The notes below the pieces were generated by a model. That model was given only the letters and a program-made list of their open reading frames with translations, made no database searches and was not told where the DNA came from. From the sequence record NC_073315.1: DNA of 43,947 nucleotides, one strand, 5' to 3'. Source of the DNA: Escherichia phage vB_EcoS_fFiEco03. The translations under genes were made by a program, and so were the position numbers. Numbering within the stretch: position 1 is the first letter of the stretch; every line of letters begins with the position of its first letter. This document shows positions 1-43,947 of the stretch, piece by piece.

Positions 1-1251
1 ATGAGTATTCAGCTATCCGCTCCTCAGGCGCTGTTCCTGAACTGCGATAACAAATACAAGGCCTATGTCGGTGGCTTCGGTAGCGGTAAGACGTTTGTTG
101 GCTGTCTGGACCTGCTTACATTCATGCTTAAGCACCCCGGTACGCGCCTTGGTTACTTCGGCCCGACCTACCCGGCTATCCGCGACATCTTCTACCCGAC
201 ATTCGAGGAAGCTGCTAACCTCCTGGGCCTTGATGTGCTGGTTAAATCTGGCGACAAAGAAGTCGTTGTTACCCGCGGTAAGACGGTGCTCGGTACGGTT
301 ATCTGCCGTTCGATGGATAACCCCGGCTCGATAGTTGGTTTCAAAATCGCTGCGGCGGTCGTGGATGAGTTGGATGTGCTTAGTCGTGAGAAAGCTGAAC
401 TGGCGTGGAACAAAATCGTCGCCCGTATGCGTCTGGTTATCCCTGGCGTAACCAACCACATCTCTGTAACCACGACGCCGGAGGGATTCAAGTTCGTCTA
501 TACCAAGTTCAAAGAGAACCCTACTCCGAGTTACTCAATGGTGCAGGCTTCTACACACGAGAATGCGCGATTCCTACCGCCTGACTACATTAGCTCACTG
601 ACCGAGACTTACCCCGCGCAACTGATTAACGCGTATCTGAACGGCGAGTTCGTCAACCTGACCTCCGGCAGCGTGTATTACGCCTATGACCGCCGTAAGC
701 ACCGCAGCAAAGAGACAATTCAACCGGGCGACACGCTGTACATCGGGCAGGACTTCAACGTTACGAAGAACGCCAGCGCCGTGTATGTGCAACGTAAAGA
801 CGGCTGGCACGCGGTGGCAGAACTGAAAGGTCTGTTCGATACGCCGGATACCGTGCGCGTAATTACAGAGAAGTGGAAGTCACAAGGCCACCGCATCGTC
901 GTTTACCCCGACGCCAGCGGCAAGAATCGCAAAACCAACTCGGCGTCAATCTCTGATATTGCATTACTCCAGCAGGCGGGGTTTGATGTTCGCGCTAAAT
1001 CCGCCAACCCGCCGGTTAAAGACCGTGTTTTAGCGGTGAATACCGCACTGGAAAAAGGTAAGCTGTGGGTTAACGACCACTTATGCCCCGAGATAGCGAA
1101 GACGCTGGAGCAGCAGGCATACGACGATAATGGAGAGCCAGCTAAAGACGGCGTAATCGACCATATGGCGGATGCCCTCGGCTATCCTGTAGTTTACGAG
1201 ATGCCGGTGGTTAAACCCGTAATCAACATCCCGGTGACTTTCGCACTTTAA
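1..1251 (+). CDS. terL: Terminase large subunit
   Basis: 416-aa ORF at window start; N-terminal Walker A-like motif GGFGSGKT; followed directly by the portal gene (terL-portal synteny). Confidence 0.9.
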   Translation: MSIQLSAPQALFLNCDNKYKAYVGGFGSGKTFVGCLDLLTFMLKHPGTRLGYFGPTYPAIRDIFYPTFEEAANLLGLDVLVKSGDKEVVVTRGKTVLGTVICRSMDNPGSIVGFKIAAAVVDELDVLSREKAELAWNKIVARMRLVIPGVTNHISVTTTPEGFKFVYTKFKENPTPSYSMVQASTHENARFLPPDYISSLTETYPAQLINAYLNGEFVNLTSGSVYYAYDRRKHRSKETIQPGDTLYIGQDFNVTKNASAVYVQRKDGWHAVAELKGLFDTPDTVRVITEKWKSQGHRIVVYPDASGKNRKTNSASISDIALLQQAGFDVRAKSANPPVKDRVLAVNTALEKGKLWVNDHLCPEIAKTLEQQAYDDNGEPAKDGVIDHMADALGYPVVYEMPVVKPVINIPVTFAL

Positions 1252-1263
1252 GAGGATTATTCA

Positions 1264-2745
1264 ATGTTAACTATGAACGGTCAGAATCAGGGTGTTAAGA
1301 CAAAACACCGGGAATGGCTGCATCACTTTGATAAATGGCAGAAGGTGCGCCATGCGCTGGAAGGCGACCTTATCCGTTACCTGCGTAACGTCGGGAAGAA
1401 CGAGCCTGACCCGACTTACGCCGCCCAACGCCAGGAGGAATACGAGAACGGCGCTATCTGCTACAACTTCACCAAGCGCACCCTGTCGGGTATGGTCGGC
1501 TCAGTTATGAGAAAAGACCCTGAGCAGATTATTCCTCGTGAACTGGAGTATCTGTTACGCAATGCCGACGGTTCTGGTGTTGGCCTGTGGCAGCACGCGC
1601 AGGATACGCTGATGGAGATTGACTCAGTAGGCCGTGGTGGTTTGCTGGTTGACGCCCCGGAAACAGCCGCAGCAACGGCAGCCGAACAGAACGCCGGATT
1701 ATTAAACCCGGTCATCGCATTCTACACCGCAGAGAACATCATCAACTGGCGACTCACTCGCGTAGGCTCGGTTAACCGCGTCACGATGGTAGTGCTGCGC
1801 GAGGTATGGGAGTATTCAGAACCTGGTGCGGAGTTTGAAACCAAATTCGGCGAACAATACCGCGTTCTCGACTTGACTGATGGCCGCTACCGCCAGCGCA
1901 TATACCGTTTCGATGCCGAAGGTGGTGCGCAGGGTGATGTAAAAGAAATCTTCCCGGAACTGGGCGAACAGTTGCGCGGAAAAATCCCATTCACGTTTAT
2001 TGGTGCGAGTAATAACGACGCGACGGTTGATGACGCACCTTTGCTGCCGTTGGCAGAACTCAATATCGGACATTTCCGCAACAGCGCAGACAATGAGGAA
2101 TCTAGCTTCGTCGTAGGTCAGCCTACCCTGTTTATCGCCCCAGGCGAGAATATGAGCATGGAGCAGTGGAAAGAGGCCAACCCTCACGGCGTGCGCATGG
2201 GTTCGCGTTCAGGCCACAACATCGGCTACGGCGGCAATGCGTTTCTGGTTCAGGCGGGAGAGAACAACCTCGCCAAGCAGAACATGCTGGATAAAGAGAA
2301 TCAGGCCATTCAGATTGGTGCGCAGCTTATCACCCCGACGCAGCAAATCACCGCCGAATCCGCCCGCCTGCAACGTGGTGCTGACACGTCAGTTATGGCG
2401 ACAATCGCACGTAACGTAAGCATGGCGTATACCGATGCGTTGCGCTGGGTAGCGGCGATGCTAGGGTTGCGTGAAGGCACAGAGATTGAGTTCAAACTTA
2501 ACATGGAGTTCTTCCTGCAACCGATGACCGCTCAGGACCGCGCTCAGTGGATGGCGGACATTAATGCCGGTCTGCTGCCAGCGACCGCTTACTACGCCGC
2601 GTTGCGTAAAGCAGGGGTGACTGACTGGACCGACGAGGATATTCAGAACGCTATTGAGGACGCACCTCTGCCGTTAGGTGCTGTTACTCAGGTGGCAGGA
2701 GAGATTCCGCAGTCGGCGCAGCAACAAGATGTCACTCAGCAGTAA
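1264..2745 (+). CDS. Portal protein
   Basis: 493-aa ORF immediately downstream of terL with AGAGGA RBS about 7 nt upstream; size and position typical of a siphovirus portal. Confidence 0.8.
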   Translation: MLTMNGQNQGVKTKHREWLHHFDKWQKVRHALEGDLIRYLRNVGKNEPDPTYAAQRQEEYENGAICYNFTKRTLSGMVGSVMRKDPEQIIPRELEYLLRNADGSGVGLWQHAQDTLMEIDSVGRGGLLVDAPETAAATAAEQNAGLLNPVIAFYTAENIINWRLTRVGSVNRVTMVVLREVWEYSEPGAEFETKFGEQYRVLDLTDGRYRQRIYRFDAEGGAQGDVKEIFPELGEQLRGKIPFTFIGASNNDATVDDAPLLPLAELNIGHFRNSADNEESSFVVGQPTLFIAPGENMSMEQWKEANPHGVRMGSRSGHNIGYGGNAFLVQAGENNLAKQNMLDKENQAIQIGAQLITPTQQITAESARLQRGADTSVMATIARNVSMAYTDALRWVAAMLGLREGTEIEFKLNMEFFLQPMTAQDRAQWMADINAGLLPATAYYAALRKAGVTDWTDEDIQNAIEDAPLPLGAVTQVAGEIPQSAQQQDVTQQ

Positions 2746-2754
2746 GTTCACATA

Positions 2755-2777
2755 TAGCCCCGAAAGGGGCTTTCTTA
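2755..2777 (+). terminator. Weak intrinsic terminator or attenuator hairpin after portal
   Basis: AGCCCC-GAAA-GGGGCT hairpin followed by TTCTTAT. Confidence 0.35.
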
Positions 2778-2781
2778 TAGT

Positions 2782-3858
2782 ATGCTATTAACTTTAGCGC
2801 CACAGGGTTTATCTATGAGCTTACTTACATCTCTAATCAGCCACCAGATATGGCTGCAACGCACTGCATCCGGTGAGGTGAAAGACCTCGCGCCGTTCAT
2901 TAAGGAGATGCGGGACGAAATAAAACGGCAGGTGCTGTTATTCGGTGACGACGGGCGGAGCACTGCGCGACTGAATAAACTGTTACTCGACCTTGAAGAA
3001 GCACTGACGTGGCTTACAGGTGACTGGCAAACAAAGCTGACAGAAGACCTTAAGGAACTGGCCGCATATGAGGCTGAGTGGAACGTAAAAACACTGACCG
3101 CCAACGTTGACGCGGAATTTGTTACGCCTACCGCCGAACAGGTGTGGGCTGCTGCCGAGTTTCAGCCGCTGTCGTTAAGCGACAAGCCCGTCGATTTCAC
3201 TAAGCTGATGGCAGGCTGGGGTGAAACGGAGGCCGCGCGCCTCGTAACCGGCGTTAAGATGGGGTTTGTTCAGGGCCAAACCACACGGCAGATTGTTAAA
3301 AATGTCGTAGGCGCTGGTGGGCTGGCGGACATCTCTGAACGCAACGCGGCTACGGTAATCCGCACCGCGCTGTCTCACGTATCCAACGAAGCCCGCAACG
3401 AGACATACCGCCAGAACGACGACATCATCGAGAAATACGAGTGGGTGTCAACGCTGGACAGCCGCACCAGCACGATTTGCAGGGCCAGAGACGGAATGAC
3501 GTGGGAAATTGGTAAAGGGCCGATGCCACCCGCGCATCCTAATTGCCGAAGCACCACCGCGCCTGTAATCAGTTCGGAGTTCGACTTCCTCGATAAAGGC
3601 GCAAAACGCGCGGCTAAGGGTGCGGACGGCGGTACTCAGGTAAGTGCAGACACCACCTATTACGAGTTCCTTAAACAACAACCGGCGTGGTTTCAGGATG
3701 AAGCATTAGGGCCAGTTCGCGGTAAGATTTTCCGTAACAGCGGTATATCGCCGGAAGAGTTTCGCGTAATATCTGTAGATGGTTTCGGGAATCCGCTCAC
3801 GCTTAAGCAGATGGCGGAACTCGATAAACGTGTTGCTGATTATCTGAAAGGGGATTAA
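2782..3858 (+). CDS. Head morphogenesis protein (SPP1 gp7 / Mu F-like minor head protein)
   Basis: 358-aa ORF in the terL-portal-morphogenesis order. No clear SD at 2782, and an alternative ATG lies at 2815, so the start is uncertain. Confidence 0.7.
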   Translation: MLLTLAPQGLSMSLLTSLISHQIWLQRTASGEVKDLAPFIKEMRDEIKRQVLLFGDDGRSTARLNKLLLDLEEALTWLTGDWQTKLTEDLKELAAYEAEWNVKTLTANVDAEFVTPTAEQVWAAAEFQPLSLSDKPVDFTKLMAGWGETEAARLVTGVKMGFVQGQTTRQIVKNVVGAGGLADISERNAATVIRTALSHVSNEARNETYRQNDDIIEKYEWVSTLDSRTSTICRARDGMTWEIGKGPMPPAHPNCRSTTAPVISSEFDFLDKGAKRAAKGADGGTQVSADTTYYEFLKQQPAWFQDEALGPVRGKIFRNSGISPEEFRVISVDGFGNPLTLKQMAELDKRVADYLKGD

Positions 3859-4319
3859 TGATGGGCTTTTTCAAAGTAACTGATGTACCCGCGCGCCGCG
3901 TAGTCCAGTACGCCCGTGTGTCTGGCTCCGGCGAGAATGTGGTGTTTATTGAAGATGAAAGTGTACTAGGTACACCGGTAGACGATATGCCGTTCGCAGA
4001 TAAAACCGGTATTGCGCTACCGGCGGCGGGCATGCTTTACGAGATTCCGTATCTGGCAGACGCTGGTGACGTGTATTTCTCTGTGCAACCGAAAGACACC
4101 GAGCTGGTCGACGGTAGCACCACCATCACCGTCGAAGTTAAGGCAGGTAAAGCGCCGTATGTACTGACCTGGTACAAAGACGGGAAGGAAGTGGTGAACG
4201 CCCCGGAAGAGGCTCTGTCTCTGACTGTTAATGCGGCTGGTGAATACTTCGTTAAAGTTACTGATGCTGATGGGGTAGAGGCGGTAAGCAAGGCGGCGAA
4301 GGTTACTAAGCCAGAATGA
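3858..4319 (+). CDS. Hypothetical virion protein with C-terminal Ig-like domain
   Basis: 153 aa; ATG overlaps the upstream stop (TAATGATG); C-terminal segment resembles the Ig-like fold motif also seen in ORF 7948..8298 (PY..W.KD). Confidence 0.45.
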   Translation: MMGFFKVTDVPARRVVQYARVSGSGENVVFIEDESVLGTPVDDMPFADKTGIALPAAGMLYEIPYLADAGDVYFSVQPKDTELVDGSTTITVEVKAGKAPYVLTWYKDGKEVVNAPEEALSLTVNAAGEYFVKVTDADGVEAVSKAAKVTKPE

Positions 4320-4323
4320 TAAA

Positions 4324-4353
4324 AGGCCCCGTTAAGGGGCCTTAGTTTTATTT
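4324..4353. terminator. Bidirectional intrinsic terminator at convergent gene ends
   Basis: AGGCCCC-GTTAA-GGGGCCT stem-loop followed by TAGTTTTATTT; lies between the + gene ending 4319 and the - gene ending 4348. Confidence 0.6.
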
Positions 4354-4869
4354 AAATCGCGCTGGCATTAGCACCATAAATGCAGTGTTTGAAAACGATA
4401 TTTTGCATCCTCTGGTTTGGTCCTGGAAATCGAAACGAGCAATTTCATTTTTGTATGCCTTAGAAATCTTGTGCGCGTCTGCCAAGTAGGGCATGGTAAA
4501 TCCTATGCTATCAACTGCCCCCGGCGTGATGTGCGCCACACGTCGCCAGTCAGGAAATTTTCCGTCTACAACATCCACCGGAAGTGTACATATAAGCGCA
4601 CGACTATCGTCATAGAAAGATACACTGCCGTTGTCGTGGTCTACTTCCGCGTAGTTAAATTTAGAAGGCTCTCTCCCTTTTATGTCTATGAGAGCCCCAT
4701 TCTCAACGTTTGTCTTAACATTGTCGCAGAACAATCTATGGCCGTCCGTAGACACTATCAATCCTTCCGGGTCTATGTAAAAAGCGTTCAGATAGTAGCG
4801 TACATCATTTTTAGCCCTGCAGATTTTCGCCCCTACATACGCGGGAAAAGTAATTACTGTGGCAACCAT
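4348..4869 (-). CDS. Truncated DnaN-like (beta sliding clamp-like) protein, 173 aa
   Basis: Contains DVRYYLN...TDGHRL, DGKFPDWRRV and C-terminal MVLMPARFK, matching E. coli DnaN landmarks (DVRYYLNGMLF...TDGHRL, DGRFPDYRRV, VVMPMRL) recalled from memory; AGGAG RBS and own promoter. Confidence 0.6.
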   Translation of the reverse strand: MVATVITFPAYVGAKICRAKNDVRYYLNAFYIDPEGLIVSTDGHRLFCDNVKTNVENGALIDIKGREPSKFNYAEVDHDNGSVSFYDDSRALICTLPVDVVDGKFPDWRRVAHITPGAVDSIGFTMPYLADAHKISKAYKNEIARFDFQDQTRGCKISFSNTAFMVLMPARFK

Positions 4870-4896
4870 TTTACATCTCCTGTTTAAGTTATCCGA

Positions 4897-4925
4897 ATAG
4901 TACCCTATTATGTTGGTGTCTGCAA
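4897..4925 (-). promoter_or_regulatory. Sigma70-like promoter, class I (TTGCAG-N17-TACTAT), drives the DnaN-like gene
   Basis: Read on the - strand: -35 TTGCAG, 17-nt spacer containing ATAATAGGG, -10 TACTAT. Same architecture as the promoters at 14663, 37107 and 38586. Confidence 0.55.
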
Positions 4926-4991
4926 ACTATTTGTTTACGTATTCCAGTTATTCCACTCAATTGTAAATGTTGGAATAAACTATTCGAATAG

Positions 4992-5020
4992 TTGACTTTT
5001 CACTAAAAATATGCTAAGCT
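4992..5020 (+). promoter_or_regulatory. Sigma70-like promoter, class III (TTGACT-N17-TAAGCT, extended -10 TG)
   Basis: -35 TTGACT, 17-nt spacer ending in TGC, -10 TAAGCT. Near-identical to the promoter at 36798..36826. Confidence 0.6.
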
Positions 5021-5026
5021 CCACCT

Positions 5027-5134
5027 GAGCTTGTGAAGTATGAACAAGCGACCGCGGCGCGGGCAGGTAACGGAGCGGGACGTAAGTCCTGAGTGTAGTT
5101 ACGCTGACGCGTTCGGTAGGGCCATACTCTATTG
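5027..5134 (+). ncRNA. Promoter-proximal conserved structured RNA element, copy A (candidate sRNA or cis-acting leader)
   Basis: Begins at the predicted +1 of the 4992 promoter; about 80 percent identical to 36832..36941; two hairpins conserved with compensatory changes; frame not conserved between copies; terminator follows at 5201..5228. Confidence 0.45.
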
Positions 5135-5200
5135 CTTGTGTAAAAAGTAACTGGTTTACTGAGATTACGCCGTTTCAGTGTTTAAATGATAAGGACTAGC

Positions 5201-5228
5201 GCCCCGCTTTATGGCGGGGCTTTACTTA
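5201..5228 (+). terminator. Intrinsic terminator downstream of RNA element copy A
   Basis: GCCCCGC-TTTATG-GCGGGGC 7-bp GC stem followed by TTTACTT. Confidence 0.5.
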
Positions 5229-5244
5229 TCGAGAAAGGAGAAAC

Positions 5245-5631
5245 ATGAATCTTAAAGCAACTGTCGTAGCGGGAGCATGTTTCATCATCCTGGCTTACGC
5301 ACACGGCATCTATCAGTACCGCAGCGGCTGGAACGAAGGCCGGGCGAATCTCGTTTCGCAGCAACAGCAGGAAGCACAGGCTGAGCTGGTGAAGAAAACA
5401 CAACGGCAGCAGCAGGATGAATCAAAGGCCGCCGCCGCTGACAACGAAGGCAAGACGAAATCAGAGGTGATTACCCGTGAAGTCGTTAAGTACATTAAAA
5501 CGCCTGGCCGCAGCGTGTGCACTTTCGACGATGCTCGCGTCCTGCTCAAGTCCCACGCCGTTGCCAACGCCAATTCCATCCCCGGATACGACGATGATGC
5601 AGCCGCCGTGCAAACTGGCACCGCCAAGTAG
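5245..5631 (+). CDS. i-spanin (Rz-like)
   Basis: 128 aa with N-terminal TM segment (ATVVAGACFIILAYA), Q/E-rich coiled-coil region, and an overlapping +1-frame lipoprotein ORF. Confidence 0.65.
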   Translation: MNLKATVVAGACFIILAYAHGIYQYRSGWNEGRANLVSQQQQEAQAELVKKTQRQQQDESKAAAADNEGKTKSEVITREVVKYIKTPGRSVCTFDDARVLLKSHAVANANSIPGYDDDAAAVQTGTAK

Positions 5632-5740
5632 CGACGCTGACGAGGATTTAGCTATCGACGTTCAGAACGCCGAATGCGTACGGCAATTGCGCCTGAAAGT
5701 ATTCATGTTGCAGGATTACGTGAGGAATATTCTGGAATAG
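5477..5740 (+). CDS. o-spanin (Rz1-like outer-membrane lipoprotein), overlapping the i-spanin gene in the +1 frame
   Basis: GTG start with AGAGG RBS; signal peptide ending in lipobox LASC; proline-rich mature part (SPTPLPTPIPSP). Confidence 0.6.
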   Translation: MKSLSTLKRLAAACALSTMLASCSSPTPLPTPIPSPDTTMMQPPCKLAPPSSDADEDLAIDVQNAECVRQLRLKVFMLQDYVRNILE

Positions 5741-5822
5741 TTGCCTTGCATGTTGGAATAATTTATTCTTGACATGTAAATCCGGGTGGCCCGGATTCCA
5801 ACGTCCAGGGGACATACTGACT

Positions 5823-6527
5823 ATGAATCGTTTTTTACGTTATCCGTTCCAGGAAGAAGCTGGGGCAGAAGATAAATCTGGCGGTGGCGACGCTCCAAAA
5901 ATGTTCACCGCTGAAGAAGTTCAGGCGCTGATTGAGAAAGAAGTTGCCGGACTTAAGGCCAATCAGGAAGCATTGCTGGCGGAGAAGAAAGAAGCTGCCC
6001 GTAAAGCAAAAGAGGCCGAAGAGGAACGTCAGCGCGCGCACCAGGAGGCGCTAAAAGCCGCCGGTAAGATGGACGAGTTCGAAAAGACGATTCGTAGCCA
6101 GTATGACCCGGTGTTAGCCGAGAAAGATGGTCGCATCTCCAAAATGGCAGAGCGCATCCTCGGCAGCGAACGTAAAGCGGTGTTAGGCTCTTTCGCAGGT
6201 GATTTCATCACACCGGAAGCAGTAGACATTCTTGCTCCGTTCGTTAAGACTGAGTTTGAAGGCGATGACGTGGTTACTAAGTTTGTTGGTGCAGACGGCA
6301 ACGTAATCACAACTGACCCGGAACAGTTCCGCAAGTACCTGCGCGAACACAAAGCGTTTTCGCATTTGATTAAAGCAAATGCAGCTTCCGGCGGCGGGGC
6401 TTCCGGTAGCAAAGGCGGCGGGGCCGCACCAGCGTTTAAAGACATGAGTGAAGCGGAGCGTATCGCTCTGTACGAATCGAACCCTGCCGAATTTGAACGG
6501 CAACTTAAAGCCCTGAGGAAAAAATAA
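5823..6527 (+). CDS. Scaffolding protein (putative)
   Basis: About 234 aa, highly charged and coiled-coil-rich (AEKKEAARKAKEAEEERQRAHQE), immediately upstream of and stop/start-overlapping the major capsid gene. Confidence 0.6.
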   Translation: MNRFLRYPFQEEAGAEDKSGGGDAPKMFTAEEVQALIEKEVAGLKANQEALLAEKKEAARKAKEAEEERQRAHQEALKAAGKMDEFEKTIRSQYDPVLAEKDGRISKMAERILGSERKAVLGSFAGDFITPEAVDILAPFVKTEFEGDDVVTKFVGADGNVITTDPEQFRKYLREHKAFSHLIKANAASGGGASGSKGGGAAPAFKDMSEAERIALYESNPAEFERQLKALRKK

Positions 6528-7576
6528 TGGCAATTACTACTATCGGCGATATCGTAACTGGTAAAGAATCGGTAATCCTGTCCTACATGACAGAGGACCC
6601 GGTAGAGAAAACCGCGTTCTTCCAGTCCGGTATCCTTACCTCGACTCCGTACGCCGCCGCTATCGCAAACGGCCCGTCCAACAAAGCTGTTCTGCCGTAC
6701 TGGAAAGCGATTGATACCTCTATCGAACCGAACTACTCGAACGATGTGTATCAGGATGTCGCCACCCCACGTAACGTGCAAACCGGTGAGATGGATGTTC
6801 GCGTGGCTTATCTGAACGAAGGTTTCGGCCAGGCGGATTTGACTGTTGAACTGACCAGCCAGAACCCGCTGCAATCCGTAGCGTCCCGTCTGGATAACTT
6901 CTGGCAGCGTCAGGCACAACGCCGTCTGATTGCTACCGCGCTCGGTCTGTACAACGACAACGTAGCCGCTACCGACGCATACCACGAGCAGAACGACATG
7001 GTAGTGGACGTGTCCGCAACCCTGGGCTTCGACTCGGGCGCGTTCATCGACGCTACCCAGACTATGGGTGATGCGCTGATGGGCAACGGCGGTGAAGTGT
7101 TGGGCGCTATCGCGATGCACAGCTTCGTATATGCGCAGGCACGTAAACAGCAGCTTATCGACTTCATCCGCGACGCCGATAACAACACCATGTTTGCTAC
7201 TTACCAGGGCTACCGCGTGATTGTTGACGACAGCATGACCGTAGTCGGCACCGGCCCGAGCCGTAAGTTCATCTCCATCATCTTCGGTAACGGTGCTATC
7301 GGTTACGGCGAGGGCAACCCGTCTAACCCGCTGGAATACGAACGCGAAGCGTCTCGTGGTAACGGTGGTGGCGTTGAAACCCTGTGGACCCGTAAGACCT
7401 GGTTGCTGCATCCGTTTGGTTACAGCTTCACCAGCGCGGTAATCACTGGCAACGGGACCGAGACTATCGCCCGCTCTGCTTCCTGGCAGGACCTGGCGAA
7501 CGCCTCCAACTGGAACCGTGTTGTTGACCGTAAGCATGTACCTATTGCCTTCCTGGTAACTGGCGTCGGTGCTTAA
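6527..7576 (+). CDS. Major capsid protein
   Basis: 349 aa following the scaffold gene (TAATG overlap) and followed by a strong terminator; position and size typical. Confidence 0.8.
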   Translation: MAITTIGDIVTGKESVILSYMTEDPVEKTAFFQSGILTSTPYAAAIANGPSNKAVLPYWKAIDTSIEPNYSNDVYQDVATPRNVQTGEMDVRVAYLNEGFGQADLTVELTSQNPLQSVASRLDNFWQRQAQRRLIATALGLYNDNVAATDAYHEQNDMVVDVSATLGFDSGAFIDATQTMGDALMGNGGEVLGAIAMHSFVYAQARKQQLIDFIRDADNNTMFATYQGYRVIVDDSMTVVGTGPSRKFISIIFGNGAIGYGEGNPSNPLEYEREASRGNGGGVETLWTRKTWLLHPFGYSFTSAVITGNGTETIARSASWQDLANASNWNRVVDRKHVPIAFLVTGVGA

Positions 7577-7591
7577 GGTTAAGATATAATC

Positions 7592-7620
7592 GAGAGGGAC
7601 TTCGGTCCCTCTTTTCATTT
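7592..7620 (+). terminator. Intrinsic terminator after the major capsid gene
   Basis: GAGAGGGAC-TTCG-GTCCCTCTT stem-loop followed by TTCATTT. Confidence 0.7.
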
Positions 7621-7635
7621 ACTAAGAGGTAAATT

Positions 7636-7935
7636 ATGGCCAAGACCGGAAAAGGCTTGCCGCGCAGCCTTCAGAATGTCGATTTCGGCGACTTTGATAT
7701 CCCAGTCACGCCTGCTACTACCAGCGTAGTTGGTGGCGTTAAAAAGTCAGCTACTGTAGCCGCACCTGCGGCGGTTACCGCTGGTGAAGGAGCGCAGTCT
7801 GCTGACGCCCCGACTAAGACCGAGTTCGATGCCCTTGTAGCTGAGTACAACAAACTCCGAACTGATGTTACCGCGCTGCGCACTACCGTAGCAGATCTGT
7901 TGACTGCGCTTAAAAACGCAGGAACCGTAAGCTAA
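7636..7935 (+). CDS. Hypothetical head-associated protein
   Basis: 99 aa with AAGAGG RBS; Ala/Thr-rich N-terminus and coiled-coil C-terminus. Confidence 0.45.
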   Translation: MAKTGKGLPRSLQNVDFGDFDIPVTPATTSVVGGVKKSATVAAPAAVTAGEGAQSADAPTKTEFDALVAEYNKLRTDVTALRTTVADLLTALKNAGTVS

Positions 7936-7947
7936 AGGAGCTTAAAA

Positions 7948-8298
7948 ATGGTTGATGTAATCAAACGTCGTATTACCGGTGTTTCTGATGATTCTCCTGC
8001 CGATGGTCAGGTTGAAATCGATATGGCGAATATCTCGCCAGCGTCTTTTTCTACCGCGCTTGCGGCTACCACCGAAGTTACGGCGGGGGAGACTATGACT
8101 CTTACCGTAGTGGTAACTGGCGGTCTGGAGCCGTATTCCTACCAGTGGTACAAAGATAACAACGCCATCGACGGAGCCACCGCAGCTACCTATGCGAAGG
8201 CGTCCACTACTACCGCAGATTCAGGCCCGTATAAAGTGGTTGTTCACGATGTGTATGGTAATATTATCTCCAGCAGCACCGTAGCAACTGTGTCTTAA
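7948..8298 (+). CDS. Ig-like domain protein (possible head decoration)
   Basis: 116 aa with AAAGGAG RBS; Ig-like signature (LEPYSYQWYKD...ADSGPYKVVV). Confidence 0.45.
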   Translation: MVDVIKRRITGVSDDSPADGQVEIDMANISPASFSTALAATTEVTAGETMTLTVVVTGGLEPYSYQWYKDNNAIDGATAATYAKASTTTADSGPYKVVVHDVYGNIISSSTVATVS

Positions 8299-8334
8299 TA
8301 CAACGGCCCTTCGGGGCCGTAATAAGGAAAGGTC

Positions 8335-8514
8335 ATGGCAGATAATTACGTAATCCGCGAAAAGTACACCCACGTTGATATTGTTGACGGTCAGGTAATG
8401 CCGGTTCGCGGTGTTGTAGAAGCGGATGAACTGGTTGCGACTCAACCGGACAGCGAAGAAGCGCACAACAACGGCGGCGGTACTAAGCGTCGTCGCCGTA
8501 AGTCAGAGGAATAA
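8335..8514 (+). CDS. Small hypothetical protein, 59 aa, basic C-terminus
   Basis: ATG with AAGGAAAGG RBS; ORF hand-translated (MADNYVIREKY...GTKRRRRKSEE); below the ORF-track cutoff. Confidence 0.4.
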   Translation: MADNYVIREKYTHVDIVDGQVMPVRGVVEADELVATQPDSEEAHNNGGGTKRRRRKSEE

Positions 8515-8517
8515 TTT

Positions 8518-9030
8518 ATGCCGCTAATCGTGGAAACTGGGGTGATCGTCCCGAATGCCGACAGTTACGTTAGCCTGGCTGATGCCCGCGCGTTAGCGGC
8601 TAATTATGGTCTGGAGTTACCGGCAGACGATACTGCCGCAGAGGTGGCCTTACGTAACGGTGCTACTTATGTCGGGCTTGCAGAACCGCAGATGTGTGGT
8701 CGTCGGGTATCCGCTGAACAGTCTCTGGCGTACCCACGCACCGGTGTTACGTTGAATGGTTTCCCCGTAGCTAACAATGCCATTCCAAAACAGGTGATTC
8801 TTGCGCAGGTAATCGCGTCTGCTACATATGGCGCAGGTACGGAAGTGCGGGCTAACTCAGACGGTCGCGCTGTGCAGACTGAGCGTGTCGAGGGCGCGGT
8901 AACAGTGACCTACTTCAACAACGGCAGCAGTGGTGCTACGACCGCGATTACCGCTGCGGACGACGCCTTACGCCCGTTACTGTGCGGTGGTCTTAACAAT
9001 GGCTTCTCGTTTAATGTGTACCGGGGTTAA
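8518..9030 (+). CDS. Putative head-tail connector or adaptor protein
   Basis: 170-aa ORF in the head-to-tail transition region of the morphogenesis operon; assignment by synteny only. Confidence 0.4.
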   Translation: MPLIVETGVIVPNADSYVSLADARALAANYGLELPADDTAAEVALRNGATYVGLAEPQMCGRRVSAEQSLAYPRTGVTLNGFPVANNAIPKQVILAQVIASATYGAGTEVRANSDGRAVQTERVEGAVTVTYFNNGSSGATTAITAADDALRPLLCGGLNNGFSFNVYRG

Positions 9031-9032
9031 AA

Positions 9033-9647
9033 ATGGCGAAGACTAAATCTGAGATATTTACCCTTATAGGGCAGGAGTTACCCGACAACACGACGGGGCT
9101 TATTACTCCGGCCAAGCTGCGCGGTGTTCTTACGCAGATGGCTGACTCACCTATTTACGCCACTCCTGGCGTTAAAGAGGTTGAAGTTCTCCGTGCCGCG
9201 TCTACCGTAACACAAGCGCCTACCGCGGTAGATACGGCATTGCAGTTAACTTTCGGTCCCGCGCAGGGTAGCGCATCTGACCCGGTAATGATTAATGCAG
9301 CGGGTCTGGTTACGTTCAACACTGCAGGCAACTACGCCGTTCGCATCAAGTTACAGGCCGGGCGCACTGGGGCAAGCGGCACGTCTATCCTGTTATCGCG
9401 CATTCTTCTGAACGGCGCTCAGTATGGCTCGCCCGCAGCCACTAAACTGGTAAGCGCCGATACTACAATCCCGATTGAATCCCGTGTGGTTATTAATGCG
9501 ACGGCAGGCCAGACGTTTTCCGTTCAGATTATGCGGGATAGTGCCGGAACTAACTACGGCGGCGTATACCCGCAAGTGGCTACGGTAACCGCATGGGGTA
9601 CCGCCCCGTCGGCACTACTGGTTATTTCGAGACTGGAGGCCGCCTGA
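9033..9647 (+). CDS. Hypothetical structural protein
   Basis: 204-aa ORF, tightly packed in the structural operon. Confidence 0.45.
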   Translation: MAKTKSEIFTLIGQELPDNTTGLITPAKLRGVLTQMADSPIYATPGVKEVEVLRAASTVTQAPTAVDTALQLTFGPAQGSASDPVMINAAGLVTFNTAGNYAVRIKLQAGRTGASGTSILLSRILLNGAQYGSPAATKLVSADTTIPIESRVVINATAGQTFSVQIMRDSAGTNYGGVYPQVATVTAWGTAPSALLVISRLEAA

Positions 9648-9745
9648 TGAATAAGTTCACATGTGGTGTAGTTTTTGGTTTTCTTACCGCGGTAGTCTTG
9701 CACAGTTACGGTGTTCTTTTGACGCTGCAAGAGGTGCTAAAATGA
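9647..9745 (+). CDS. Micro-ORF: 32-aa hydrophobic (single-TM-like) peptide
   Basis: ATG overlaps the upstream stop (TGATG) with GGAGG RBS 8 nt upstream; its stop overlaps the next ATG (ATGA). Sequence MNKFTCGVVFGFLTAVVLHSYGVLLTLQEVLK. Confidence 0.35.
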   Translation: MNKFTCGVVFGFLTAVVLHSYGVLLTLQEVLK

Positions 9746-10101
9746 GCACCGCTTTCAGTAAACGTATGCAAGGCGTCGGTACACGCCTGCTAACCAAATT
9801 CGGTAGCACGGTATCTCTTGTTCGCGCTGGCTCGAAAGTGTGGGATGAAGTTCTCGGTGAGTATGTCCGGTCCGCGGATGAAGTGTTGCCGTTGAAGGCT
9901 GTTCCGGTTCCGGTAAACGTTGGACTGGTAAACGGTACGACGATTCAGGCGGGCGACATGATTGTTAAAGCCGATTGCAGTGTCGTTCCTAAGATGGAAG
10001 ACAAGGTGCAATTCGGCGGCGAGCAATGGTCCGTCGTAGCTATCGAGAAGAAGATGGTTAACGATGATGTCGTGGCATACTTTATTCAGGTGAGAAAATG
10101 A
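9742..10101 (+). CDS. Putative head-closure or neck protein
   Basis: ATG at 9742 with AGAGG RBS (the ORF-track start at 9661 is probably an upstream alternative codon); 119 aa; synteny. Confidence 0.4.
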   Translation: MSTAFSKRMQGVGTRLLTKFGSTVSLVRAGSKVWDEVLGEYVRSADEVLPLKAVPVPVNVGLVNGTTIQAGDMIVKADCSVVPKMEDKVQFGGEQWSVVAIEKKMVNDDVVAYFIQVRK

Positions 10102-10493
10102 GTTTCGCGCTTGATGTCTCTAAGTTCGTGGAAAAGGCGAAGAAGAACCCCGAGAAGGTGATGCGTCAGGTGTCTATCAAGCTGTTTTCCGCTATTATAA
10201 AGGCGAGTCCGGTAGATACGGGCCGCTTTCGTATGAACTGGATGGTGTCTGGCGGTACTCCTGCTTCCGGGATTACGGACGCCACCGATAAATCAGGAAA
10301 CACGGCAACCGGAAACGCCACTAGTTTTGTGCTGAAAGCCGCAGACTGGCACGAGTTCACGCTGACTAATAACCTGCCGTACGCCCAACCTCTTGAGTAC
10401 GGTTGGTCGCAACAGGCCCCGCAAGGCATGGTCAGGACTAATGTGTCACGCTTCCAGCAACTAATTAATGAAGAAGCCAATAAGGTAAAATGA
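10098..10493 (+). CDS. Tail component (HK97 gp10-like)
   Basis: 131 aa containing a VDTGRFRMNW motif recalled as typical of the HK97 gp10 tail-component family. Confidence 0.5.
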   Translation: MSFALDVSKFVEKAKKNPEKVMRQVSIKLFSAIIKASPVDTGRFRMNWMVSGGTPASGITDATDKSGNTATGNATSFVLKAADWHEFTLTNNLPYAQPLEYGWSQQAPQGMVRTNVSRFQQLINEEANKVK

Positions 10494-10906
10494 TGGGCTA
10501 CTTTGAAGACTTAACCAAAGCGTTCGACGTGCCGCTGGTAGCCTTCGGGGCCGCCAACGGCATCAGGGTAGCGCTTGAGAACATCGACGCTCCGACGTCA
10601 ACCGATACGCCATACCTTGCGAGTTACATGCTACTGGCGGATACCGAGCAGGCCGACTTATTTTTCACCGAGCAACGTGCAGGTATTTATCAGGTAGACA
10701 TTAACTACGCATCTGTGAAAGGTAGCGCGCCAATCAATAAAATGGCAGACTTACTTAACACGGCATTCAAAGCAGGTAAGTCTTTTTCACGTAACGACAT
10801 CTGCGCCGAAGTGCAATCGGTTAGCCTGGGGCCGCTGATTGTAGAAAATGGATGGGCCAAAAGACCATTGTCGATTAACTTTATTGCATTCACCAAGAGG
10901 CTGTGA
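10490..10906 (+). CDS. Putative tail completion or terminator protein
   Basis: 138-aa ORF immediately upstream of the major tail gene; synteny only. Confidence 0.4.
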   Translation: MMGYFEDLTKAFDVPLVAFGAANGIRVALENIDAPTSTDTPYLASYMLLADTEQADLFFTEQRAGIYQVDINYASVKGSAPINKMADLLNTAFKAGKSFSRNDICAEVQSVSLGPLIVENGWAKRPLSINFIAFTKRL

Positions 10907-10908
10907 AT

Positions 10909-12075
10909 ATGGCTACAACTCCTTTTAAGGGCGCGAATACCGCGCAATTCTATGTGGCGGAAACTACCCCGGGCGTGACACCGACTTCCCCGGTATGGTC
11001 GCCGTTGCGCAATACTGGCGGTGTTCCTGCGGTAACCCGCGACGCGCTGACCTCCAACGAACTCGACGGCAGCAGAGAAACCACATCCATCCGCACCGGT
11101 AACAAACAGGTTAGCGGGGAGTACGCCATCGAACTTAGCTCACGTAGCCAGGATGATTTCCTTGCGGGTGCTATGACTTCTACGTGGCAGGATGGGGTAG
11201 AGATTACGGGTGCTGAAATTACGGTCGCTCCAGCAGGTAAAACATTCACCCGCGCTGCCGGTAGCTTCATTACTGACGGTGTAGAAGTTGGCGACCTGAT
11301 TGCGTTCACCGACTTAACCGGCGACAACGCAAAACCGTTTATCGTGACTGAGGTTTCTGCTCTTGTAGTTACGGGTGCGGGTATCCAGCACACGCTGACA
11401 GCAGAGACTGTAACCACCGACGCTAAAACAGGCGATAAACTGGAAACCGGTAACGCATGTAAGACGTTCTCCATCCTGACATGGTTCAAAGGACAGTGCG
11501 GGAACCCTGACGCGTACATGCTGACCAAAGGCGTGGAAATCTCCGGTTTCACCATTGAACAGGCCGTAAACGCGATGGTGACAGGCAGCTTCCCGTTCAT
11601 CGGTCTGAGTCAGGAAATTCTTTCTGCACCGCCAGCAGGTTCTGATTTCTCTCAGGTGACGTTTACCGATGAGCCGTTCTCATCCGTAGATGTGTCTGTG
11701 TTCGACGGTTCTACGCCGTTGCGTTGCGATACTCTGACCATCACCAACGACAACGGTGCGTCCGCACAGTTCGAACTAGGCAACAGTAGCGTCGCGTTCG
11801 TGGAACGTGGTCGCGCGGCTAACACATTCTCCATCTCCGGCAAGCTGTACGACATGGCGATGATTCAGAAGTTTATCAACGAACAGCAGGTAGAGATTAA
11901 CTCTATTCTGGCGGGGGTAAACGGGGCTATGTCTTTCAGCCTGAAACGTGCCGAGTTGACCGCAGTTACGCCAGAAATATCTGGCCCAGAATCAATCACC
12001 CAGAGCATAGAGGGACAGTCCACCGGCAATCAGTACCAGTCATCTATCGTAATTCAGCGTATTAGTTACACATAA
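10909..12075 (+). CDS. Major tail protein
   Basis: ATG at 10909 with AAGAGG RBS; about 388 aa; followed by a strong terminator and, further on, the chaperone and tape measure genes. Confidence 0.65.
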   Translation: MATTPFKGANTAQFYVAETTPGVTPTSPVWSPLRNTGGVPAVTRDALTSNELDGSRETTSIRTGNKQVSGEYAIELSSRSQDDFLAGAMTSTWQDGVEITGAEITVAPAGKTFTRAAGSFITDGVEVGDLIAFTDLTGDNAKPFIVTEVSALVVTGAGIQHTLTAETVTTDAKTGDKLETGNACKTFSILTWFKGQCGNPDAYMLTKGVEISGFTIEQAVNAMVTGSFPFIGLSQEILSAPPAGSDFSQVTFTDEPFSSVDVSVFDGSTPLRCDTLTITNDNGASAQFELGNSSVAFVERGRAANTFSISGKLYDMAMIQKFINEQQVEINSILAGVNGAMSFSLKRAELTAVTPEISGPESITQSIEGQSTGNQYQSSIVIQRISYT

Positions 12076-12120
12076 CTTGTGGTATAAGAAGAGTAAAGGA
12101 TAGCTTTAGCGGGCGAAAAA

Positions 12121-12150
12121 GAGAGGGGTCGTGCCCTCTCTTTCCTTTAT
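12121..12150 (+). terminator. Intrinsic terminator after the major tail gene
   Basis: GAGAGGG-GTCGTG-CCCTCTC stem-loop followed by TTTCCTTTAT. Confidence 0.65.
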
Positions 12151-12182
12151 ACGGTAAATACACGAGCCTGACGAGGTGAATA

Positions 12183-12815
12183 ATGTTCTTGTATGAAGAA
12201 TTTGAAAAGATACCAGCATCAAAACGGGCGGTATCATGCCGTAAAACAATCTGCGGAGTCGGTGTCAACGATGCAGATTTCACCACCAGTATTTTCAACG
12301 GCAAAAAGTCTGTTAACCACCCGGTGTACGATATTTGGTGTGCGATGATATTCAGGTGCTACCATGGGTCCGTTAAGCATCCAACATACTCAGGAGTGGT
12401 AGTGTGTGAAGACTGGCTGTATTTCTCCAACTACTTTAAATGGTACAAAGATAACTACGTAGAGGGTTGGCATGTTGACAAAGATTTGCTTACGGATTCT
12501 AAAGAATACTCACCGGATACCTGTATATTTGTCCCAAGAGTTTTAAACAACTTTCTAACCGACAGCGCAGCGGCTAGAGGTGACCTACCGATAGGCCTTA
12601 CTTATAGGAAAACAAACGGCAAGATTCGATGCAGGGTTAATAATCCGCTAACCGGGGTGCGCGAAAACTTAGGCGATTTTACCGATTTGGATGAAGCCAT
12701 CAAGGCCAGAACGCTGCGGAAGTTAGAGATAGCCGGAGAACTTAAGCCACTTATGGATTCCATAGACGGGAGAATCTATCCGAGGGCCGTTTCTGTAATT
12801 AAGGCACAACGATAA
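12183..12815 (+). CDS. Putative homing endonuclease (HNH-like nuclease domain plus C-terminal AP2-like DNA-binding domain)
   Basis: N-terminal W..M..RC...HP.Y.G..VC.DW..F..F..W...EGWHVDKDLL...YSPDTC pattern; C-terminal GKIRCRVNNPLTGVRENLGDFTDLDEAIKA (AP2-like); free-standing between terminators. Confidence 0.55.
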   Translation: MFLYEEFEKIPASKRAVSCRKTICGVGVNDADFTTSIFNGKKSVNHPVYDIWCAMIFRCYHGSVKHPTYSGVVVCEDWLYFSNYFKWYKDNYVEGWHVDKDLLTDSKEYSPDTCIFVPRVLNNFLTDSAAARGDLPIGLTYRKTNGKIRCRVNNPLTGVRENLGDFTDLDEAIKARTLRKLEIAGELKPLMDSIDGRIYPRAVSVIKAQR

Positions 12816-12819
12816 AACT

Positions 12820-12845
12820 AAGGCCCCTTTCGGGGCCTTTTTCTT
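12820..12845. terminator. Bidirectional intrinsic terminator (28-nt sequence repeated at 24735..24762)
   Basis: AAGGCCCC-TTTC-GGGGCCTT with U-rich flanks on both strands; convergent junction. Confidence 0.7.
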
Positions 12846-13074
12846 ACTCATCAATATTGCTTCGGTACTCCCGTAACTTCTCCAGGCTTTCGATTGCCTC
12901 AGCTAAGTCTGTCCAGGTGTCCTTGTGACCACGTAAACCCATACACAATAGCTTCTTCAATGCGTGCTGTAACGCCGGGTCGCGTATGTCGAAGGCGCGT
13001 AGCACGTCGTAAACGTCTACAGTCATGGTGCTGCCGTGGGTGTTTGTCATTGTGCGGTTGTATTTATTTGTCAC
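12844..13074 (-). CDS. Hypothetical small protein (start ambiguous: 13074, 13050 or 13026)
   Basis: Last gene of the - strand island; no clear SD for any candidate start. Confidence 0.4.
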   Translation of the reverse strand: MTNKYNRTMTNTHGSTMTVDVYDVLRAFDIRDPALQHALKKLLCMGLRGHKDTWTDLAEAIESLEKLREYRSNIDE

Positions 13075-13264
13075 GGTTAACTCTCTTAAATCGGGCTATG
13101 CCTGACTCGTTAATGCTGCCTATTTCAAAGAAGCTGCGATATTTAGGCGAATACATTCTTACGTCGCCGTTCTCTAGGGTGACCCCTTCATATACAGCGC
13201 CTACTTCGAATCCATTTTTCTCCGCGTACGGACTCACATCGGTGCATTCATACATATCTTTCAT
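13064..13264 (-). CDS. Hypothetical protein, 66 aa
   Basis: ATG overlaps the stop of the upstream phosphoesterase gene (ATGA coupling). Confidence 0.5.
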   Translation of the reverse strand: MKDMYECTDVSPYAEKNGFEVGAVYEGVTLENGDVRMYSPKYRSFFEIGSINESGIARFKRVNRDK

Positions 13265-14391
13265 CCCAGCATCTCCGGTGAAATAGTTAAACGTGCGACC
13301 TCGCCATATTCGGCGCTATAAGTAATTACATTTGCACTACGGCCCGACATCCATCCGCCGCGCGAGGCGTAGGCGTCTTTAGCCGCTAAGGTGCGGTGTT
13401 GCTCAACAATCATGTTACGGCTTTCTACAATCTTCTGGTGGTGGAGGTGGCCTACGTGGGCGTAGCTGTAAACGCTTTCGCCAAATGCTTTGCGGAACTT
13501 GGCAATCATAACCGGTTCGATAGCGTCTAATCGCGCCTTATGCCCGTGGTGAAAGAACAGCGTAGTTTTGCCGTGTTTGACCATCTTGTAAACATCCGGC
13601 GACGTATCGACGAACACACGCGGCTCATTGTCGTACAGCGTACTAAACATCTCAGCTAACCAAATCATTCCGCTTTCGTCGTGGTTCCCTTGCACGATAA
13701 GCAAGCGAACAGATTTATGCTTAACCAGCGCCATGTCAACAACACGGCGTACCATACGAATCATGTAGCGGACCAGTTTCTGATAACGAGTGTCCGCATC
13801 AAGAACATGACCACTCGCTGGCGTAACCGCATCCAGACTATCGAAGTGCGCGAAGTCACCCAGCAGGTTAATAACCCCAGTTCCTGCATCTGGTGCTTTC
13901 TGAAACGCCGCATCGAACCATCGGGAGAACAGGTCTTCCGCAATCTTCATATCCCAGTCGTCGCCGCTCTCGTCAGCCCAGGCCAGCATACCAAGATGGA
14001 AATCAGATACCGTGTACAGATTGAGTAGTTTATCGTCGCGTTTGGCTCGAGTCGCTTTAACCGGCGCAACTGGCGTAATCTCCGACTTCATTCCTTCGAT
14101 CACGGCTTTCATTAACTCGACCTGACGTTCGGCGTCGGTGTCTGTCTTAACCCATTGCAACTTAGTGTTGCCGAACTCGTCCACCAGTGACGACGTTCCT
14201 TTAATTTTGTAGCCGTCCGGGACAAGATGGCTAACGTCACGACCGTGACCTACGCCTTTCTTCGCCAGCTTCGCTTTACGGATACGAATAACTCGGTCTG
14301 AGATGCCGTATTTACGGGATATGTCGATAATCTTTGTTCCGGCGTTCAATTCTTCCTGTAACTGTTCGTCGGTTATTTTCTTCCGGGCCAT
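13261..14391 (-). CDS. Calcineurin-like metallophosphoesterase with N-terminal HTH (SbcD/Mre11-like motifs)
   Basis: Motifs SDFHLG, GDFAHFD, GNHDES, FHHGH and GHLHH in canonical order; N-terminal HTH-like segment (ISRKYGISDRVIRIRKAKL); GAGGAAG RBS. Confidence 0.7.
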   Translation of the reverse strand: MARKKITDEQLQEELNAGTKIIDISRKYGISDRVIRIRKAKLAKKGVGHGRDVSHLVPDGYKIKGTSSLVDEFGNTKLQWVKTDTDAERQVELMKAVIEGMKSEITPVAPVKATRAKRDDKLLNLYTVSDFHLGMLAWADESGDDWDMKIAEDLFSRWFDAAFQKAPDAGTGVINLLGDFAHFDSLDAVTPASGHVLDADTRYQKLVRYMIRMVRRVVDMALVKHKSVRLLIVQGNHDESGMIWLAEMFSTLYDNEPRVFVDTSPDVYKMVKHGKTTLFFHHGHKARLDAIEPVMIAKFRKAFGESVYSYAHVGHLHHQKIVESRNMIVEQHRTLAAKDAYASRGGWMSGRSANVITYSAEYGEVARLTISPEMLG

Positions 14392-14429
14392 GCTTACTTC
14401 CTCGTGTTTAGGATTTGTCCTATACTAGC

Positions 14430-14621
14430 TCACTTCTCTTTGACATTCGAGTTGCAAGCCCAGATTAAAATAAATACCCACGGCAGCAGAACCCAGCCGA
14501 GAAACAGATTAGCCATGAATATCGCCAGTTTCGCTTTATGTCCGCGCATATGGGCCACTAAAAACGGGATAAAATAAACTAAAACGATAATGATTAAGAA
14601 GAACATAGTAATACCTGTCAT
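14430..14621 (-). CDS. Superinfection-immunity-like small membrane protein (2 TM)
   Basis: 63 aa from ATG 14621 with AGGAG RBS; motif YFIPFLVAHMRGHKAKLAIFMANLFLGWVLLPWVFILIWA resembles the Imm-type superinfection immunity family (recalled). Confidence 0.5.
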   Translation of the reverse strand: MTGITMFFLIIIVLVYFIPFLVAHMRGHKAKLAIFMANLFLGWVLLPWVFILIWACNSNVKEK

Positions 14622-14662
14622 GGTGTAGCTCCTGTTTGAGTTAACATTGTTGGTGTAAGTGA

Positions 14663-14691
14663 ATAGTATCCTATTATGTTGGGGTGCGCAA
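14663..14691 (-). promoter_or_regulatory. Sigma70-like promoter, class I (TTGCGC-N17-TACTAT), drives the reverse island
   Basis: On the - strand: TTGCGC, spacer ACCCCAACATAATAGGA, TACTAT. Near-identical to the + strand promoter at 37107..37135. Confidence 0.55.
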
Positions 14692-14799
14692 GTAATGTGA
14701 TAGAATAATTTTGCGCCTAGTGTCGCACACGAAAAGCGGGTGGTTCCCGTCTGGCGCATTTACCATTAACCTGTAACCTCTTAACCAAAGGATTAAAGA

Positions 14800-15216
14800 A
14801 TGAAACTTTCTGATTTTTATTACGAAGCTGAGGCAGAAAAAGGCGCCCGTATGCCGATACCACTGAAAGACGGCACCGATTCAGGGGAGTGGCTGAACGT
14901 TGTTTCACCGGAGGCAGACGTTGCTGTTAAAGCTATGAGGGCGTTTACACTTGCGTACCGCGCGGCATTAGGTAAATTGAAACCGCTTCGCGATAAATGC
15001 GAGGAACTGAAAGATTTCTCGGAATACAACATCAAGATGGAAGACGCCGCAACGGACCTTAACCGCCAGTTAGCGCTTGAACTGGTTAACGGTTGGAGTC
15101 TCGACGATGAATTTAATAAAGAGAACCTGAATACTCTTTTCTCACAATATAAACGACTCGCTGAACACGTTGTTGTTTTCCACAATGAACAGCTTCACCA
15201 ATTGCAGGAAAAGTAG
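14800..15216 (+). CDS. Tail assembly chaperone (gpG-like)
   Basis: 138-aa acidic protein directly upstream of the tape measure gene, with an overlapping downstream ORF in the -1 frame. Confidence 0.65.
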   Translation: MKLSDFYYEAEAEKGARMPIPLKDGTDSGEWLNVVSPEADVAVKAMRAFTLAYRAALGKLKPLRDKCEELKDFSEYNIKMEDAATDLNRQLALELVNGWSLDDEFNKENLNTLFSQYKRLAEHVVVFHNEQLHQLQEK

Positions 15217-15581
15217 ACGCGTTGCTCCAGTTTGCCCGTTGGAACTTCATAACCCGCCACAAACGGCGGGAGTTTGACAGTATCGCCGACGGGCATAAAG
15301 CCGCGCTAATTGCTATGGGGGTTATGCAAGACGCGCCGGAAGCAACGCAGGACACAGGGCCGGAATGCCCCCCTGAGCTATTAACCACCTTCGAGAAGTA
15401 CAGGGAAATCAAATTCACCCGCCGAGTGGACGATGATGGCATCAAGATGTACCCGCGCGAACAGTTAAGATGGTCGGATTTAGTGGCATACAGCACCGTT
15501 TCAGGCCAGAATATAGGCATGTTCGAATCTGACATCATCATGAGCTTAGACGCTATTTTCGAGGGTAGAAACGATGGCTGA
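15189..15581 (+). CDS. Tail assembly chaperone -1 frameshift extension (gpGT-like T segment)
   Basis: -1 frame open from 15189 and overlapping the last 8 codons of the G-like gene; candidate slip site GAA_AAG just before the G stop; ends overlapping the tape measure start. Confidence 0.45.
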   Translation, partial: TASPIAGKVDALLQFARWNFITRHKRREFDSIADGHKAALIAMGVMQDAPEATQDTGPECPPELLTTFEKYREIKFTRRVDDDGIKMYPREQLRWSDLVAYSTVSGQNIGMFESDIIMSLDAIFEGRNDG

Positions 15582-17910
15582 TGTAGCTAGTTTAGTTGTA
15601 AAAGTATCAGAGCAAGGCGCGAAAGCTACATCAGACCGTCTTGATAACCTTTCCAAGTCTGCAAAGGTAGCCGGAGCTGCGGTAGCGGGCCTCGCTTCCA
15701 TCGTCGCCGCTACCGCGTACAAGGCCGCACAGGAACTGGTAGACTCCCAACGGCAACTGGACAAGATGTCCGCCAGCCTGAAAACACTAACCGGAAGCAC
15801 GCAGGGGGCAAGACAGGCGTTAAGCATCCTGCAAGACTTCGCGCGCGACACTCCGTATGGCCTTGAACAGGCGGTAGAGGGATTCCGTAAACTGGTGGCT
15901 CTCGGCCTTACCCCCTCAGAAGAAGCGTTGCGCTCCTATGGCAACACTGCCGCTGCTATGGGTAAAGACCTTAATCAGATGATTGAGGCCGTTGCGGACG
16001 CTAGTACATTTGAATTTGAGCGCCTTAAAGAATTTGGTATCAAGGCCAAGCAGAACAAAAACGATGTTGAATTTACATTCCAGGGCACCACTACGGTAGT
16101 TAAGAAGAGCGCTGCCGACATCGAGCAATACCTGCTCAACATTGGTAACGTAAACTTCGCGGGGGCTATGGCGGACCAGGCCAACACACTTAACGGGGCC
16201 ATCGCCAGTGCCAGCGATTCCTGGTCGCAGTTAAAAATGACACTGGCTACCAGCCTTGATGTTGGTGCTCTTGCGGAACCTATCCGGTACATCGATGATT
16301 TAATCCAGGAACTTAACGCACAGGTGGCATCCGGTGAACTCGCCGCCGAGATGCGTATGTGGGGTGACATCGCATCAGAAGTGGGCAGCGCGATAGAGAT
16401 GTCGTTCGACGCGGCATTTGGTTTCGTAGGCGACGCGATAAACGGGCTGAATGAACTTTGGGATTTTAGCAGTAAAAGTATCACCGATAGCGGTGAACAA
16501 ACGGCGACAACCATCGCGGAATCAGCCGCCGATGCACTCGATTTCATAGCGGAAGAATTTACCGCGATGGAGCGATTCTTTGAAGATATGGTTAAAGGGG
16601 CACAGGACGCTGGCCGGTTGGTGAAAGCTGCCTTCACACCAGGGGAATCCGTAGACGTAGCAAAAAACATTAACTTCCAGTTAGGGATGGCACTGGATAC
16701 TCAGCGTGATGTTGCGGACCTGACCCGTAAAAGTTTCCGCGAACAGGTTGAGGCTCAGCAAAATATTGTCGCGCTTAAACGCGCAGCGTATGACATCGAC
16801 AAAGAAGCCGCTAAGGAAGAAGGGCTTAGTAAATTTAAGGTAACTGGTACTGGTGGCGGGTCCGAAGATGATAATGCTGGTGCAAAAGCCGCCAAGAAAG
16901 CTGCGGACGCGTTCGAGCGCCAGAAGAAAGCCGCGGAGGATTTCTACTACCAGTCGATTCATCTCAATGACGACGTATTCCAGAAAATAGAAGCTAATCA
17001 GGAGCAACAGTTAACCAAGCTACAAGAGTTTTACGGCAACCAGCTTCTTAGCGACCAGCAATACGAGAACGCCAAAACTCAAATTATGCTGGAGGCGGAC
17101 ACCGCACGTCAGGAAGAACTCGCCAAGCGGGAGAAAGAACGGCAGGAGAAGAACCAGAAAGGTGAAGACTTCATGGCTCAGATTATGGGTCAGAATGCCG
17201 CAGAGCTTGAGCTTTTGGAGATTCAGGAACAACAAAAACTTGACGTTGCAGACCGATATCGCGAACAGAACCTTATTAACGAGGAGCAGTACCAGGCTGC
17301 GGTTAATGCTATAAACGACCAGTATGCTTTGAAACGTGCCAACGCTACCGGTAACGCTTTCGGAATGATGGCGGATAACATGAAGGCCTCACTAGGGGAG
17401 GCGTCTGCCGCATACAAAGCGTTTGCCATTGCGCAGGCTACAATAGCCACATACACCTCTGCCATCGAGGCTTATAAATCTGCATCGGCTATCCCTATTG
17501 TTGGATGGGTGCTCGGGCCTGTAGCCGCCGCCGCGGCGGTAGCCGCAGGTCTGGCGAACATAGGTAAGATTCGCTCAGCACGTGAACAGGGTGGTAACTT
17601 AGCTGCCGGGCAGCTATCCACCATTGCAGAACGTAACAAGCCGGAAGTTATTATGCCTGCGGGGGCGTCACGCGTACGTACCGCGGAACAGATGCGCCAG
17701 ATTATGGGCGAGAACGGCAACAAGTCAGGCGGTGACAGCGTGACAATCGTCAACAACACCACCGGACGAGTTGATTCCGCCGTTACAGAGCGTGACGACG
17801 AAGGGCGGTTACGTGTTATCATCAGCGAAACAGTATCGGCGGCGTTACAAGATAGCAACAGTGCAATCTCCAAGTCCCGCCGGGCTACGCGAAACCAGCC
17901 GGGGTATTAA
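15574..17910 (+). CDS. Tape measure protein
   Basis: 778 aa, Ala-rich, long coiled-coil segments, positioned after the chaperone pair. Confidence 0.85.
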   Translation: MADVASLVVKVSEQGAKATSDRLDNLSKSAKVAGAAVAGLASIVAATAYKAAQELVDSQRQLDKMSASLKTLTGSTQGARQALSILQDFARDTPYGLEQAVEGFRKLVALGLTPSEEALRSYGNTAAAMGKDLNQMIEAVADASTFEFERLKEFGIKAKQNKNDVEFTFQGTTTVVKKSAADIEQYLLNIGNVNFAGAMADQANTLNGAIASASDSWSQLKMTLATSLDVGALAEPIRYIDDLIQELNAQVASGELAAEMRMWGDIASEVGSAIEMSFDAAFGFVGDAINGLNELWDFSSKSITDSGEQTATTIAESAADALDFIAEEFTAMERFFEDMVKGAQDAGRLVKAAFTPGESVDVAKNINFQLGMALDTQRDVADLTRKSFREQVEAQQNIVALKRAAYDIDKEAAKEEGLSKFKVTGTGGGSEDDNAGAKAAKKAADAFERQKKAAEDFYYQSIHLNDDVFQKIEANQEQQLTKLQEFYGNQLLSDQQYENAKTQIMLEADTARQEELAKREKERQEKNQKGEDFMAQIMGQNAAELELLEIQEQQKLDVADRYREQNLINEEQYQAAVNAINDQYALKRANATGNAFGMMADNMKASLGEASAAYKAFAIAQATIATYTSAIEAYKSASAIPIVGWVLGPVAAAAAVAAGLANIGKIRSAREQGGNLAAGQLSTIAERNKPEVIMPAGASRVRTAEQMRQIMGENGNKSGGDSVTIVNNTTGRVDSAVTERDDEGRLRVIISETVSAALQDSNSAISKSRRATRNQPGY

Positions 17911-17913
17911 CCA

Positions 17914-19305
17914 ATGAGTGATTTGAGATTCCCTATGTCCCTTCGACCAATAGTGTCGAAGGGGTACTCCCAAACGCGAGGGAGTAATATCTGGCGTACA
18001 GAAGTGCAAGGTGGCGTGCCGCGACAGGGGCGTGATACATACTTTGAGCCAGTGCCGATTAGCGTTACGCTCGTCGTATCGTCGCTCGGGCGACAGGCGT
18101 TCTATAGCTTCCTGAACAACATAGACGGCGGTGCGTCTTCATTTATCATGCCGCACGATACGGGTTTAGGTCTCGAAGACCACCAGGTACTTATTACGTC
18201 GGACATTAGCGACAGCACCGACGATGGTAAAAACTGGGTAATTACTTTCACAGCAACCGCGGAGCGGACTGCGATTCAGGAAGATACCTGCCTTACGAAG
18301 AATCTACCGGATTTGTTCGGTTGTTATGGGGATTGTCTGGGTAGTTTCCTGAAAATATACGCGAACTACGAGACTACGTTCCCGCGCATCTGGAGCGATG
18401 AAGGGTCCGCAGGATACCCTCCGATTAACCTTCTGGCGTCTACTCTTGATAGCCGCATTGTGTATGATGGGCCGCAGGTTTACTACATCAACCGGAACGG
18501 TAATCTTGTGCAGTCCGCCGCCAATGAATGGCCTCTTACGTTCATTGATGGTGTTGCGGTAGGGCGTGTGCCGCCAGAATCCACATCCAGCAATATCCTG
18601 ATTAAATCGTCGAAATTATCTGACGCATCGTGGGTTAAAACTAGAGCAACAGTGTCGGACGCAGTTGACGGATTTCTAAACGGCGGTACGTTCTCACTAG
18701 TCCCGACCCAGACAAACGACAGCCATCTCGTATATCAATCGGTGTCTTCCGCTTTTGCGGAGGGTGATGTATACACTCTCAGTTACGTTGCTAAGGCATA
18801 TGGTTATAATTATGCGAGACTTCGCGCCGCTGATGACGCTGGGTTTATCGCTGATTGTGTTGCTAACTTATCGACAGGGGTTATTTACGCGGGCGCCCCC
18901 GGCAGCGATATAGCAGAGCTTGGCGATGGTTGGTATCGATTTACAGAAACGGTAGCTATACGCCAGGGCGGCGCGTCTTCTCTGCTTTTAGCGTCATGGG
19001 TGTACAACAACTCCGCCGTTGGTTCATTTGTCGGTGACGGGGTTAGTGGGATATTAGTGTGCGCGATGCAAATAGAAAAATCACCTTTTGCCACGTCGCC
19101 AATAGTAACCGAATCGTCACCGGTAACCCGAACGACGGCATCCGCAAAAGTAACCATGAATGGTGCGACAAGCATTGACATTACCTACTCCGACGGCTCC
19201 GTGATAAACGTTAAGGCTGTTGACGGTTACGCCTCCATACCCCAAGCGGATTCGGCGTGGGGTAGTAAATATATCACCCGTATTGATTTTAATGTGGACG
19301 GTTAA
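17914..19305 (+). CDS. Distal tail protein (gpM-like N-terminus with long C-terminal extension, possible carbohydrate-binding module)
   Basis: 463-aa ORF immediately after the tape measure gene; position matches lambda-like M; extra C-terminal domain. Confidence 0.5.
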   Translation: MSDLRFPMSLRPIVSKGYSQTRGSNIWRTEVQGGVPRQGRDTYFEPVPISVTLVVSSLGRQAFYSFLNNIDGGASSFIMPHDTGLGLEDHQVLITSDISDSTDDGKNWVITFTATAERTAIQEDTCLTKNLPDLFGCYGDCLGSFLKIYANYETTFPRIWSDEGSAGYPPINLLASTLDSRIVYDGPQVYYINRNGNLVQSAANEWPLTFIDGVAVGRVPPESTSSNILIKSSKLSDASWVKTRATVSDAVDGFLNGGTFSLVPTQTNDSHLVYQSVSSAFAEGDVYTLSYVAKAYGYNYARLRAADDAGFIADCVANLSTGVIYAGAPGSDIAELGDGWYRFTETVAIRQGGASSLLLASWVYNNSAVGSFVGDGVSGILVCAMQIEKSPFATSPIVTESSPVTRTTASAKVTMNGATSIDITYSDGSVINVKAVDGYASIPQADSAWGSKYITRIDFNVDG

Positions 19306-19308
19306 CTT

Positions 19309-19824
19309 ATGGGTCAGGAATCAGTAGAAGCAGCCTACCGCCGTAAGCTGGCCTCAAACCCCGACGGCGAGATTGACTACACGACGCTGGAGATAGTGCA
19401 TCCGCTTCTTTCGAAGCGGTATTTACTTGTGCGCGGAACTTCTGACCTGACGGCAACGTTAGAGACCGGAGAAGTAGTTACGTTTGAGGCCACACCAATG
19501 GAGGCTAAAGGGGCCGCCAACAATAACGACATGGACCAGCGAGCATCGTTCGCATTGCCCGATATTGGAAACCAGTTAGACGATGAGATGGATAGGATAC
19601 CGCCCGATAATACCGTGTTGCCTAAGTTTATATTCCGCCGTTTTGTTAGTACCGATTTGTCTTACCCGGCTGACGGGCCTGTTGTGTACGAGTTGCAGTC
19701 GATAAACCAGGAAAAGGGGCTATTTACCGCCGACGTTGGCGTTCCTATGTTGAACCAAAGGGCCACTGGTGAACTAATGACCCCTTCAGTAATCCCATTG
19801 TTACGGGGCGTTTTGTCCACATGA
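19309..19824 (+). CDS. Minor tail protein (gpL-like)
   Basis: 171 aa following the M-like gene; synteny. Confidence 0.6.
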   Translation: MGQESVEAAYRRKLASNPDGEIDYTTLEIVHPLLSKRYLLVRGTSDLTATLETGEVVTFEATPMEAKGAANNNDMDQRASFALPDIGNQLDDEMDRIPPDNTVLPKFIFRRFVSTDLSYPADGPVVYELQSINQEKGLFTADVGVPMLNQRATGELMTPSVIPLLRGVLST

Positions 19825-20186
19825 ATATTAATTCTTATACAGGGTTGCCGTACGACTTTCGCCGTCGTAATTGCTGGCACCATGTCCGTAACGTTCGTGC
19901 GGATGTAGGCCTCTTTACGCCTGAGTTTAACGTCGCTTCGCCAACACAGATTAACGACGCCTTCGAAGAAGGCCATAAAGATACTAAAGGCCTTGTACGC
20001 GTAGAAACTCCGCAAAACTTCGATGCCGTGCTGATGGCAACACGGCACAGAAACCGTGTAATCTGGCACGCCGGAGTATACTATGACGGTATGGTTAGTC
20101 ATTGCGAGCTGGCGAGTCGCCAGGTACGGTTAGACCGTCTGGAAGACTTGCGCGAAACTTATGCGGAGATAGAATTTTGGCGCTGA
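19821..20186 (+). CDS. Tail assembly protein (gpK-like)
   Basis: 121 aa, ATGA-coupled to upstream gene; conserved Cys/His residues; synteny with K. Confidence 0.5.
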   Translation: MNINSYTGLPYDFRRRNCWHHVRNVRADVGLFTPEFNVASPTQINDAFEEGHKDTKGLVRVETPQNFDAVLMATRHRNRVIWHAGVYYDGMVSHCELASRQVRLDRLEDLRETYAEIEFWR

Positions 20187-22732
20187 CATTACATTACACC
20201 CGTAACGAAGACGGTACTTTCGACCGCGAACGGCACAACGTACCGCCGATGGAATACGTCGTCGCTAACATCCCCGACGGGGTGCCTGTACGTATTTACC
20301 GTGGCGAGATCGGCGAGGACACGGAAGTAACTGAAGATTTCGAAGCGCTGAAAGAAGACGATGTTTTCCATATTATCGAAGGCGCTGGTGGCGGTGGCGG
20401 TTTTCTGGGTAAACTCCTGGACCCTTTGGGTGTGCTTAAATTTGTTACCAAGTTGATTTCTCCGTCGCAGAAAACGCCTAAAACGAGTTTAGCGAACCAG
20501 CAGGCTGAGTCCCCCAACAACAGCCTGACGGACCGAAACAATAAACCCCGTCCATATGAACGGTCGTATGATATTTGCGGCAGAGTCCAGACTATCCCTA
20601 ATGACCTCATGACTACCTATAAAATATTCGATGAATCTGGTCGCATTATTGAATACGGATACTACGATGCCGGTCGTGGGTATCTGGACATCAAGGCCGA
20701 AGATATTACCGACGGCGATACTAAGGTACAGGAGATTACGGGGACCTCTGTCGCGGTGTACGCGCCGTTTACATCCCCCAACAATACAAATACCCCGCAG
20801 CTTCTGGTGGGGGAACCTATCAATCAGAATCTTTATATAACTATCGCGTCTAATGAAGTAGATGGAGCCGTTCTTAAAGCCCAGAACGATATTCGGGTCA
20901 ACCCAAGCGACACGGGCCGCGTGAGATATGACTCTGCTACAAAAATTGGATACCTGTATGACGACACGGGGGATTCTGGCTTCGCGGAAATATTATCTGT
21001 TGGTGACACCGCGTCGTTCAATAACTTTGACGTTCCGGACGTAACAAATACCAACGGCAACTTTCGTGTTCTTTATGTCGATAACTTCGAGCTGCGGGTC
21101 GACACCGGCGGCGCGTCTAATTGGGCTGCTTTAGGCTCAACCACCTATTCACTTTCCCAGAGAAGTGACACGTGGGTAGGCCCCGTGGATACGTATGAAA
21201 GAACATTAACCGACTGGACCACCTTAAACCGCCTGGAAGTTGAACGCGTAGTAGCCAACATCGCTGCCGCTAACGGTATGTATAAAGACAACGGCAGTAA
21301 ATTGCGTACGTCGGTAACTATTGAACTCCAATACCAACTACTCGATGAAACCGGTGCCCCATACGGGAGTATCTATTCAAAACAGGCCGTTATATCTGGT
21401 CGGTCCGCCGACTACACCGGAGTTACTATTTACGCCGACTTGCCCATGAGGTCGAAAGTTAGGGTACGTGCCCGTCGTGTTACCAACCTGGACCTTGATT
21501 TCGAGGGCACCGTGGTAGACGAGGTTTCCTATATCAACCTTTACGGTCAGGTCCGTGACACTACGCCACATTACGGCAATCGTACTACCGTACACTCGGC
21601 ACGTAAGCAGACGCCGCGGGCCGCAGAGATTAAGCAACCACAGTTACGTATGGTCGCCACAGAGATGGTGTACAAATACCTCGGTAATGGTGTATTCGAC
21701 ACCGTAATGACACCGAATACTCAGGCCATTCAATCATTAATACGTCTCGCCCGTGACCCAGTAGTAGGTAATCTCAACCTAACAACATCCAATATGGACA
21801 AGTTGTTAGCGACTCAGACCGAGATTGAGAATTATTTCGGTAACGTGGAGGCGGGTCAATTCTGCTACACCTTTGACGATTATAAAACGACCATGCAGGA
21901 TATCATCAGCACAATAGCTGATGCTATTTTCTGCACTCCATATCGTAAAGGGCAAGACATATTACTGGATTTCGAGCGCCCGCGTATGGGGCCGGAAATG
22001 GTATTCACACATCGAAGTAAGACAACAGCTTCGGAAAAGTGGACGCGCACATTCAACGACGCTCAGGTATACGATAGTCTTAAGTTCTCCTACATCGACC
22101 CAGATACTAACGTAAAAGAGACCATCAGCATTCCCGCCGAGGGCGGTGTTAACACAGAAACGTATGACTCTAAAGGTATACGTAATTATCGTCAGGCGTA
22201 CTGGGCGGCGTACCGTCGGTACCAGAAGAACCTGTTGAAGAAGGTGACGGTATCATTCACGGCGACAGAAGAAGGGGTTTTTGTGCTTCCAGGACGGGCA
22301 ATAAGCGTAGTTAAAGGCTCGCGAGTAGCACCTCAAGATGGTTATGTCGTTGCCGTTAATGGGCTTACCCTTACTCTTTCTCAGCCGGTTACGTTTACTC
22401 CGGGGGATGACCACTCACTGATTCTTAAGAAGAGAGACGGCGGAGTTCAAAGTGTTGCCGTTGTTCAAGGAAGTCACGACCGTGAAGTGGTTATGCTATC
22501 TGCGCCACAGGAGGCAATTTACACAGGGAATAGCGCACTAAAAACTGAGTTTTCATTCGGTAACGAAGCAAGGCATAATGCTCAGATGATTCTTGTTTCT
22601 ACAGTTGACCCCGGAGACGACAGAACGGTTAAGATTACCGGGATTAACTATGAAGCAGATTTCTATAAATACGACGGCGTCGCGCCATACGGCAGCGGTT
22701 TCTCCGACGGATTCAGCGATGGTTTTAATTAA
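20177..22732 (+). CDS. Tail tip / central tail fibre protein (gpJ-like, possibly including an I-like N-terminus)
   Basis: Large ORF after the K-like gene; TTG start at 20177 with GGAG RBS (alternative ATG at 20249); Gly-rich GAGGGGG linker near the N-terminus. Confidence 0.65.
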   Translation: MALTLHYTRNEDGTFDRERHNVPPMEYVVANIPDGVPVRIYRGEIGEDTEVTEDFEALKEDDVFHIIEGAGGGGGFLGKLLDPLGVLKFVTKLISPSQKTPKTSLANQQAESPNNSLTDRNNKPRPYERSYDICGRVQTIPNDLMTTYKIFDESGRIIEYGYYDAGRGYLDIKAEDITDGDTKVQEITGTSVAVYAPFTSPNNTNTPQLLVGEPINQNLYITIASNEVDGAVLKAQNDIRVNPSDTGRVRYDSATKIGYLYDDTGDSGFAEILSVGDTASFNNFDVPDVTNTNGNFRVLYVDNFELRVDTGGASNWAALGSTTYSLSQRSDTWVGPVDTYERTLTDWTTLNRLEVERVVANIAAANGMYKDNGSKLRTSVTIELQYQLLDETGAPYGSIYSKQAVISGRSADYTGVTIYADLPMRSKVRVRARRVTNLDLDFEGTVVDEVSYINLYGQVRDTTPHYGNRTTVHSARKQTPRAAEIKQPQLRMVATEMVYKYLGNGVFDTVMTPNTQAIQSLIRLARDPVVGNLNLTTSNMDKLLATQTEIENYFGNVEAGQFCYTFDDYKTTMQDIISTIADAIFCTPYRKGQDILLDFERPRMGPEMVFTHRSKTTASEKWTRTFNDAQVYDSLKFSYIDPDTNVKETISIPAEGGVNTETYDSKGIRNYRQAYWAAYRRYQKNLLKKVTVSFTATEEGVFVLPGRAISVVKGSRVAPQDGYVVAVNGLTLTLSQPVTFTPGDDHSLILKKRDGGVQSVAVVQGSHDREVVMLSAPQEAIYTGNSALKTEFSFGNEARHNAQMILVSTVDPGDDRTVKITGINYEADFYKYDGVAPYGSGFSDGFSDGFN

Positions 22733-22744
22733 AGAGGACTCTAT

Positions 22745-24736
22745 ATGTCAAGCGGATGCGGTGACGTTTTAAGCCTGGCGGATTTACAAACCGCCAAGAA
22801 GCACCAGATTTTCGAAATCGAGGTTATCACCGGTAAAGCAGGCGGTGTAGCCGGTGGAGCAGATATTGATTATGCAACGAACCAGGTTACCGGGCAGACT
22901 CAAAAGACTCTGCCCGCCGTGTTGCGTGATACTGGTTTTTCTCCTGTATCGTGGGATTTCTCCACTGGCGGTACTCTTACTGTTAATGACCGTGACAAAG
23001 TTGTCTACGACCCTGTAAGTAAAACGTGGTATTCATACGCAGGTACGTTGCCGGTTGTAGTCCCCTCGGGCTTTGACCCGGTAGGCAACGCAGACTGGAA
23101 GCCACAGACTGACCATGATTTGCGTAATGATTTGGCGTCAAGTACCGCCGGTTTAGGGGCTTCACTGGTGTCTTTTTCCAACGGTAATACCGTTGAAACA
23201 TTATCCGACGCAGATGGCGCTAAGAACATCGGCAGTGGAGAAAGGACATTGCTTGAGCACAACAATGATGTTTTGCACTCAAAAGACTTCCCAACACTGC
23301 AGGCAGCTATAGATGCATCTTTGCAAAAAAATGATCTACTGGTGTCTCCTGGTAATTATACTGAAAACGTGACGCTTGGTAATGCGCAACTGAAAGGCGT
23401 AGGTGGTGCTACGGTAATAAAGCCACAAGGTGATTTTTCAACTGCAGTGATGGCAAAATTATCAACACCACATTGGCAATACAGGCATAGTTGTAATTTT
23501 GAAATAGACGGAACCGGTACAACTGGTTCTGTCGGTTTTGGTTATGACCCTACGGACCAGTACTCGGGTCGTCACAATCTAAGCGATACCTACATCCATC
23601 ACATTAATAAAGCAATTTCTAAACCTTCTGGAAATATTGGTAATACTTTTCGTAGTATAGGTATTAACAATTGTGACTGGGGATATCACGCCATCAGTGG
23701 TACAGAGATGCACTGTGGAGCAGACACTCTGTATAACTTCCATATGAATAGCATTAGTACTTACGCTGTGTATCTGAATGCAACTATAGGAGCATCCTCT
23801 ACAGGAGGGGGAATTGGTGGTTGGTGGTTAAAAGACTCTATTATTGAAGGCTCAGAAGGTGGCGGGGTATATCTTAAGAATAAGCCAGGAGATTGCCCAA
23901 GTGCACCGTGTGGAATATCAAATGTATGGTTTGAGGCCATAGCCACTGCTGATGCAGTAAATGTTGATGGTGCTGCTATAGAACCAAGAACTTTACATTT
24001 AATTGACACAAGCATTTTCTATGCTGAATATTCATACATAAACAGCATAAAATTAGAAAGGTCAAACCTTATAACATACGGCTGTCGTTTCGATAATGCC
24101 GATGGAAATCAGAGTATAGAGATAGATGCTGAGAGTACTATTAAGGCTTACGATACTTATCTTAATGGCACTCCCGGTAAAGATGTTATTGTTGAGAGTA
24201 TAGCTTCACAGACGGGTAAGCTTCACACCATTGACCTGTGTTTGAGGGGTTCTATTACAAAAGGCAGACTGTTTAATACTCCTTCGGGGAATAAGTTGGC
24301 AGCAATACCTTTTGATGACGGAACGCATACATGGGGCGGGAATGCTAGTGTAACAGGGACCCTGGTAGGTATGGGGCTTCATTCAAAAAATTGTGAATCA
24401 TTTACATTCCCCGCTAACGCTGTTCTGGAATTAACTGACTCCAAAGTCAATATCACCAGCGGTAAGTGGTATGTATGGGGCATTAATGCCAGACTTAATT
24501 CTGGTGATATGAATATGAGGATTACAGGGGGGATCACTTTGGGTAGTGTTTATCTCAAGCAAGGTGAATGGGTCAGTACATTTGGAGTTGCTCAGGCCGA
24601 GGCATCAGAATCTGCAACGTTATACGTTACAACTTCTTCTGCGAGTGTTGTATATCTTGCTGACTATTTTGTTGCTGAATTTGCATCTCAGAGTGAGGCA
24701 ATGGCTTTCGCAAATACCAGAATGTCGTTGGTCTAA
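22745..24736 (+). CDS. Tailspike protein (conserved N-terminal anchor plus beta-helix-like receptor-binding or depolymerase domain)
   Basis: 663 aa with AGAGGA RBS; N-terminus MSSGCGDVLSLADLQTAKKHQIFEIEV recalled as the Jersey-like tailspike anchor; C-terminal part AT-richer with repetitive beta-helix-like motifs. Confidence 0.75.
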   Translation: MSSGCGDVLSLADLQTAKKHQIFEIEVITGKAGGVAGGADIDYATNQVTGQTQKTLPAVLRDTGFSPVSWDFSTGGTLTVNDRDKVVYDPVSKTWYSYAGTLPVVVPSGFDPVGNADWKPQTDHDLRNDLASSTAGLGASLVSFSNGNTVETLSDADGAKNIGSGERTLLEHNNDVLHSKDFPTLQAAIDASLQKNDLLVSPGNYTENVTLGNAQLKGVGGATVIKPQGDFSTAVMAKLSTPHWQYRHSCNFEIDGTGTTGSVGFGYDPTDQYSGRHNLSDTYIHHINKAISKPSGNIGNTFRSIGINNCDWGYHAISGTEMHCGADTLYNFHMNSISTYAVYLNATIGASSTGGGIGGWWLKDSIIEGSEGGGVYLKNKPGDCPSAPCGISNVWFEAIATADAVNVDGAAIEPRTLHLIDTSIFYAEYSYINSIKLERSNLITYGCRFDNADGNQSIEIDAESTIKAYDTYLNGTPGKDVIVESIASQTGKLHTIDLCLRGSITKGRLFNTPSGNKLAAIPFDDGTHTWGGNASVTGTLVGMGLHSKNCESFTFPANAVLELTDSKVNITSGKWYVWGINARLNSGDMNMRITGGITLGSVYLKQGEWVSTFGVAQAEASESATLYVTTSSASVVYLADYFVAEFASQSEAMAFANTRMSLV

Positions 24737-24740
24737 AACT

Positions 24741-24766
24741 AAGGCCCCTTTCGGGGCCTTTTCTCT
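24741..24766. terminator. Bidirectional intrinsic terminator (identical copy of the 12820 hairpin)
   Basis: AAGGCCCC-TTTC-GGGGCCTT followed by TTCTCT; junction of the convergent tailspike and replication operons. Confidence 0.7.
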
Positions 24767-24902
24767 ATTCTTCTGATACCTTCTCCAGTATAAACGCCAG
24801 TTGCGCGTTAGCGGCATCTCTCTGTTGCCGTAGTCTTAGCACTTCCTCTTCAAGTTCCTTGATACGTTTTTGCAATGCCGGAATCGGGGCTATGATGTTC
24901 AT
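24765..24902 (-). CDS. Micro-ORF: 45-aa coiled-coil peptide
   Basis: Hand-translated (MNIIAPIPALQKRIKELEEEVLRLRQQRDAANAQLAFILEKVSEE); its ATG overlaps the upstream stop (ATGA); last gene of the - operon. Confidence 0.35.
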   Translation of the reverse strand: MNIIAPIPALQKRIKELEEEVLRLRQQRDAANAQLAFILEKVSEE

Positions 24903-25084
24903 TTCTTACCTTCGCTTTTCTTGAAACTGCGCTTTATGTCCGGCAGCGTGTAGCAGCGTGACTTTTCGTATTTACCGTCCGAGCTTACCAAGACAAAGCT
25001 GTTGCCGTCTTTTGATATGTACTCGATGGTGAAAGTATTGAATGAATGTACGCTGTATATTTCATCGCCAACATTAAGTTTCAT
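24899..25084 (-). CDS. Hypothetical protein, 61 aa
   Basis: ATGA-coupled to the helicase gene stop. Confidence 0.45.
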   Translation of the reverse strand: MKLNVGDEIYSVHSFNTFTIEYISKDGNSFVLVSSDGKYEKSRCYTLPDIKRSFKKSEGKK

Positions 25085-26505
25085 TTCTTACCTCGTCTCT
25101 TCATGTAATTAAGCAACTCTTCCTGGACCGATTTCTTCTCGTCTGTACGCGCGGCAACAACCTCATCCAGCGTGTCTTTAGCGACGATGTGGTACAGGAA
25201 CACCGGGCGCTCGTGGCCCGCCTGTTTCTGGCGGACTGGGCCTATGCGCTCAACAACCTGCAAATAGTGCTCAAGGTTCCAGCCTTGCGAGATGAACGCC
25301 AGATGATGACCCCCGTCCTGTAAATTCAAACCATGCCCGGCTGACGCAGGATGCACGCATAAAATCTCGATTTCCCCACGGTTCCACGCTTCCATCTGCT
25401 TGTTCCCCTTAGCGCCTTTGGCGAACGCCTGTGCCTGTGGGAATCGCTTAAGGATACGCTCCAGTTCGTGTTTAAACTGATAGGCTACCAGTAACGGTGC
25501 ACCCTGTAGCTCCTCAACAATGGACTCAAGCGCATCAAGTTTCGTGTCGTGCACTTTCTCCCAGTCTTTGGTTGCTTCTCCGTCCGGTCCCGATACATAC
25601 ACGGCACCAGATGCAATCTGCAAACACTTCGACGTCTTCGCCGCGGCGTTAGCAGCTTCAACTTCTCCGCTCTCCAGTTCCGCGAATAACTTCTCCTCCA
25701 TATCGATGTACGCCTGACGTGCTTTCTTCGGCAGGTCAATTTCAACCGGAACAATAATCGGCGCTTCACACCCGAACCACTCAGCGGCGTCAATCGTGAG
25801 ACTAATGTCCTTCATCTTCTGGTGAATCTCATTATCCGCCCCCGGGCGCGCATGATACTCTCGCGCCATCGCCGACTTACCTTTCTGGACAGAGTTAAAC
25901 CATCGGTCGGTGAATGCCGTGTATGAAGAACCGAGGCGCTCACCCGCGTCGATAAACCAGTTCTGGCCCCACAAGTCTTTTAGGCCGTTTGGTGACGGTG
26001 TGCCTGTAAGGTTAATGAAACGCTTAACCTTTCCGAACGCCACTTTGCTAAGCGCCTTTGCCCGCTTGCTACCACCTGAACGGCTGCGGAATGATTTTAG
26101 TTTCGTGCTTTCATCGGCGACAATAACCGTAAAAGGCCAGTCGTCTTTGCCGTAGTAGTCAATCAGCCACTCGATAACTTCGTAGTTGGTGCATACCACG
26201 TTAGCGTCCGACTCCAGCGCCGCGATGCGGCGCCTCTCGCTACCGGTCGCATCGACGACACTCAGACAAGGGAAACCCCACTTAGTTTGTTCTGCGGGCC
26301 ACGTACCGGATGCAACACGTAACGGGGCGAGGATTAACACGCGGTCCTCTTCCGTAAGCTGCCCGTTGCGGAACAGGCGGTTTAGAACCCACATTGTCGA
26401 CGAGGTCTTGCCGCCGCCCATACCGCACCAGATATTGCAACGTGGGTGCTGTAGCATAAACGACGTCATTATTTTCTGATATTCCCTGCGCCTAAACTTA
26501 CTCAT
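25081..26505 (-). CDS. Superfamily 2 (SNF2/DEAD-like) helicase
   Basis: Walker A GMGGGKTS, DExx-like VADESTK, and a helicase C-terminal-like region; 474 aa. Confidence 0.75.
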   Translation of the reverse strand: MSKFRRREYQKIMTSFMLQHPRCNIWCGMGGGKTSSTMWVLNRLFRNGQLTEEDRVLILAPLRVASGTWPAEQTKWGFPCLSVVDATGSERRRIAALESDANVVCTNYEVIEWLIDYYGKDDWPFTVIVADESTKLKSFRSRSGGSKRAKALSKVAFGKVKRFINLTGTPSPNGLKDLWGQNWFIDAGERLGSSYTAFTDRWFNSVQKGKSAMAREYHARPGADNEIHQKMKDISLTIDAAEWFGCEAPIIVPVEIDLPKKARQAYIDMEEKLFAELESGEVEAANAAAKTSKCLQIASGAVYVSGPDGEATKDWEKVHDTKLDALESIVEELQGAPLLVAYQFKHELERILKRFPQAQAFAKGAKGNKQMEAWNRGEIEILCVHPASAGHGLNLQDGGHHLAFISQGWNLEHYLQVVERIGPVRQKQAGHERPVFLYHIVAKDTLDEVVAARTDEKKSVQEELLNYMKRRGKK

Positions 26506-26999
26506 GCCTTGAACTCCCCGAAGTATATTTCCGCGGCTCTTTGGTATACGCGCGACGCTTCTTCTATAGTATCAAAATAGCCAAGGTGGATGTATTTGTT
26601 ATTGACGCCTATTCTGGCGCGCCACCTGCCAGAGGGTATTTGGTAAACCCCTATCGCGCCGCTAGTGTTATGTGATGAGCAGTCTCGGTTCTGAATCTGC
26701 TGGCTCCTGGTTGCTGGCCTTATATTATTTATGGCGTTATTAGCCCTGTTACGGTCTTTATGGTCAAGCTCACCATTATGATATTCTCCGTAGACGAAAG
26801 CCCATGCCAGATGGTGGGCTTTTATTCTTACACCGGAGACTGTAATAACTATGTATCCTTTGTCGTTTGGCCCTCCGGCTACCTCCCCCGCATTTCTCCC
26901 TTTTATGCTTACTTTTCGTGTAAATATACCGGTTTCGGGGTCATAGTTAAGAAGACGTTTCGCCTCCTCAATATCAGGCCTTCTTGTTAATTTGTTCAT
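26502..26999 (-). CDS. HNH homing endonuclease with C-terminal AP2 domain
   Basis: HNH_3-like GYIVITVSGVRIKAHHLAWAFVYGEYHNGELDHKDRNRANNAINNIR followed by AP2-like GAIGVYQIPSGRWRARIGVNNKYIHLGYFDTIEEASRVY; AT-richer than flanks. Confidence 0.8.
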   Translation of the reverse strand: MNKLTRRPDIEEAKRLLNYDPETGIFTRKVSIKGRNAGEVAGGPNDKGYIVITVSGVRIKAHHLAWAFVYGEYHNGELDHKDRNRANNAINNIRPATRSQQIQNRDCSSHNTSGAIGVYQIPSGRWRARIGVNNKYIHLGYFDTIEEASRVYQRAAEIYFGEFKA

Positions 27000-27187
27000 T
27001 TCAGCACCAGAACTAACTCTTTACGCCCGAACGCCGTAACGTTACCGGTTACGTCTTCGATAACCAGTTTACCGTTCGACTCGACGAACACCGTATCAAC
27101 GGCAACAGGGCGACGGGTCTTAACGTTGAAAATCATGTCGCCCGGTACGATGTCACGTGCTGGTTTGCGGTCATATTCGTGTTTCAT
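26996..27187 (-). CDS. Hypothetical protein, 63 aa
   Basis: AAGGA RBS; first gene downstream of the 27221 promoter. Confidence 0.5.
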   Translation of the reverse strand: MKHEYDRKPARDIVPGDMIFNVKTRRPVAVDTVFVESNGKLVIEDVTGNVTAFGRKELVLVLK

Positions 27188-27217
27188 TTCTCAATTCCTT
27201 ATATTGTTGGTGTAGGG

Positions 27218-27502
27218 CTAACTATAATAGTTCGCTATTAGGTCGTCAACCTGTTTGAACGACCCGACGACAAAAACATTCGCGCCGCGTTTGCGCATAC
27301 GCTCATGCTCACGTAACTGGTGTGGGTCTGGCTTCGTGTTTTCGTCTTTCTTAACCTCGACGAACCAGACGATACCGTTGGGGAGAATTACCAGCAGGTC
27401 GGGGGCGCCGGAACGCCCCTCGTAGGAAAGTTTACGAACGAGGCCGCCGATAGCCTCGAATCGCTCTTTTGCGTATTTCTGGATGCGCCCCTCTTTAGTC
27501 AT
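27218..27502 (-). CDS. VRR-NUC domain nuclease (putative)
   Basis: 94 aa from ATG 27502 (ATGA-coupled); pattern G.PDLLVILPNGIVWFVEVKK...Q consistent with a VRR-NUC PD-(D/E)xK core (recalled). Confidence 0.55.
   Translation of the reverse strand: MTKEGRIQKYAKERFEAIGGLVRKLSYEGRSGAPDLLVILPNGIVWFVEVKKDENTKPDPHQLREHERMRKRGANVFVVGSFKQVDDLIANYYS
27221..27249 (-). promoter_or_regulatory. Sigma70-like promoter, class II (TTGACG-N17-TATAGT), embedded in the 3' end of the VRR-NUC gene
   Basis: On the - strand: TTGACG, spacer ACCTAATAGCGAACTAT, TATAGT. Same design as the promoters at 30954 and 33569. Confidence 0.55.
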
Positions 27503-27651
27503 GAGCGCAGAACCCAAGTTATAAACGCCCCGCCTAAAATGGCAACACCAACAAACTTAAAGAACAGGCCATAACAGAACATCGCGGCTATTCCTGCGCC
27601 GAGTAGCAGTGCGAGCATGGTTACTATCGTCCAAAATACAAACATTGTCAT
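27499..27651 (-). CDS. Micro-ORF: 50-aa two-TM membrane peptide
   Basis: Hand-translated MTMFVFWTIVTMLALLLGAGIAAMFCYGLFFKFVGVAILGGAFITWVLRS; ATGA overlaps at both ends. Confidence 0.4.
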   Translation of the reverse strand: MTMFVFWTIVTMLALLLGAGIAAMFCYGLFFKFVGVAILGGAFITWVLRS

Positions 27652-27737
27652 AATACGCACCCCTCACGTTTCGTATGCTCAATCCCGCAGCGCGGACAGA
27701 TTCGGCAGTCTTCTTCGTAGAACCAGTAAATTTTCAT
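27648..27737 (-). CDS. Micro-ORF: 29-aa Cys-rich (zinc-ribbon-like) peptide
   Basis: MKIYWFYEEDCRICPRCGIEHTKREGCVL; ATGA overlaps at both ends. Confidence 0.3.
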   Translation of the reverse strand: MKIYWFYEEDCRICPRCGIEHTKREGCVL

Positions 27738-27865
27738 TCCAGCACCCACAGATAAATTGCGATGAACATACCCAGTACGGCGGTCATCATGTCGTATTGA
27801 CCCTCGTGGTAGTAGACACCGGCTGCGAATCCCGCCAGTACTGCAATAATCAGTTTACTTGGCAT
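27734..27865 (-). CDS. Micro-ORF: 43-aa membrane peptide
   Basis: MPSKLIIAVLAGFAAGVYYHEGQYDMMTAVLGMFIAIYLWVLE; strong CAGGAG RBS; start overlaps the 3' end of the DNA polymerase gene. Confidence 0.4.
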   Translation of the reverse strand: MPSKLIIAVLAGFAAGVYYHEGQYDMMTAVLGMFIAIYLWVLE

Positions 27866-30056
27866 AACGTTTTAACTCCTGACCTTCCGCTACAAGAGGG
27901 AACCCCTCCGCCCACTCTGGCAACGCACACATTAATTTTTCCAGTTCAGCCACCGTGTAATCCGGCGTATCTGGAGTTTCACATACCAGTTCATCGTGTA
28001 CCGAAAGCACGATGGGATACCCGCCACCCTCAACATTAATCATCGCATATGCGAGTAAATCACGGCACAGCGCCTGAACAATGTTTTCGCAGGCTTTGCC
28101 GCCGTGTGTGTACAGGGTAGTCCATTGGCGGGTTAACTGGTTTTCACCTTGGTACTTGATTCGCACATTCGTGTTTACCCGTCCGTCTTCGTCTGTTTCT
28201 TTTGTCACGCTAACGCCGATTCCTGGATACGAGAGGATACGGCCCGACGGCAACTCCATACACAACCACCAACCGGGAACCTTCCTACCGGATGAATCGG
28301 TTTCTACTGTTCTCCAGATTCGGATAGCGCGCTCGCCATTCTTGCGCAGATGCGCCCCCGCCCAAAATTCACGACCCGGATTTCTTACAGCGGCTAAAAT
28401 ACCGTCTTTGAGGTCGCGCCAGAACGCTACTGTTTCCGGGTGTGACTCGCGCCACATACGCTTGATTGCGTCGCAGGTGCGCCACACTTTCTTGTCCAGA
28501 ATATACGATGGTCGGTCATCCTTCTCACCTGGATGCGGGGGGCGCTTGGCTTCCTGGATGCGCGCCCATTCATATCCTCTCGCGGTGGCCGACCAGATGT
28601 GGTCCGGGAATGTACCGTCCATTGTTTTAGCCATCTCAATAAGGTCGAGGCCTAAGTTTTTGGCGAACGTAACGAATGCTCCGACGCCTCCCTCGTAGCC
28701 GAGGCCCAGTTCGCATGCTTTGCCTATCTGTCTGATTTCCTTAAAGTTTTTCTTAATATCGTCGGGGTCCATGCCAAACATCTTACCTGCAGTTACGCAA
28801 TAAATATCCAACCCGGCGCGGAAAGTATCAAGCGCGGTTTCTTCGCCTGCCAACCACGCAAGCCCACGACCCTCAACGTTAGAGTAATCGGCAACAACAA
28901 ACTTATGCCCCACTTCCGGTATGATGCAGCTACGTACCGTCGATGCCGTTAGCTTGGCTACATCAAAACGGCGGTGTGCCCGGCCTTTAAGTAACGCTGA
29001 AATGCCTTTATCCAGTTCATCATCGTGATAGTACCCGCGCGCCAGGTTCTGTGGTTGGAAGCCTTTACCCGCCCACCGCAAAGTGCGTTTTGCCCCACCG
29101 TACTGTAAACAACCCCGGCGGCGGTCGTCCGATGAGCGGCCCAACAGCAGTGGGTTATATTTCGTTGACGCGGTGGACGCGGCCCCGAGGCGCATTTCGA
29201 TAATTGTGCGTGCGTCGTCCGGTAAATCATCGTCCGCCAGCAGGTCGTTAAGCGTCGACTTCTGTGCGTTGTGTATGCGGTGTGCAGGGGCGAGTTCACG
29301 AAGAATCGGCAGAAAGTCCTTACCAGTAAGCGAGCCGCCGTATTTGCGTTGGGCTTCCTCCTGTAACTGCGCTTTGTGTTTCTCCACGGCTTCAATAGCG
29401 GCTTCCGCCAGTGCAACGTCAACCTTAAACCCGCGGTCGTTGATTAACTGGTCCAGTTCCAGTACACGGTCCTCGAACTCGGAGTTACCCCAACGCGGCA
29501 GCTTATGGAAGACTTCACGCATCGCAGTGATGTCGCTCACGGCGTACTTGATGAACAGCGCCCACTCATCAGGGTGTGTTTCGGCGGTGTAGCGTCTGAT
29601 TTTGTAGTTCTTCGGCGTCGGCTTAGAGAAACGCTGAATCAGCGCCTTGCCGCGTTTATCTTTTGCATTGTCAGCAGACACGCCAAGCACTTCACACAGC
29701 GCATCAAGTGAACCCGGCAGCGCGTGACGAAACGCCCAAATCATCGTATCAATGGTGTTGCTTACCGGAATATCAAAGTCCCAACAGTGCTTCATGATGA
29801 GCCTGTCGAACATTGATCCGTTGTGCCATACCATCTTAATGCGACTGTTTGGCTTAACCAGGCGGCGTAACGCACGATGCAAATCACCCGGCATGTCGCT
29901 GCCGTCGGTGCAATCCCATACCCGCACAGGCTCGTCGTCAAAAGCATATGTGCAGATAAGCACTTCGGTAGTCGGGTGTTCGGCGTAAGCGTAGGAGCCG
30001 ACTTTCTTTAAATCTGCTTCGGAGAATGTTTCAAAGTCCAGGTATAAGTAGCTCAT
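27855..30056 (-). CDS. DNA polymerase, family A (with 3'-5' exonuclease domain)
   Basis: Exo motifs YLYLDFETFS and HNGSMFD, polymerase motif SVHDELV; start placed at ATG 30056 (AAGGA RBS, ATGA-coupled to the upstream micro-ORF) rather than the ORF-track 30110. Confidence 0.85.
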   Translation of the reverse strand: MSYLYLDFETFSEADLKKVGSYAYAEHPTTEVLICTYAFDDEPVRVWDCTDGSDMPGDLHRALRRLVKPNSRIKMVWHNGSMFDRLIMKHCWDFDIPVSNTIDTMIWAFRHALPGSLDALCEVLGVSADNAKDKRGKALIQRFSKPTPKNYKIRRYTAETHPDEWALFIKYAVSDITAMREVFHKLPRWGNSEFEDRVLELDQLINDRGFKVDVALAEAAIEAVEKHKAQLQEEAQRKYGGSLTGKDFLPILRELAPAHRIHNAQKSTLNDLLADDDLPDDARTIIEMRLGAASTASTKYNPLLLGRSSDDRRRGCLQYGGAKRTLRWAGKGFQPQNLARGYYHDDELDKGISALLKGRAHRRFDVAKLTASTVRSCIIPEVGHKFVVADYSNVEGRGLAWLAGEETALDTFRAGLDIYCVTAGKMFGMDPDDIKKNFKEIRQIGKACELGLGYEGGVGAFVTFAKNLGLDLIEMAKTMDGTFPDHIWSATARGYEWARIQEAKRPPHPGEKDDRPSYILDKKVWRTCDAIKRMWRESHPETVAFWRDLKDGILAAVRNPGREFWAGAHLRKNGERAIRIWRTVETDSSGRKVPGWWLCMELPSGRILSYPGIGVSVTKETDEDGRVNTNVRIKYQGENQLTRQWTTLYTHGGKACENIVQALCRDLLAYAMINVEGGGYPIVLSVHDELVCETPDTPDYTVAELEKLMCALPEWAEGFPLVAEGQELKRYAK

Positions 30057-30208
30057 TTCTTTTTCCTTAAATCCAGTGCCTTCGTTTCGCTGAGTCTTAT
30101 TTTCATACAATCACGGCAAATCCACACATGCCTGTACCCGGCGCGGTACTCATCCGCGTACCACGGAAGCGGTTTCATATATCGGTATACGTGCTTACAG
30201 AAAAACAT
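30053..30208 (-). CDS. Micro-ORF: 51-aa Cys/His-containing (zinc-ribbon-like) protein coupled to the polymerase start
   Basis: MFFCKHVYRYMKPLPWYADEYRAGYRHVWICRDCMKIRLSETKALDLRKKK; its stop overlaps the polymerase ATG. Confidence 0.4.
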   Translation of the reverse strand: MFFCKHVYRYMKPLPWYADEYRAGYRHVWICRDCMKIRLSETKALDLRKKK

Positions 30209-30221
30209 TATTTTCGACCCT

Positions 30222-30247
30222 TAGTAAAAAGGCCCAATGAAGGGCCT
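30222..30247 (-). terminator. Intrinsic terminator after the SSB-like gene (- strand)
   Basis: AGGCCC-TTCATT-GGGCCT followed by TTTTT when read on the - strand. Confidence 0.55.
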
Positions 30248-30267
30248 CAGTTAAATTGATTCAGATA

Positions 30268-30900
30268 TTAACGGCGACGACGTTCGCGGCGAGGTGCTTC
30301 ATCTTTTTCATCGTCATCGTCTTCCAGGTCATTGACGCTTGCGGCGACTTTAGAACCACCAAACGCTTTACCTTCGCCAACATATTTAATTGCCAGCAGG
30401 TTAACGCCTAGAACTTTATATTTCTGGCTGAACCAGATTTCAACGCTTACATTAGCTACGCAGCCACTGTAAACCTGTTCACCTTCAATCTGTTCGCCGT
30501 CTACGTTGAAGTCCTGCTCCACCTGAGTCTCACCTTTTTTAGAGGTTACAATCAGCGGCTGCTTCTGCGCCTTCGCTTTGAAGTAGAAGCCTTCTGGGAA
30601 GTCTTCAAACGGGTTATCACGCTCAGCAATGTCTTTAATCGCGCATTTATCCATGTGCTTACCTTCGCCGTAGTTGGACTTCATCCACTTCTCGGCAGCG
30701 GCTGCGCCTAACGCTTCTTCAACTACAGCGTAGACAGTGTCGTAGAGCGCGTCGATTTGCGCGTGGTCAGACGGCAGGATTATAGTCGCGCTGTACTGGC
30801 CTTTAGTGATGGAGCCATCATCGTTTTCACGGTCTTTTTCGCGTTCGAATACGTTAACCCATGCAGTGTTTACTTTACGCAGATTCAGTTTAATACCCAT
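30268..30900 (-). CDS. Putative ssDNA-binding protein (DUF2815-like)
   Basis: 210 aa, acidic Asp/Glu-rich C-terminal tail; position between the Cas4-like nuclease and the polymerase, as in modules where DUF2815 pairs with DUF2800 (recalled). Confidence 0.5.
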   Translation of the reverse strand: MGIKLNLRKVNTAWVNVFEREKDRENDDGSITKGQYSATIILPSDHAQIDALYDTVYAVVEEALGAAAAEKWMKSNYGEGKHMDKCAIKDIAERDNPFEDFPEGFYFKAKAQKQPLIVTSKKGETQVEQDFNVDGEQIEGEQVYSGCVANVSVEIWFSQKYKVLGVNLLAIKYVGEGKAFGGSKVAASVNDLEDDDDEKDEAPRRERRRR

Positions 30901-30953
30901 CGTGATTTCTCGCTTTTCAGTTTACTCCGGGAACTGCCCGGCCAGTGATTAGA

Positions 30954-30982
30954 ACTATAATAGCTAACTATTCAGGTGTCAA
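30954..30982 (-). promoter_or_regulatory. Sigma70-like promoter, class II (TTGACA-N17-TATAGT)
   Basis: On the - strand: TTGACA, spacer CCTGAATAGTTAGCTAT, TATAGT; upstream of the SSB-like gene. Confidence 0.6.
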
Positions 30983-30986
30983 CACT

Positions 30987-32261
30987 TTATTCTAAATCTT
31001 CTTCACTAACACGACTCCACTCAGGCCGTTTGTCGCCCGCCGTTGTGATGCATGGGGCACCTGGTTTACGTGTGATGAAGTCTTTCAGTTCTTCTTCCGG
31101 CACAACTTTAACCGCTTCGGTCGGCGTCATGAGCACTTCTTTAGTCAGCTTGTCGCCGTAGAGTTCTGTTACTTTCTCCGCGTCTTTCCACGCACGATTG
31201 CCCATCTTACCTTCAACCAGCTTGTACCCAGGAACTTTCTTACCGGAATGCAACGCGGCAGCCATAGCTTTCTCAACCTTGTCGATGTGCTGGCGCAACA
31301 ACGGCAACTTCTCGTACTCAGCTACGAGTTCCTCCGGCGTAAGTTCCAGCGCAAAGTCGTCCTCCAGTTCTTCCGCCAGTACATCGTTAACGGTTTTTGT
31401 ACGCGCGGCGCATTGTTCAGAGAACCGACACCACTGACAACCATCGACCGACGGCTTAAAGTCAGACGCTTTCAGGTTCTTCTTGCCGCGGGAATAGGCA
31501 TCGAGCGCTAACAGTGCTCGTTTTTGTGCAAACTTAGCGAACAGTTCAAGGCCTTCAACCGAGATGTCCCACTCCGACGCACCGCCCGCGTACGGCTGGA
31601 AGATAACCAGACGGACCACGGTGATGTTATAACGTCTCTTGAGTCTGCGATAAACACCGAGAGCGTAAAGCATAAGCTGCTTGTTTTCTTTCGCTTCGAC
31701 ACGATGCCGACCCGTTTTAAGGTCGCCAATAATGAGCATGTACTCGTCGGTGTTAGCCAGTTCCTGAACGGCAACAAGGTCAGCCGTTCCGAACGTCTCT
31801 AAATCATCTTCCTCGCCTTCTTCACCTTCAACGGGTACTTTGTACCCGGGGTGTAGAATCTGCGTAAGATTGATACGCATTTCCAGCTTGGCGTAAGTCG
31901 CTACATCAATAATCGCTTTGCAGTAGTCGGTATACTTTTGCACCTGCTCAATCATGTCCGCCGTAATCAGTACCGCGCCTTTCATCGGGCTGATTAGCGC
32001 CTTAATCTGGCCTTTACCCTCATCCAGCACGTAAGCACCGACTTCACGCTCTAGCGGCAACGCAGTTCCGCGGATATAGGCGTTGAGATGGACCTCAGCT
32101 ATTGTGTGCATAGCTGTGCCTAATACAGCAGCTTTACCGGACGTGTTAGGGATATCTTTTTCACAGGCAAGTGATGCGGCGCAACTTAGCCACTTTTTAG
32201 CGCCTGACGGCGACAGTAATGCGTGAACATCGTTATTGCCGCCGCGTTCCTTTAAAATCAT
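30987..32261 (-). CDS. PD-(D/E)xK exonuclease, Cas4/RecB-like (DUF2800-like) with Cys cluster
   Basis: Start at ATG 32261 (ATGA-coupled); C-terminal CQWCRFSEQC plus N-terminal Cys; IIGDLKTGR and QLMLYALG motifs. Confidence 0.65.
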   Translation of the reverse strand: MILKERGGNNDVHALLSPSGAKKWLSCAASLACEKDIPNTSGKAAVLGTAMHTIAEVHLNAYIRGTALPLEREVGAYVLDEGKGQIKALISPMKGAVLITADMIEQVQKYTDYCKAIIDVATYAKLEMRINLTQILHPGYKVPVEGEEGEEDDLETFGTADLVAVQELANTDEYMLIIGDLKTGRHRVEAKENKQLMLYALGVYRRLKRRYNITVVRLVIFQPYAGGASEWDISVEGLELFAKFAQKRALLALDAYSRGKKNLKASDFKPSVDGCQWCRFSEQCAARTKTVNDVLAEELEDDFALELTPEELVAEYEKLPLLRQHIDKVEKAMAAALHSGKKVPGYKLVEGKMGNRAWKDAEKVTELYGDKLTKEVLMTPTEAVKVVPEEELKDFITRKPGAPCITTAGDKRPEWSRVSEEDLE

Positions 32262-32530
32262 ACTCTGTTCTCCCACTGGTCAATTAAATGTCGTGTCTTA
32301 TGGTCGCAGTGCATAGCCCACCCATACATCGACTCGAAGACATAAAAGTCAGGTTTGGCGAAAGTCGTGCGCTTAATCTGCGACACGTGGCGGCCTATAT
32401 CTTTAGGCCGGGGTGCTTTGCCTAAGTACGCCATCTCTTCCATCTGGTGCGCACCGGACGGCGCACGCAACAGCCATAGCGACTCTGTGTTGTCTCGCCT
32501 GTCTACGGCGCGGTAGAGTTGGTAAATCAT
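32258..32530 (-). CDS. Hypothetical protein, 90 aa
   Basis: Tightly coupled ORF in the replication operon. Confidence 0.5.
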   Translation of the reverse strand: MIYQLYRAVDRRDNTESLWLLRAPSGAHQMEEMAYLGKAPRPKDIGRHVSQIKRTTFAKPDFYVFESMYGWAMHCDHKTRHLIDQWENRV

Positions 32531-32829
32531 TTATCCACCTCATGCATTCTCAAGAAGACAATCATAGCGGCGCGTAGAGGGTTTTCGTGCGTACTTTTGG
32601 TGAACGAGGCGGAGTGATACGCTCTATATGTGAACGTATGCCGGTTAACCGTAACGCATTCAATTGATATGTGATTATCAATTATTATAGGCCATGCGTC
32701 CTCCACCCGATTACAATAATCGACTCCTCCGGAAGCTAATTCCATCTGATGCCCCCGCGAAACATTTCCGTATAGCGCGCGGCTGACACGTGCATTGATT
32801 TCTATGTCTGTTAAATTTCCGTAGTTCAT
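32527..32829 (-). CDS. Hypothetical protein, 100 aa
   Basis: ORF with ATGA coupling to the downstream gene. Confidence 0.5.
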   Translation of the reverse strand: MNYGNLTDIEINARVSRALYGNVSRGHQMELASGGVDYCNRVEDAWPIIIDNHISIECVTVNRHTFTYRAYHSASFTKSTHENPLRAAMIVFLRMHEVDK

Positions 32830-32872
32830 AATTCCGACCCTCAGTTAAAGCGGCCCGAAGGCCGCGGGATAG

Positions 32873-33361
32873 TTATTCTTCTTCGAAATACTTGTTCTTG
32901 ATTGCCGTCAGGCGTTCCAGATACTCCGCCAGGTCTTCGTCTTTAATCGCGGCAATCTTCATCTTCTTACCGGTGAACTCTTCCAGCAGTTCATCGGAAT
33001 CATCGCACGCGGCTTCGCTCGGGCCTTCATTAATTGCATCGTCGATGGCCTGAATCTGGTCACGCAGAGACTTGTAATCGACTTCTTCTTTCTCTTCTTC
33101 CGGTTCTGGCGTAGGCTCCTCTACTTTAGGTTTACGCGGCTTGCGCTTCGGCTTCTCTTCTTCTGCTGGTTTAGTGTCAACGGTGTCTTCACCTTCTACC
33201 GGGATTTCTTTCGTTACTTCTTTCGCAACAACATCACGAACACTATCTGCGATGTTTGCATCTGCCTTAAGTTCATACACAGGTTGTTTCACGCTGTTCG
33301 CTGCAATCAGTTCATGCGCAACTACGAAACGTTCCAGTAATTTTAAGAATTGGTCTAACAT
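32873..33361 (-). CDS. Hypothetical acidic protein, 162 aa
   Basis: AGGAG RBS; Glu/Lys/Pro-rich low-complexity central region. Confidence 0.5.
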   Translation of the reverse strand: MLDQFLKLLERFVVAHELIAANSVKQPVYELKADANIADSVRDVVAKEVTKEIPVEGEDTVDTKPAEEEKPKRKPRKPKVEEPTPEPEEEKEEVDYKSLRDQIQAIDDAINEGPSEAACDDSDELLEEFTGKKMKIAAIKDEDLAEYLERLTAIKNKYFEEE

Positions 33362-33376
33362 TATTTGTTCTCCTGT

Positions 33377-33538
33377 TTATTTTGACTCTTGAATCATTGC
33401 TTGCCAGATAAAACAAACGGCGTCTGACAGTTGCTCTTCATCGACTTCATCCTCGAGGCCTGGTATTACGTCGAGCAGTTGGTCTATACCCGCTTTTAGC
33501 ATCTCTTCTGTCGGTATTACGTCTACGCTGAACTTCAT
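33377..33538 (-). CDS. Micro-ORF: 53-aa acidic protein
   Basis: Hand-translated MKFSVDVIPTEEMLKAGIDQLLDVIPGLEDEVDEEQLSDAVCFIWQAMIQESK; GGAGAG RBS; first gene after the 33569 promoter. Confidence 0.4.
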   Translation of the reverse strand: MKFSVDVIPTEEMLKAGIDQLLDVIPGLEDEVDEEQLSDAVCFIWQAMIQESK

Positions 33539-33568
33539 TTTATCTCTCCTCTCGTTTGGTATGGGCTA

Positions 33569-33597
33569 ACTATAATAGCGAACTATTCACATGTCAA
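33569..33597 (-). promoter_or_regulatory. Sigma70-like promoter, class II (TTGACA-N17-TATAGT), divergent from the Cro-like gene
   Basis: On the - strand: TTGACA, spacer TGTGAATAGTTCGCTAT, TATAGT. Confidence 0.6.
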
Positions 33598-33621
33598 TGG
33601 GCTTTTCTAAAATAATTAATA

Positions 33622-33630
33622 TGGTACTAT
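33622..33630 (+). promoter_or_regulatory. Extended -10 promoter (TGgTACTAT) for the Cro-like gene
   Basis: TG-N-TACTAT with a poor -35; overlaps the second ACTATTCACAT(A/G)TCAA repeat. Confidence 0.45.
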
Positions 33631-33661
33631 TCACATATCAACTGACTAAGGAGTAATTGAC

Positions 33662-33877
33662 ATGCAACCATCTGAACTAGGTATCCGTGTAGAGCAACGC
33701 CGCAAAGAACTCGGCATCTCCCAGCGCCGTCTGGCTGTCCTGGCGGGCGTTTCCCAGGGCGCGATTAACCAGCTGGCACTTGGGGCAACTCAGGACGTCC
33801 GCCCGGCGACGCTGTTTAAACTGGCGGAAGTGCTGCAAGTAGACGCTAAGTGGCTGGCGTTCGGTGAAGGGGCTTAA
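33662..33877 (+). CDS. XRE-family HTH transcriptional regulator (Cro/CI-type)
   Basis: 71 aa; HTH ISQRRLAVLAGVSQGAINQLALG; AAGGAG RBS; monocistronic between its promoter and a terminator. Confidence 0.8.
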   Translation: MQPSELGIRVEQRRKELGISQRRLAVLAGVSQGAINQLALGATQDVRPATLFKLAEVLQVDAKWLAFGEGA

Positions 33878-33893
33878 CGCCCCTTTCTTTTTA
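33867..33893 (+). terminator. Intrinsic terminator after the Cro-like gene
   Basis: GGGGC-TTAAC-GCCCC followed by TTTCTTTTT; the stop codon lies in the loop. Confidence 0.65.
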
Positions 33894-33894
33894 C

Positions 33895-36162
33895 CTATTC
33901 CAAATCTTCCTCCGTCACCACCAGCATCTCATTAGGTTCGTATATTGTCTTCGGAATCTTGTTATCCGTTATCCTGGTGTTCAGCCTGTAACGGCCGGGT
34001 ATTATCTGATTGTTTTCGTCAGTACCCGGAACAAGATACCCGGCCTCAACCATTTTCTTAATCTTCCCGCGTTCTATGGCTTCTTTGGAGTTAAACGCCT
34101 TCGCGTTGGGGTCGGACTGCGCTAGCTTATTTGCCGCTGCTACCGTGATGCCCTCGTTGCCGTTGTAGGTTCCTTCTGCCAGTTCGAACGCGGCCAGTAT
34201 CGTGGCTTCCGAACTGTTGACGGCGCTCTCTACGGTTTTACGTACATTTTCTTTACCTTCCTTTGTCAGCCCTTCTTCCCGCTCTTTCTCCTCGTCAGTT
34301 TTGAACGGCTCGAAACCCCACGGCATTAACACAAGCGCTTTGTGCGGCTCCGGCAGGTCCAGGTTTACGATTGTGCCGTATTCCTCTGTGTTACCCAGGA
34401 ACTCAACCGCACGGTATTCTTTCGGCGGCGGCGCTTCACGGAACTGTACAGACTCCAGCACCATACCAACCGTCTTCTGTTGAGGTCCGTGCTTAAATTT
34501 AGAGTGGTATACATTTATCTGACGGTCGGTTGCGCGTTCAATTGTCAGTTCCACATCGACGCCTGCGTACAGCGCGCCACTGCCACGGGCTTTCTTTCCA
34601 CCCTTCGGGGTATGGTGGACGACGCCTACCGCGGCTTTAGTTGTGTCGCGTACTTCTTTCATGATTGCGATAACTTTACCCATACCGATTGCCGTTGATG
34701 AACTGTTCTCGTCGAACTTATCGATCGTCAGGGCCAGCGTCTGGTTGAGGGTGTCAAACGCAACCATGCCAATAGGTTCATCCCCCGCAGTTTCACGCAT
34801 CAACTTAATCAGGTTTTTCAGTTTGCCGACTTCACCCATGTCGATGACATGTACATAATCTTTACCTTCTTCGCCGTATTTAGCCGCGAGTGCATCGATA
34901 CGTGTACGTGTAGCCGCACCACCTTCACCATCAATATAGAAGTGATGGCAACGCTGGGTATCCGCCCCGGCAAACCGGTATCTGGAGGCACTCAGGTACA
35001 TCATACCCAGTGTATAGAACGATTTATACGTGCCGGATTCCCCGACAATATCCCAGATGCAATCCGACGGCATGTACCCTTCAACGACGAAATCAGCCTT
35101 TACCGGTTCCGGTAGCTCATCCTCTTCTGAGTCCTCGTCGTCTTCCAGGTCGTCCAGGCTGCATGAAACTGATTCACGCGCACCCCAACCGATGGCCTCT
35201 GCGACTTCACTAAATGGCAGCCCGGTCGCGTCGCACGCATACTTCCACACCTCTTTTGGCGACATGCCTTCGGTTGCCGTAATGTCGGTGTCGTGAATCA
35301 TGGTTACGTTCGGCGCTTCGTACCCTTCACGCGGGAAGCACAGCAGGAAGTCATCCGGACGCGGCGTCGGGTCGCTGTAGTTTTCTGCGTGTTCTGGCGT
35401 AGCTGGCATTTTCAGGCCGCGCGGTGTCATGATACCGCCGTACTCGAATGCCAGTGCTTCAAACGCATCAGTAAACGCGGTGCGCAGTTCTTCCGGTATC
35501 TGGTAATCCGATGCGCTGCTCACCTCATAATCCGGGATGCCTTCCAGCAGACGGTCAGGGTCAATAAGGTCATTGCGGCGTGACCAGACGACCTCTGAGT
35601 TAACCGGCGGCAGGTACATAGGCTGGGACAGAGTGAACCCGCTGTGGTCGGCGCCCATGCCTTTGAAGAAGTGCTCCAGCAATCCATGACGGACGCGGAT
35701 GATGTCACCACCTTCAACCGGACGAGCCAGCGGCATGACGACACGAAAGCGCGGCGACTCATCAATATGTGACGCCGTGGTATAGAGGCACATGGCTTTA
35801 CGGCTGCGCTTAACCCGGCGCACCGCTTCCTGGTACTCTTCCGGCGTTGCGCTGTCGAAGTCCAGATACGCCAGCGACGATTTGCTTACAGACGCGTCAC
35901 AGCGATAAAAGAAGCCTTTACGGGCCTGCTTAAAGTCACCTGTTTCCGGGTCTTTTACGGTGCTGTGTATAGAATCGCACGCGGCAGTGATATAACCTGG
36001 CGCGGTCTTAGGGTTAATCCCGTCACGAACAGCATCAAGCGGCTGAATTAACTCTTTCAGGTCATCCAGTGTTGCCGTATGTGTGGTTCTGACGTTTATA
36101 TCCTTTTTCTCCGCCCGCGCGTTGCGACGAGACCACGAGTAGGATAAAATTACATCGGACAT
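33895..36162 (-). CDS. Primase-helicase (N-terminal primase-like region plus C-terminal RecA-like ATPase)
   Basis: 755 aa; Walker A GESGTYKS in the C-terminal half; AAGGA RBS. Confidence 0.7.
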   Translation of the reverse strand: MSDVILSYSWSRRNARAEKKDINVRTTHTATLDDLKELIQPLDAVRDGINPKTAPGYITAACDSIHSTVKDPETGDFKQARKGFFYRCDASVSKSSLAYLDFDSATPEEYQEAVRRVKRSRKAMCLYTTASHIDESPRFRVVMPLARPVEGGDIIRVRHGLLEHFFKGMGADHSGFTLSQPMYLPPVNSEVVWSRRNDLIDPDRLLEGIPDYEVSSASDYQIPEELRTAFTDAFEALAFEYGGIMTPRGLKMPATPEHAENYSDPTPRPDDFLLCFPREGYEAPNVTMIHDTDITATEGMSPKEVWKYACDATGLPFSEVAEAIGWGARESVSCSLDDLEDDEDSEEDELPEPVKADFVVEGYMPSDCIWDIVGESGTYKSFYTLGMMYLSASRYRFAGADTQRCHHFYIDGEGGAATRTRIDALAAKYGEEGKDYVHVIDMGEVGKLKNLIKLMRETAGDEPIGMVAFDTLNQTLALTIDKFDENSSSTAIGMGKVIAIMKEVRDTTKAAVGVVHHTPKGGKKARGSGALYAGVDVELTIERATDRQINVYHSKFKHGPQQKTVGMVLESVQFREAPPPKEYRAVEFLGNTEEYGTIVNLDLPEPHKALVLMPWGFEPFKTDEEKEREEGLTKEGKENVRKTVESAVNSSEATILAAFELAEGTYNGNEGITVAAANKLAQSDPNAKAFNSKEAIERGKIKKMVEAGYLVPGTDENNQIIPGRYRLNTRITDNKIPKTIYEPNEMLVVTEEDLE

Positions 36163-36220
36163 GTTGTATTTCCTTCAGCAAGTAATTTAGCCTCGGCGTT
36201 CACCGCGTCGGGGCTTTCTT

Positions 36221-36511
36221 TTATCTTTTAGCCAGACATTCCATCAAATGCTCGTACTTACGGTAATAATCTACGACAATCTCATCACCGAAATACTGAT
36301 ACACGTACGCTAAGTGGTCAGAGACATCGATGGAAGCCGACATTGTGCTGAGGCTTCTTAGACTAATCAACTGCAATTCTTCTGTAACGCAAAACGGCGA
36401 ATATGAGTCCAGTTTACAGGAAACGTTAAAACACAACGCGTATTCACCTTGCACTAAATAAACCATATAAGCATTGTCGTTCTCTTTATCGTGGAAAATT
36501 ACACCTTTCAT
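36221..36511 (-). CDS. Hypothetical protein, 96 aa
   Basis: ATGA-coupled to the upstream HTH gene; AT-rich. Confidence 0.45.
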   Translation of the reverse strand: MKGVIFHDKENDNAYMVYLVQGEYALCFNVSCKLDSYSPFCVTEELQLISLRSLSTMSASIDVSDHLAYVYQYFGDEIVVDYYRKYEHLMECLAKR

Positions 36512-36690
36512 TTCACGTTCTCCTTAATCCACGCTTCAACTTTATTGCGGTCGAATGTCCCTGGTAAACGGCGGCCCATAACCTTAATACAGCAATCCGG
36601 GAATTTGCCACTGCGCAACCAGTTATTAATTGTCTGACGTGTCACCCCGATACGTTCAGCTACTTCATTCTGGGTCATGTAATGCTGCAT
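36508..36690 (-). CDS. AlpA/Xis-like HTH DNA-binding protein
   Basis: Start at ATG 36690 with AGGAG RBS; MTQNEVAERIGVTRQTINNWLRSGKFP resembles the AlpA/excisionase HTH family. Confidence 0.55.
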   Translation of the reverse strand: MQHYMTQNEVAERIGVTRQTINNWLRSGKFPDCCIKVMGRRLPGTFDRNKVEAWIKENVK

Positions 36691-36721
36691 TTTTATATCT
36701 CCTGTTTGTTTAGTGGAACCG

Positions 36722-36750
36722 AGTATAGGATAGCGGGAATGTAAAAGCAA
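36722..36750 (-). promoter_or_regulatory. Sigma70-like promoter (TTGCTT-N17-TATACT) for the AlpA-like/primase operon
   Basis: On the - strand: TTGCTT, 17-nt spacer, TATACT; divergent from the 36798 promoter. Confidence 0.5.
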
Positions 36751-36797
36751 CCAAAACTGAACACAAAGTTACTAAGATGCAAAAGATGCTACTGGTA

Positions 36798-36826
36798 TTG
36801 ACTTTTACTTAAAAATATGCTAAGCT
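36798..36826 (+). promoter_or_regulatory. Sigma70-like promoter, class III (TTGACT-N17-TAAGCT, extended -10 TG)
   Basis: Near-identical to 4992..5020 (spacer differs at 2 positions). Confidence 0.6.
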
Positions 36827-36831
36827 TCACT

Positions 36832-36941
36832 GAGCTTGTGAGATATCGCAAGCGACCGCGGAGCGGCAGGGAACGCAACGCGTGCCATTAGGCACTTGAG
36901 TGTAGTTCCGCTGGCGCTTTCGGAAGGGCCAAAGTCTATTG
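36832..36941 (+). ncRNA. Promoter-proximal conserved structured RNA element, copy B
   Basis: Starts at predicted +1; alignable to 5027..5134 with one indel; hairpins GCTTGTG/CGCAAGC and GTGCC-ATTA-GGCAC correspond to GCTTGT/ACAAGC and GGAC-GTAA-GTCC in copy A. Confidence 0.45.
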
Positions 36942-37106
36942 TTAATCCCGCCTAAATACCCAAGTCACTGATAATTAAAAGTTTATATAGTTGCCGTAAG
37001 CAAGGTAGAGAGTACTTCACTCCGCTGGGGTGGGCTAACGCCCACCCACTGCGTTGCGTACTCTTTTAAGAAACGAAAGAATCACAACGGCAACGTAACT
37101 ATTCTC

Positions 37107-37135
37107 TTGCACACCCCAATATAATAGGATACTAT
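37107..37135 (+). promoter_or_regulatory. Sigma70-like promoter, class I (TTGCAC-N17-TACTAT)
   Basis: TTGCAC, spacer ACCCCAATATAATAGGA, TACTAT; followed by a conserved AACGAGA..GGAG leader. Confidence 0.6.
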
Positions 37136-37168
37136 TCACTTATCTAAACGAGACAGAGGAGTAGGGTT

Positions 37169-37360
37169 ATGTATAAGAAGGGGCAGTTGGCGACGACGAA
37201 ACGCGGTGGGCAGTACGTAATAGTGTTGCAGGACGAGAACGAGTATGACGAGGATAATATAGTCGAAGTATGGGGCCTGGTAAGAAAGAAACCCGGGTTC
37301 GCCTTACGCGATAATCTGGAATTAATTGGCAACAATTTTAAATTCAAAGGGGTGAAGTGA
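37169..37360 (+). CDS. Hypothetical early protein, 63 aa
   Basis: ORF with GAGGAG RBS downstream of the 37107 promoter. Confidence 0.5.
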   Translation: MYKKGQLATTKRGGQYVIVLQDENEYDEDNIVEVWGLVRKKPGFALRDNLELIGNNFKFKGVK

Positions 37361-37563
37361 TGGAAGAATTATTTGAAGAACTGAAACACCATAGATTAAT
37401 AGAAGTTAATTTCACAATTAAACGATACGCGATTGTCACACTTGATGATGAAGAAATTTCAACATCATCACCGGAGATGCTGGTTAAACTCCTGCGCTCC
37501 TTACGAACGGCATCGAATCATGATGCCCGTGCCGACGACTCTGAGGGAGGTTGCCGTGAATGA
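37357..37563 (+). CDS. Hypothetical protein, 68 aa
   Basis: Start/stop-overlapping ORF. Confidence 0.45.
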   Translation: MMEELFEELKHHRLIEVNFTIKRYAIVTLDDEEISTSSPEMLVKLLRSLRTASNHDARADDSEGGCRE

Positions 37564-37835
37564 ATAACACTGAGCTGAAAACAGTAGCGGAATATAACCA
37601 TAAAATACGGGTCATGCGTCGGGGTGCCGGGCTGGAGCAGTTTTATAACATGTGGCGCACTGCGACGCGCGACCCCGAGTTTCTTAGTACCGGGTATTAT
37701 TTCAATAAAGGCATTATCCCGATTCGTGCCCGCAAGGATTACGGTTGGGTGCGCGAGACACCTAATCTTATGTGGTGCTGGTATTGTGGTGAGTTCTGGG
37801 TGCACGTTAAAGAGAAGATGGTGAGTTATGAATAA
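37560..37835 (+). CDS. Hypothetical protein, 91 aa
   Basis: ATGA-coupled ORF. Confidence 0.45.
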   Translation: MNNTELKTVAEYNHKIRVMRRGAGLEQFYNMWRTATRDPEFLSTGYYFNKGIIPIRARKDYGWVRETPNLMWCWYCGEFWVHVKEKMVSYE

Positions 37836-37895
37836 TTACCCGTTTATTTTAATCGTCAGCGCCGTTTATGAGGCGCACGCGTTGTGGGGGCTGGT

Positions 37896-38087
37896 ATGAG
37901 AATTCGAATAACAAAGGTAAACAGTTTTCAACCCGCACCCTATGACGACCATCCGCTCTACCATTTCGGCGTGGCTGTCGGTGATGTGTTCGAGGTTGTG
38001 GAAGCGCATGGGTACGGGTTTATAGTCGAAACTGATGATGGACCGCTATTCATTAGACGCAGTGAGTGCGAAGTTCTGGAGGACTAA
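37896..38087 (+). CDS. Hypothetical protein, 63 aa
   Basis: ATG 37896 preferred over the GTG at 37884. Confidence 0.45.
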   Translation: MRIRITKVNSFQPAPYDDHPLYHFGVAVGDVFEVVEAHGYGFIVETDDGPLFIRRSECEVLED

Positions 38088-38090
38088 TTT

Positions 38091-38234
38091 ATGAGAGAAG
38101 CATTTGAACGGTGGGCCGTCGTCGAGGGTCTGCCGGTTAACAAGGGTTCAAAGAAAGAGTACCTGAACGTTAAGACGCGTCTCGCGTGGCGGGCGTGGAA
38201 AGCTGGTGTGTTGTCTGTTGCGAATCCGAGGTGA
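38091..38234 (+). CDS. Micro-ORF: 47-aa protein
   Basis: ATG with GGAGGA RBS; MREAFERWAVVEGLPVNKGSKKEYLNVKTRLAWRAWKAGVLSVANPR. Confidence 0.4.
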   Translation: MREAFERWAVVEGLPVNKGSKKEYLNVKTRLAWRAWKAGVLSVANPR

Positions 38235-38237
38235 GAT

Positions 38238-38429
38238 ATGGGTAAGTGGATTAAGTGTAGTGAGCGGATGCCGGAAAAGCTTGATGATGTGCTGGTTACT
38301 GATGGCGAGCATGTCGAGGTTAAATGGTGGAACGGTCGTATTTGGGATTGTTGGGCACCGCGTAACTCAGATATTAGTTACAAAGATGTAACTCACTGGA
38401 TGCCGTTACCCGAGCCGCCGGAAGTGTGA
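38238..38429 (+). CDS. DUF551-like protein
   Basis: 63 aa ending in VTHWMPLPEPPEV, recalled as the DUF551 signature. Confidence 0.5.
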   Translation: MGKWIKCSERMPEKLDDVLVTDGEHVEVKWWNGRIWDCWAPRNSDISYKDVTHWMPLPEPPEV

Positions 38430-38472
38430 TGTTATATTGTAACAATAGTTTGGGATTTTACTGAGTGACTTA

Positions 38473-38508
38473 CGCTGCTACACAGCAGCGTATCATTTTT
38501 CTCATTTT
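38473..38508 (+). terminator. Intrinsic terminator
   Basis: CGCTGCT-ACAC-AGCAGCG followed by TATCATTTTTCTCATTTTT. Confidence 0.65.
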
Positions 38509-38585
38509 TGTTCTATTTCACCAAACGCAACAATCGAAGCGACTATTGCAGGAGATGCAACAATACAAACACCAATAAAATTTAC

Positions 38586-38614
38586 TTGCACACTGGGATA
38601 GAATAGGCTACTAT
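38586..38614 (+). promoter_or_regulatory. Sigma70-like promoter, class I (TTGCAC-N17-TACTAT)
   Basis: TTGCAC, spacer ACTGGGATAGAATAGGC, TACTAT; conserved AACGAGAGGAG leader. Confidence 0.6.
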
Positions 38615-38635
38615 TCATTTACACAAACGAGAGGA

Positions 38636-38662
38636 GAGACGGAATATGAGTAACAAAAACGA
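38636..38662 (+). repeat. 27-nt direct repeat, copy 1 (RBS plus first 6 codons; copy 2 at 38821..38847)
   Basis: GAGACGgaATATGAGTAACAAAAACGA versus GAGACGtaTTATGAGTAACAAAAACGA (25 of 27 identical). Confidence 0.7.
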
Positions 38663-38834
38663 GCATTTGATTAAAGTTACCCCAGTATGGTCGGCGTGGG
38701 TTATTGCCTCTGATGGGAAGCACGTACCAAAATTCGTGTTCACTGATGAGAAAGTTGCGCGTGAGTGGCTTCGCGCCGGCAAGAAAGGTGAACGCGGCAT
38801 CATGAAGGTTGGGCTTGTAGGAGACGTATTATGA
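38646..38834 (+). CDS. Hypothetical protein, 62 aa (N-terminus MSNKNE)
   Basis: ORF with GAGGAG RBS; flanked by the 27-nt direct repeats. Confidence 0.5.
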   Translation: MSNKNEHLIKVTPVWSAWVIASDGKHVPKFVFTDEKVAREWLRAGKKGERGIMKVGLVGDVL

Positions 38835-38847
38835 GTAACAAAAACGA
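38821..38847 (+). repeat. 27-nt direct repeat, copy 2
   Basis: See 38636..38662. Confidence 0.7.
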
Positions 38848-39481
38848 AGTATTCGAGTACCTGATTGACCAGTTACGGCGGCAGCTACCGGTCGTAGATG
38901 TTATGGGTGAGATTGAACGGTGGAGTATCGACCGTAGTATCGCGGGTCGCGGTAACTATACCGACGAGGAAAACGCCATAATCGATGCTTACATCGGCCT
39001 GGAGCACAACCCGTACAAGCAACAGTGCGAAGGCCTGGCCCATGAAGTGCTGTCACTTAAGAATCAGTTACGTGATGCGTCGGCGCTGGTGGCTGAGTTA
39101 CAGAAAGAACTTGATATCGCCAATAGCACCGTCGTTCGTTTGCGTAAAGAGATAGCTAAGTCTACCGGTGACATTGGAGAATACATCGATGCCATGGAGC
39201 AATCCGGTTGCTGCAAAGAAGATACTCAGTACAACGCCTGGAGGCCTCATTACGGTGCACGACAACCTGTGCCGGATGGGACTATGGTATTTATCCGGTA
39301 TCGCAACGGGGAGGAGCCGAAACACAGTGTAGCAGCAGAAAAGCGGTCGTGGATTTGGGATGGAACATACGCAGACATAGTGGAATACAAGATTGACACA
39401 CAGGAATGCGAGCACAATTGGTTATATAGTAAACACAAAAGTGGCTTCGTTTGCTTTAATTGCGGAGCGCGTAAGCCATGA
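38831..39481 (+). CDS. Hypothetical protein, 216 aa (N-terminus MSNKNE, Cys-rich C-terminus)
   Basis: ATGA-coupled; C-terminal C...C..C pattern (ECEHNW...FVCFNCG). Confidence 0.5.
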   Translation: MSNKNEVFEYLIDQLRRQLPVVDVMGEIERWSIDRSIAGRGNYTDEENAIIDAYIGLEHNPYKQQCEGLAHEVLSLKNQLRDASALVAELQKELDIANSTVVRLRKEIAKSTGDIGEYIDAMEQSGCCKEDTQYNAWRPHYGARQPVPDGTMVFIRYRNGEEPKHSVAAEKRSWIWDGTYADIVEYKIDTQECEHNWLYSKHKSGFVCFNCGARKP

Positions 39482-39681
39482 CCAGCATCTTATTTATCTG
39501 GGTATTGTCCGCAGGCCAGATGCAACTAGCGGCATCAGAAACGTTTTATTCGATGGAGGCGTGCCAGTCAGCGGCACGCGCCGCAGAGAACGCGCACTTC
39601 CTGTTCCAGGGCGACAAGCCCAACGATTCAGAGGTACGCGCTATCTGCTCACCTAAGCGACTTGGTAAACAGGAGAAGTGA
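39478..39681 (+). CDS. Hypothetical exported or membrane protein, 67 aa
   Basis: Hydrophobic N-terminus (ILFIWVLSAGQMQLAA). Confidence 0.45.
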   Translation: MTSILFIWVLSAGQMQLAASETFYSMEACQSAARAAENAHFLFQGDKPNDSEVRAICSPKRLGKQEK

Positions 39682-39866
39682 TTATGGTACAGAGATATAG
39701 CTACAACCCGATGTTCGGGTTTACTCCTGATGTTGAAGGCGGGTTAGTGCTTTACGAAGATTACGCAAAACTCGAAGCCGAGTTACAGAAATACAAAGAC
39801 CAGTTCCCGGATTACGTCGAGTGCGCGAACTGTGGGTCAGTTACACATGTGGAAGGGGTGGAGTGA
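39678..39866 (+). CDS. Hypothetical protein, 62 aa (MVQRY family, paralog 1)
   Basis: Shares MVQRY...Y.KLEA.L with the next gene. Confidence 0.45.
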   Translation: MIMVQRYSYNPMFGFTPDVEGGLVLYEDYAKLEAELQKYKDQFPDYVECANCGSVTHVEGVE

Positions 39867-40060
39867 TGGTACAGAGGTATGAGGTGGAAAAATGGGGCCT
39901 GCCAGAGCCTGAGATGGCTGAGTACGCATACGGCGATTATGTAGAATACGACGCTTATCTTAAACTGGAAGCAAAGTTACGTGAATTCGCTGAACAGGTA
40001 ATGTACGAACCTTGTTCGAAAGTTACAGAAGAAATGGCCCGCGAGATTCTCGGAATATGA
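39866..40060 (+). CDS. Hypothetical protein, 64 aa (MVQRY family, paralog 2)
   Basis: ATG overlaps the upstream stop (GTGATG). Confidence 0.45.
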   Translation: MVQRYEVEKWGLPEPEMAEYAYGDYVEYDAYLKLEAKLREFAEQVMYEPCSKVTEEMAREILGI

Positions 40061-40350
40061 GCCTTGCAACTGACATCCTGAAACGAAGCGGCCTTGCGCC
40101 GCTGTCACCGAGAACGAACACCCGAATATACAAGCGCCGCCGTAACGCGCTGTACCCTGAGATTCAAGCCAGACGCAAAGCAGTCCGCGCCTGCGGATTC
40201 CAGAACGGGAAGGCCGTTAACCTGGGTGAGTTTAAAACACAGGAACGCGCAGCAATCGCTAATCGGTTATTTAATTACTGGAAATCGCTGGGGTACGATG
40301 ATATTCCGACGAAACCGCAGAGACGACAATACATCTGGAGACACAAATAA
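40057..40350 (+). CDS. Basic AP2-like DNA-binding protein (putative regulator)
   Basis: Start at ATG 40057 (ATGA-coupled); AP2-like core NGKAVNLGEFKTQERAAIANRLF; Arg/Lys-rich. Confidence 0.4.
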   Translation: MSLATDILKRSGLAPLSPRTNTRIYKRRRNALYPEIQARRKAVRACGFQNGKAVNLGEFKTQERAAIANRLFNYWKSLGYDDIPTKPQRRQYIWRHK

Positions 40351-40425
40351 ACCGTTATTAGGATAATTCCTACTCGTGGTATCCTCCAGTTACTGCATAC
40401 TTAATACGCACCTGGAGGATTCATC

Positions 40426-40734
40426 TTGGATAAATTTACTGAAACAGTGACTGGCTGGCTTCTGGCTGCCGCACTCGCCGGAGGAGTCATCGGACTACGA
40501 CAACATAAGTCCGTTATTTCTGGCCCTATCGACGGCTTCTGCTTTATTGCAACTGGCTTCACTTGCGCCGTATTTGGTGCACCTCTCGCCGCCCAATGGT
40601 TCGGTATCACCGGCGAGCGCGAGATAGCTGGCCTCGGATTCATTATCGCTATTCTCTGGATGCCCATCTATTCCCGCCTCTCCGGTATCGTCGCCGGAGA
40701 ATACATCGCACGTCGAGGAGGCCCGGATGAATGA
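40426..40734 (+). CDS. Holin (3 predicted TM segments)
   Basis: TTG start with GGAGG RBS; three hydrophobic segments; first gene of the holin-holin-endolysin cluster. Confidence 0.55.
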   Translation: MDKFTETVTGWLLAAALAGGVIGLRQHKSVISGPIDGFCFIATGFTCAVFGAPLAAQWFGITGEREIAGLGFIIAILWMPIYSRLSGIVAGEYIARRGGPDE

Positions 40735-40999
40735 GTTATTCTGGTTCGGTGGTATGCTGGCAATCGGGGGTACATCGCTGTTTAATGTGTATCATCCCAG
40801 CGTGGACGACGGGCTGTTCGGCCGGGTGCTCTATATCCTGACCACCATCGTTTGCGCCGCCGGATGTATCCACCTGTTACAGGGCAGCATGTCACCTACA
40901 CTGCCTGAGACATTAATCACATTAGTTGCGCTGCGCCAGATTCGTCAGGCGTGGCTGTCATATGGGGGATATAAGCGTGTCTCGAAACATCTCAGATAA
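40727..40999 (+). CDS. Holin/antiholin-like membrane protein (2 TM)
   Basis: 90 aa with two hydrophobic segments; overlaps both neighbours. Confidence 0.45.
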   Translation: MNELFWFGGMLAIGGTSLFNVYHPSVDDGLFGRVLYILTTIVCAAGCIHLLQGSMSPTLPETLITLVALRQIRQAWLSYGGYKRVSKHLR

Positions 41000-41465
41000 T
41001 GGCTTGCATTTCACCGCCGCGTTCGAGGGATTCCGCGGAACTGCGTATCGTGCTACGCCGAACGAGAAGTACCTGACGATAGGCTACGGCCATTACGGGC
41101 CGGATGTAACCCCAGGTAAGACCATCACACCGGGGCAAGGCCTCCTGCTACTTAATCGTGATATGGCTAAGGCCGTAGCTGCGGTTGACGCCGCAGCGCA
41201 CCATTCGCTTACACAGGCACAGTTCGACGCAGTATGCGACCTGGTGTACAACGCAGGTGCTGGCGTTATTGCGGCTACTACAGGAACCGGTAAGGCTCTG
41301 CGTTCTGGTGATATTGCGACGCTACGGGCTAAACTGGCGCTGTTTATCAACCAGAACGGCAAACCGCTACTCGGCTTGCGTCGCCGTACTGCGGGCCGTC
41401 TGGCCCTGTTCGACGGCAAACCGTGGCAGGAGGCAGAGGCTATCGGGCGCGCGGTGAAAGGTTGA
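40962..41465 (+). CDS. Endolysin (lysozyme, GH24-like)
   Basis: Start at ATG 40962; catalytic region FEGFRGTAYRATPNEKYLTIGYGH matches the phage lysozyme E...D/C...T(I)G(Y)GH pattern. Confidence 0.8.
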   Translation: MGDISVSRNISDNGLHFTAAFEGFRGTAYRATPNEKYLTIGYGHYGPDVTPGKTITPGQGLLLLNRDMAKAVAAVDAAAHHSLTQAQFDAVCDLVYNAGAGVIAATTGTGKALRSGDIATLRAKLALFINQNGKPLLGLRRRTAGRLALFDGKPWQEAEAIGRAVKG

Positions 41466-41529
41466 CACCTGAGACTAATCCGACGATACTTAAATCACCT
41501 CCTGTTCCATCCCTCTGCTCTCCAGTTTT

Positions 41530-41563
41530 ATCCCGGCCCTGACCCAGCCGGGATTTTTTTTTA
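41530..41563 (+). terminator. Strong intrinsic terminator after the endolysin gene
   Basis: ATCCCGGC-N9-GCCGGGAT followed by nine Ts. Confidence 0.8.
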
Positions 41564-41584
41564 TCTATTTTCTGCAATGACTAG

Positions 41585-41613
41585 TTGACTATTAACATCG
41601 ACCCTATTATATT
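41585..41613 (+). promoter_or_regulatory. Sigma70-like promoter (TTGACT-N17-TATATT)
   Basis: TTGACT, spacer ATTAACATCGACCCTAT, TATATT; conserved AACGAGAGGAG leader. Confidence 0.55.
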
Positions 41614-41645
41614 TACTCCATCGACAACGAGAGGAGAGGCAGAGA

Positions 41646-41834
41646 ATGGTGACTAAGATTAAGCATACCGATAATTGGGGCGATTTCCTGGAGATATATA
41701 AGTGCAGGGACGGGTCATTACTTATAACTTGTACCGACGGTGCTATCGACGAATCAGCTAATGTTAATATGAGCCTGGATGATTTTATTATCATTGTTGG
41801 GCAAGTGGCGGCTTTTTACGGAGATGATAAATGA
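41646..41834 (+). CDS. Hypothetical protein, 62 aa
   Basis: ORF with GAGGAG RBS. Confidence 0.5.
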   Translation: MVTKIKHTDNWGDFLEIYKCRDGSLLITCTDGAIDESANVNMSLDDFIIIVGQVAAFYGDDK

Positions 41835-41980
41835 AAATCACAGATATCGAAGCATTCGAAGACGCGCAACTGATGGCACGTATCGCTGTCAGTAACCTGA
41901 GCACTACTGTACCAGCGGACGCGTTCTGGTTCGCCGCGATGCAGACACTGAAAGCAGCTTATGCAGGAGAGAAGAAATGA
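41831..41980 (+). CDS. Micro-ORF: 49-aa protein
   Basis: ATGA-coupled; MKITDIEAFEDAQLMARIAVSNLSTTVPADAFWFAAMQTLKAAYAGEKK. Confidence 0.4.
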   Translation: MKITDIEAFEDAQLMARIAVSNLSTTVPADAFWFAAMQTLKAAYAGEKK

Positions 41981-42138
41981 GCGAACAAGGTCAAGTAAGC
42001 CAACCATTACGAGTAGGCCGTAAAGTCAGTCACACACCGTTCCCGACACGCGAGGAACTGATGAAACGTAACAGTTTCCCCGGGCCGGACAAGAACAAGT
42101 ATCTCAATCGCATGTGGGGAGAGCGTAAAAATGACTGA
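41977..42138 (+). CDS. Micro-ORF: 53-aa protein
   Basis: ATGA-coupled; MSEQGQVSQPLRVGRKVSHTPFPTREELMKRNSFPGPDKNKYLNRMWGERKND. Confidence 0.4.
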   Translation: MSEQGQVSQPLRVGRKVSHTPFPTREELMKRNSFPGPDKNKYLNRMWGERKND

Positions 42139-42319
42139 CCGTGAATATGAGAAAGCGTGTGTAGAAGCGGCGCTCCGCCCCACCGACAACGGCGAATCGG
42201 AGATTGCTTGCCTGGACACTATGATTCAGTACTACGCAAATAAGGTTGACCGCCTGATGGAGCAACGCCGTGAACTGATTAACCGCTTCAACCTGAACAA
42301 AGGTGACACCAATGCCTAA
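42131..42319 (+). CDS. Hypothetical protein, 62 aa
   Basis: ORF overlapping the upstream gene by 8 nt. Confidence 0.45.
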   Translation: MTDREYEKACVEAALRPTDNGESEIACLDTMIQYYANKVDRLMEQRRELINRFNLNKGDTNA

Positions 42320-42551
42320 AATCACAATTGCATCGCTCGAGCGTCGTATCCTGGTGCTCGAGTCGGAGAAACAGACGTTAGGCGGGCAACTGTCTATCAA
42401 TGGTGAGTTTCAACTGGAGGCGTTTAAGTTGCTTCTTGATAAGTTGAGGGCGGACGAAAAGCCTTGTGCGCATGACTACTACTTACATGTGGTTGGCGGG
42501 TTACATCGAGCCACGTGCATTAAATGTGGTGAAGCGTATGGAGTCGCCTAA
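42312..42551 (+). CDS. Hypothetical protein with coiled coil and C-terminal Cys/His cluster
   Basis: ATG 42312 with AAGGTGA RBS; C-terminal C.H...H...C..C. Confidence 0.45.
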   Translation: MPKITIASLERRILVLESEKQTLGGQLSINGEFQLEAFKLLLDKLRADEKPCAHDYYLHVVGGLHRATCIKCGEAYGVA

Positions 42552-42720
42552 GCCAGTAGTAATTGATGGTGTCCTGTGGAAACCCTACTCGGTTAACCAC
42601 ATCGACGCCGACGGGAAGAAGTTCAGCTTCTACATTTTTGCAATTAGCCGGGAGCACGCCGCCTGTGTGGTCGACGATATACGCGAGACGGCGTGGCTTG
42701 GTGATGAGATAGTGGGGTGA
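42538..42720 (+). CDS. Hypothetical protein, 60 aa
   Basis: ATG 42538 overlapping the upstream 3' end. Confidence 0.4.
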   Translation: MESPKPVVIDGVLWKPYSVNHIDADGKKFSFYIFAISREHAACVVDDIRETAWLGDEIVG

Positions 42721-42722
42721 GT

Positions 42723-42893
42723 ATGTTCAGTGACATCAACGCAGCAATCGAAGAAGCAATCTGGCGTCGCTACAACGGCGAGCAACAGCGGCACTTCTGC
42801 CTGGTGCAACGCGGTAACATGATTGCCGTAGTGCAGGACCGCGATAATAAATATCCGAATGCGATGTGGACAACGAGGAATTTCTTAGGATGA
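42723..42893 (+). CDS. Micro-ORF: 56-aa protein
   Basis: GGGGTGAG RBS; MFSDINAAIEEAIWRRYNGEQQRHFCLVQRGNMIAVVQDRDNKYPNAMWTTRNFLG. Confidence 0.4.
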   Translation: MFSDINAAIEEAIWRRYNGEQQRHFCLVQRGNMIAVVQDRDNKYPNAMWTTRNFLG

Positions 42894-43126
42894 TTACCAG
42901 CATTCCGAACCTGATTAAAGAATTTGGCACGATGGCTGAGACATGCCGACAAACCGGCATCAACGAAATGACGATTGCGAAGTACAGCAAAGACGTAGAC
43001 TGCGAGCGCCATGTAATTTATAACAACCGCCTGATGACGCATGTCAGGACAAGCCCGGTGTTATTCACACGCCGTGGTATCACTAAAACTGAGCAACGTA
43101 TCGCCAGAGGGGAGAGCGGGGAATGA
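42890..43126 (+). CDS. Putative HTH DNA-binding protein, 78 aa
   Basis: ATGA-coupled; HTH-like ETCRQTGINEMTIAKYSKD. Confidence 0.45.
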   Translation: MITSIPNLIKEFGTMAETCRQTGINEMTIAKYSKDVDCERHVIYNNRLMTHVRTSPVLFTRRGITKTEQRIARGESGE

Positions 43127-43278
43127 AAAAGTTAACTGTATACTGGAAAACAGGGGCTACGTCAGAACTCGATGTTTTCAGCGTAACGCAGTGTGAAAAG
43201 TTCTGGTATGCCGAAACATTCAACGGTGAAGTGAGAATCCCAATCGCACTGGTAGACGGCGGTGATATAACAGAATAG
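43123..43278 (+). CDS. Micro-ORF: 51-aa protein
   Basis: ATGA-coupled; followed by a terminator. Confidence 0.4.
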   Translation: MKKLTVYWKTGATSELDVFSVTQCEKFWYAETFNGEVRIPIALVDGGDITE

Positions 43279-43288
43279 CCCGCCAACA

Positions 43289-43312
43289 AGCCCTCTACGG
43301 AGGGCTTTTCTG
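43289..43312 (+). terminator. Intrinsic terminator
   Basis: AGCCCTC-TACG-GAGGGCT followed by TTTCTGT. Confidence 0.6.
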
Positions 43313-43340
43313 TACATCCCGCCCAATCCCCTTATATAAT
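43312..43340 (+). promoter_or_regulatory. Candidate late promoter (perfect -10 TATAAT, weak -35 GTACAT) upstream of terS
   Basis: TATAAT at 43335..43340 with a poor -35 at 17-nt spacing; predicted +1 lies at the start of an inverted-repeat leader. Confidence 0.4.
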
Positions 43341-43405
43341 CCCTTTAGACGCGTAGGGCGCGTCTGGTGCGCTCTGATGGTCAGACGCATATGCAAGGGG
43401 ATTAT

Positions 43406-43947
43406 ATGAAACTTACACTTAAGCAGCCATCGCCAGAGGTGGTGCAAGCTGCACATGAAGAGGCTGTTAGTGCCAACCGTCGCCGTAAACGACCGCGGGG
43501 TAAACAGAGCCTTTACCAGTCATCCCGTAATTCTGCGGCATTGTGGGACCCGGACTATTGCGACGAGTTAATCCGGTTCTTTGACCGCAACTCATGGGAA
43601 CTCGTACCTACGTCCAAGGGTGACGAACGCCCGCTGATTCAGGATAAACCCCCGTCACTGGCCCGCTTCGCCTTACACATCGGCGTAACTATCCCTATTA
43701 TTAAGCTGTGGTTGCGTGAGATTCCGGCGTTTGCAGAAGCCTATGAAACCGCTCAGGCGCTGGAAGAGGCGTATTTCACTGAGACAGGCGCTGCCGGTAT
43801 CTCCGCTACGTTTGCTGCGGCTAAGCTGGGCTTAAGCAAAGAGAAACCTGTTGAATCCTCCGAAGAAACTGCGCCGACTGAGATTGTGTTCACCGTAGCG
43901 GAGCCGGTAGGTAAAATCGTTACCACGAACATGGGTGAGGTAGGGGA
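43406..43947 (+). CDS. terS: Terminase small subunit (runs off the window end, no stop seen)
   Basis: Open frame from ATG 43406 (AAGGGGA RBS) to the end of the window; basic N-terminal region; sits immediately 5' of terL in the circularly permuted map. Confidence 0.6.
   Translation, partial: MKLTLKQPSPEVVQAAHEEAVSANRRRKRPRGKQSLYQSSRNSAALWDPDYCDELIRFFDRNSWELVPTSKGDERPLIQDKPPSLARFALHIGVTIPIIKLWLREIPAFAEAYETAQALEEAYFTETGAAGISATFAAAKLGLSKEKPVESSEETAPTEIVFTVAEPVGKIVTTNMGEVG

Follow-up and report, generated by a model that had tools for sequence, protein, structure and literature searches.

The window, which is the whole stretch of 43,947 bp analysed here (50.5% GC by base composition count), opens on the first base of a terminase large subunit gene and closes inside the gene for the small subunit. 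Is sequence missing between these two ends, are they the ends of the DNA in the virion, or do they merely mark the place at which a circular record was opened? The genes concerned are listed below.

1..1251, + strand: terL, terminase large subunit, 416 aa (Pfam, PHROG and the annotated start in relatives)
1..4, + strand: final base of terS (GA/A, Glu181) and its stop codon TGA, overlapping the terL ATG as ATGA (reading across the join)
1264..2745, + strand: portal protein (DUF4055 / PHROG 145), the gene that follows in the packaging module (Pfam, PHROG)
2782..3858, + strand: head morphogenesis protein, Phage_Mu_F (Pfam, PHROG)
43406..43947, + strand: terS, terminase small subunit, 180 full codons plus 2 nt (PHROG 3064 'terminase', 2.5e-72)
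43937..43947, + strand: Shine-Dalgarno region of terL, GAGGTAGGGGA, parted from terL by the linearisation (sequence reading; conserved in 9 relatives)

The terminase genes at the two ends

The terL product matches the Pfam families Terminase_6N (1.9e-21), Terminase_6C (4.3e-11) and Terminase_3, and also the PHROG families of the terminase large subunit. Read back across the join of the two ends, the terL frame meets an in-frame TGA at nt 43936–43938, which leaves the ATG at position 1 as the sole start available to terL; all relatives inspected have terL annotated from there. As the sequence-only reading had it, terL begins at nt 1, where the ATG opens an ORF of 416 aa, and the terS frame runs beyond the 3′ end with no stop codon.

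The frame homologous to terS is named terminase small subunit in the annotations of relatives. Besides ATG 43406, translation could begin in frame at GTG 43367 or ATG 43391. ATG 43406 appears preferable, since an AAGGGG Shine-Dalgarno sequence lies 6 nt before it and the more distant homologues, at 54–59% identity, begin at the same position (MKLKLK). The same two points disfavour GTG 43367, which is annotated as the start in several records.

From ATG 43406 the terS frame stays open to nt 43947, without a stop in the linear window (ORF reading). When nt 43947 is joined to nt 1, the sequence reads ...GGG GA/A TGA, a Glu codon followed by a stop. The shortfall of terS at its 3′ end is one nucleotide of the final sense codon plus the stop codon, and all four nucleotides are window nt 1–4. 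The gene is join(43406..43947,1..4), with 542 of its 546 nt at the right end. The identical 4-nt overlap of terS and terL is annotated in Hrm2, Ivi, HSE2, L223, phiSD1 and Ro145clw. The earlier statement that the linearisation splits terS holds in so far as the cut falls in this gene, but only one nucleotide and the stop codon are displaced. It had also been expected that the missing terS 3′ end, with any pac-related sequence in it, would lie immediately before position 1. Since the last four nucleotides of terS are window nt 1–4, the whole gene, including any pac site within it, is already inside the window.

Comparison of the two terminase proteins with PDB sequences by phmmer gave only noise for either. 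TerS had no Pfam match, and a profile of 21 terS sequences found zero matches in the PDB. The AlphaFold2 model of terS (pLDDT 57, pTM 0.39) was too poor for a fold search. Likeness of terS to P22 gp3 was detected by none of Pfam, phmmer or the profile; the sole source for this relation is an annotation note in the fPoEco01 record (HHpred 99.5).

Relatives of the window

The ICTV criterion for a genus is at least 70% nucleotide similarity over the whole genome. About 82% of the positions of the window match fPoEco01 (identity times length, summed and divided by 43,947), and the best nucleotide matches of the window are all Kagunavirus records. The gene order is that of the genus: terS, terL, portal, head, tail and tailspike genes share a strand, and the replication module lies on the opposite one. 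The window also fits the size of about 41–45 kb, the GC content of about 50% and the absence of tRNA genes of the genus, a tRNA scan having found none in the window. By these sequence features the window is a Kagunavirus (Guernseyvirinae), a K1G-like siphovirus of E. coli.

The closest record compared is the Kagunavirus fPoEco01 (MT711526 / NC_073317), with about 82% identity overall and 96% in the right half. It is colinear with the window from nt 1 to the end and opened at the same terL ATG. Being a circular record, it has terS annotated whole as join(43850..44391,1..4). fPoEco01 has HNH and intein-type insertions of its own at 3846–4538 and 28046–28939, the latter inside the DNA polymerase gene, while the window has an HNH-AP2 insertion at 26502–26999. 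The tailspikes of the two differ, and the receptor-binding part of the window's tailspike had no close DNA match. An exact-match search with the tailspike protein of the window gave nothing, and an exact 40-mer from the tailspike occurred neither in IMG/VR nor in JGI metagenome contigs. An antisense ORF of 529 codons lying over the capsid gene was rejected as a real gene for most of its length, being an effect of codon bias.

The type members K1G, K1H and K1ind1-3 (GU196277-81) are about 88–90% identical to the window and have tailspikes specific for the K1 capsule; their records, too, run from that terL nucleotide to a point within terS. Sciku, Shashou, Snoke and Schulenburg (MK931438-41), Kagunavirus phages that are headful by PhageTerm and 90–93% identical over the structural half, are instead opened before terS, at the equivalent of window nt 43355, and both terminase genes are intact in them.

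Mode of DNA packaging

Analogy with these and other relatives indicates that the window's phage uses headful packaging with circular permutation. Read-based PhageTerm analysis gave pac/headful packaging for five members of the subfamily, Sciku, Shashou, Snoke, Ro145lw and the Jerseyvirus SeF1 (PMC6753286, PMC6776780, PMC6776784, PMC6454146, PMC9409062), and fBC-Eco01 yielded no termini (PMC9825357). Serratia phage eta, which has a structural cassette in common with the window, was circularly permuted by restriction mapping (PMC3918226). With headful, circularly permuted relatives, the ends of the window would not be physical ends.

A complete genome whose record was rotated to terL could still come from a virion with fixed ends, either cos or short terminal repeats as in HK97-like phages. 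The paper on JSSK01 grouped the K1G-like terL with '3′ cos (HK97)' terminases in a neighbour-joining tree (PMC11641727), and the generic text of the fBC-Eco01 paper mentions a cos mechanism (PMC9825357). The PhageTerm results and the lack of fixed termini in fBC-Eco01 itself argue the other way. The terL of the window falls in both Pfam families of P22 gp2 and in neither family of HK97 gp2 (TerL_ATPase and TerL_nuclease), although Terminase_6N and Terminase_6C also occur outside headful phages and the published tree disagrees. BLASTP with terL gave no significant alignment to P22 gp2 or to HK97 gp2; what sets the P22 and HK97 proteins apart with respect to this terL is their Pfam membership and nothing else. 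Fixed virion ends are improbable for this phage.

P22 (NC_002371) offers a parallel to the split gene. It packages by headful, and its linear record likewise splits terS (gene 3) over the origin, at 41461..225. Its terL has Terminase_6N and Terminase_6C like that of the window, though the proteins lack similarity detectable by BLASTP. The P22 record was opened at the experimentally known pac site within terS, and its 225-nt split is biologically meaningful, whereas the 4-nt split in the window is purely conventional.

Continuity across the join

An artificial junction made of the last 700 nt and the first 700 nt of the window aligned as a single 1400-nt stretch in Hrm2, ORH_001, Ivi and fEg-Eco19, and was covered to at least 80% by 41 records in nucleotide alignment. 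The join is ungapped in at least 10 relatives and metagenome contigs that carry the site internally, including a Jerseyvirus of about 86% identity; gaps at the join were checked base by base at five loci and later at nine. Hrm2 and fPoEco01 are identical to the window over 54–65 nt around the join (54 nt for Hrm2). Two metagenome contigs encode an identical terL protein with terS directly upstream and the 4-nt overlap; these contigs are only about 90% identical to the window in DNA and therefore represent a different strain. Colinearity with full-length relatives extends over the whole window. In the rotated record of Ivi, window nt 41826–43947 correspond to nt 3839–5922 and window nt 1–12075 continue directly at nt 5923–17995.

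The suggestion of a record rotated to terL is borne out, as at least 12 relatives (17 records and one in reverse complement, among 60 listed), the circular record of fPoEco01 included, open at the same nucleotide; such a shared opening point is therefore not due to chance. Re-circularising phage assemblies to begin at terL is standard practice (PMC11783317). Other Kagunavirus records are opened upstream of terS, 29 nt before terL or in mid-genome, and one is opened 4 nt after the terL ATG in reverse orientation.

The description of the record as near-complete has to be given up, for no sequence is missing: the join completes terS and is ungapped wherever the site is internal in relatives. For a lost stretch just before position 1, with the end of terS and perhaps a pac site in it, one can cite the lack of a stop in the terS frame inside the window. 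Against it are the last base and stop codon supplied by the join, the gapless junction in every relative with an internal site (the Jerseyvirus of about 86% identity among them), the same 4-nt wrap annotated in fPoEco01, and the long-tailed terS homologues, which finish at the same residue (...MGEVEE). Such a loss has very little chance of being real, and from the comparison with relatives a genome continuing past the ends of the window is very unlikely. That the ends are real DNA ends, with the left one at the terL ATG, has nothing in its favour but the coordinates themselves and can practically be dismissed, since a terminus there would cut an overlapping gene pair and leave terL without its Shine-Dalgarno sequence, Kagunavirus records are opened at many different places, and no terminal direct repeat was found on comparing the ends of the window.

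The reading frames, the completion of terS through ATGA, the gapless junction in relatives, the colinearity and the common opening point were all directly observed. The window is very probably a complete, unit-length Kagunavirus genome of a headful group, a circle opened at the A of terL, with ends that are bookkeeping; that this isolate closes into a circle, packages by headful and is physically permuted we infer from its relatives. In the probable course of events, virions of this group would contain circularly permuted, terminally redundant DNA from headful (pac) packaging, so that short-read assembly would collapse to a circle without natural ends. The circle would then have been opened at the first base of the terL ATG, by a person or a tool such as Dnaapler, a convention common in the genus. 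Because terS and terL overlap by ATGA, such a cut would leave terS 4 nt short (one nucleotide of Glu181 and the TGA), with the ribosome-binding site of terL at the far end of the record.

The noncoding leader upstream of terS

The most prominent side observation is a conserved noncoding leader of about 120 nt (43288–43405) upstream of terS, with the following elements.

43288..43313, + strand: terminator-like hairpin AAGCCCTC-tacg-GAGGGCTT followed by TTTCTGT, end of the upstream gene block (inverted repeat, sequence reading)
43311..43340, + strand: sigma-70-like promoter TGTACA-18-TATAAT, 10/12 match (promoter scan; conserved in relatives)
43334..43407, + strand: leader with nested inverted repeats AGACGCG/CGCGTCT and GCGTCTG/CAGACGC (inverted-repeat search)

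The hairpin is unchanged in relatives except for one substitution in L004, and a simple terminator scan of the + strand did not call it. The promoter is likely to be the start of the packaging and structural operon. In the repeat-bearing part, the outer pair, ATATAATCCCTTT and AAGGGGATTATAT, can pair the −10 region with the Shine-Dalgarno sequence and ATG of terS, and the computed minimum free energy of folding is −39.3 kcal/mol (z −3.95). Over nine relatives from two genera the leader has 97% identity, versus 84–93% for the flanking coding sequence, and so exceeds in conservation the essential genes next to it. Three AGACGC motifs in alternating orientation lie within it. An Rfam search gave no match.

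The position resembles that of pacL in SPP1, just upstream of terS. By this analogy the leader could conceivably, though we think it rather unlikely, be the pac region of Guernseyvirinae, a switch for terS translation, or both. As a switch, it would allow terS to be translated only from late-promoter transcripts, the ribosome-binding site being sequestered in read-through transcripts.

Consequences for the record and the genus

The position of the ends matters for annotation only, and the truncation of terS is an ordinary record-keeping artefact. On a circular record terS is best given as join(43406..43947,1..4). The other option is to open the record past the terminator, near nt 43314, which leaves terS, terL and the terL ribosome-binding site intact. 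On the linear record automated gene callers overlook terS or cut it short, and it is absent from ORF lists that discard end-crossing frames. No biology is hidden past the ends of the window. The phage adds a new member to a genus already well sampled; the nearest of the records compared is about 82% similar to it.

Completion of terS across the ends of the record

The window is 43,947 bp long with a GC content of 50.5%. The gene for the terminase large subunit (terL) begins at its first nucleotide, and the frame of the small subunit gene (terS) runs off its 3′ end. The sequence-only reading had stated both, and the Pfam and PHROG matches and the reading of the frames confirm them.

Features of the window
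1..1251, + strand: terL; ATG at nt 1, ORF of 416 aa with Pfam and PHROG matches
1264..2745, + strand: portal gene (DUF4055 / PHROG 145), downstream of terL
2782..3858, + strand: head morphogenesis gene, Mu-F-type, after the portal gene
22745–24736, especially 23134–24735, + strand: tailspike; C-terminal two thirds without close DNA match
26502–26999, − strand: HNH_3 + AP2 homing-endonuclease gene within the replication module
27855–30110, − strand: DNA polymerase gene, 751 aa, uninterrupted
43288–43407, + strand: leader with terminator-like hairpin, sigma-70-like promoter TGTACA-18-TATAAT and nested inverted repeats
43406..43947 (open at the window end), + strand: terS; ATG 43406, PHROG 3064, annotated in relatives

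The terL ORF matches Terminase_6N (1.9e-21), Terminase_6C (4.3e-11) and also Terminase_3 in Pfam, and belongs to PHROG large-terminase families. Read across the join of nt 43947 to nt 1, its frame contains a TGA at 43936–43938; therefore the ATG at nt 1 is the sole possible start. The terL Shine-Dalgarno sequence, GAGGTAGGGGA, occupies nt 43937–43947, at the opposite end of the record from terL.

The terS product matches PHROG 3064 'terminase' (2.5e-72), and the annotations of relatives call it terminase small subunit. Other in-frame starts are GTG 43367 and ATG 43391, with a stop upstream at 43346. From ATG 43406 the frame has no stop up to the last base, and the 542 nt (43406–43947) comprise 180 codons plus 'GA'. 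Appending window nt 1–4 completes GAA TGA, which encodes Glu181 followed by a stop. Thus the 'missing' 3′ end of terS is four bases, the first four of the window, and the terS TGA and the terL ATG share bases in the common ATGA arrangement.

Homologues with the long C-terminal tail of the window's terS terminate at the identical residue. The alignment (window 43830–43947) displays two tail variants, the long one of the window's type, with the ending ...EPVGKIVTTNMGEV(G/E)E, and a short one with the ending ...KVVSGER. With 25 clusters among 5.8 billion proteins, the terS family is small. Pfam searches, PDB sequence searches and a terS structure model did not reproduce a relation of terS to P22 gp3; the terminase sequences found no useful match in the PDB, and the predicted model was too poor in quality for use.

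The join in related phages

An artificial junction of the last 700 and first 700 nt of the window aligns in one piece, exactly 1400 nt, in Hrm2, ORH_001, Ivi and fEg-Eco19, whose records are opened elsewhere, and at least 80% of it is covered in 41 records. At the base level the join has no gap in nine relatives, including the Jerseyvirus L223, a Shigella phage and two metagenome contigs whose terL protein is identical to the window's. Across the join the sequences of Hrm2 and fPoEco01 equal that of the window. The annotated terS ends 3 nt past the terL start in Hrm2, Ivi, HSE2, L223, phiSD1 and Ro145clw, the same ATGA overlap. The fPoEco01 record is circular and starts at the same base; its terS annotation spans the origin (43850..44391 + 1..4). 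The window's situation matches it exactly.

The proposal of a rotation to terL, with terS cut by linearisation, therefore stands, but judged from the relatives nothing is missing. Any pac-related sequence within the 3′ end of terS, proposed to lie just before position 1, is very probably not outside the window, since nt 1–4 complete terS and the join is gapless in relatives.

Opening point and packaging

At least 12 related phages are opened at exactly the window's nucleotide (K1G, K1H, K1ind1-3, fPoEco01, fFiEco02, fKuEco01, fTaEco01, fTaEco03, phiEc4 and, reversed, EcoPhCCP1). Jersey, Sciku and its siblings are opened before terS, eight OZ0357xx records 29 nt upstream of terL, and further relatives in mid-genome or, reversed, 4 nt past the terL ATG. 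Circular phage assemblies are routinely rotated to terL, for example with Dnaapler (PMC11783317). Because relatives share or vary the opening point and rotation to terL is standard, the opening point is a convention. Such a record convention was already known, and the genus is well sampled. PQ436005, PQ423993 and PQ429079 present a mirror-image artefact: reverse-complemented and cut 4 nt past the terL ATG, they keep terS intact and leave terL without its ATGA. In the P22 RefSeq record terS is likewise split over the origin, but there the split lies at the mapped pac site, 225 nt from the start of the record.

A cut within an overlapping gene pair is no physical end, whichever packaging mechanism operates. 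The relatives suggest that the window's phage would package by headful. Read-based PhageTerm analysis gave headful/pac for Sciku, Shashou, Snoke, Ro145lw and the Jerseyvirus SeF1, the first three being 90–93% identical to the structural half of the window, and found no fixed termini for fBC-Eco01. Serratia phage eta, which has its structural cassette in common with K1G/K1H, shows circular permutation and terminal redundancy by restriction mapping (PMC3918226). P22 gp2 has the same two Pfam families as the window's terL, Terminase_6N/6C, whereas HK97 gp2 has TerL_ATPase/TerL_nuclease, neither of which the window's terL matches. That K1G-like phages have HK97-like 3′ cos ends instead has a low probability, although a neighbour-joining tree grouped K1G-like terL with '3′ cos HK97' (PMC11641727).

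Completeness and variable regions

Over its entire length, starting at position 1, the window is colinear with fPoEco01. In the comparison with the rotated Ivi record, window 41826–43947 corresponds to Ivi 3839–5922 and window 1–12075 to Ivi 5923–17995; as Ivi 5922 and 5923 are consecutive, the blocks adjoin exactly at the join. The window differs from these relatives by cassette swaps at internal sites (tailspike, homing endonucleases, small early genes). Its size is within the genus range of 40.6–45.8 kb, and it has no terminal direct repeat. Judged from these comparisons, the genome is not near-complete but complete.

Its genus is Kagunavirus (Guernseyvirinae), and the phage collection contains 282 records related to the window; similarity (~82% to fPoEco01) and gene order both place it there. 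That figure is the share of window positions identical in fPoEco01, the closest record compared. The collection contains no record that is more than 95% identical over most of the genome, and under the 95% rule the window probably represents a new Kagunavirus species.

Among 50,697 phage records, nothing close at the DNA level turned up for the C-terminal two thirds of the tailspike, which also lack a Pfam hit; the DNA matches reach at most 75% identity, over the first 38%, and the exact protein is not in a large protein collection. The tailspike probably confers a new receptor specificity. At the site of the HNH_3 + AP2 gene there is a cytosine methyltransferase in Ivi, and in fPoEco01 there are small genes only; relative to both, the gene is a window-specific insertion. 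The fPoEco01 polymerase, annotated as 1032 aa, differs from the window's by an 894-bp insert (28046–28939), probably an intein, and the fPoEco01 HNH gene (3846–4538) is not in the window.

A 529-codon stop-free antisense stretch (6032–7618, − strand) faces the scaffold and major capsid genes; in Ivi and fPoEco01 its length is the same. Its codons are in register with those of the capsid gene (6527–7576), which uses TTA/CTA/TCA 0 times against about 9 expected (structural-gene average 2.5%); thus most of the stretch is a codon-bias artefact rather than a gene. The scaffold-facing part is in a different register.

The leader upstream of terS

Searches of the window with Rfam and for tRNAs returned no match. 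The nested inverted repeats of the leader carry three AGACGC motifs, and their outer stem, 13 nt long, can pair the terS Shine-Dalgarno sequence and ATG with the −10 region. The leader RNA folds at −39.3 kcal/mol (z −3.95). Nt 43308–43397 display 97% identity among nine relatives of two genera, against 84–93% for terS/terL coding sequence and 40–50% just upstream; because the block is nearly invariant, a covariation test is impossible. The leader is a candidate for a pac region or for a translational switch. Unusually conserved and structured, this noncoding stretch (43288–43405) is the sole item here that deserves a second look.

What the first reader, a model, noticed from the sequence alone, without database searches (positions are those of the whole stretch)
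4348..4925. Truncated beta-sliding-clamp (DnaN) homologue expressed antisense inside the head module
A 173-aa - strand ORF has its own class I promoter (4897..4925) and AGGAG RBS and is bracketed by a bidirectional terminator. It keeps DnaN landmarks in the right order: DVRYYLN...TDGHRL (domain II), DGKFPDWRRV (E. coli DGRFPDYRRV linker) and C-terminal MVLMPARFK (E. coli VVMPMRL). It is less than half the length of a clamp and lacks domain I and most of domain III. As I recall, the retained segments are the ones lining the protein-binding cleft of the clamp. That suggests a cleft decoy or dominant-negative subunit that sequesters host clamp-binding partners or poisons host beta dimers. The region looks AT-richer than the flanking structural genes, as expected for an acquired moron.
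Basis: partly seen in the sequence, partly recalled or inferred. Interest (0 to 1): 0.85.

Follow-up and report, generated by a model that had tools for sequence, protein, structure and literature searches.

The report
Cleft-only mini beta-clamp phage accessory gene
This E. coli phage carries an intact, selected 173-residue fragment-like copy of the bacterial DNA sliding clamp that keeps only the pocket where clamp partners dock; it belongs to a large phage family that is already annotated and was noted in 2011, but nobody has tested what it does.

Summary
Window 4348..4869 (- strand) encodes a 173-aa protein with an AGGAG ribosome-binding site, a bidirectional terminator and lower G+C than its flanks. 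It is a true DnaN relative: family profile vs E. coli beta clamp E=1e-34, and the AlphaFold model (pLDDT 96) hits only beta clamps. It keeps domain II (minus one helix) and the C-terminal half of domain III. It lacks domain I and the half of domain III that forms the dimer interface. Nearly all near-invariant family residues are the E. coli partner-binding cleft residues.

It is neither a decayed remnant nor unique. Orthologues are intact (dN/dS about 0.12). The short form has 824 clusters (50% identity), nearly all of those listed 160-220 aa. GenBank already labels it "DNA polymerase III sliding clamp", "beta clamp domain-containing protein" or, wrongly, "RusA-like resolvase". A 2011 survey noted short phage polIII-beta homologues.

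In this genus it is optional cargo: phage Bas70 has an unrelated 67-aa ORF between the same promoter/RBS and terminator.

Best reading: a soluble, non-ring module that binds clamp-binding motifs. This is inferred, not shown. Poisoning of host beta dimers is not supported. A general Pol III poison is unlikely, because polymerase-less phages also carry the gene.

The parts
4348..4869 (-). CDS of the 173-aa mini beta-clamp, stop codon included
   Evidence: ORF list. Full-length match to PHROG 3007, E=1.6e-37. Orthologues are intact with dN/dS about 0.12.
4537..4824 (-). Codons for aa16-111, the equivalent of DnaN domain II (E. coli beta 144-247). Includes DVRYYLN, TDGHRL and DGKFPDWRRV. This sub-lineage lacks the second helix of domain II.
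   Evidence: phmmer and profile alignments to beta. Model secondary structure shows no helix between residues 59 and 100. Longer family members keep that helix.
4351..4524 (-). Codons for aa116-173, one beta-alpha-beta-beta-beta unit best matched to the C-terminal half of DnaN domain III (beta 311-366). Ends in MPARFK, matching beta MPMRL.
   Evidence: Alignments. The unit also aligns to the homologous first half of domain III, but the GFxxxY and MPxR motifs and the span of the Foldseek alignment favour the C-terminal half.
4877..4881 (-). Shine-Dalgarno sequence AGGAG, 7 nt upstream of the ATG
   Evidence: Read from the sequence. Conserved in Bas70, where it serves a different ORF.
4897..4926 (-). 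Candidate sigma-70 promoter TTTGCA-18 nt-TACTAT. Weak, unverified.
   Evidence: Read from the sequence. It matches 8 of 12 positions, below the scan threshold. Conserved in Bas70.
4323..4343 (.). Bidirectional intrinsic terminator shared with the convergent Hoc-like decoration gene
   Evidence: Terminator scan on both strands. Identity with Bas70 breaks inside this hairpin.
4870..5244 (.). Conserved 375-bp upstream region. With the terminator it forms an expression slot that holds different cargo ORFs in different kagunaviruses.
   Evidence: This region differs from Bas70 at only a handful of positions, while the ORF is replaced by an unrelated 67-aa ORF.

Best explanation
The gene encodes a functional, non-ring derivative of the beta sliding clamp. 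It keeps DnaN domain II plus the C-terminal half of domain III, which is the beta-sheet and helices that form the hydrophobic cleft where clamp-binding motifs (QL[SD]LF-type peptides) dock. It has lost domain I and the dimer-interface half of domain III, so it cannot close a ring or join a host beta dimer in the canonical way.

I infer that it works off DNA as a soluble cleft. It would bind proteins that carry clamp-binding motifs and so compete with, or stand in for, the host clamp for a subset of its clients during early phage DNA metabolism. A single-surface competitor (a sponge or decoy) is the simplest reading.

In this phage it is optional cargo. It is expressed from its own promoter and RBS in a swap slot between the Hoc-like and spanin genes, antisense to the head genes.

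Shown here: homology, architecture, cleft-residue conservation, purifying selection, accessory status, family breadth. Inferred: peptide binding, the identity of the clients, and the sign of the effect.
For: - Homology and fold.
- Of the 20 invariant or near-invariant family positions, 19 lie in the four cleft-forming segments, on the beta numbering of the alignments: D22 R24 Y25 Y26 N28 (beta 150-156), T41 D42 G43 H44 R45 (172-176), D102 G103 P106 D107 R110 (238-246), Y128 (Y323) and M168 P169 R171 (362-365). The twentieth is K140. No second conserved patch is visible in the alignment.
- Motif retention in 230 members: MPxR in 177, [FY]PD in 189, RYY in 168, TDGHR in 141.
- Purifying selection: median dN/dS 0.12 over 41 pairs, all orthologues 522 bp and intact.
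- A stable short family: 824 clusters at 50% identity with E<=1e-3. Among the 244 family sequences retrieved, 217 are 160-219 aa. BFVD holds phage proteins of 163-250 aa; the best match with TM 0.80-0.87 on the query and 0.72-0.84 on the target.
- Accessory slot. Low G+C.
- Early, replication and anti-restriction neighbourhoods in other lineages.
- AlphaFold2 fusion with an internal control: the C-terminal RQLSLF reached pLDDT >=50 with beta-bridges at residues 246 and 170. The scrambled peptide and linkers stayed at 36-42.
Against: - No binding data exist.
- The in-silico docking signal is weak: block mean pLDDT is 52.
- The cleft residues are also the structural core of the domain II/III junction, so their conservation could partly reflect folding.
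- No client was identified. Clamp-binding-motif-like strings in the phage's own ORFs were unconvincing.
- The recurrent placement next to phage replication initiators and primase-helicases could equally mean a positive, adaptor-type role.
- No paper describing a function was found.
Confidence: 0.5

Rival explanations
1. Positive adaptor. The mini-clamp uses its cleft to capture host Pol III (the clamp-binding motifs of alpha or epsilon) or another clamp client. A second, lineage-specific surface then delivers that client to the phage replication machinery (initiator, primase-helicase or phage PolA). The effect would be to promote phage DNA synthesis rather than inhibit the host.
For: - In lambdoid Hafnia phage yong1 the gene lies between cII and the O-like replisome organiser and DnaC-like loader.
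- In other lineages it lies beside DUF5906 or Prim-Pol primase-helicases, a DnaA_C-domain protein and DUF2800/DUF2815-type modules.
- DS8 has the gene, a primase and helicases, but no annotated polymerase.
Against: - It is dispensable within Kagunavirus. Bas70, Bas75, SHAK7858 and fEg-Eco06 cover only 87% of the query region, and in Bas70 an unrelated 67-aa ORF occupies the slot.
- In this window it is far from the replication genes.
- No second conserved surface is visible in the family alignment.
- No partner gene is shared across lineages. The small phrog_4439 and Nmad5 neighbours have no homologue in the window.
Confidence: 0.25
2. Genuine processivity factor. The protein either oligomerises into a ring-like assembly, or binds DNA directly as a non-ring clamp (as herpesvirus UL42/UL44 do), and tethers the phage family-A DNA polymerase.
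For: - It has the clamp fold.
- The phage encodes its own DNA polymerase, and GenBank authors interpret the gene this way.
- Non-ring clamp homologues without clamp loaders exist in viruses (PMC3201878).
Against: - With 1.5 domains, the two free edges are of different types (inter-domain versus intra-domain), so canonical head-to-tail closure is impossible. This is inference from clamp topology.
- This sub-lineage has lost one of the three helices expected to line the channel.
- pI is 6.9 with K+R = D+E = 21, so there is no basic character.
- The family occurs in phages with no annotated polymerase.
- The polymerase ORF has no clamp-binding-motif-like string.
- The gene is dispensable in sister phages that have the same polymerase region.
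Confidence: 0.08
3. Counter-defence decoy. The free cleft soaks up a host or prophage toxin or nuclease that normally attacks replication through the clamp cleft, protecting the replisome the phage needs. SocB of Caulobacter is a known clamp-targeting toxin (from my own knowledge).
For: - It is a swap-slot accessory gene.
- In other lineages it sits in operons with anti-restriction, ArdC, ParB-like, DNA methyltransferase, DUF932 and Nmad5 genes.
- Nmad5, its neighbour in Dhillonvirus, is tied to sensing by the Tmn defence (PMC11846954).
Against: - There is no PADLOC match.
- No enterobacterial defence system that targets the clamp was identified here.
- The neighbourhood evidence is guilt by association only.
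Confidence: 0.12
4. Non-functional remnant of an acquired dnaN, or a RusA-type Holliday-junction resolvase as PHROG-based annotations state.
For: - It is less than half the length of DnaN.
- Many GenBank records carry the PHROG 3007 label 'RusA-like Holliday junction resolvase'.
- A few relatives are split into two ORFs: PEi21 and locus L059.
Against: - dN/dS is about 0.12 and the length is conserved.
- Hundreds of diverged clusters share the same architecture.
- The predicted fold is confident.
- The only Pfam hit is the clamp central domain and the structural matches are all clamps, with no RusA match.
- There is no DNA similarity to any E. coli genome.
Confidence: 0.02

Closest known systems
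Bacterial beta sliding clamp DnaN (E. coli beta, PDB 1MMI/2POL; Pfam PF00712+PF02767+PF02768)
   Same: Same fold for domain II and for one beta-alpha-beta-beta-beta unit of domain III. The cleft-forming residues align to matching residues at 16 of the 18 positions I compared by hand: R152 Y153 Y154 L155 N156 T172 G174 H175 R176 L177 P242 R246 V247 Y323 V360 M362 P363 R365. The two differences are N320->T125 and M364->A170.
   Different: 173 aa against 366 aa. It has no domain I, no first half of domain III and no dimer interface, and it lacks one helix of domain II. It scores below the curated Pfam and TIGRFAM cut-offs. It cannot form the canonical ring.
Short phage polIII-beta homologues (Kazlauskas & Venclovas 2011, PMC3201878; PHROG 3007; GenBank 'beta clamp domain-containing protein')
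   Same: This protein is a member. It matches PHROG 3007 over its full length (E=1.6e-37) and shares the architecture and length class. [quoted passage not shown]
   Different: This sub-lineage (169-178 aa) is the most reduced and also lacks the second helix of domain II. The earlier work gave no function and treated such genes as probably dispensable horizontal acquisitions.
E. coli beta* (UV-inducible 26-kDa internal-start product of dnaN; recalled from Skaliter/Paz-Elizur/Livneh 1996, not checked here)
   Same: A naturally truncated clamp that lacks domain I.
   Different: Beta* keeps complete domains II and III and was reported to act as an oligomeric processivity clamp. The phage protein lacks half of domain III.
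Non-ring viral processivity factors with a PCNA fold (HSV UL42, HCMV UL44)
   Same: Clamp-fold proteins that do not form closed rings and that bind a polymerase peptide in the equivalent cleft.
   Different: Those have two full domains and a basic DNA-binding face. This protein has 1.5 domains and is neutral, with pI 6.9.
Phage factors that exploit or target the host beta clamp (Mu MuC, PMC12867686; Staphylococcus phage clamp inhibitors, recalled)
   Same: The same host node, the clamp-client network, is manipulated by phages. MuC overexpression is lethal and host replication over-initiates (abstract of the preprint version).
   Different: Those proteins carry a clamp-binding motif or bind the clamp. 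This one imitates the clamp's binding pocket, which is the reverse strategy.

Membership tests
Beta sliding clamp (DnaN) | Three-domain subunit of about 366 aa that passes the curated family models | tested here: not met
   173 aa. TIGR00663 scores 17.7 bits against a cut-off of 137.65. PF02767 scores 17.7 against 27, and the N- and C-terminal domain models give no hit.
Beta sliding clamp (DnaN) | Homologous clamp fold | tested here: met
   Profile against PDB gives E=1e-34. Foldseek top 50 hits are all beta clamps, best E=5e-8. Model pLDDT is 95.9.
Beta sliding clamp (DnaN) | Head-to-tail dimer interface (domain I strand with F106/L108, against domain III I272/L273 and the 300-304 strand) | tested here: not met
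   The preferred alignment covers beta 144-252 and 311-365 only, so the interface segments have no counterpart. The profile search also aligns the C-terminal unit to beta 254-297, its internal repeat. Interface residues are from published structures (my own knowledge).
Beta sliding clamp (DnaN) | Conserved hydrophobic cleft that binds clamp-binding motifs | tested here: met
   Met at the sequence level. Cleft residues are matched and near-invariant in the family. Actual peptide binding was not shown; the AlphaFold2 fusion test was weak.
Beta sliding clamp (DnaN) | Encircles DNA, is loaded by a clamp loader, and confers processivity | not testable with these tools
   Needs biochemistry. The topology argues against ring closure (inference).
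Short phage polIII-beta homologues (PHROG 3007) | Full-length match to the family profile | tested here: met
   phrog_3007 E=1.6e-37, aa13-172 against profile positions 12-186 of 190.
Short phage polIII-beta homologues (PHROG 3007) | Length of about 165-220 aa with domain II plus a C-terminal unit ending in MPxR | tested here: met
   BFVD members align with TM up to 0.87 on the query and 0.84 on the target.
RusA Holliday-junction resolvase (the label attached to PHROG 3007) | RusA fold or family match | tested here: not met
   The only Pfam hit is the clamp central domain. Structure matches are all clamps.
Phage moron / accessory cassette | Own expression signals, compositional difference, and presence/absence or replacement among close relatives | tested here: met
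   RBS and terminator. G+C 0.38-0.47 against 0.50-0.58. ORF-precise replacement by a 67-aa ORF in Bas70 with conserved flanks. The promoter is a weak consensus match only.
Non-ring DNA-binding processivity factors (UL42-like) | Elevated positive charge or a basic DNA-binding face | tested here: not met
   pI 6.9 with K+R=21 and D+E=21. The family median pI is 7.7.
Known anti-phage defence components | Match to a PADLOC model | tested here: not met
   No families matched at E<=10.

The most novel reading that the evidence does not exclude
The short DnaN family is a widespread phage 'sponge' for clamp-binding motifs. It would be a free copy of the clamp's docking pocket that rewires the host clamp-client network. 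For example, it could titrate delta, Hda, MutL/MutS or translesion polymerases, or neutralise clamp-directed toxins, while leaving the ring-bound replicase working. That would be a host-takeover or counter-defence principle not yet described: mimicry of the hub's pocket rather than of its ligands.
Probability: 0.3. Interest if true: 0.75.

Novelty: new member of a known kind. Interest (0 to 1): 0.5.

Why it matters
The beta-clamp cleft is the hub through which bacterial polymerases, repair enzymes and replication regulators reach DNA, and it is an antibiotic target. A family of hundreds of diverged phage proteins has been pared down to that cleft and kept under purifying selection. This suggests that phages manipulate the hub by imitating it.

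If the protein does bind clamp-binding motifs, three things follow:
- It would be a natural, minimal, monomer-sized cleft scaffold, useful for inhibitor screening.
- It would be a new handle on which clamp clients matter during infection.
- It would correct a widely propagated misannotation ('RusA-like resolvase', or 'sliding clamp' implying processivity).

For this window alone the finding is modest: a known, annotated accessory gene in a swap slot.

Tried and rejected
- **Clamp-binding motifs in the phage's own ORFs.** A regex and terminal-motif search found only QVLLF (head morphogenesis protein), QADLF (138-aa ORF 10490..10906), QLMLY, QINVY, and QLAFIL near the end of a 45-aa ORF. None is in the polymerase and none is convincing, so I dropped this.
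- **Partner genes seen in other lineages.** The small phrog_4439 ORF and Nmad5 gave no credible match among window ORFs (best E 0.021 and 0.44).
- **PADLOC defence models.** No hit.
- **Rfam on 4300..5300.** No hit.
- **E. coli complete genomes, DNA level.** No match, so the gene is not a recent copy of host dnaN or of a common E. coli prophage gene.
- **Literature.** Eight searches found no functional study. They found only the 2011 survey and genome announcements that call the protein a sliding clamp. Iyer et al. 2013 (PMC3763556) is not held.
- **AlphaFold2 with a tethered consensus clamp-binding motif and a scrambled control.** The result favours the true motif only weakly, so I treat it as inconclusive.
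- **Homotetrameric ring from four 3-unit subunits.** Rejected on topology, because the two free edges are of different interface types. This is reasoning, not computation.
- **Fusion proteins P0223 and P0231 (502 and 429 aa).** Their C-terminal extensions have no Pfam domain and look low-complexity, so they were uninformative.
- **Neighbour clustering over 89 loci.** The sample was dominated by three lineages. It gave associations (small upstream ORF, ParB-like protein, DNA methylase, CI repressor) but no universal partner.
Full report
**What the window is.** The region around the finding is 92-93% identical at the DNA level to Escherichia phages of the genus Kagunavirus (Guernseyvirinae), such as Ivi, fPoEco01 and fFiEco02. 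An IMG/VR contig encodes a 100% identical protein (L015). In phage Ivi the gene order is terminase, portal, minor capsid protein, Ig-domain (Hoc-like) protein, then a minus-strand 'beta clamp domain-containing protein', then spanins, scaffold and major capsid. The replication genes lie about 20 kb away on the other strand: family-A DNA polymerase, helicase, AAA ATPase, SSB and exonuclease.

**Checking the observation.**
- The ORF 4348..4869 (-) encodes 173 aa.
- AGGAG lies 7 nt upstream of the ATG.
- A hairpin at 4323..4343 scores as an intrinsic terminator on both strands.
- G+C falls to 0.38-0.47 over the gene and its upstream region, against 0.50-0.58 in the flanks.
- The proposed promoter is TTTGCA-18 nt-TACTAT at 4926..4897. 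It matches only 8 of 12 consensus positions and was not called by the scan. It is conserved in a relative.
- All four quoted motifs are present.

**Is it really a DnaN relative?** Yes.
- The single sequence finds E. coli beta in the PDB at E=5e-6. Residues 16-116 align to beta 144-252 (domain II) and residues 116-171 to beta 311-365.
- A profile of 43 family members raises this to E=1e-34.
- An AlphaFold2 model built on that alignment is very confident (pLDDT 95.9, pTM 0.91). Its 50 best Foldseek matches in the PDB are all beta clamps.
- The curated models reject it as a full clamp: PF02767 scores 17.7 against 27 bits, and TIGR00663 scores 17.7 against 137.65 bits.

**Anatomy.** The model has three beta-alpha-beta-beta-beta-type units:
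- residues 3-50, with helix 8-17;
- residues 59-100, four strands and no helix;
- residues 122-167, with helix 126-138.

Longer family members (190-215 aa) keep the helix in the second unit. The 169-178-aa sub-lineage that includes this phage has lost it.

The third unit aligns to both halves of domain III, because the halves are internal repeats. The motifs IGFxxxY and MPxR, and the Foldseek alignment length of about 250-270 columns for a 173-residue query, favour the C-terminal half.

In the known clamp topology (my own knowledge of the Kong et al. structure and of PCNA), the last strand of domain III pairs with the fourth strand of domain II. Together they form the cleft. The retained pieces are therefore a contiguous arc centred on the II/III boundary.

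Two segments are missing: domain I and the first half of domain III. These carry the dimer interface (F106/L108, and I272/L273 with the 300-304 strand).

**Conservation points at the cleft.** The family has 3 invariant and 17 near-invariant positions. Nineteen of these 20 fall in four segments:

| Phage residues | E. coli beta equivalent |
|---|---|
| D22 R24 Y25 Y26 N28 | 150-156 |
| T41 D42 G43 H44 R45 | 172-176 |
| D102 G103 P106 D107 R110 | 238-246 |
| Y128 | Y323 |
| M168 P169 R171 | 362-365 |

The twentieth is K140. From the published peptide complexes, these segments line the two subsites of the clamp-binding-motif pocket. Among 230 members of 150-260 aa, MPxR occurs in 177, [FY]PD in 189, RYY in 168 and TDGHR in 141. 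No second conserved patch is apparent in the alignment.

**It is a working gene in a large family.**
- Nine kagunavirus loci carry intact 522-bp orthologues; one of them (L015) is identical to the window gene. The median pairwise dN/dS over 41 pairs is 0.12, with a range of 0.06-0.20.
- An exhaustive HMMER search of 1.84 billion cluster representatives finds 824 clusters at E<=1e-3.
- BFVD holds phage proteins of 163-250 aa. The best superpose with TM 0.80-0.87 on the query and 0.72-0.84 on the target. They come from Serratia, Pantoea, Burkholderia, Rhodococcus, Bacillus and Gordonia phages.
- tblastn finds the protein in 223 GenBank phage records.

**It is already annotated.** GenBank names include 'DNA polymerase III sliding clamp', 'DNA polymerase III beta subunit' and 'beta clamp domain-containing protein'. 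Through PHROG 3007 it also carries 'RusA-like Holliday junction resolvase'. The fold shows that last label to be wrong. A genome paper on phage fBC-Eco01 calls its copy a processivity clamp. [quoted passage not shown] I found no functional study.

**Accessory status in this genus.** Four kagunaviruses (SHAK7858, Bas70, Bas75, fEg-Eco06) cover only 87% of the 4-kb query region. In Bas70 the same position and strand hold an unrelated 67-aa ORF. The DNA alignment is near-identical up to the first arm of the terminator. It becomes near-identical again exactly at the start codon and RBS, and stays so through the whole 375-bp upstream region. The promoter, RBS and terminator therefore form a conserved slot with interchangeable cargo. 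The gene has no DNA match in 5,426 complete E. coli genomes.

**Context in other lineages.** The gene sits in early, replication or anti-restriction regions:
- Dhillonvirus WF5505 has the same antisense position in the head module, preceded by an Nmad5 gene. A metagenomic phage has the order Nmad5, 53-aa ORF, mini-clamp, then dUTPase further downstream.
- DS8-type phages have an operon of anti-restriction protein, ParB-like protein, HNH, a 57-aa phrog_4439 ORF and the mini-clamp. An N6/N4 DNA methylase often lies just upstream.
- Skarpretter places it between a Dam methylase and further methylases.
- A Vibrio phage has the order phrog_4439 ORF, mini-clamp, ASCH-like protein, Dam, SSB.
- Other contigs place it near DUF932, ArdC, DUF6378, a DnaA_C-domain protein, and DUF5906 or Prim-Pol primase-helicases.
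- A Pseudomonas island has an NA37 nucleoid-protein gene overlapping it.
- In lambdoid Hafnia phage yong1 the order is cI | cro - cII - mini-clamp - Phage_rep_org_N - DnaC-like.

DS8 has no annotated DNA polymerase. The yong1 region shown has a lambda-type replisome-organiser/loader module and no polymerase. I infer that such phages depend on the host Pol III holoenzyme and its beta clamp.

**Mechanism.** What is shown is a clamp-derived protein reduced to the client-binding cleft, under selection, and unable to use the canonical ring interfaces. The inference is that it binds clamp-binding motifs in solution.

I tested this crudely. I fused the protein, and 25 homologues for the alignment, to a scrambled decapeptide and then to GGSGRQLSLF through long Gly-Ser linkers. 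In the AlphaFold2 model the true motif's six residues reach pLDDT >=50, and beta-bridges appear at residues 246 and 170, next to the MPAR strand. The scrambled peptide and linkers stay at 36-42. This agrees with the canonical binding mode but is weak, and AlphaFold may be recalling clamp-peptide complexes.

On the sign of the effect:
- A general Pol III or clamp-loader poison is hard to reconcile with carriage by phages that appear to depend on Pol III.
- An essential replisome adaptor is hard to reconcile with dispensability and cassette swapping in Kagunavirus.
- A selective competitor for peripheral clamp clients, or for a clamp-directed antagonist, fits both observations and needs only the one conserved surface. 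I therefore rank it first (0.5 for cleft-mediated binding as the core mechanism).
- The adaptor role (0.25), a counter-defence decoy (0.12) and a true processivity factor (0.08) are the alternatives.

'Poisoning host beta dimers' is not supported, because the interface-bearing segments are absent.

**Verdict.** Its estimates of novelty and interest were too high. This is a new member of a known, widely annotated, functionally uncharacterised family. The useful outputs here are:
- the precise anatomy (domain II plus the C-terminal half of domain III, centred on the cleft);
- evidence of selection and of family size;
- the swap-slot architecture;
- the argument against both the 'processivity clamp' and the 'RusA' annotations;
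- a short list of decisive experiments.

Noticed in passing
window 4992..5225, + strand: Back-to-back with the mini-clamp promoter lies a + strand TTGACT-17 nt-TAAGCT element with an upstream TG (4992..5020). About 200 nt follow, and then a strong intrinsic terminator at 5201..5220, immediately before the spanin, scaffold and capsid genes. The region is almost identical in Bas70. It looks like a short terminated leader (as with lambda PR'-6S RNA-tR' and Q-type antitermination) or a small RNA. Rfam gave no hit. The RNA fold has z=-2.45. A 36-aa ORF (5040..5150) lies in the region corresponding to the one annotated 'hypothetical protein' in Bas70.
   Followed up: partly
window 4323..5244 compared with L095 (Bas70) 1477..2130: The slot between the Hoc-like gene and the spanins carries alternative cargo. 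Bas70 has an unrelated 67-aa ORF (MYAICEVVQEFDEE...) that uses the same RBS, start position and terminator. That ORF has no Pfam match.
   Followed up: partly
PHROG 3007; GenBank records: The label 'RusA-like Holliday junction resolvase' attached to PHROG 3007 is propagated to dozens of phage genomes (DS8, Skate, Skarpretter, SHAK7693 and others). The proteins are beta-clamp derivatives, so this is a systematic misannotation.
   Followed up: yes
L004 1979..2152 (DS8 gp74); L005 3711..3974 (Vibrio phage R19R gene 55); 39 DS8-type loci: A small phrog_4439 ORF (57-87 aa) sits immediately upstream of the mini-clamp in at least two distant lineages. Its C-terminus is conserved and resembles a hexapeptide clamp-binding motif: ...KQHMIKVK in DS8-type phages and ...QEAFKF in the Vibrio phage. 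It could be a cognate ligand for the cleft. The window has no homologue.
   Followed up: partly
L003 3146..3910 (Dhillonvirus WF5505); L009 4196..4849: An Nmad5 gene directly precedes the mini-clamp in two unrelated phages. In Dhillonvirus a single Nmad5 substitution lets the phage escape the Tmn defence, and nmad5 could not be cloned because of apparent toxicity (PMC11846954). A functional link between Nmad5 and the mini-clamp is unexplored.
   Followed up: partly
L013 3947..4516 (Edwardsiella phage PEi21); L059 5962..6504: In these two relatives the mini-clamp is split into two ORFs of about 80-98 aa. This could be a frameshift, a sequencing error or a pseudogene. Intact copies are the rule.
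   Followed up: no
relatives of window 2782..4319 (L096): The neighbouring head genes are a hotspot for selfish elements in relatives. fFiEco02 has an HNH homing endonuclease between the head-morphogenesis and Hoc-like genes, and phage Snoke has an intein inside the capsid-morphogenesis protein.
   Followed up: no
window 5245..5740: The i-spanin gene and its embedded o-spanin gene lie inside the head module. In phage Ivi the holin and endolysin genes are annotated about 8 kb away.
   Followed up: no
BFVD hit A0A6J7W9M3_1: A 1394-aa 'large polyvalent protein-associated domain-containing protein' from an uncultured phage gives a weak structural match to the mini-clamp (E=9e-6, TM 0.54). This hints that a clamp-derived module may also occur inside polyvalent early proteins.
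   Followed up: no

Follow-up and report, generated by a model that had tools for sequence, protein, structure and literature searches.

In Bacillus subtilis, the eps-associated RNA (EAR) lies within an operon and promotes processive antitermination. Among phages, a close described case is the put RNA of HK022, which is bound by the beta' zinc-binding domain and with which terminators are read through without phage proteins. King 2011 is said to list homologues of put. The HK022 element occurs in two copies just 3' of two promoters, forms two stem-loops and is protein-independent (PMC9378689). The start of a phage transcription unit can also be the source of a small RNA, as with StxS, which derives from the short PR' transcript of Stx phage (PMC7547250).

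We found no paper that describes the RNA presented below, and none that ties Guernseyvirinae to antitermination. A single Kagunavirus transcriptome was found in the literature, resolved at gene level only, and the BASEL paper contains nothing on transcription. The folded RNA of ~105 nt at the start of the late transcript of these phages is previously undescribed.

Two paralogous promoter and RNA modules

The window (the whole stretch of DNA analysed, 43,947 nt; NC_073315.1) is the complete genome of a Kagunavirus (Guernseyvirinae), Escherichia phage vB_EcoS_fFiEco03. It contains two paralogous modules, at 4992-5134 (copy A) and 36798-36941 (copy B), each consisting of an extended -10 sigma70-type promoter followed from +1 by an RNA of ~105 nt. 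A first-pass annotation had placed a TTGACT-N17-TAAGCT promoter with a conserved core from its +1 at the first locus, and a paralogous core at 36832..36941. Both were recovered at these coordinates: BLAST within the window aligns one copy with the other over 147 nt at 79.6% (E = 7e-28), and the two are the only matches there to our covariance model R1 (141 bits for copy A and 104 bits for copy B, the next best being 7 bits), with no third copy found in the window when the model was run with its filters off.

Copy A heads the late operon, a 7.8-kb unit comprising spanins, scaffold, major capsid, connectors and tail tube. Its promoter (4992..5020, plus strand; repeat D9) has a -35 TTGACT (4992-4997), a 17-nt spacer that ends in TG (5012-5013; TGc, an extended -10) and a -10 TAAGCT (5015-5020), with the predicted +1 at G5027. 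The same promoter was predicted as a host promoter by PHIRE (fBC-Eco01 GenBank record), and its design is kept in Jersey (TTGACT-N17-TACGCT with TGt) and in Cornellvirus C1 (TGGATT/TGGACT ... TGaTAACCT). Five bp upstream of the -35, the sequence reads as a palindrome, GGAATA-AAC-TATTCG (4972..4986, either strand). Palindromes occupy the equivalent place in Jersey (GGAATACTTTATTC) and in Cornellvirus, phiEap-2 and Hafnia TS33 (GGAATAAATTATTCC), and none lies upstream of the promoter at copy B. The palindrome is a probable candidate site for a phage regulator of the late promoter.

The copy-A RNA core (5027..5134, plus strand) folds into a 5' hairpin P1, in which GCUUGU (5029-5034) pairs with ACAAGC (5044-5049), and a long hairpin P2 (5052-5116) with an apical hairpin GGAC-GUAA-GUCC (5078-5089), followed by a single-stranded tail (5117-5134, UAGGGCCAUACUCUAUUG). 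Within P2, the pairings are P2a CCG/CGG, a bulged C, P2b GGCGCG/CGCGUU, CAG/CUG and GUAAC/GUUAC, and the internal loop is GGAGCG / UGAGUGUA. An A/U-rich spacer (5135..5200, plus strand), carrying a GUAACUGGUUUACUGAGAUU-type motif loosely common to other leaders, separates the core from a terminator-like hairpin, t1 (5201..5230, plus strand), which reads GCCCCGC-UUUAU-GGCGGGGC (5201-5220) and then UUUACUUAUC, and lies 15 nt upstream of the i-spanin start codon (5245). This hairpin heads the list of 41 terminator-like sites found in 5000-24900, was also predicted as a terminator by ARNold (fBC-Eco01 record) and, when the full leader is folded, forms independently of the core. We also observed an ops/RfaH-like CGGTAG in copy A of fFiEco03, other members having CGGAAG. 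Since it is confined to that one copy, it is an unconserved feature, and ops/RfaH was rejected as a feature of the element.

The promoter of copy B (36798..36826, plus strand; TTGACT 36798-36803, 17-nt spacer, TG(c) 36818-36819, TAAGCT 36821-36826) is 88% identical to that of copy A (repeat D9). Its RNA core, of type B1 (36832..36941, plus strand), comprises P1 (GCUUGUGA 36834-36841 paired with UCGCAAGC 36846-36853), P2 (36856-36923, with the apical hairpin GUGCC-AUUA-GGCAC at 36882-36895) and the tail (36924-36941). Behind the core lies a composite hairpin (37009..37067, plus strand), predicted to be a weak terminator-like structure: a lower stem AGAGUAC/GUACUCU and an upper stem GGGUGGGC-UAAC-GCCCACCC (37028-37047) make up a hairpin at 37009-37064, followed by UUUU. 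It was not called by a simple terminator scan. No U run adjoins the GC hairpin here, so the GC hairpin with a U-rich tail that the first-pass annotation described after the core stands for copy A and not for copy B. Downstream of copy B and ahead of the first early gene (37169), we found a second promoter, predicted from sequence and missed in that annotation, TTGCAC-N17-TACTAT (37107..37135, plus strand; repeat D3), with an embedded palindromic operator, TAATAGGATACTATTC. Predicted promoters of its class occur at 38585-38613 (plus strand), 4925->4895 and 14691->14661 (both minus strand). Given this second promoter ahead of the early genes, copy B could be a separate short unit.

Distribution and conservation of the RNA structure

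All ~179 Kagunavirus-type records have copy A, placed ahead of the spanin-scaffold-capsid-tail-tube operon, and in 172 of the 179 the whole 237-nt unit is 95-99% conserved. A divergent form of the RNA occurs in ~269 Jerseyvirus records, and related structured leaders stand at the same late locus in Cornellvirus; we named the sequence types A, B1-B4, J, C1 and C2. The promoter-plus-RNA module heads the early operon as well in some Kagunaviruses, including fFiEco03, and this second copy is optional (~41 records). At the early locus, Jersey and about three quarters of the Kagunaviruses carry leaders of no relation to the element, which indicates that the element is dispensable there. One phage (L088) carries the B4-type P2 core at its late locus, and another (L021) carries it at its early locus; judging by these sequences, the copy-B core is exchanged with the late locus. 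The ancestral and universal position of the RNA is the 5' end of the Guernseyvirinae late operon. A BLAST search for host or prophage copies gave no match among 5,426 complete E. coli genomes.

Across types, the RNA has a common architecture of P1, a long, irregular P2 whose apical stem-loop varies, and an unpaired tail that is conserved, with the consensus ...UUCGGAAGGG-N6-9-(C/G)UCUAUUG, and in three genera the core begins at +1 of the conserved promoter. Compared with shuffled sequences, core A folds with z = -2.2, core B with z = -3.9 and each whole leader with about -3. In a model-based alignment of 30 distinct sequences, 96.8% of paired cells were complementary, as against 82.1% in shuffles (0/500) and 30-46% with the partners slid; both sides had changed in 12 of the 25 pairs, and the covariation score was 0.376 versus 0.125. 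The proposal that the two copies preserve their hairpins by covariation, as a functional RNA would, and that a covariance-model search of relatives would find the same, is borne out across Kagunavirus and Jerseyvirus. In seven sequence types from these two genera (including five Kagunavirus types and the Jerseyvirus version), P1, P2a, P2b and the apical hairpin are kept by compensatory changes. One P2b pair is seen as C-G, A-U and U-A, Kagunavirus and Jerseyvirus differ in five of the six P1 pairs, and each type has a wholly rewritten apical hairpin. Internal loops and architecture diverge fast between genera. The tail motif is present also in early leaders without P1-P2, and the tail may thus be a separate signal. 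In type A, the P1 loop (AGUAUG) is perfectly complementary to the tail (CAUACU), but the pseudoknot that they would form was rejected because natural tail variants (C/G/A/U at one position) are uncompensated and the Jersey P1 loop is 3 nt.

GenBank records of relatives carry an annotated CDS over the element. The first-pass annotation held that substitutions and an indel break any reading frame common to the two copies, and the same applies among the types: the ORF is 36, 19, 22, 9, 17, 41 or 34 aa long, with frameshifts, and B1, Jersey and one type-A variant (L090) have lost its start AUG; the 'gene' annotated in Jersey begins at the TTG of the -35 hexamer. With start, frame and length all unconserved, a coding ORF was rejected. 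Compensatory changes also preserve G-U pairs (GG/UU in P2b), which on the other strand would be A-C mismatches, so the folding molecule is the plus-strand RNA. This pattern of substitution clearly points to a non-coding RNA under selection for its structure.

A proposed cis-acting leader of the late operon

The gene upstream of copy A lies on the opposite strand, behind a bidirectional terminator (4323-4343), and a search from 5228 to the spanin start revealed no further plus-strand promoter. The copy-A promoter thus appears to be the only evident one for the essential capsid genes, whose transcripts should start with the RNA and pass both t1 and t2. The latter is an intrinsic terminator (7592..7613, plus strand) just 3' of the major capsid gene, inside the copy-A unit, and is annotated as a terminator at this position in phage Schulenburg as well. 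The unit ends at a strong bidirectional terminator after the tail-tube gene (12820..12839, either strand; repeat D7). The leader of the tail operon (14700-14790) has its own hairpin, unrelated to the element.

The RNA probably helps transcription, or the message, through the long operon. Our tentative preference, held at somewhat under even confidence, is for a cis-acting leader that ensures operon read-through by an action on the elongating polymerase or on the transcript, put-like in action and unrelated to put. The RNA would fold as it emerges from RNA polymerase and act in cis on the transcribing complex or the nascent transcript, which would let transcription pass the leader hairpin (5201-5220), t2 and the rest of the unit. 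The tail, ending in UAUUG ~18 nt beyond P2, may hold a pause signal, and the RNA could fold or dock during the pause, although this is speculation. Jerseyvirus and Cornellvirus leaders retain the structured domain and the GC hairpin before the Shine-Dalgarno sequence but not the U tract, and conservation of the domain without that of a U-tailed terminator leans towards a leader acting in cis. In these two genera, the lack of an obvious terminator also means that a need for antitermination is not evident. A second copy at the head of the other long plus-strand operon, together with a B4 core at either locus, would fit a generic role that is independent of the operon.

A narrower form of this proposal is that the virulent Guernseyvirinae carry an RNA-only processive antiterminator or anti-pausing element, a portable promoter and RNA cassette unrelated to HK022 put in sequence or fold. 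We consider this unlikely, with a real chance of being right all the same. If so, host RNA polymerase would be made terminator-resistant on whichever operon the cassette heads, always the late one and sometimes the early one.

Alternative explanations

A leader at this place could instead be bound by a protein, be it an N/nut-like antiterminator or a regulator of translation or decay, or could serve RNA processing or stability; we regard this as unlikely while giving it appreciable weight. In the processing variant, the folded 5' domain would be cap-like and the A/U-rich spacer would be cleaved, so that the mRNA would start at the GC hairpin upstream of the Shine-Dalgarno sequence. In every leader, with or without U's, such a GC hairpin precedes the Shine-Dalgarno sequence or the next promoter by 10-30 nt. 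Quick divergence into specificity types with a kept architecture is the pattern of nut/N pairs, and the sequence types of the element diverge in just this manner. The rapid diversification of internal loops and architecture between genera is also more in keeping with co-evolution with a phage protein than with docking on a surface of the host polymerase that is itself conserved. A partner could be hidden among the early proteins, most of which have no assigned function. However, when 20 small proteins, early or regulatory, were scanned against PHROGs, no N- or Q-like family was returned, only two HTH regulators, most of the proteins being function-unknown. A search of both leaders (5027-5245 and 36832-37170) that allowed up to 3 mismatches to the 13-mer or 1 to the 8-mer found no boxA (CGCUCUUA / UGCUCUUUAACAA). 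The apical loop is GNRA-like in some types only, and copies A and B of one phage differ in their apical hairpin and 5' internal loop, so that a single protein would read only the shared parts. Protection from decay, for its part, could be had from a simple 5' hairpin, which leaves the conserved 105-nt domain unexplained.

A discrete trans-acting sRNA as the product of the module is in our view improbable; an sRNA of ~200 nt was one of the two functions offered in the first-pass annotation, the other being a put-like read-through leader. The copy-A RNA would run from 5027 to a stop at 5228 (~200 nt) and that of copy B would end at 37067 (~235 nt); they would pair with or sequester host or phage targets, the late mRNA coming from leaky read-through as in the case of StxS (PMC7547250). 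Each module brings a promoter of its own, there is a good U-tailed terminator after copy A, and behind copy B the composite hairpin and its UUUU precede a separate promoter; the conservation of the full 237-nt unit would suit such an RNA too. Yet copy B, Jersey and Cornellvirus have a weak U tract or none in this place, and the capsid genes have no other evident promoter. The tract behind t1, UUUACUUAUC, presumably makes a poor Hfq-type 3' end, which again weighs against an sRNA. When the tail and proximal spacer of each copy (5106-5160 and 36913-36970) were compared with 65 phage translation-initiation regions, duplex energies were no better than those of shuffles.

That the element is a riboswitch or ligand-sensing attenuator controlling the terminator at 5201-5220 is very improbable. 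The order of promoter, structured domain, terminator and gene matches that of a transcriptional riboswitch, and internal-loop sequences such as UGAGUGUAG are conserved within Kagunavirus. Against this, the putative pocket nucleotides are unconserved between genera, and neither copy B nor the leaders of Jerseyvirus and Cornellvirus have a canonical terminator. The core is a domain that folds on its own, a non-conserved spacer of 67 nt lies between it and the terminator, and no alternative or competing antiterminator pairing joins the two, a layout unlike that of an attenuator or riboswitch. A scan of the whole window against Rfam 15 gave zero matches at the gathering threshold, and around both copies only chance-level matches at E <= 10.

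Finally, it is extremely improbable that the element is no RNA at all but a gene for a small protein (the 36-aa ORF that records of relatives annotate) or a DNA signal (an origin, a single-strand initiation site or a regulator array): the coding option falls with the ORF, and regulator-type palindromes flank the copy-A promoter and a cumulative GC-skew minimum lies near copy B, but the skew merely mirrors gene orientation and phage K1H has the region downstream of copy B without the element, for which reasons a replication origin was rejected.

Significance

The Guernseyvirinae (Kagunavirus, Jerseyvirus and Cornellvirus) are among the most-isolated therapeutic and biocontrol phages for E. coli and Salmonella, and have been proposed as small synthetic-biology chassis. 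A conserved RNA in the first nucleotides of their capsid-operon transcript is an obvious control point. If put-like, it would bring the known classes of phage antiterminator RNA that work without protein to only two and would be the first such class from virulent phages, as well as a compact, portable part for terminator-proof E. coli operons. With an RNA-only antiterminator here, put-type control would no longer be a lambdoid curiosity but a strategy that is widespread and convergent. Should the element prove to be an sRNA or a protein-binding leader, it would still be a new RNA family with ~450 sequenced members, and one that would correct mis-annotated 'hypothetical proteins' across many GenBank records.

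Comparison with known systems

Like EAR, the element is a cis-acting structured RNA of a long operon for which an action that renders polymerase resistant to terminators is proposed. It differs from EAR in organism and fold, and has no Rfam match at either of the thresholds above. The PR'-tR' region of lambda (6S RNA, Q) offers a likeness in layout, with a constitutive-looking promoter, an untranslated leader of ~200 nt, a terminator, and then lysis and structural genes. As with the PR' leader and StxS, the short product of termination might be a stable RNA in its own right (PMC7547250). However, lambda Q works through DNA sites and a sigma-dependent pause, with no conserved RNA fold, whereas the RNA fold of our element is conserved; no Q homologue was found among the 20 proteins scanned, and the terminator is unconserved across genera. 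The element resembles lambda nutL and nutR as a pair of leader RNA signals 3' of two promoters whose hairpin sequence varies with the 'specificity type' of the phage, but it is without boxA, is far larger than the 15-nt boxB, and has no N-like protein detected alongside it among those 20.

With HK022 put, both the differences and the likenesses are more specific. The element is longer (~105 nt versus ~70 nt), and the put signature, a V-shaped pair of stem-loops with an A3GACG7/C15-U19 duplex, U28, G35-A9 and G43-A64, has none of its parts here. We located putL in HK022 (L099, 5236-5313, minus strand), where model R1 found no match with its filters off and the element motifs GACCGCGG, UGAGUGUAG, UUCGGAAGGG and CUAUUG have no counterpart; putR was not found in HK022 by similarity to putL. 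With no R1 score for putL, and with size and motifs differing, membership in the put family was rejected. Rfam does not include put, and the Rfam scan is therefore uninformative on this membership. The hosts of the two elements also differ, ours being a virulent, non-lambdoid siphovirus in which the universal copy sits on the late operon and the early copy is optional. What the element shares with put is position and general form. Both copies start at the predicted +1 of near-identical promoters of two long plus-strand operons, so that, as in HK022, two paralogous copies lie in the nascent transcript just 3' of the promoters of long, terminator-containing operons. As in put, there are two adjacent stem-loops, and no dedicated antiterminator protein was recognised in the genome, where 20 small proteins were scanned. 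At a fixed distance of ~18-21 nt beyond the second stem stands a conserved sequence, which in put is a pause site (PMC9378689).

Two copies of a promoter-RNA module

BLAST of both element regions against GenBank phages identified the window as a complete Kagunavirus (Guernseyvirinae) genome, with the E. coli phages Ivi and fFiEco02 as its nearest relatives. The element is present in two + strand copies. The copy-A promoter comprises TTGACT (4992-4997), a 17-nt spacer with TG at its end and TAAGCT (5015-5020), and its core extends from the predicted +1 (G5027) to 5134; copy B has a promoter of the same design (36798-36826) and a core at 36832-36941. Both copies thus read as the first-pass annotation had described them, and a repeat search assigned the promoter to repeat family D9 and the core to D5. 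The paralogy it had claimed is equally clear: within the window the copies share 79.6% identity over 147 nt (E = 7e-28), and a covariance model run with filters off found exactly two sites (141 and 104 bits), the next match scoring 7 bits. In minimum-energy folds both copies form one and the same two-hairpin domain, with z-scores of -2.2 (core A), -3.9 (core B) and about -3 for each whole leader.

We drew the genome map from the ORF list and from how relatives are annotated. From ~37.1 kb up to its end, the window carries an early/lysis block on the + strand, which goes on into the terminase/portal/head genes (1-4319), where a bidirectional terminator (4323-4343) stops it. A single - strand gene (4348-4869) is followed by the + strand late block of spanins, scaffold, major capsid, connectors and tail tube (5245-12075), stopped by another bidirectional terminator (12820-12839). 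Beyond a small - strand insert lie the tail genes (14800-24736) and then the - strand replication genes (24765-36750). Terminators also lie within the early unit, at 38471-38492 and, in a very strong form (CCCGGC...GCCGGG plus nine U's), at ~41533-41560, directly 3' of the endolysin gene. Right behind the latter comes a TTGACT-N17-TATATT promoter whose leader is short and unstructured; terminator and promoter together (41533-41613) separate the genes leading into terminase from the early/lysis block of the + strand. The tail-gene operon, starting at 14800, has its own short structured leader (14700-14790; UGCGCC...GCGGG-UGGUU-CCCGU...GGCGCA, then UUUACC), which showed no relation to the element by model search. 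Cumulative GC skew is lowest at the divergent junction beside copy B (36-37 kb) and highest at the convergent junction at ~24.7 kb; because these extremes are fully confounded with gene orientation, they are no evidence for an origin.

Family and distribution

Copy A occurs at 95-99% identity in 172 of 179 records, all from Kagunavirus-type phages of E. coli and Salmonella, while copy B is diverse and detectable in only ~41 of the 179. Cores from IMG/VR were gathered by an exact-pattern scan and local filtering. The 34 distinct cores form five types, A, B1 (window), B2 (fKuEco01), B3 (Schulenburg) and B4, and 29 of the 34 trained our covariance model, R1. Searching related phages with such a model, as the first-pass annotation had proposed, revealed a divergent copy in Salmonella phage Jersey (37 bits, E = 1.5e-8), located between head genes and spanin as in Kagunavirus and preceded by TTGACT-N17-TACGCT. 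The Jersey type comprises 269 records with one copy per genome, and IMG/VR yielded several variants of it.

Two further forms of structured leader occupy the same late locus in Cornellvirus and unclassified relatives: C1 (GRNsp27, phiEap-2, Hafnia TS33) and the larger, four-hairpin C2 (Shemara, VSiP, TS6, SE1, Pantoea AH01). Both carry the tail ...CGGAAGGG... / AUAGUCUAUU, and C2 also has the unit CAG-stem-[GUAA hairpin]-UGAG-stem-CUG in common with the element. Their 5' parts may be homologous to the element's hairpins; R1 scores GRNsp27 at only 6 bits, though at the expected place. The RNA domain is universal at the late operon of Guernseyvirinae, a tight cluster by major capsid protein (>88% identity; next relatives 43%). 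Outside this subfamily we found no element, nor was there a match in 5,426 E. coli genomes.

RNA structure and coding potential

Independent minimum-energy folds of ten representatives gave one architecture: a 5' hairpin (P1), 0-2 nt, a long irregular hairpin (P2) and an unpaired tail. P2 is built from CCG/CGG, a bulged C, GGNGCG/CGCNUU, more stem segments, an asymmetric internal loop and a variable apical hairpin. By hand check, all arms pair in all types. The P1 arms are GCUUGU/ACAAGC in Kagunavirus, GCUUGUGA/UCGCAAGC in B1 and UACGCU/AGCGUA in Jersey; the N-N' pair of the P2b segment is C-G, A-U or U-A; and the apical hairpin, loop included, has a different sequence in each of seven listed types. 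In a model-based alignment of 34 matches (30 distinct sequences), which leans toward the model according to a tool warning and has about seven independent sequence types behind its statistics, standard pairs fill 96.8% of cells, whereas column shuffling gave 82.1% (0/500) and sliding the partners 30-46%; 12 of 25 pairs changed on both sides, and the covariation score is 0.376 versus 0.125. Five compensatory pairs had already appeared in an unfitted MAFFT/RNAalifold run. Read on the opposite strand, the G-U pairs that never vary at the base of P2b would become A-C, and it is therefore the + strand that folds.

The first-pass annotation had read the differences between the two copies as preserving hairpins while destroying any common reading frame, and both parts hold across the family. 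The 36-aa ORF annotated in relatives measures 36, 19, 22, 9, 17, 41 or 34 aa among variants, and its AUG is missing in B1, one type-A variant (L090) and Jersey, whose "gp08" starts at the TTG of the -35 hexamer. Given the lack of a conserved frame and the start of the Jersey CDS within that hexamer, the CDSs annotated over the element are almost certainly spurious. GenBank relatives carry such "hypothetical protein" CDSs in records L001 (4468-4578), L002 (6328-6438), L123 (192-308) and L101 (7265-7456).

The late and early loci

From the element to the spanin start codon the + strand shows no further promoter-like site, so scaffold and capsid transcripts should begin with element RNA. In one GenBank record PHIRE predicts a weak promoter in the spacer, but this too precedes the hairpin. 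To reach the strong stop at 12820, these transcripts have to get through both the hairpin with a U-rich tail already recognized downstream of the core (5201-5230) and a terminator at 7592-7613; in the leader fold, core and terminator fold separately, with no competing pairing predicted. The U-rich tail is a feature of Kagunavirus copy A. The Jersey leader hairpin (GCCCGGC-UUAC-GCCGGGC) is followed by UUAGCGUAU and that of Cornellvirus (GUGGGG...CCCCAC) by UGUUACGAGG. What every leader does retain is a GC hairpin, 10-30 nt ahead of either the Shine-Dalgarno sequence or the next promoter.

A palindrome, GGAATA-N3-TATTC(C/G), lies 5 bp upstream of the copy-A -35 (4972-4986), with TATTCC half-sites at 4940-4957. 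It is kept in Kagunavirus, Jerseyvirus and Cornellvirus C1 (L101 ~7245; L115 ~1330), is absent at copy B, and probably marks where a regulator of the late promoter binds.

At copy B the GC hairpin lacks U's and is nested in a longer hairpin with UUUU at its end, and a second promoter (37107-37135), of another, operator-bearing class, lies between this copy and the first early gene. At the early locus K1H and Jersey have other leaders, without P1/P2, that retain a tail-like motif (GUCUAUUU; GAGCUAUAUUC) and a UAAGUnACUGA motif. A B4-type P2 core occurs with A-type flanks at the late locus of one IMG/VR contig (3300045988_039442, L088, 2180-2440) and at the early locus of another (3300045988_002593, L021, 6700-7090), so the leader is a mosaic, its ~55-nt core being swapped by recombination between loci and phages.

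The motif TAAGTnACTGAT recurs in every early leader, whether or not the element is there (window 36962-36975; L001 ~34450; L100 ~3093; L101 ~39063), and its reverse complement matches the consensus WATCAR-N4-TTR for the IHF core; copy A has the motif in degenerate form only. Two repeated sigma70-like promoter classes, TTGCNN-N17-TACTAT and TTGACA-N17-TATAGT, embed the palindromic operator (T/G)AATAG-N4-CTATTC. They lie at 37107-37135 and 38585-38613 (+) and at 4925-4895, 14691-14661, 30996-30953, 33611-33568 and 27263-27220 (-), precede early, middle and replication genes and flank a Cro-like HTH gene (33662-33877), in what looks like a phage repressor/operator network.

Function and comparison with known systems

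In sigma70-type transcripts the element forms the 5' end, as an autonomous RNA domain that is conserved and non-coding. Transcription start, termination and function are all inferred from sequence, and on that basis this RNA would act in cis as a leader. We favour this over a terminator-bounded sRNA for three reasons: the 3' terminator is not conserved along with the fold; essential late mRNA has no evident source other than the element promoter; and the module can move between operons whose genes are unrelated, which points to a general influence on the transcription unit and not to control of particular genes.

Such an influence has its best precedent in put of phage HK022, a pair of paralogous two-stem RNAs, each ~70 nt long and lying immediately 3' of PL or PR, that bind the beta' zinc-binding domain, so that polymerase resists pausing and termination without a phage protein (PMC9378689). 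Because of this precedent, and because we found no recognizable N or Q among 20 small early or regulatory proteins of the window genome and no boxA in either leader, we tentatively suggest that the element may work like put. Against this stand the optional early copy, the promoter downstream of copy B, the missing leader terminator in Jersey and Cornellvirus, and the fast diversification of the internal loops, which would be easier to reconcile with a phage protein that co-evolves than with a host surface that is conserved.

A leader for protein binding, processing or stability would fit the pattern of specificity types and the conserved hairpin before the Shine-Dalgarno sequence, but no partner is known, and we consider it rather unlikely. 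A discrete sRNA is doubtful: the copy-A promoter-terminator pair and the StxS precedent are compatible with it, but the U tract is lost across relatives, and no excess complementarity to ribosome-binding regions was found among phage targets. A riboswitch is highly improbable, and a coding or DNA-level reading hardly credible.

The element is a new RNA family, as it matches no Rfam family, GenBank annotation there is limited to a promoter and a terminator, both predicted, and a spurious CDS, and our literature search found no paper that describes this RNA or ties Guernseyvirinae to antitermination. Rfam negatives are uninformative on membership of the put family, since put is absent from Rfam. 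We rejected such membership: R1 gives putL no score, and the element differs from put in size and conserved residues. If the put-like mechanism is true, the element would be a phage cis-acting antiterminator or leader RNA, and thus of a kind already known.

Follow-up and report, generated by a model that had tools for sequence, protein, structure and literature searches.

Overlapping spanin genes upstream of the scaffold gene

We describe here a pair of overlapping genes in Escherichia phage vB_EcoS_fFiEco03 (sequence record NC_073315.1), which was analysed over the whole stretch of 43,947 nucleotides, referred to below as the window. An i-spanin gene and a +1-frame o-spanin gene that starts within it and runs on beyond it lie between a DnaN-like gene (the DnaN-like moron of the original prediction) and the scaffold gene, as that prediction had placed them; the two holin-like genes and the endolysin gene that it put at 40426..41465 are also found there (Table 1).

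Table 1. Features of the spanin locus, the lysis cassette and the leader RNA copies, in window coordinates
Feature	Position	Strand	Details and basis
Strong bidirectional terminator	4323-4343		After the decoration gene; terminator scan
DnaN-like gene	4348..4869	leftward	ORF, directly after the 4323-4343 terminator
Sigma-70-like promoter, TTGACT-17 nt-TG-n-TAAGCT (extended -10)	4992..5020	+	Sequence; repeated at 36798-36826 (repeat D7)
Leader RNA copy A	5024..5137	+	Covariance model match, 143.8 bits; 107 nt upstream of the spanin genes
GC-rich hairpin, GCCCCGC-TTTAT-GGCGGGGC followed by TTTACTTATC	5201..5220	+	Top terminator-like match, 25 nt before the i-spanin ATG
i-spanin gene	5245..5631	+	ATG ORF, 128 aa; PHROG match, hydropathy, annotation in relatives
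o-spanin Shine-Dalgarno, GAGGTG	5464-5469	+	Inside the i-spanin frame, 7 nt before the GTG
o-spanin gene	5477..5740	+	GTG start, 87 aa, +1 frame; PHROG matches, lipobox, codon-position diversity
Spanin-scaffold intergenic region, 82 nt	5741..5822	+	Nearly invariant across 48 relatives
Palindrome GAATAATTTATTC	5756-5768	+	In 5741..5822, abuts TTGACA
TTGACA box	5769-5774	+	In 5741..5822
Hairpin AATCCGGG-TGG-CCCGGATT	5779-5797	+	In 5741..5822
Scaffold gene start (ATG)	5823	+	Sequence
Copy B: promoter (36798-36826) and leader (36829-36944)	36798..36944	+	Repeats D7 and D4; covariance model match, 88.9 bits
Holin/antiholin gene, 102 aa	40426..40734	+	phrog_2359 holin, E=3.1e-29
Second holin/antiholin gene, 90 aa	40727..40999	+	phrog_2508 holin, E=1.9e-31; Schulenburg annotation holin/antiholin
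Endolysin gene, 167 aa, lysozyme family	40962..41465	+	PF00959, E=6.7e-27; phrog_33703, phrog_7

The i-spanin product matches phrog_2536 ('Rz-like spanin') over its full length (E=4.8e-54), and records of relatives annotate the homologous gene as i-spanin or spanin. Its sole hydrophobic 19-mer is formed by residues 1-19 (mean KD 1.65), the remainder being polar and rich in Gln and Lys, and by predicted topology it is a type-II membrane protein with one N-terminal transmembrane segment. Of its cysteines, Cys12 and Cys92, the latter falls in the predicted periplasmic part. A single-sequence AF2 model, of low confidence (mean pLDDT 62, pTM 0.28), places helices at residues 3-84 and 94-107.

The start of the o-spanin gene lies 232 nucleotides after that of the i-spanin gene (5477-5245) and its ORF is therefore in the +1 frame; the two genes share 155 bp (5477..5631) and the o-spanin gene reaches 109 bp past the i-spanin gene, the arrangement of the 'overlapped' class. 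The encoded signal, MKSLSTLKRLAAACALSTMLAS-C, has a positive n-region, a hydrophobic core and a LASC lipobox, with Cys23 followed by Ser24 at the +2 position, and the mature part is Pro-rich and carries Cys45 and Cys67. The +2 rule for lipoproteins is well established, and as Ser at this position leads to outer-membrane sorting, the o-spanin is predicted to be sorted there. Periplasmic cysteines for predicted intermolecular disulfides are thus present on both subunits (Cys92 of the i-spanin, Cys45/Cys67 of the o-spanin). The o-spanin matches two spanin families, phrog_5672 over residues 41-87 (E=4.7e-30) and phrog_1267 over residues 8-86 (E=2.3e-18), and a six-frame scan of the whole window for lipoprotein signals, down to ORFs of 40 aa, returned no other ORF. 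In the part of the gene that is o-spanin only, nucleotide diversity peaks at the third codon position of the o-frame (0.242, versus 0.085 and 0.033 at the other positions), which is a coding signature for this frame; in the overlap it is the i-spanin frame that dominates the codon-position diversity. Searches of Pfam and NCBIfam gave no significant Rz or Rz1 match, the best being to DUF2514 (E=0.019) and to an LppU-type lipoprotein of NCBIfam (E=0.009), and we therefore do not claim direct homology to lambda Rz/Rz1.

Conservation of the pair and prior annotation

Conservation was assessed in IMG/VR, at 48 loci whose i-spanins are 61-96% identical to that of fFiEco03 and which include Jersey-type Salmonella phages. 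The count for the lipobox and the +1 frame covers 47 of these, the 48th (L049) being a partial i-spanin only. At all 47 the +1 frame is open and has a start codon, a Shine-Dalgarno sequence and a lipobox (LASC, LSAC, LSGC or LNGC), down to about 61% i-spanin identity, and this conservation of an overlapping lipobox ORF is far beyond chance. The exact architecture of 128 aa, 155-bp overlap and 87 aa recurs in 42 loci, and relatives with the 155-bp overlap keep a Shine-Dalgarno sequence for the o-spanin (GAGGTG, GAGGTA or GGAGGC) at unchanged spacing. One locus (L037) has instead a 'separated' arrangement, with an overlap of 8-14 bp and another signal peptide, and matches the 'separated' case of FSL_SP-031 in the literature (PMC6139136). 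The order of decoration protein, optional insert, i-/o-spanin, scaffold and major capsid protein genes is the same at 48 of 48 loci, none of which has a holin or endolysin gene within 3 kb of the spanins. The position next to the scaffold gene is fixed across the subfamily and is not unusual for the group.

Both the spanin pair and its separation from the holin, antiholin and endolysin genes are real but have been described before. The genome announcement of Schulenberg notes that the spanins are genetically separate from the holin, antiholin and endolysin (PMC6763661), and published Kagunavirus and Jerseyvirus papers list the same spanin genes. In GenBank the pair has been annotated since K1ind3, where both ORFs are 'putative spanin' and the same 264-bp o-spanin ORF is 'putative spanin; overlapping gene'. 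A megablast search of GenBank phages with the region 5100-5900 matched 211 records, from Escherichia and Salmonella phages, many of which carry i-spanin and o-spanin labels; the best matches, at 95-97% DNA identity, are to Kagunavirus (Guernseyvirinae) coliphages. The Jersey family of the spanin census of Kongari et al. (2018) comprises 27 members with overlapped two-component spanins, among them Jersey, SETP3, K1G, K1H and K1ind1-3 (PMC6139136), and we consider it highly probable that the fFiEco03 pair is an overlapped two-component spanin of this family of Guernseyvirinae siphophages, positioned at the start of the scaffold/major-capsid unit. The ORFs, the lipobox, the PHROG families, the coding signature and the conservation all uphold the original description of the pair as an Rz-like i-spanin with an overlapping +1-frame, Pro-rich, Rz1-like lipoprotein (lipobox LASC). 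As a spanin finding it carries little weight, since it adds one more member of the Jersey family at the standard Guernseyvirinae position.

Two other readings of the genes have to be considered. Other phage lipoproteins carry out superinfection exclusion, and the pair could be a membrane protein and a lipoprotein with a role of this kind, or another one outside lysis. The genes are unlinked to those of the holins and endolysin, the Pfam and NCBIfam searches returned no significant Rz/Rz1 match, and we found no experiments on any spanin of the Jersey family in the literature searched, the published family assignment being bioinformatic. We nonetheless regard a non-lysis role as very improbable, given that every structural hallmark of two-component spanins is present together, that the pair is universal at a fixed position in lytic phages of Gram-negative hosts which have no other spanin candidate, that the relative Schulenburg has a separate annotated Imm-like superinfection immunity gene, and that the curated census places the family among spanins (PMC6139136). 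The other reading concerns the extent of the o-spanin, the annotation of which is inconsistent in the group, some records and PHROG 5672 holding a shortened form of 47-48 aa without a lipoprotein signal. If the product started at ATG 5594 (MMQPPC...) and the GTG-initiated signal peptide were untranslated, this would agree with the Schulenburg CDS 6882..7028 that is annotated as the o-spanin and with the phrog_5672 profile, whose 47 positions cover only the C-terminal part of the protein. However, a product without signal peptide or lipobox could not get to the outer membrane, and every relative keeps the +1 frame open upstream of ATG 5594, with its Shine-Dalgarno sequence conserved, the start at the same place and the lipobox Cys in every sequence. 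The phrog_1267 alignment also extends beyond the short form, K1ind3 is annotated with the long one, and it is the long form that matches the 155-bp overlap of the Jersey family (PMC6139136). Restriction of the o-spanin to the short product is thus extremely improbable.

The holin-endolysin cassette and the circular map

The first gene of the cassette, whose counterpart in Schulenburg carries the annotation antiholin/holin class II, encodes a protein with two or more hydrophobic segments. The endolysin is soluble, with no N-terminal hydrophobic segment or transmembrane domain, and equals the Schulenburg endolysin in length; ATG 40962 is its most likely start. No second spanin and no unimolecular spanin was found near the endolysin gene or elsewhere in the genome, and the ORFs after 41465 have no signal sequences. 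The holin, endolysin and spanin genes thus do not form a contiguous cassette of the lambda type, either here or in Schulenburg and the 48 relatives, and the proposal that the spanins lie apart from the cassette and directly upstream of the scaffold gene survives a search for a spanin candidate adjoining the endolysin.

The distance between the two groups of genes depends on how the genome is drawn. The window opens with the start codon (ATG) of the large terminase gene, and the terS frame, which begins near 43367, continues past the 3' end to its close in base 4, giving across the window ends a TerS C-terminus that is that of Schulenburg TerS. Because terS crosses the ends, the window represents the whole genome of a Kagunavirus phage (Guernseyvirinae), with its circular map written linearly. 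Headful packaging is predicted for the relative Schulenberg (PMC6763661) and the K1ind3 record (GU196281) is circular, and together with the terS reading frame these identify the circular map as the relevant genetic map. The separation of about 35 kb given in the original prediction is right in linear coordinates (34.7 kb) and wrong on the circle, where the i-spanin ATG lies about 7.7 kb (43947-41465+5245) from the endolysin stop, downstream and on the same strand. Between them are small ORFs, terS, terL, the portal, head morphogenesis and decoration genes, and the one leftward DnaN-like gene. A linear drawing of a circularly permuted genome can give misleading distances.

Proposed role of the pair in lysis

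In phage lambda, Rz and Rz1 span the periplasm by binding each other through their C-termini, and conserved cysteines link the molecules by disulfides. By analogy, we infer the localisation of the fFiEco03 proteins and membrane fusion by the pair. The N-terminal helix of the i-spanin would anchor it in the inner membrane, with a mostly helical domain extending into the periplasm, and the o-spanin, translated from its own Shine-Dalgarno sequence and GTG within the i-spanin gene, would be exported and, once lipidated at Cys23, directed to the outer membrane. The C-termini of the two would bind across the periplasm, with their cysteines making intermolecular disulfides. Once the holins had released the endolysin and the wall was degraded, the spanin complex would fuse the inner and outer membranes. 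As spanins would be inert until the wall is gone, they would need late expression only and not linkage to the holins, and co-expression with the head genes should be sufficient.

Expression of the spanin and scaffold genes

The spacer of 375 bp between the DnaN-like gene and the spanin genes holds the promoter-like site at 4992-5020, the boxes of which (TTGAC and TG-n-TA(A/C)GCT, with 'n' varying) are kept in both Kagunavirus-type and Jersey-type relatives; a stricter consensus promoter scan did not list the site. The stem of the hairpin that follows at 5201-5220 covaries in relatives (GCCCTGC/GCAGGGC, GCCCGGC/GCCGGGC and GCCCGAC/GTCGGGC), and its T-tract is weak, with a U-poor tail in Jersey-type phages. 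Its possible roles are those of a weak terminator, an attenuator or a hairpin that stabilises the RNA. The terminator scan found no terminator-like site between 5740 and 7592, the next being at 7592-7613, after the capsid gene.

There are two ways in which these elements could be read. The promoter-like site, the terminator at 4323-4343 and the lack of a terminator before 7592-7613 favour a single spanin-scaffold-capsid transcript, in line with the transcription with head genes put forward in the original prediction, and it is plausible from this arrangement of signals that the spanins are co-transcribed with the scaffold and capsid genes. The hairpin at 5201-5220 and the palindrome with its TTGACA box at 5756-5774 suggest that spanins and scaffold/MCP genes are possibly not simply co-transcribed. 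The spanins could instead form a short, separately regulated unit, with transcripts from 4992-5020 attenuated or processed at the leader and hairpin and the scaffold and MCP genes expressed mainly from a promoter with its -35 at TTGACA 5769. The terminator-like, covarying hairpin sits directly before the i-spanin ribosome binding site, the spanin-scaffold intergenic region with the palindrome abutting TTGACA is nearly invariant, and the phage requires much more scaffold and MCP than spanin. Against this, the hairpin tail is U-poor, most so in Jersey-type phages, the candidate -10 after TTGACA 5769 is poor (CGGATT), Jersey-type phages have TTGTTA as the -35, and the interval from 5740 to 7592 has no terminator-like site. 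A separately regulated spanin unit is thus possible but on balance unlikely. Our search of the literature for Guernseyvirinae transcriptomics or antitermination found nothing relevant.

A structured leader RNA present in two copies

The 'RNA element copy A' of the original prediction, put forward there as a possible control of the spanins, is indeed a structured RNA directly upstream of them, as the covariance model and the covariation indicate. A hairpin at its 5' end precedes a long rod, P1-P2-P3-P4, and the conserved loops are GAGUGUAG, UUCGGAAGGGCC and CUAUUG. Copy B repeats the promoter together with about 115 nt of the sequence after it, the repeat cores being 87-88% identical, and independent folds of five variants of substantially different sequence (copy A types, two copy B types and a Jersey type) give the same shape; the fold z-score of copy A is -3.3. 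The covariance model was built from copy-A sequences, and when 35 distinct sequences are aligned, 94.7% of cells are paired and 17 of 29 pairs have changed on both sides, compared with 28-44% paired in slid-partner controls, counts that lean towards structure since the alignment was fitted to the model. Judged by this covariation, copy A is a genuine structured RNA. Its conservation cannot be attributed to the 36-aa ORF at 5040..5150, annotated 'hypothetical protein' in some relatives, as the ATG is absent from copy B and from Jersey-type copies, which places the conservation at the RNA level.

Exactly two copies are found by the covariance model in the window and two in Schulenburg, the model being biased to the Kagunavirus copy-A type such that a very divergent copy could be missed. 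A scan of IMG/VR with a 15-base pattern from the leader core returned Guernseyvirinae-like contigs together with unrelated matches that have no remainder of the element, and the latter were treated as chance. Rfam gave no match at gathering thresholds over the whole window, and only chance-level ones (E of 0.7 or more) in 4870-5260. Jersey-type relatives have a copy ahead of the spanin-scaffold genes, and no leader copy was detectable in the early-right control region of Jerseyvirus Ent2, the one region of that phage examined; the spanin-side copy therefore looks like the ancestral one.

By gene order, copy B heads a rightward operon in which the holin and endolysin genes precede terS and terL. 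With copy A preceding the spanins, both halves of the lysis system lie downstream of the same type of promoter and leader. A GC-rich hairpin comes after each of the two copies, and both operons contain internal terminators. From this we suggest that the leader, which would then time late and lysis gene expression, could represent either a new class of promoter-proximal RNA acting in antitermination or attenuation or a site to which a phage late regulator binds. An extension of this idea, that the split lysis genes are coordinated in trans by the shared promoter-leader RNA instead of by adjacency, is offered with low confidence and as a rather unlikely arrangement. More generally, the candidate functions are an antitermination/attenuation leader, a regulator binding site, and an mRNA-stability or processing element. 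Being absent from Rfam, the leader is the only feature of the neighbourhood that is perhaps worth work on late-gene timing in these phages, and it is of more interest than the spanins themselves.

Comparison with known systems

For the leader, a loose analogy is provided by putL and putR of HK022, two promoter-proximal stem-loop RNAs per genome that stand ahead of operons with internal terminators (PMC9378689). The common points are the two structured, promoter-proximal copies per genome and the internal terminators of the operons. The shape differs, the leader here being a short hairpin and one long rod, and homology was rejected, as it has no sequence resemblance to putL/putR, which can be recognised in HK022 because they resemble each other.

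For the spanins, the closest comparison is with the Jersey family, which is characterised by a 155-bp overlap and the constant o-spanin cysteines Cys45 and Cys67 (PMC6139136). The fFiEco03 pair belongs to the same subfamily and has the same overlap, +1 frame and cysteines and, in the low-confidence AF2 model, an i-spanin of two helices and a linker, and its DNA is 95-97% identical to annotated Kagunavirus loci (K1ind3, Schulenburg and others). There is no substantive difference, the lipobox being LASC here and LSAC, LSGC or LNGC in relatives. By its predicted topology and sorting it shares with lambda Rz/Rz1 the combination of a type-II inner-membrane protein and a small, Pro-rich, +1-frame outer-membrane lipoprotein, with periplasmic cysteines in both. 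However, lambda Rz1 is fully embedded in Rz whereas the o-spanin here extends past the i-spanin by 109 bp, and the lambda pair ends the S-R-Rz/Rz1 cassette whereas this one is separate from the holin and endolysin genes. The textbook precedent for the last of these features is the virulent phage T4, in which the spanin genes PseT.3/PseT.2 are unlinked to holin t and endolysin e (PMC6139136). The T4 spanins are of the separated architecture and of another family, and all of the T4 lysis genes are scattered, whereas in fFiEco03 the holin, antiholin and endolysin genes stay in one cassette and the spanins stand apart from it.

A promoter and leader RNA in two copies

Two positions in the fFiEco03 genome, copy A and copy B, each carry an extended -10 sigma-70-like promoter followed by a structured leader RNA of about 115 nt, folded as a 5' hairpin and a P1-P4 rod and showing strong covariation across the Guernseyvirinae. 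The leader has no match in Rfam and no sequence relationship to HK022 put. Because the gene for the small terminase spans the window ends (43367-43947 joined to 1-4), the window is a complete genome, linearised at the ATG of terL.

Each unit is followed by a hairpin. The one ahead of the i-spanin gene shows compensatory stem changes among relatives, but has a weak T-tract that is itself little conserved, and is a candidate terminator, attenuator or stabiliser.

Features associated with the leader units, the spanin genes and their surroundings
Feature	Coordinates	Strand	Context
Copy A promoter and leader	4992-5137		ahead of the genes for spanins, scaffold and capsid
Copy B promoter and leader	36798-36944		at head of operon with holins, endolysin and terminase genes
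GC-rich hairpin	5201-5220		25 nt upstream of i-spanin ATG
Hairpin GGGTGGGC-TAAC-GCCCACCC	~37029-37048		after copy B; analogous to hairpin 5201-5220
Palindrome GAATAATTTATTC	5756-5768		spanin-scaffold spacer
TTGACA	5769-5774		spanin-scaffold spacer
Hairpin AATCCGGG-TGG-CCCGGATT	5779-5797		spanin-scaffold spacer
DnaN-like / processivity-factor-like gene	4348-4869	-	between head genes, opposite orientation
'Separated' spanin arrangement	L037 3001-3590		Kagunavirus-like contig

The spanin-scaffold spacer, and repeats elsewhere

The spacer at 5741-5822, which separates the o-spanin stop codon from the scaffold ATG at 5823, is almost invariant and contains a palindrome, a TTGACA box and a hairpin. 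The exact GAATA-N3-TATTC palindrome has a second instance at 4973-4985, directly upstream of the copy A promoter, and these elements may be regulator binding sites or, as another candidate role, an internal promoter.

Elsewhere, repeat families built on GAATAGT-N4-CTATTA lie beside TTGACA-like boxes (27220-27263, 30953-30996, 33568-33641 and 37122-37146, and also 4895-4925 and 14661-14691), and most likely represent a common promoter/operator type serving the leftward replication genes and two rightward restarts. The terminator AAGGCCCC-TTTC-GGGGCCTT is present in two near-identical copies, one at 12813-12852, 3' of the ORF ending at 12815, and the other at 24734-24773, 3' of the tailspike gene. 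Two neighbouring rightward ORFs, one beginning at 38646 and the other at 38831, have the same RBS and both start with MSNKNE (repeat 38636-38662 / 38821-38847).

Gene calls in the spanin region

Some records, and PHROG 5672 (47 positions), contain a short form of the o-spanin that starts at MMQPPC (5594-5740 in the window; 6882-7028 in L001, the Schulenburg relative) and has neither signal peptide nor lipobox. The conserved SD, GTG start and lipobox found 117 nt upstream of the short start indicate that the real gene is the 87-residue form. A 36-residue ORF at 5040-5150 lies entirely within the copy A leader RNA, and its Schulenburg homologue, Schulenberg_008, is annotated as 'hypothetical protein'. 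The start codon is absent in copy B and in the copies of the Jersey-type relatives, so what was annotated here is probably an RNA element mistaken for a gene.

Variable genes around the spanins

The DnaN-like gene matches PF02767 weakly (E=0.004), phrog_947 (E=1.9e-8) and phrog_3007, which is labelled RusA-like (E=1.6e-37). It is a variable insertion, since of the 48 related loci no more than about 10 have a detectable copy. The spanins themselves differ in contig L037, where the i-spanin has 118 residues, the two genes overlap by 8-14 bp and the o-spanin signal peptide (MNKLFLSAVIIGITGC) is unrelated; the adjacent scaffold and capsid genes match those of the window at 98-99% identity. The L037 spanin locus is a local module swap, and it resembles the case of phage FSL_SP-031 described in the literature (PMC6139136).

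Follow-up and report, generated by a model that had tools for sequence, protein, structure and literature searches.

The gene at positions 12183-12815 of the window (the whole 43,947-nucleotide stretch of Escherichia phage vB_EcoS_fFiEco03 analyzed here, sequence record NC_073315.1) is probably a free-standing IPA-HNH homing endonuclease gene, carried as the payload of a 740-bp cassette and encoding a predicted nuclease. By its sequence, the gene product is a member of an already known family. The features of note are a His-to-Lys replacement in the putative active site, unusually clean evidence for recent homing, and a leader of the int-alpA class. The features of the locus are as follows.

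10909-12075, plus strand: tail tube gene, the left flank (annotation of the 99.9% identical GenBank record; phrog_290)
12076-12815, plus strand: 740-bp insert, consisting of the structured leader and the endonuclease-type ORF (from alignments with empty relatives and coverage in carriers)
12091-12152, plus strand: int-alpA-class three-helix leader (custom covariance model, minimum-free-energy fold, covariation)
12094-12100 / 12143-12149, plus strand: leader helix P1
12103-12106 / 12111-12114, plus strand: leader helix P2, followed by the conserved GCGAAAA
12120-12127 / 12134-12141, plus strand: leader helix P3, with the loop GUCGUG
12173-12178, plus strand: Shine-Dalgarno sequence GAGGTG of the endonuclease-type ORF
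12183-12815, plus strand: endonuclease-type ORF (ATG at 12183, TAA at 12813-12815, 210 aa)
12240-12566, plus strand: N-terminal domain, apparently HNH-derived (about residues 20-128)
12477-12548, plus strand: putative active-site beta-beta-alpha segment (invariant columns, AlphaFold secondary structure, DRID/HNH_3 register)
12585-12743, plus strand: AP2 domain (about residues 135-187)
Residues 188-208, plus strand: C-terminal helices
12820-12839, both strands: resident bidirectional intrinsic terminator, AAGGCCCC-TTTC-GGGGCCTT
12844-14759, minus strand: reverse island, given for context (76-aa protein, 66-aa protein, metallophosphoesterase / DNA repair exonuclease, superinfection immunity protein)
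14708-14762, plus strand: second, resident int-alpA-class motif, 38 nt before the ATG of the tail assembly chaperone gene (14800)

It was found that the 5-kb region around the ORF matches Escherichia phage vB_EcoS_fPoEco01 (MT711526; Kagunavirus, Guernseyvirinae) at 99.9% identity, with 4 differing positions in 6 kb between the window and that record. The GenBank submitters named the gene product 'putative DNA binding protein' and added a note pointing to I-HmuI, with HHpred/HHsearch matches reported. An earlier, sequence-only reading of the window had recognized a free-standing ORF between the major tail gene and a reverse island. That ORF is real, with 210 aa encoded between the tube gene and the minus-strand island, whose gene content differs among relatives.

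Is the gene a resident of this junction? Alignments of the window with the endonuclease-less relatives fBC-Eco01, Snoke, Sciku, SHAK7693, EC3-1, and Bas74 break off after 12075 and pick up again at 12812/12813. Since the alignment with the empty relatives breaks there, the insert is 12076-12815 (740 bp) and the terminator at 12820-12839 is resident. In the empty relatives, the tube stop codon is directly followed by AACTAAGGCCCC...GGGGCCTT, the bidirectional terminator, and the insert sits between the tube stop TAA and the AACTAAGGCCCC of this terminator. TAA is found at both ends of the insert, so that the boundary is ambiguous by 3-4 bp. The empty-junction sequence is ...TACGCATAA|AACTAAGGCCCC..., and Snoke and Sciku have the junction variant GGAAAAGG. 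The presence/absence polymorphism at the junction is clear: all 740 bp were found in 10 of 10 carrier records, representing 7 distinct phages, as against 484 records with a homologous tube-gene 3′ end, about 115 of which are close relatives at 80% identity or more. Diverged orthologues with 62% and 59% amino acid identity occupy the same junction in more distant phages. A search of complete E. coli genomes gave no match to the insert; thus, it is not prophage-borne in those genomes. Since the relatives without the endonuclease join 12075 directly to 12812, the gene is unneeded for tail assembly. It was not found to be universal, and the close relatives mostly live without it.

The sequence-only reading had also placed intrinsic terminators on both sides of the gene and taken them as the signature of a homing endonuclease insertion. 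Hairpins do flank the gene, but the downstream one is the resident terminator, which serves the insert on the plus strand and the reverse island on the minus strand, and the upstream one corresponds to helix P3 (12120-12141) within the structured leader. The proposed signature therefore had to be given up, as the element brings neither of them as a terminator of its own. The upstream hairpin was also considered as a simple terminator imported by the element; this candidate was dropped, as other instances of the leader have P3 stems of 4-6 bp and no U-tract.

Two insert alleles exist, about 10% apart. Among the window, fEg-Eco19, and fFiEco02, all pairs have 0 differences in the 740 positions of the insert, while their flanks are 5.9-9.5% divergent. 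Likewise, ORH_001 and Ec1-ASingh have a single difference in 740 positions between flanks that are 9-14% divergent. The tract without any difference spans 11842-12855 (1014 bp) against fEg-Eco19 and 12016-12885 (870 bp) against fFiEco02. About 50-70 differences would be expected over such lengths from the flank divergence, and none was observed. The identity tracts extend 40-234 bp beyond the insert on each side, including the last 60-234 bp of the tube gene, and they end at these distances in three independent comparisons. The genomes that share an identical gene are otherwise 7-12% divergent. Genome-wide, no exact run against fEg-Eco19 is longer than the tract at the insert (1014 bp, followed by a run of 377 bp), and in the other two pairwise comparisons this tract ranks second, with another exact tract of 932 bp against fFiEco02. 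Kagunaviruses are mosaic in general, and ordinary recombination adds to identity tracts. All copies of the gene are intact, and dN/dS between the two alleles is 0.05-0.07, indicating purifying selection. As looked for in a homing endonuclease gene, the insert is present or absent at one precise site, its flanks are co-converted, and it has spread faster than the flanks have diverged. These are the traces expected of an element that is homing actively or has done so recently, as judged from the genome comparisons.

The suggestion that the junction beside the reverse island is an insertion hotspot held up well, as the stretch from the tube gene to the phosphoesterase gene is variable among relatives. 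In KMB36, the minus strand carries a canonical HNH_3 gene that has an AP2-like tail. EC3-1 has an HNH_3+AP2 gene adjoining the phosphoesterase gene, SHAK7858 and others have a dNMP kinase and a polynucleotide kinase, and fBC-Eco01, Snoke, Sciku, and SHAK7693 have small ORFs of 52-58 aa, while Bas74 has nothing extra. IPA-HNH genes were found to have a second site in these phages, with the head morphogenesis gene on one side and the gene for an Ig-like tail protein on the other. K1ind3 and fFiEco02 have a gene at this site, Salmonella phage pink has a truncated copy there, and in the window the site (at 3858) is empty.

Fold and profile comparisons both confirm the C-terminal AP2 domain, and here the sequence-only reading was right. 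An AlphaFold model made with 23 homologues as input has a pLDDT of 88 and has a three-stranded sheet packed on a helix, as in AP2/ERF domains. With this model, Foldseek returned only AtERF1 and WRI1 (probability 1.00), both for the AP2 part. A profile of 127 family representatives matches WRI1 (E 7e-7), and 22 of the 127 representatives match Pfam AP2.

The N-terminal domain looks HNH-derived but is without the defining histidine of HNH enzymes. Pfam, NCBIfam, and PADLOC scans of the single 210-aa protein gave no matches, nor did phmmer against the PDB sequences; the Pfam HNH models are matched by none of the 127 family representatives. An hhalign comparison of the N-domain profile with the canonical HNH_3 profile found no similarity (probability <1%), no nuclease was among the Foldseek matches of the AlphaFold model, and the fold match to PacI was marginal. 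The sole direct 'HNH' label is the PHROG annotation (phrog_953 'HNH endonuclease', E 1e-68). The link to HNH_3 runs through an intermediate. The N-domain profile matches the very large DRID family ('Y..W..M..RC ... IDRID..GNYEP.NCRWAT..Q..N') with an HH-suite probability of 98.9% and an E of 2e-17. The DRID family in turn matches HNH_3 weakly (pairwise E 0.002, probability 15%), with DR corresponding to DH, NCR to NLR, and Q..N to N..N. Thus, of the two domains whose profiles were searched for, AP2 was found and HNH_3 was reached only by way of the DRID family.

The eight residues W52, R58, Y69, D99, K100, D101, Y109, and N122 are invariant in the 127 representatives. In the AlphaFold model, D99-K100-D101 (nt 12477-12485) lies at the end of the strand 96-99, the next strand is 115-118, and N122 (nt 12546-12548) is on the helix 119-125. 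The 'DKD variant' of an HNH-like pattern noticed in the sequence-only reading is accurate as a description of the invariant D99-K100-D101, though it comes without a direct match to Pfam HNH. In the DRID/HNH_3 register, K100 would stand at the place of the catalytic His, and D99 and N122 at the places of metal ligands. The metal-ligand Asp before the His position and the helix Asn are present, as D99 and N122, in the 127 representatives when the register is taken from the DRID-to-HNH_3 alignment. The catalytic general-base His at the end of the first strand is absent; its place is taken by the invariant K100, and by Arg in the sister DRID family. H97, which is near K100, is variable across the family. 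The general-base His is the defining residue of HNH / His-Me finger enzymes, and no characterised His-Me finger enzyme is known to lack it. Thus, the nuclease assignment is indirect, since a direct HNH profile match was not obtained and Lys stands in for the canonical catalytic His.

The IPA-HNH family was defined bioinformatically by Barth, Dunham, and Seed in 2023, with ICP1 gp59, gp115-116, and gp209 as founders (PMC10448857). The authors report HHpred/HHsearch matches for IPA-HNH proteins, and its neighbourhood statistics stress the genes for DNA polymerase, ribonucleotide reductase, and terminase. I found 31,476 cluster representatives of the family at E<=1e-3. By tblastn, family matches are present in 1417 phage records, with Rheinheimera Barbaviruses and Vibrio phages (including ICP1) as the dominant groups; a genome often contains several copies, which adjoin nrdA, DNA polymerase, or ligase genes. 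At two places in each ICP1 genome, residues 33-198 have a match that is 32% identical (E 6e-12 to 7e-12), and the matched ICP1 ORF is 210 aa, equal in length to the window protein. A podovirus homologue, 43% identical, lies between portal and terminase genes. In the searchable literature, no published cleavage data were found for any IPA-HNH member. Two candidates for related genes within the window were rejected. The second place returned by tblastn is a chance 23-residue stretch in the ORF 30268-30900, a Gp2.5-like single-strand-binding protein and not a paralogue, and the ORF 38831-39481 is unrelated.

The tube stop codon and the ATG of the endonuclease gene are 107 bp apart, and this stretch contains the three-helix leader listed above, the same helices being given by the minimum-free-energy fold. 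In the diverged orthologue L021, GATAGCTTTAGCGGGCGAAAA is kept exactly, while both arms of the next hairpin are altered in a compensating way. This 21-mer, GATAGCTTTAGCGGGCGAAAA, is also upstream of two unrelated HNH genes of viral contigs, one of the NUMOD4/HNH_3 type and the other of the zinc-finger HNH type. Against the Rfam model of int-alpA RNA (RF02996; gathering score 35.8 bits), the leaders L024, L027, and L025 score 39.8, 38.2, and 36.2 bits, and that of L021 scores 30.3 bits; the scores of 38.2 and 30.3 bits belong to leaders of orthologues, so that one orthologous leader exceeds the gathering score. The window leader scores 18.8 bits against RF02996, which is below the gathering threshold; its P3 is unusually long. 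A custom covariance model, for which 36 independent instances from viral contigs were used, gives it 30.3 bits (E about 1e-9). Over 46 hits (40 distinct rows), 88.4% of the cells are paired, versus 64% after shuffling and at most 46% with slid partners, in an alignment that was fitted to the model and so favours the structure. The covariation score of 0.656, versus 0.22, was reached by 0 of 500 shuffles, on the same fitted alignment with the same bias toward the structure.

The P3 loop UCGUG is complementary to CACGA at 12161-12165 and to ACGAG at 12171-12175, the latter overlapping the Shine-Dalgarno sequence (12173-12178). The segments within 12161-12178 might form a pseudoknot or an alternative pairing with the P3 loop, limiting translation. 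In the family, the loop tends to have one or two complementary segments shortly before the Shine-Dalgarno sequence. Across 48 instances, the longest complementary run between the loop and the downstream sequence averages 6.5 nt versus 4.6 nt in shuffled sequences. The run of the window copy is 5 nt versus a shuffle mean of 4.7; since this is close to the shuffles, the pairing argument is one about the family trend and not about the window copy.

Where else does the motif occur? The 39 non-redundant genes just downstream of it in viral contigs include 7 HNH_3, 4 IPA/DRID-type, and 2-4 other HNH genes; the remaining ones are DUF1376/primosomal, Dam, and others. The second motif of the window, at 14708-14762, scores 20.2 bits with the custom model (E about 7e-6), and its minimum-free-energy fold agrees. 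It has matches at the same place in 12 related loci, whether the endonuclease gene is present or absent, and a sigma-70-like promoter site (14641-14669) lies about 40 nt upstream of it. The int-alpA-class motif precedes unrelated HNH gene families as well as the restart of the phage's own late operon. At the tube junction, no motif was found in the endonuclease-less relatives; since these empty relatives have no copy there, the first leader copy belongs to the insert. No leader was found before the second-site IPA-HNH gene of K1ind3 or before the canonical HNH_3 genes at the junction, so it is not family-wide. BLAST of the int-alpA consensus or of the doubled core against cultured phages gave only chance matches or the 10 carrier records. 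The leader of the cassette probably controls or times gene expression, and my best guess for the motif is a role in cis, in the control of translation or of the fate of the transcript.

A homing cycle can be proposed for the cassette. In a mixed infection, the protein would bind DNA via its AP2 domain, and the HNH-derived domain (D99-K100-D101...N122) may cut or nick the empty junction of an endonuclease-less phage near TAA|AACTAAGGCCCC. Repair templated by the carrier genome would then transfer the cassette, and with it between a few tens and a few hundred bp of the flank. The carriers are presumably protected, as the insert parts the two halves of the junction. Cleavage by the protein, the location of its target site, and the immunity of carriers are predictions of this scheme, whereas the domain architecture, the family membership, the exact boundaries, the sporadic distribution, the purifying selection, and the co-conversion-like identity tracts are observed. 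The sequence-only reading, of a free-standing AP2-domain homing endonuclease gene at a hotspot, is supported.

Could the protein bind DNA without cutting it? Its nuclease activity may have been lost or may never have existed, the protein being a regulator or anti-host factor with an inactivated HNH scaffold and an AP2 domain, encoded by a moron that spreads by ordinary homologous recombination at a junction prone to it. Lys or Arg in place of the catalytic His in the whole family, the lack of a nuclease profile match, and the name given in GenBank all point this way, and the strong purifying selection (dN/dS 0.05-0.07) would suit a gene of use to the phage. Phage proteins with an AP2 domain can be repressors and nothing more, as the CasPRs are (bioRxiv 10.64898/2026.02.23.707548), and the junction also holds cargo that is not selfish, such as the kinases. 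However, the invariant D99, K100, D101, and N122 fall precisely on the beta-beta-alpha unit, which speaks for a conserved and not a decayed active site. The family is multi-copy per genome and sits beside essential genes, like homing endonuclease genes. Moreover, no more than 7 distinct phages carry the gene, yet it is identical in genomes with 7-12% divergence elsewhere, and tracts that stop 40-234 bp out are hard to obtain without a break at the site. I consider a DNA-binding protein without nuclease activity rather unlikely, though it deserves to be kept in mind.

A role in tail assembly or DNA packaging is far less plausible still. The HNH protein gp74 of HK97 works with terminase, and the window gene, which runs in the same direction as the late structural genes and comes right after the tail tube gene, might be an accessory of that kind. 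Yet the gene is missing from the great majority of close relatives with the same tube and tail genes, no terminase gene is nearby, and its homologues are in unrelated genomic contexts. The presence/absence data have essentially refuted this role already.

As a homing endonuclease gene, the one described here is unremarkable, since its family has been known from 2023 and its phage has a GenBank record. The question it raises is how an HNH-type domain without the catalytic histidine cuts DNA, if at all. The orphan int-alpA motif now has a defined position, upstream of several unrelated endonuclease families and at the restart of the tail operon. It is conceivable, though on balance doubtful, that the cassette is a selfish unit of two modules: a His-less nuclease variant (Lys, or Arg in the sister family), and a portable RNA leader that gates translation via pairing between the P3 loop and the Shine-Dalgarno region. 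On this reading, the domain would be a distinct catalytic variant of the His-Me finger, common to tens of thousands of phage proteins, and the int-alpA motif would be a phage cis-regulatory element co-opted by selfish genes. The locus offers a tractable test case in a group of E. coli phages of which many have been sequenced, some with the gene and others without it, among them the BASEL member Bas74. Homing is directly measurable in this group, and the exact empty-site sequence is supplied above.

How does the window gene compare with known systems? The IPA-HNH genes described in PMC10448857 share with it a length of about 210 aa, an N-domain too divergent for Pfam HNH_3, and a C-terminal AP2 domain; they are likewise free-standing, sporadic, and next to essential genes, with an enrichment in Barbaviruses and ICP1. 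The window gene differs from those described there in its Kagunavirus host genome, its position at the tube-gene/terminator junction, and its structured leader of the int-alpA class. The replacement of the catalytic His is not discussed in the passages of PMC10448857 consulted.

The canonical HNH_3 + AP2 enzymes at the same junction, EC3-1 gp32 and the product of the KMB36 HNH gene, are also free-standing and have an AP2 domain C-terminal to a small nuclease-type domain. When the family profile was compared with these two neighbouring proteins, only the AP2 part aligned (HH-suite E 1e-6). They have DH...N...N and match Pfam HNH_3, whereas the N-domain of the window protein has D-K-D, no HNH_3 match, and an extra conserved W..M..RC helical region that the canonical enzymes do not have. 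Canonical HNH_3 + AP2 homing endonucleases are reportedly the class of Magnani et al. 2004.

I-HmuI and the Seg/Mob enzymes of T4 are comparable in mechanism only, since their sequence families are different from that of the window gene. Like it, they are encoded by intergenic selfish genes whose products should cut the allele without the endonuclease gene close to the insertion point, with co-conversion of flanking markers. I-HmuI makes a nick, and the expression of the free-standing homing endonucleases of T4 is restrained by RNA structure.

The int-alpA RNA motif is said to have been reported by Weinberg et al. in 2017. The leader shares with RF02996 the three-helix architecture and the conserved UAGC...GCGAAAAG core. 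While int-alpA RNA lies between int and alpA in prophages, the motif is found here in lytic phages, where it forms the 5′ leader of genes that encode proteins, in many cases HNH proteins.

The endonuclease gene (12183-12815), which encodes an AP2-domain protein of the IPA-HNH type, has a three-helix 5′ leader of the int-alpA class (Rfam RF02996), and a resident second motif of this class is found at the far end of the reverse island of minus-strand genes (12844-14759).

12091-12152, plus strand: leader of the endonuclease gene, with strong covariation among instances
14708-14762, plus strand: resident motif, 38 nt 5′ of the tail assembly chaperone gene

In viral contigs, the int-alpA-class motif also lies 5′ of unrelated HNH gene families and of replication genes, and its P3 loop is frequently complementary to the sequence adjoining the Shine-Dalgarno. 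The resident motif stands at the point where the rightward late operon resumes past the reverse island, and every Kagunavirus relative examined has kept it. Its span overlaps a minus-strand immunity ORF at the 5′ end of that ORF's long version (14430-14759); some relatives annotate the ORF in full (327-330 bp), others as a gene of only 192 bp.

It was found that the deposited record of fPoEco01, the nearest one, differs from the window at four positions in 6 kb (11263, 12152, 13523, and 13578). Position 12152 lies just 3′ of leader helix P1; at this position, the window matches fEg-Eco19 and fFiEco02 but not fPoEco01. In the comparison with fFiEco02, a 932-bp run of exact identity (27030-27961) is the sole tract exceeding the one around the endonuclease insert (12016-12885), and thus it may mark another recent exchange. 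The bidirectional terminator at 12820-12839 has a loop whose orientation is inverted between relatives, as seen at the same site in the compared loci L002-L014. The two forms are GGCCCC-GAAA-GGGGCC and GGCCCC-TTTC-GGGGCC, and the 5 bp 5′ of the stem likewise exist in two versions, AACTA and GGAAA. Every insert carrier combines AACTA with TTTC. Two of these loci, L004 and L011 (OR594183 and OR594180), are named vB_EcoM and filed in GenBank under Autographiviridae/Kayfunavirus. Since their sequence and gene order are Kagunavirus-like over the regions compared, a taxonomy error in the records is suggested.

In this phage group, the same protein family has a second insertion site, flanked by the genes for head morphogenesis and for the Ig-like tail protein, and a homologue was also found in a podovirus-like contig (L022).

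Window 3858-3859: second site, empty
Related loci L019 2438-3061, L017 3983-4552, and L018 2501-2989: second site
L022 3911-4627: homologue between the portal and terminase genes, 43% identical and with the same leader type

The second site is filled in K1ind3 and fFiEco02; the K1ind3 copy has no int-alpA-type leader, and the copy in Salmonella phage pink appears to be degraded. An ORF at 30268-30900 on the minus strand, whose product has exactly 210 residues like that of the endonuclease gene, was rejected as a further relative; it encodes an unrelated Gp2.5-like single-strand-binding/annealing protein (phrog_112). In L022, the large terminase adjoining the homologue (4657-6241) is split in the gene calls into one ORF for Terminase_6C and another for Terminase_6N, a sign that an intron, intein, or frameshift may be present.

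What the first reader, a model, noticed from the sequence alone, without database searches (positions are those of the whole stretch)
12844..14691. Reverse-strand moron island inside the tail gene cluster
Four translationally coupled - strand genes sit between the major tail gene/HNH and the tail chaperones: a superinfection-immunity-like membrane protein, an HTH-metallophosphoesterase and two small proteins. They are driven by a class I promoter identical in core to the early promoter at 37107 and end at the shared 28-nt bidirectional terminator. This looks like a host-interaction or exclusion cassette expressed independently of late genes.
Basis: partly seen in the sequence, partly recalled or inferred. 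Interest (0 to 1): 0.65.

Follow-up and report, generated by a model that had tools for sequence, protein, structure and literature searches.

The report
Conserved antisense early operon in tail genes
Four backward-facing genes inside the tail genes of this E. coli phage (a Kagunavirus) are real and have their own early-type promoter, but they form a known operon kept across the phage subfamily (a T4-Imm-like exclusion protein plus a very widespread nuclease-like enzyme), and only the edges of the operon are swappable accessory genes.

Summary
Four minus-strand ORFs lie at 12844-14621, with a sigma-70-type promoter at 14656-14691. That promoter matches the promoter at 37107-37142 in 34 of 36 bases. 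A bidirectional hairpin terminator at 12820-12839 has near-copies at 24734 and 4314.

The window is a Kagunavirus, 99.9% identical here to phage fPoEco01, where these genes already carry the same annotations.

- **Gene 1** is a true T4 Imm-family membrane protein. Its Pfam score is above threshold, it is 30% identical to T4 Imm, and the two functionally tested T4 residues are conserved.
- **Gene 2** is an HTH-fused binuclear metallophosphoesterase with all catalytic motifs intact. Its closest folds are the PolD-DP1 exonuclease and Mre11/SbcD. Full-length homologues occur in about 2,000 phage genomes, usually in DNA-metabolism modules and often followed by a split polynucleotide kinase/phosphatase.
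- **Genes 3 and 4** fill a variable slot.

"Moron island" is only partly right. Imm plus the phosphoesterase sit at this junction in most of the subfamily (K1G, SETP3, metagenomic relatives), and Imm is replaced by other envelope proteins in some loci. The phosphoesterase is a conserved gene; only the flanking slots vary.

The promoter carries the palindrome AATAGN4CTATT, found in seven early or replication promoters, which supports expression separate from the late genes.

Novelty is low. I tested the idea that Imm alleles are matched to tape-measure alleles and rejected it.

The parts
14656..14691 (-). Sigma-70-type promoter, TTGCGC-N17-TACTAT ('class A'), for the cassette
   Evidence: It matches 37107-37142 in 34 of 36 bases. 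The same architecture occurs at 4897-4925 (-) and 38586-38614 (+): 4 matches against 0.27 expected. It is conserved in K1G, K-02 and fBC-Eco01, and weakly in SETP3 and LP31. A promoter is annotated at the equivalent place in SETP3 and fBC-Eco01. No transcript data exist for this phage.
14662..14675 (.). Palindrome AATAGTATCCTATT overlapping the -10 hexamer; candidate operator
   Evidence: AATAGN4CTATT occurs 7 times in the window against 0.04 expected. Every copy lies inside a promoter-like site. The binding protein is unknown; the operator role is inferred.
14430..14621 (-). Imm-family inner-membrane protein, 63 aa (superinfection immunity homologue)
   Evidence: PF14373 gives 51.6 bits (cut-off 27.9) and phrog_1039 'immunity to superinfection' gives 84.7 bits. 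BLASTP against T4 Imm: 30% identity over 54 aa without gaps, E 2e-12. T4 R33 and W50 correspond to R26 and W43. Two hydrophobic segments flank a basic loop.
13261..14391 (-). HTH-fused binuclear metallophosphoesterase, 376 aa (predicted Mre11/DP1-like nuclease)
13064..13264 (-). p66, small ORF of unknown function (variable slot 2)
   Evidence: It has no Pfam, PHROG, NCBIfam or PADLOC match. It is 94-100% conserved in fBC-Eco01, L018, L028 and L032 and is also annotated at the same place in fEg-Eco19. It is absent from K1G, K-02 and SETP3.
12844..13074 (-). p76, small ORF (variable slot 2), a module often fused to the C-terminus of longer phage proteins
   Evidence: phrog_2452 gives 131.7 bits against profile positions 150-220 of 235. 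It is 78-98% identical in Kagunavirus and Jerseyvirus relatives, even where the neighbouring phosphoesterase is only 55% identical.
12820..12839 (.). Bidirectional intrinsic terminator hairpin (AAGGCCCC-TTTC-GGGGCCTT)
   Evidence: It is scored as terminator-like on both strands. It is repeated at 24734-24773 and inverted at 4314-4351. A terminator is annotated at the equivalent place in fBC-Eco01 and SETP3.
12183..12815 (+). HNH homing-endonuclease gene inserted between the tail-tube gene and the terminator (flank, not part of the operon)
   Evidence: phrog_953 HNH endonuclease gives 233.6 bits. It is present in fPoEco01, fEg-Eco19 and L019, and absent from K1G, fBC-Eco01 and most loci.
14710..14774 (+). 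Structured element in the leader of the tail-chaperone/tape-measure genes, back-to-back with the cassette promoter (flank)
   Evidence: Rfam int-alpA (RF02996), full-length match, 32.5 bits against a gathering score of 35.8, E 3e-4. The intergenic segment is 94-100% identical in loci whose flanks are only about 50-60% identical.

Best explanation
The region is a conserved transcription unit read by host RNA polymerase. It lies antisense inside the tail-gene block of Guernseyvirinae phages and belongs to the early/replication regulon, not to the late genes.

Transcription (inferred from sequence): it starts at TTGCGC-N17-TACTAT (14656-14691), whose -10 hexamer sits inside the palindrome AATAGN4CTATT shared by seven promoters. 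It ends at the bidirectional hairpin at 12820-12839.

Gene 1 is a homologue of T4 Imm. By analogy with T4, it inserts in the inner membrane and blocks genome entry of later-arriving related phages, probably by interfering with their tape-measure protein. Homology is shown; the activity is inferred.

Gene 2 is an active-site-intact binuclear metallophosphoesterase fused to an N-terminal helix-turn-helix. It most likely acts as a Mn2+/Mg2+-dependent DNA nuclease of the Mre11/PolD-DP1 type. It would work on phage replication or recombination intermediates, on host DNA, or on both. In many relatives it is followed by a split polynucleotide kinase/phosphatase, which suggests joint nucleic-acid end-processing. 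Fold and motifs are shown; the substrate is inferred.

Genes 3 and 4 (p66, p76) are small accessory ORFs in an exchangeable slot.
For: Anatomy and repeats.

The same cassette sits at the same junction in K1G, SETP3, LP31, K-02 and fBC-Eco01 and in 39 IMG/VR loci that carry a tail-chaperone match on the flank.

Imm. The T4 Imm/tape-measure mechanism and the R33A and W50A effects come from bioRxiv 10.64898/2026.03.06.709160.

Phosphoesterase:
- Invariant motifs.
- Model with pLDDT 92.
- A weak profile hit to Mre11 covers motifs I-II, with GDxxH aligned.
- 2,039 phage records hold a homologue, 1,953 at 80% coverage or more.
- 4,673 clusters at 50% identity match at E <= 0.001.
- It lies in DNA-metabolism modules of Drexlerviridae and Autographiviridae.
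- The order phosphoesterase, HAD_PNKP phosphatase (73 bits), P-loop kinase is seen in K1G, K-02, Webervirus, L063 and L065. In the J8-65 group the kinase is replaced by a diphosphohydrolase-domain ORF.

A second reverse cassette at 4314-4925 carries a beta-clamp-like gene with the same promoter class and the same hairpin.

In RNA-seq of Kagunavirus K1B4, the Imm gene peaked with the DNA polymerase and methylases, not with the structural genes (PMC12645636).
Against: - There is no transcript map for this phage. The K1B4 study has coarse, multi-cycle time points and labels that class 'late'.
- Pfam Metallophos scores are below threshold (18.9 against 21.5; 21.9 against 27), and sequence searches of the PDB give only E of about 0.03.
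- No Rad50/SbcC partner is annotated in the near-identical genome, and there is no Mre11 capping domain.
- No member of this HTH-phosphoesterase family has been characterised, as far as my searches show.
- Imm looks dispensable in some relatives. LP31 has ACG in place of the start codon. Other loci carry a different envelope protein in its place.
Confidence: 0.7

Rival explanations
1. One reading: the whole cassette is a horizontally acquired moron island, a dispensable host-interaction or exclusion module dropped into the tail cluster.
For: - It has its own promoter and terminator.
- Its GC content is lower than its neighbours': cassette 0.485 and Imm 0.40, against tube 0.53 and tape-measure 0.52.
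- It contains an Imm homologue.
- The distal slot varies between p66+p76, p76 alone, split PNKP, Ant/Rha, HNH, a methyltransferase and a small membrane protein.
- Slot 1 varies between Imm and signal-peptide proteins.
Against: - The phosphoesterase is present in every Guernseyvirinae-type locus examined, always at the same junction. These loci were retrieved through the phosphoesterase, so this shows a constant position rather than universality.
- It is 93-99% identical across the Kagunavirus-type loci.
- Full-length homologues occur in about 2,000 phages of other families, inside replication modules.
- Imm-like ORFs were found in 379 records, against 493 records with a tail-tube match of 60% identity or more.
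- The lower GC is shared with the phage's own early region (0.462).
Confidence: 0.2
2. The phosphoesterase is an early host-takeover nuclease. It degrades or nicks the host chromosome, which supplies nucleotides and silences host defence genes. It does not serve phage replication or recombination.
For: - The promoter is of the early type.
- There is an experimental precedent: the early metallophosphoesterase gp48 of mycobacteriophage A10ZJ24 disrupts host genomic DNA and silences defence genes (PMC12287305).
- In relatives it is associated with HAD phosphatase and nucleotide-kinase-like genes.
- The closest folds are nucleases.
Against: - gp48 has its first metal motif at D10, so it lacks the N-terminal HTH extension of about 120 aa, and no similarity to it was tested here.
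- In Drexlerviridae and Autographiviridae the gene sits among replication and recombination genes, not among the earliest host-takeover genes.
- No host-DNA degradation data were found for Kagunavirus.
Confidence: 0.25
3. The phosphoesterase is an RNA-repair or counter-defence enzyme. It would act as a 2',3'-cyclic phosphodiesterase/3'-phosphatase, working with a polynucleotide kinase to heal tRNAs cut by host anticodon nucleases, or it would hydrolyse cyclic-nucleotide immune signals.
For: - It is repeatedly adjacent to HAD_PNKP phosphatase and P-loop kinase genes.
- The cyclic-nucleotide phosphodiesterase Rv0805 is among the Foldseek hits.
- From my own knowledge: bacterial Pnkp of Clostridium thermocellum uses a metallophosphoesterase domain for end healing.
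Against: - This window has no kinase or phosphatase. p66 and p76 are unrelated to them.
- No RNA ligase is annotated in the near-identical genome.
- The N-terminal HTH and the GDxxH motif point to DNA.
- There are no PADLOC or other family hits.
Confidence: 0.12

Closest known systems
The same cassette in published Guernseyvirinae genomes (K1G ORF18-21, SETP3 gp20-23, fPoEco01 PE1_020-023, fBC-Eco01 gp24c-28c)
   Same: Same position between the tail-tube and tail-chaperone genes, and the same opposite orientation. Gene order is Imm then phosphoesterase. The promoter and terminator lie at the same places. The window is 99.9% identical to fPoEco01 over 12000-15300.
   Different: The distal genes differ. 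K1G and K-02 carry a HAD_PNKP phosphatase plus a P-loop kinase. SETP3 carries p76 plus an Ant/Rha protein. This window carries p66 plus p76, with an HNH gene on the other strand. fPoEco01 annotates Imm as a 109-aa ORF that would begin upstream of the promoter.
T4 Imm (superinfection immunity protein, Pfam PF14373)
   Same: A small protein with two hydrophobic segments. It is 30% identical over 54 aa, and the MRG and W positions corresponding to T4 R33 and W50 are conserved (the mutant data are).
   Different: It is 63 aa against 83 aa, and it comes from a siphovirus, not a myovirus. No exclusion assay has been done. The companion T4 protein Sp has no homologue here, although some relatives carry a periplasmic protein in place of Imm.
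Mre11/SbcD nucleases and the PolD DP1 proofreading exonuclease
   Different: Sequence identity is 12-16%. There is no capping domain, no Rad50/SbcC partner and no PolD large subunit. Instead there is an N-terminal three-helix HTH plus a beta-hairpin.
Mycobacteriophage A10ZJ24 gp48, an early metallophosphoesterase that damages host DNA (PMC12287305)
   Same: A phage-encoded metallophosphoesterase expressed early and acting on DNA.
   Different: It belongs to a different phage lineage. Its first metal motif is at D10, so it has no HTH extension. Homology beyond the superfamily level was not tested.
T4-type polynucleotide kinase/phosphatase (Pnkp)
   Same: Relatives carry its two halves as separate genes directly after the phosphoesterase: HAD_PNKP at 67-73 bits, plus a P-loop kinase.
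   Different: Both halves are absent from this window.

Membership tests
T4 Imm family (PF14373 Imm_superinfect) | Profile match above Pfam's gathering score | tested here: met
   51.6 bits against 27.9, covering profile positions 1-42 of 42. On the same model T4 Imm scores 58.2, K1G 48.6 and SETP3 56.7.
T4 Imm family (PF14373 Imm_superinfect) | Direct similarity to T4 Imm, including the residues shown to matter (R33, W50) | tested here: met
   BLASTP gives 30% identity over 54 aa without gaps, E 2e-12. R26 and W43 align with T4 R33 and W50. The mutant data are from bioRxiv 10.64898/2026.03.06.709160.
T4 Imm family (PF14373 Imm_superinfect) | Small membrane protein with hydrophobic helices around a basic loop | tested here: met
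   In 15-residue windows the Kyte-Doolittle mean exceeds 2.5 for residues about 1-24 and is 1.7-2.5 for about 31-58, with HMRGHKAK between them. No dedicated topology predictor was available.
T4 Imm family (PF14373 Imm_superinfect) | Blocks genome entry of superinfecting phage | not testable with these tools
   This needs expression of the protein and a phage challenge.
Calcineurin-like binuclear metallophosphoesterase superfamily | Five metal-binding and catalytic motifs (DxH, GD, GNH[DE], H, GHxH) | tested here: met
   D130, H132, G178, D179, N236, H237, H282, G314 and H317 are invariant in 80 sequences of 31-49% identity.
Calcineurin-like binuclear metallophosphoesterase superfamily | Pfam Metallophos / Metallophos_2 match above threshold | tested here: not met
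Mre11/SbcD nuclease family | Nuclease-type motif II with histidine (GDxxH) | tested here: met
   GDFAH(182) aligns with GDLLH of T. maritima Mre11. H182 is conserved in at least 90% of homologues.
Mre11/SbcD nuclease family | Capping domain after the phosphoesterase core, and a Rad50/SbcC ATPase partner | tested here: not met
   The model ends shortly after the core and has an N-terminal HTH instead. No SbcC or Rad50 gene is annotated in the near-identical genome. It is therefore not filed as Mre11/SbcD, only as Mre11-like in its active site.
Moron (accessory gene unit with own promoter and terminator, variably present among related phages) | Own promoter and terminator | tested here: met
   Promoter at 14656-14691 and hairpin at 12820-12839. 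This is sequence evidence only.
Moron (accessory gene unit with own promoter and terminator, variably present among related phages) | Presence or absence varies among close relatives at the same junction | tested here: not met
   Not met for the cassette and its phosphoesterase, which occupy the junction in K1G, SETP3, LP31 and 39 IMG/VR loci. Met only for the flanking slots: p66, p76, PNKP, Ant and HNH on one side, and Imm versus signal-peptide proteins on the other.
Rfam int-alpA RNA (RF02996), for the flanking element at 14710-14774 | Covariance-model score at or above the gathering score | tested here: inconclusive
   32.5 bits against 35.8, a full-length match, E 3e-4 over 2.5 kb and 5e-3 over the whole window. 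K1G scores 31.8 and L041 scores 33.5. A pattern taken from the phage copy retrieves bona fide int-alpA RNAs of 44-72 bits elsewhere.

The most novel reading that the evidence does not exclude
The cassette may be a two-part competition unit whose parts are far more general than their annotations suggest.

(i) The slot next to the tape-measure genes may be a hot-swappable exclusion slot. It holds at least five kinds of envelope-targeted protein: T4-Imm homologues, three kinds of periplasmic two-cysteine protein that show no sequence match to one another, and a single-pass membrane protein.

(ii) The HTH-metallophosphoesterase, present in about 2,000 sequenced phages and more than 4,600 protein clusters, may be a general early nuclease that attacks host or competitor DNA. 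That would give a function to one of the largest uncharacterised phage enzyme families.

Separately, the int-alpA-like element next door could be a phage late-operon leader whose relatives sit in integrative elements between int and alpA.
Probability: 0.2. Interest if true: 0.6.

Novelty: already known. Interest (0 to 1): 0.27.

Why it matters
As it stands, this is a correct description of a gene block that is already annotated in nearly identical public genomes. Its main value is to correct the label. It is an early/replication-class operon embedded antisense in the tail genes, not a foreign island.

Three open points remain worth attention:
- The HTH-metallophosphoesterase family is very large and has no tested function.
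- The slot beside the tape-measure genes collects different envelope proteins. This fits the recent finding that T4 Imm acts on the tape-measure protein.
- Seven promoters share one palindrome, which points to a simple regulatory switch in a group of phages that is used for therapy.

Tried and rejected
**1. Cognate pairing of Imm alleles with tape-measure alleles.** In 39 loci (35 IMG/VR, 4 GenBank) the slot-1 type matched the chaperone/tape-measure allele perfectly. This held across a 94-100% conserved 145-nt spacer. A wider search then found both reciprocal recombinants. UTEC10 and EcoPhCCP1 carry the K-type Imm N-terminus with W-type chaperone and tape-measure genes. fEg-Eco19 carries the W-type N-terminus with K-type genes. 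Physical proximity explains the linkage, so I rejected the idea for the W and K alleles.

**2. p76 as a remnant of the P-loop kinase found in relatives.** This was suggested by PHROG hits to the C-termini of longer 'ATPase' families. There is no similarity to the K-02 or Webervirus kinases. Rejected.

**3. Sequence-only identification of the phosphoesterase.**
- phmmer against the PDB gave nothing meaningful.
- Profiles gave only E of about 0.03-0.3 to Mre11.
- NCBIfam and PADLOC gave nothing.
- The top 120 hits of the first homologue search were all at least 96% identical and useless for a profile.
- The BFVD fold search returned only uncharacterised phage homologues.

**4. Literature on this protein family.** Searches found no characterisation. 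One search failed on a term that was too short.

**5. blastn of the intergenic element against E. coli genomes.** No match. The degenerate pattern scan of bacterial genomes returned mostly chance hits, plus some true int-alpA RNAs.

**6. Thermodynamic folding of the intergenic region.** It was no better than shuffled sequence (z = -0.02). Support for a structure rests on the Rfam match and on a few compensatory changes seen by eye.
Full report
**What the window is.** Megablast of 12000-15300 against GenBank phages gives 99.9% identity over the whole query to Escherichia phage vB_EcoS_fPoEco01 (Guernseyvirinae, Kagunavirus). It gives matches in 354 records, almost all Salmonella and Escherichia phages of that subfamily. 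The annotation of fPoEco01 shows the layout. Packaging, head and tail genes are on the plus strand. Replication genes are on the minus strand from about 25 to 37 kb. A plus-strand block of small early genes follows from about 37 kb.

**Check of the observation.** The four minus-strand ORFs exist at the stated places (sequence):
- Imm, 14430-14621. The mechanical ORF is 109 aa, but K1G, K-02 and fBC-Eco01 annotate the 63-aa form. That form has AGGAG 7 nt before its ATG and lies downstream of the promoter.
- A 376-aa HTH-metallophosphoesterase, 13261-14391.
- p66, 13064-13264.
- p76, 12844-13074.

The phosphoesterase and p66 overlap as ATGA, and p66 and p76 overlap by 11 nt. Imm and the phosphoesterase are 38 nt apart. 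'Translationally coupled' therefore holds for three genes, not four.

The promoter claim is right. 14656-14691 (-) and 37107-37142 (+) are identical in 34 of 36 bases, with none expected by chance. The terminator claim is right too. An 8-bp GC-rich hairpin at 12820-12839 scores on both strands. It has a copy with 29 identical bases at 24734 and an inverted copy at 4314-4351.

**The promoter family.** TTGCNC-N17-TACTAT occurs four times: 4897 (-), 14663 (-), 37107 (+) and 38586 (+), against 0.27 expected. The palindrome AATAGN4CTATT occurs seven times against 0.04 expected. When each copy is oriented by its downstream genes, two architectures appear:
- The four sites above, where the palindrome covers the -10 hexamer.
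- Three sites in the replication region (27226, 30959, 33574), reading TTGACA-N17-TATAGT, with the palindrome in the spacer.

A palindrome placed over the core of seven sigma-70-like promoters is what an operator for a dimeric regulator looks like. That reading is inference. The fBC-Eco01 paper reported the same seven sites as PHIRE 'phage promoters' with consensus tgAATAGTa-ccTATTat-T (PMC9825357), so the element is not new.

The cassette thus shares its control region with the early and replication genes. A second reverse cassette at 4314-4925 in the head module uses the same promoter class and the same hairpin. Its ORF at 4348-4869 is annotated as beta-clamp-like in relatives.

The only transcriptome of a Kagunavirus (K1B4) groups the Imm gene with the DNA polymerase and methylases, not with the structural genes. 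Its time points (5-120 min) are coarse, and the authors call that group 'late' (PMC12645636).

**Gene 1.**
- Pfam Imm_superinfect scores 51.6 bits against a cut-off of 27.9, and phrog_1039 'immunity to superinfection' scores 84.7 bits.
- I fetched T4 imm and compared directly: 30% identity over 54 residues without gaps, E 2e-12.
- A 2026 preprint shows that T4 Imm binds the tape-measure protein gp29, and that R33A and W50A weaken exclusion. In the alignment these residues correspond to R26 and W43, and both are conserved.
- Hydropathy shows two hydrophobic segments around the basic loop HMRGHKAK.

Membership of the Imm family is well supported. The exclusion activity is inferred.

**Gene 2.**
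- Pfam sees only sub-threshold Metallophos matches, while phrog_704 ('DNA repair exonuclease') scores 550 bits.
- tblastn finds homologues in 2,039 phage records, 1,953 of them at 80% coverage or more. They include Guernseyvirinae, Dhillonvirus, Drexlerviridae including Webervirus, an Autographiviridae group, Vibrio phages and N4-like roseophages.
- An exhaustive HMMER search finds 4,673 clusters at 50% identity with E <= 0.001.
- In 80 homologues of 31-49% identity, D130, H132, G178, D179, N236, H237, H282, G314 and H317 are invariant. The binuclear metal site is therefore intact.
- An AlphaFold model built on that alignment has pLDDT 92. It shows a three-helix HTH (residues 8-44), a beta-hairpin with a helix (61-104), and the phosphoesterase core from 119.
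- A profile search of PDB sequences gives weak hits to T. maritima Mre11, in which GDFAH aligns with GDLLH.

I read this as a DNA nuclease of the Mre11/DP1 type, with the HTH providing DNA binding. The margin over other phosphoesterases is small, there is no Rad50/SbcC partner, and nothing in the family has been tested. One experimental precedent for an early phage metallophosphoesterase that damages host DNA is gp48 of mycobacteriophage A10ZJ24 (PMC12287305). It lacks the HTH extension.

- K1G has Imm, phosphoesterase, a PNK-type phosphatase and an ATP-binding protein at the same junction and in the same orientation.
- SETP3 has Imm, phosphoesterase, p76 and an Ant/Rha protein.
- K-02 and fBC-Eco01 are further variants.
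- Among 80 IMG/VR loci retrieved through the phosphoesterase, 39 also carry a tail-chaperone match on the flank, and nearly all of those also carry the tail-tube gene on the other side. In all of them the phosphoesterase lies between those genes. Because the loci were found through this protein, this shows constant position, not universality.

The flanks vary:
- **Slot 2 (distal).** It holds HAD_PNKP phosphatase plus P-loop kinase, or p66 plus p76, or p76 alone, or p76 plus Ant, or an HNH gene, a methyltransferase, or a small membrane protein.
- **Slot 1 (proximal).** It holds Imm in three alleles. Alternatively it holds proteins of about 107-120 aa with a signal peptide and two cysteines (one kind is phrog_14165, of unknown function), or a single-pass membrane protein.

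Outside the subfamily, the phosphoesterase ends the replication operon of Drexlerviridae and lies among the DNA-metabolism genes of phage J8-65. It is again often followed by a PNK-type phosphatase and a kinase. The phosphoesterase is therefore a conserved gene with accessory slots on either side, not a moron.

**An idea tested and dropped.** T4 Imm acts on the tape-measure protein, and the slot-1 gene abuts the chaperone and tape-measure genes. I therefore asked whether the alleles are matched.
- In 39 loci the association was perfect. It spanned a spacer that is 94-100% identical while both flanks are only about 50-60% identical.
- A search of GenBank phages with 14556-15216 then found both reciprocal recombinants.
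- UTEC10 and EcoPhCCP1 combine the K-type Imm N-terminus with W-type chaperone and tape-measure genes. fEg-Eco19 is the reverse.

Proximity explains the linkage, so no allele-specific pairing can be claimed.

**The conserved spacer.** 14710-14774 on the plus strand is the leader of the chaperone/tape-measure genes.
- It matches Rfam int-alpA RNA end to end at 32.5 bits, just under the gathering score of 35.8.
- K1G and a divergent locus score 31.8 and 33.5.
- The first inner hairpin shows three mutually compensating versions: GUG/CAC, CGG/CCG and CCG/CGG.
- Thermodynamic folding alone is unremarkable.
- A pattern taken from the phage copy retrieves bona fide int-alpA RNAs (44-72 bits) in bacterial and viral contigs.
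- In the two contexts I read, the RNA lies between an integrase gene and an AlpA-like gene.

I record this as a side observation. It is not part of the cassette.

**Verdict.** It is half wrong: the unit is conserved at this junction in the subfamily relatives examined, and its largest gene is a conserved nucleic-acid enzyme. Everything in the cassette is already annotated in near-identical public genomes, so novelty is low. The remaining interest lies in the untested function of the very large HTH-metallophosphoesterase family and in the exchangeable envelope-protein slot beside the tape-measure genes.

Noticed in passing
window 14710-14774 (+); also L014 2293-2357, L041 3457-3520: The spacer between the cassette promoter and the tail-chaperone gene matches Rfam int-alpA RNA full length, just below threshold (32.5 against 35.8 bits). 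It is 94-100% conserved while both flanks are about 50-60% identical. True int-alpA RNAs retrieved with a phage-derived pattern lie between integrase and AlpA-like genes of integrative elements.
   Followed up: partly
window 4896, 14662, 27226, 30959, 33574, 37123, 38602: The palindrome AATAGN4CTATT occurs 7 times (0.04 expected), always over the core of a sigma-70-like promoter and in two registers. It looks like the operator of one phage regulator controlling the early, replication and reverse-cassette promoters. A degenerate copy at 33617-33641 lies upstream of an XRE-like ORF (33662-33877 +). The sites were published as PHIRE 'phage promoters' for fBC-Eco01.
   Followed up: partly
window 4314-4925 (-), ORF 4348-4869: A second reverse-strand cassette sits inside the head-gene block. 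It is a 173-aa ORF annotated as beta-clamp-like (POL3Bc) in relatives, with the same promoter class (4897-4925) and the same hairpin terminator (4314-4351) as the finding.
   Followed up: partly
window 12183-12815 (+): An HNH homing-endonuclease gene lies between the tail-tube gene and the shared terminator. It is present in fPoEco01, fEg-Eco19 and L019 and absent from K1G, fBC-Eco01 and most relatives. Other relatives carry different HNH genes inside the cassette itself (L030 and L035, 5137-5610).
   Followed up: partly
L021/L024 3610-3936, L037 3609-3938, L041 3596-3919, L040 1752-2114, L042 2065-2403, L035 about 3660-3962: In relatives that lack Imm, the same slot holds other envelope-targeted proteins. 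These are signal-peptide proteins of about 107-120 aa with two cysteines 34-39 residues apart (one kind is phrog_14165, of unknown function), or a single-pass membrane protein.
   Followed up: partly
L006 (Salmonella phage LP31) about 3260-3440, against L015 (SETP3) 2447-2626: In LP31 the Imm start codon reads ACG where SETP3 has ATG, leaving only a 40-aa TTG-started ORF. Imm may be inactive, and so dispensable, in that phage. A sequencing error is the alternative.
   Followed up: no
window 4992-5024 / 36798-36830 and 5090-5134 / 36897-36941: Two further direct repeats (88% and 87% identity) pair the region next to the head-module reverse cassette with the region just upstream of the early promoter at 37107. 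The first contains TTGACT...TAAGCT and may be another promoter class.
   Followed up: no
fPoEco01 record MT711526, PE1_023 (equivalent to window 14430-14759): The public annotation of Imm in the nearest relative uses the 109-aa ORF. That ORF would begin upstream of the promoter. The 63-aa form used for K1G, K-02 and fBC-Eco01 fits the promoter and the ribosome-binding site.
   Followed up: yes
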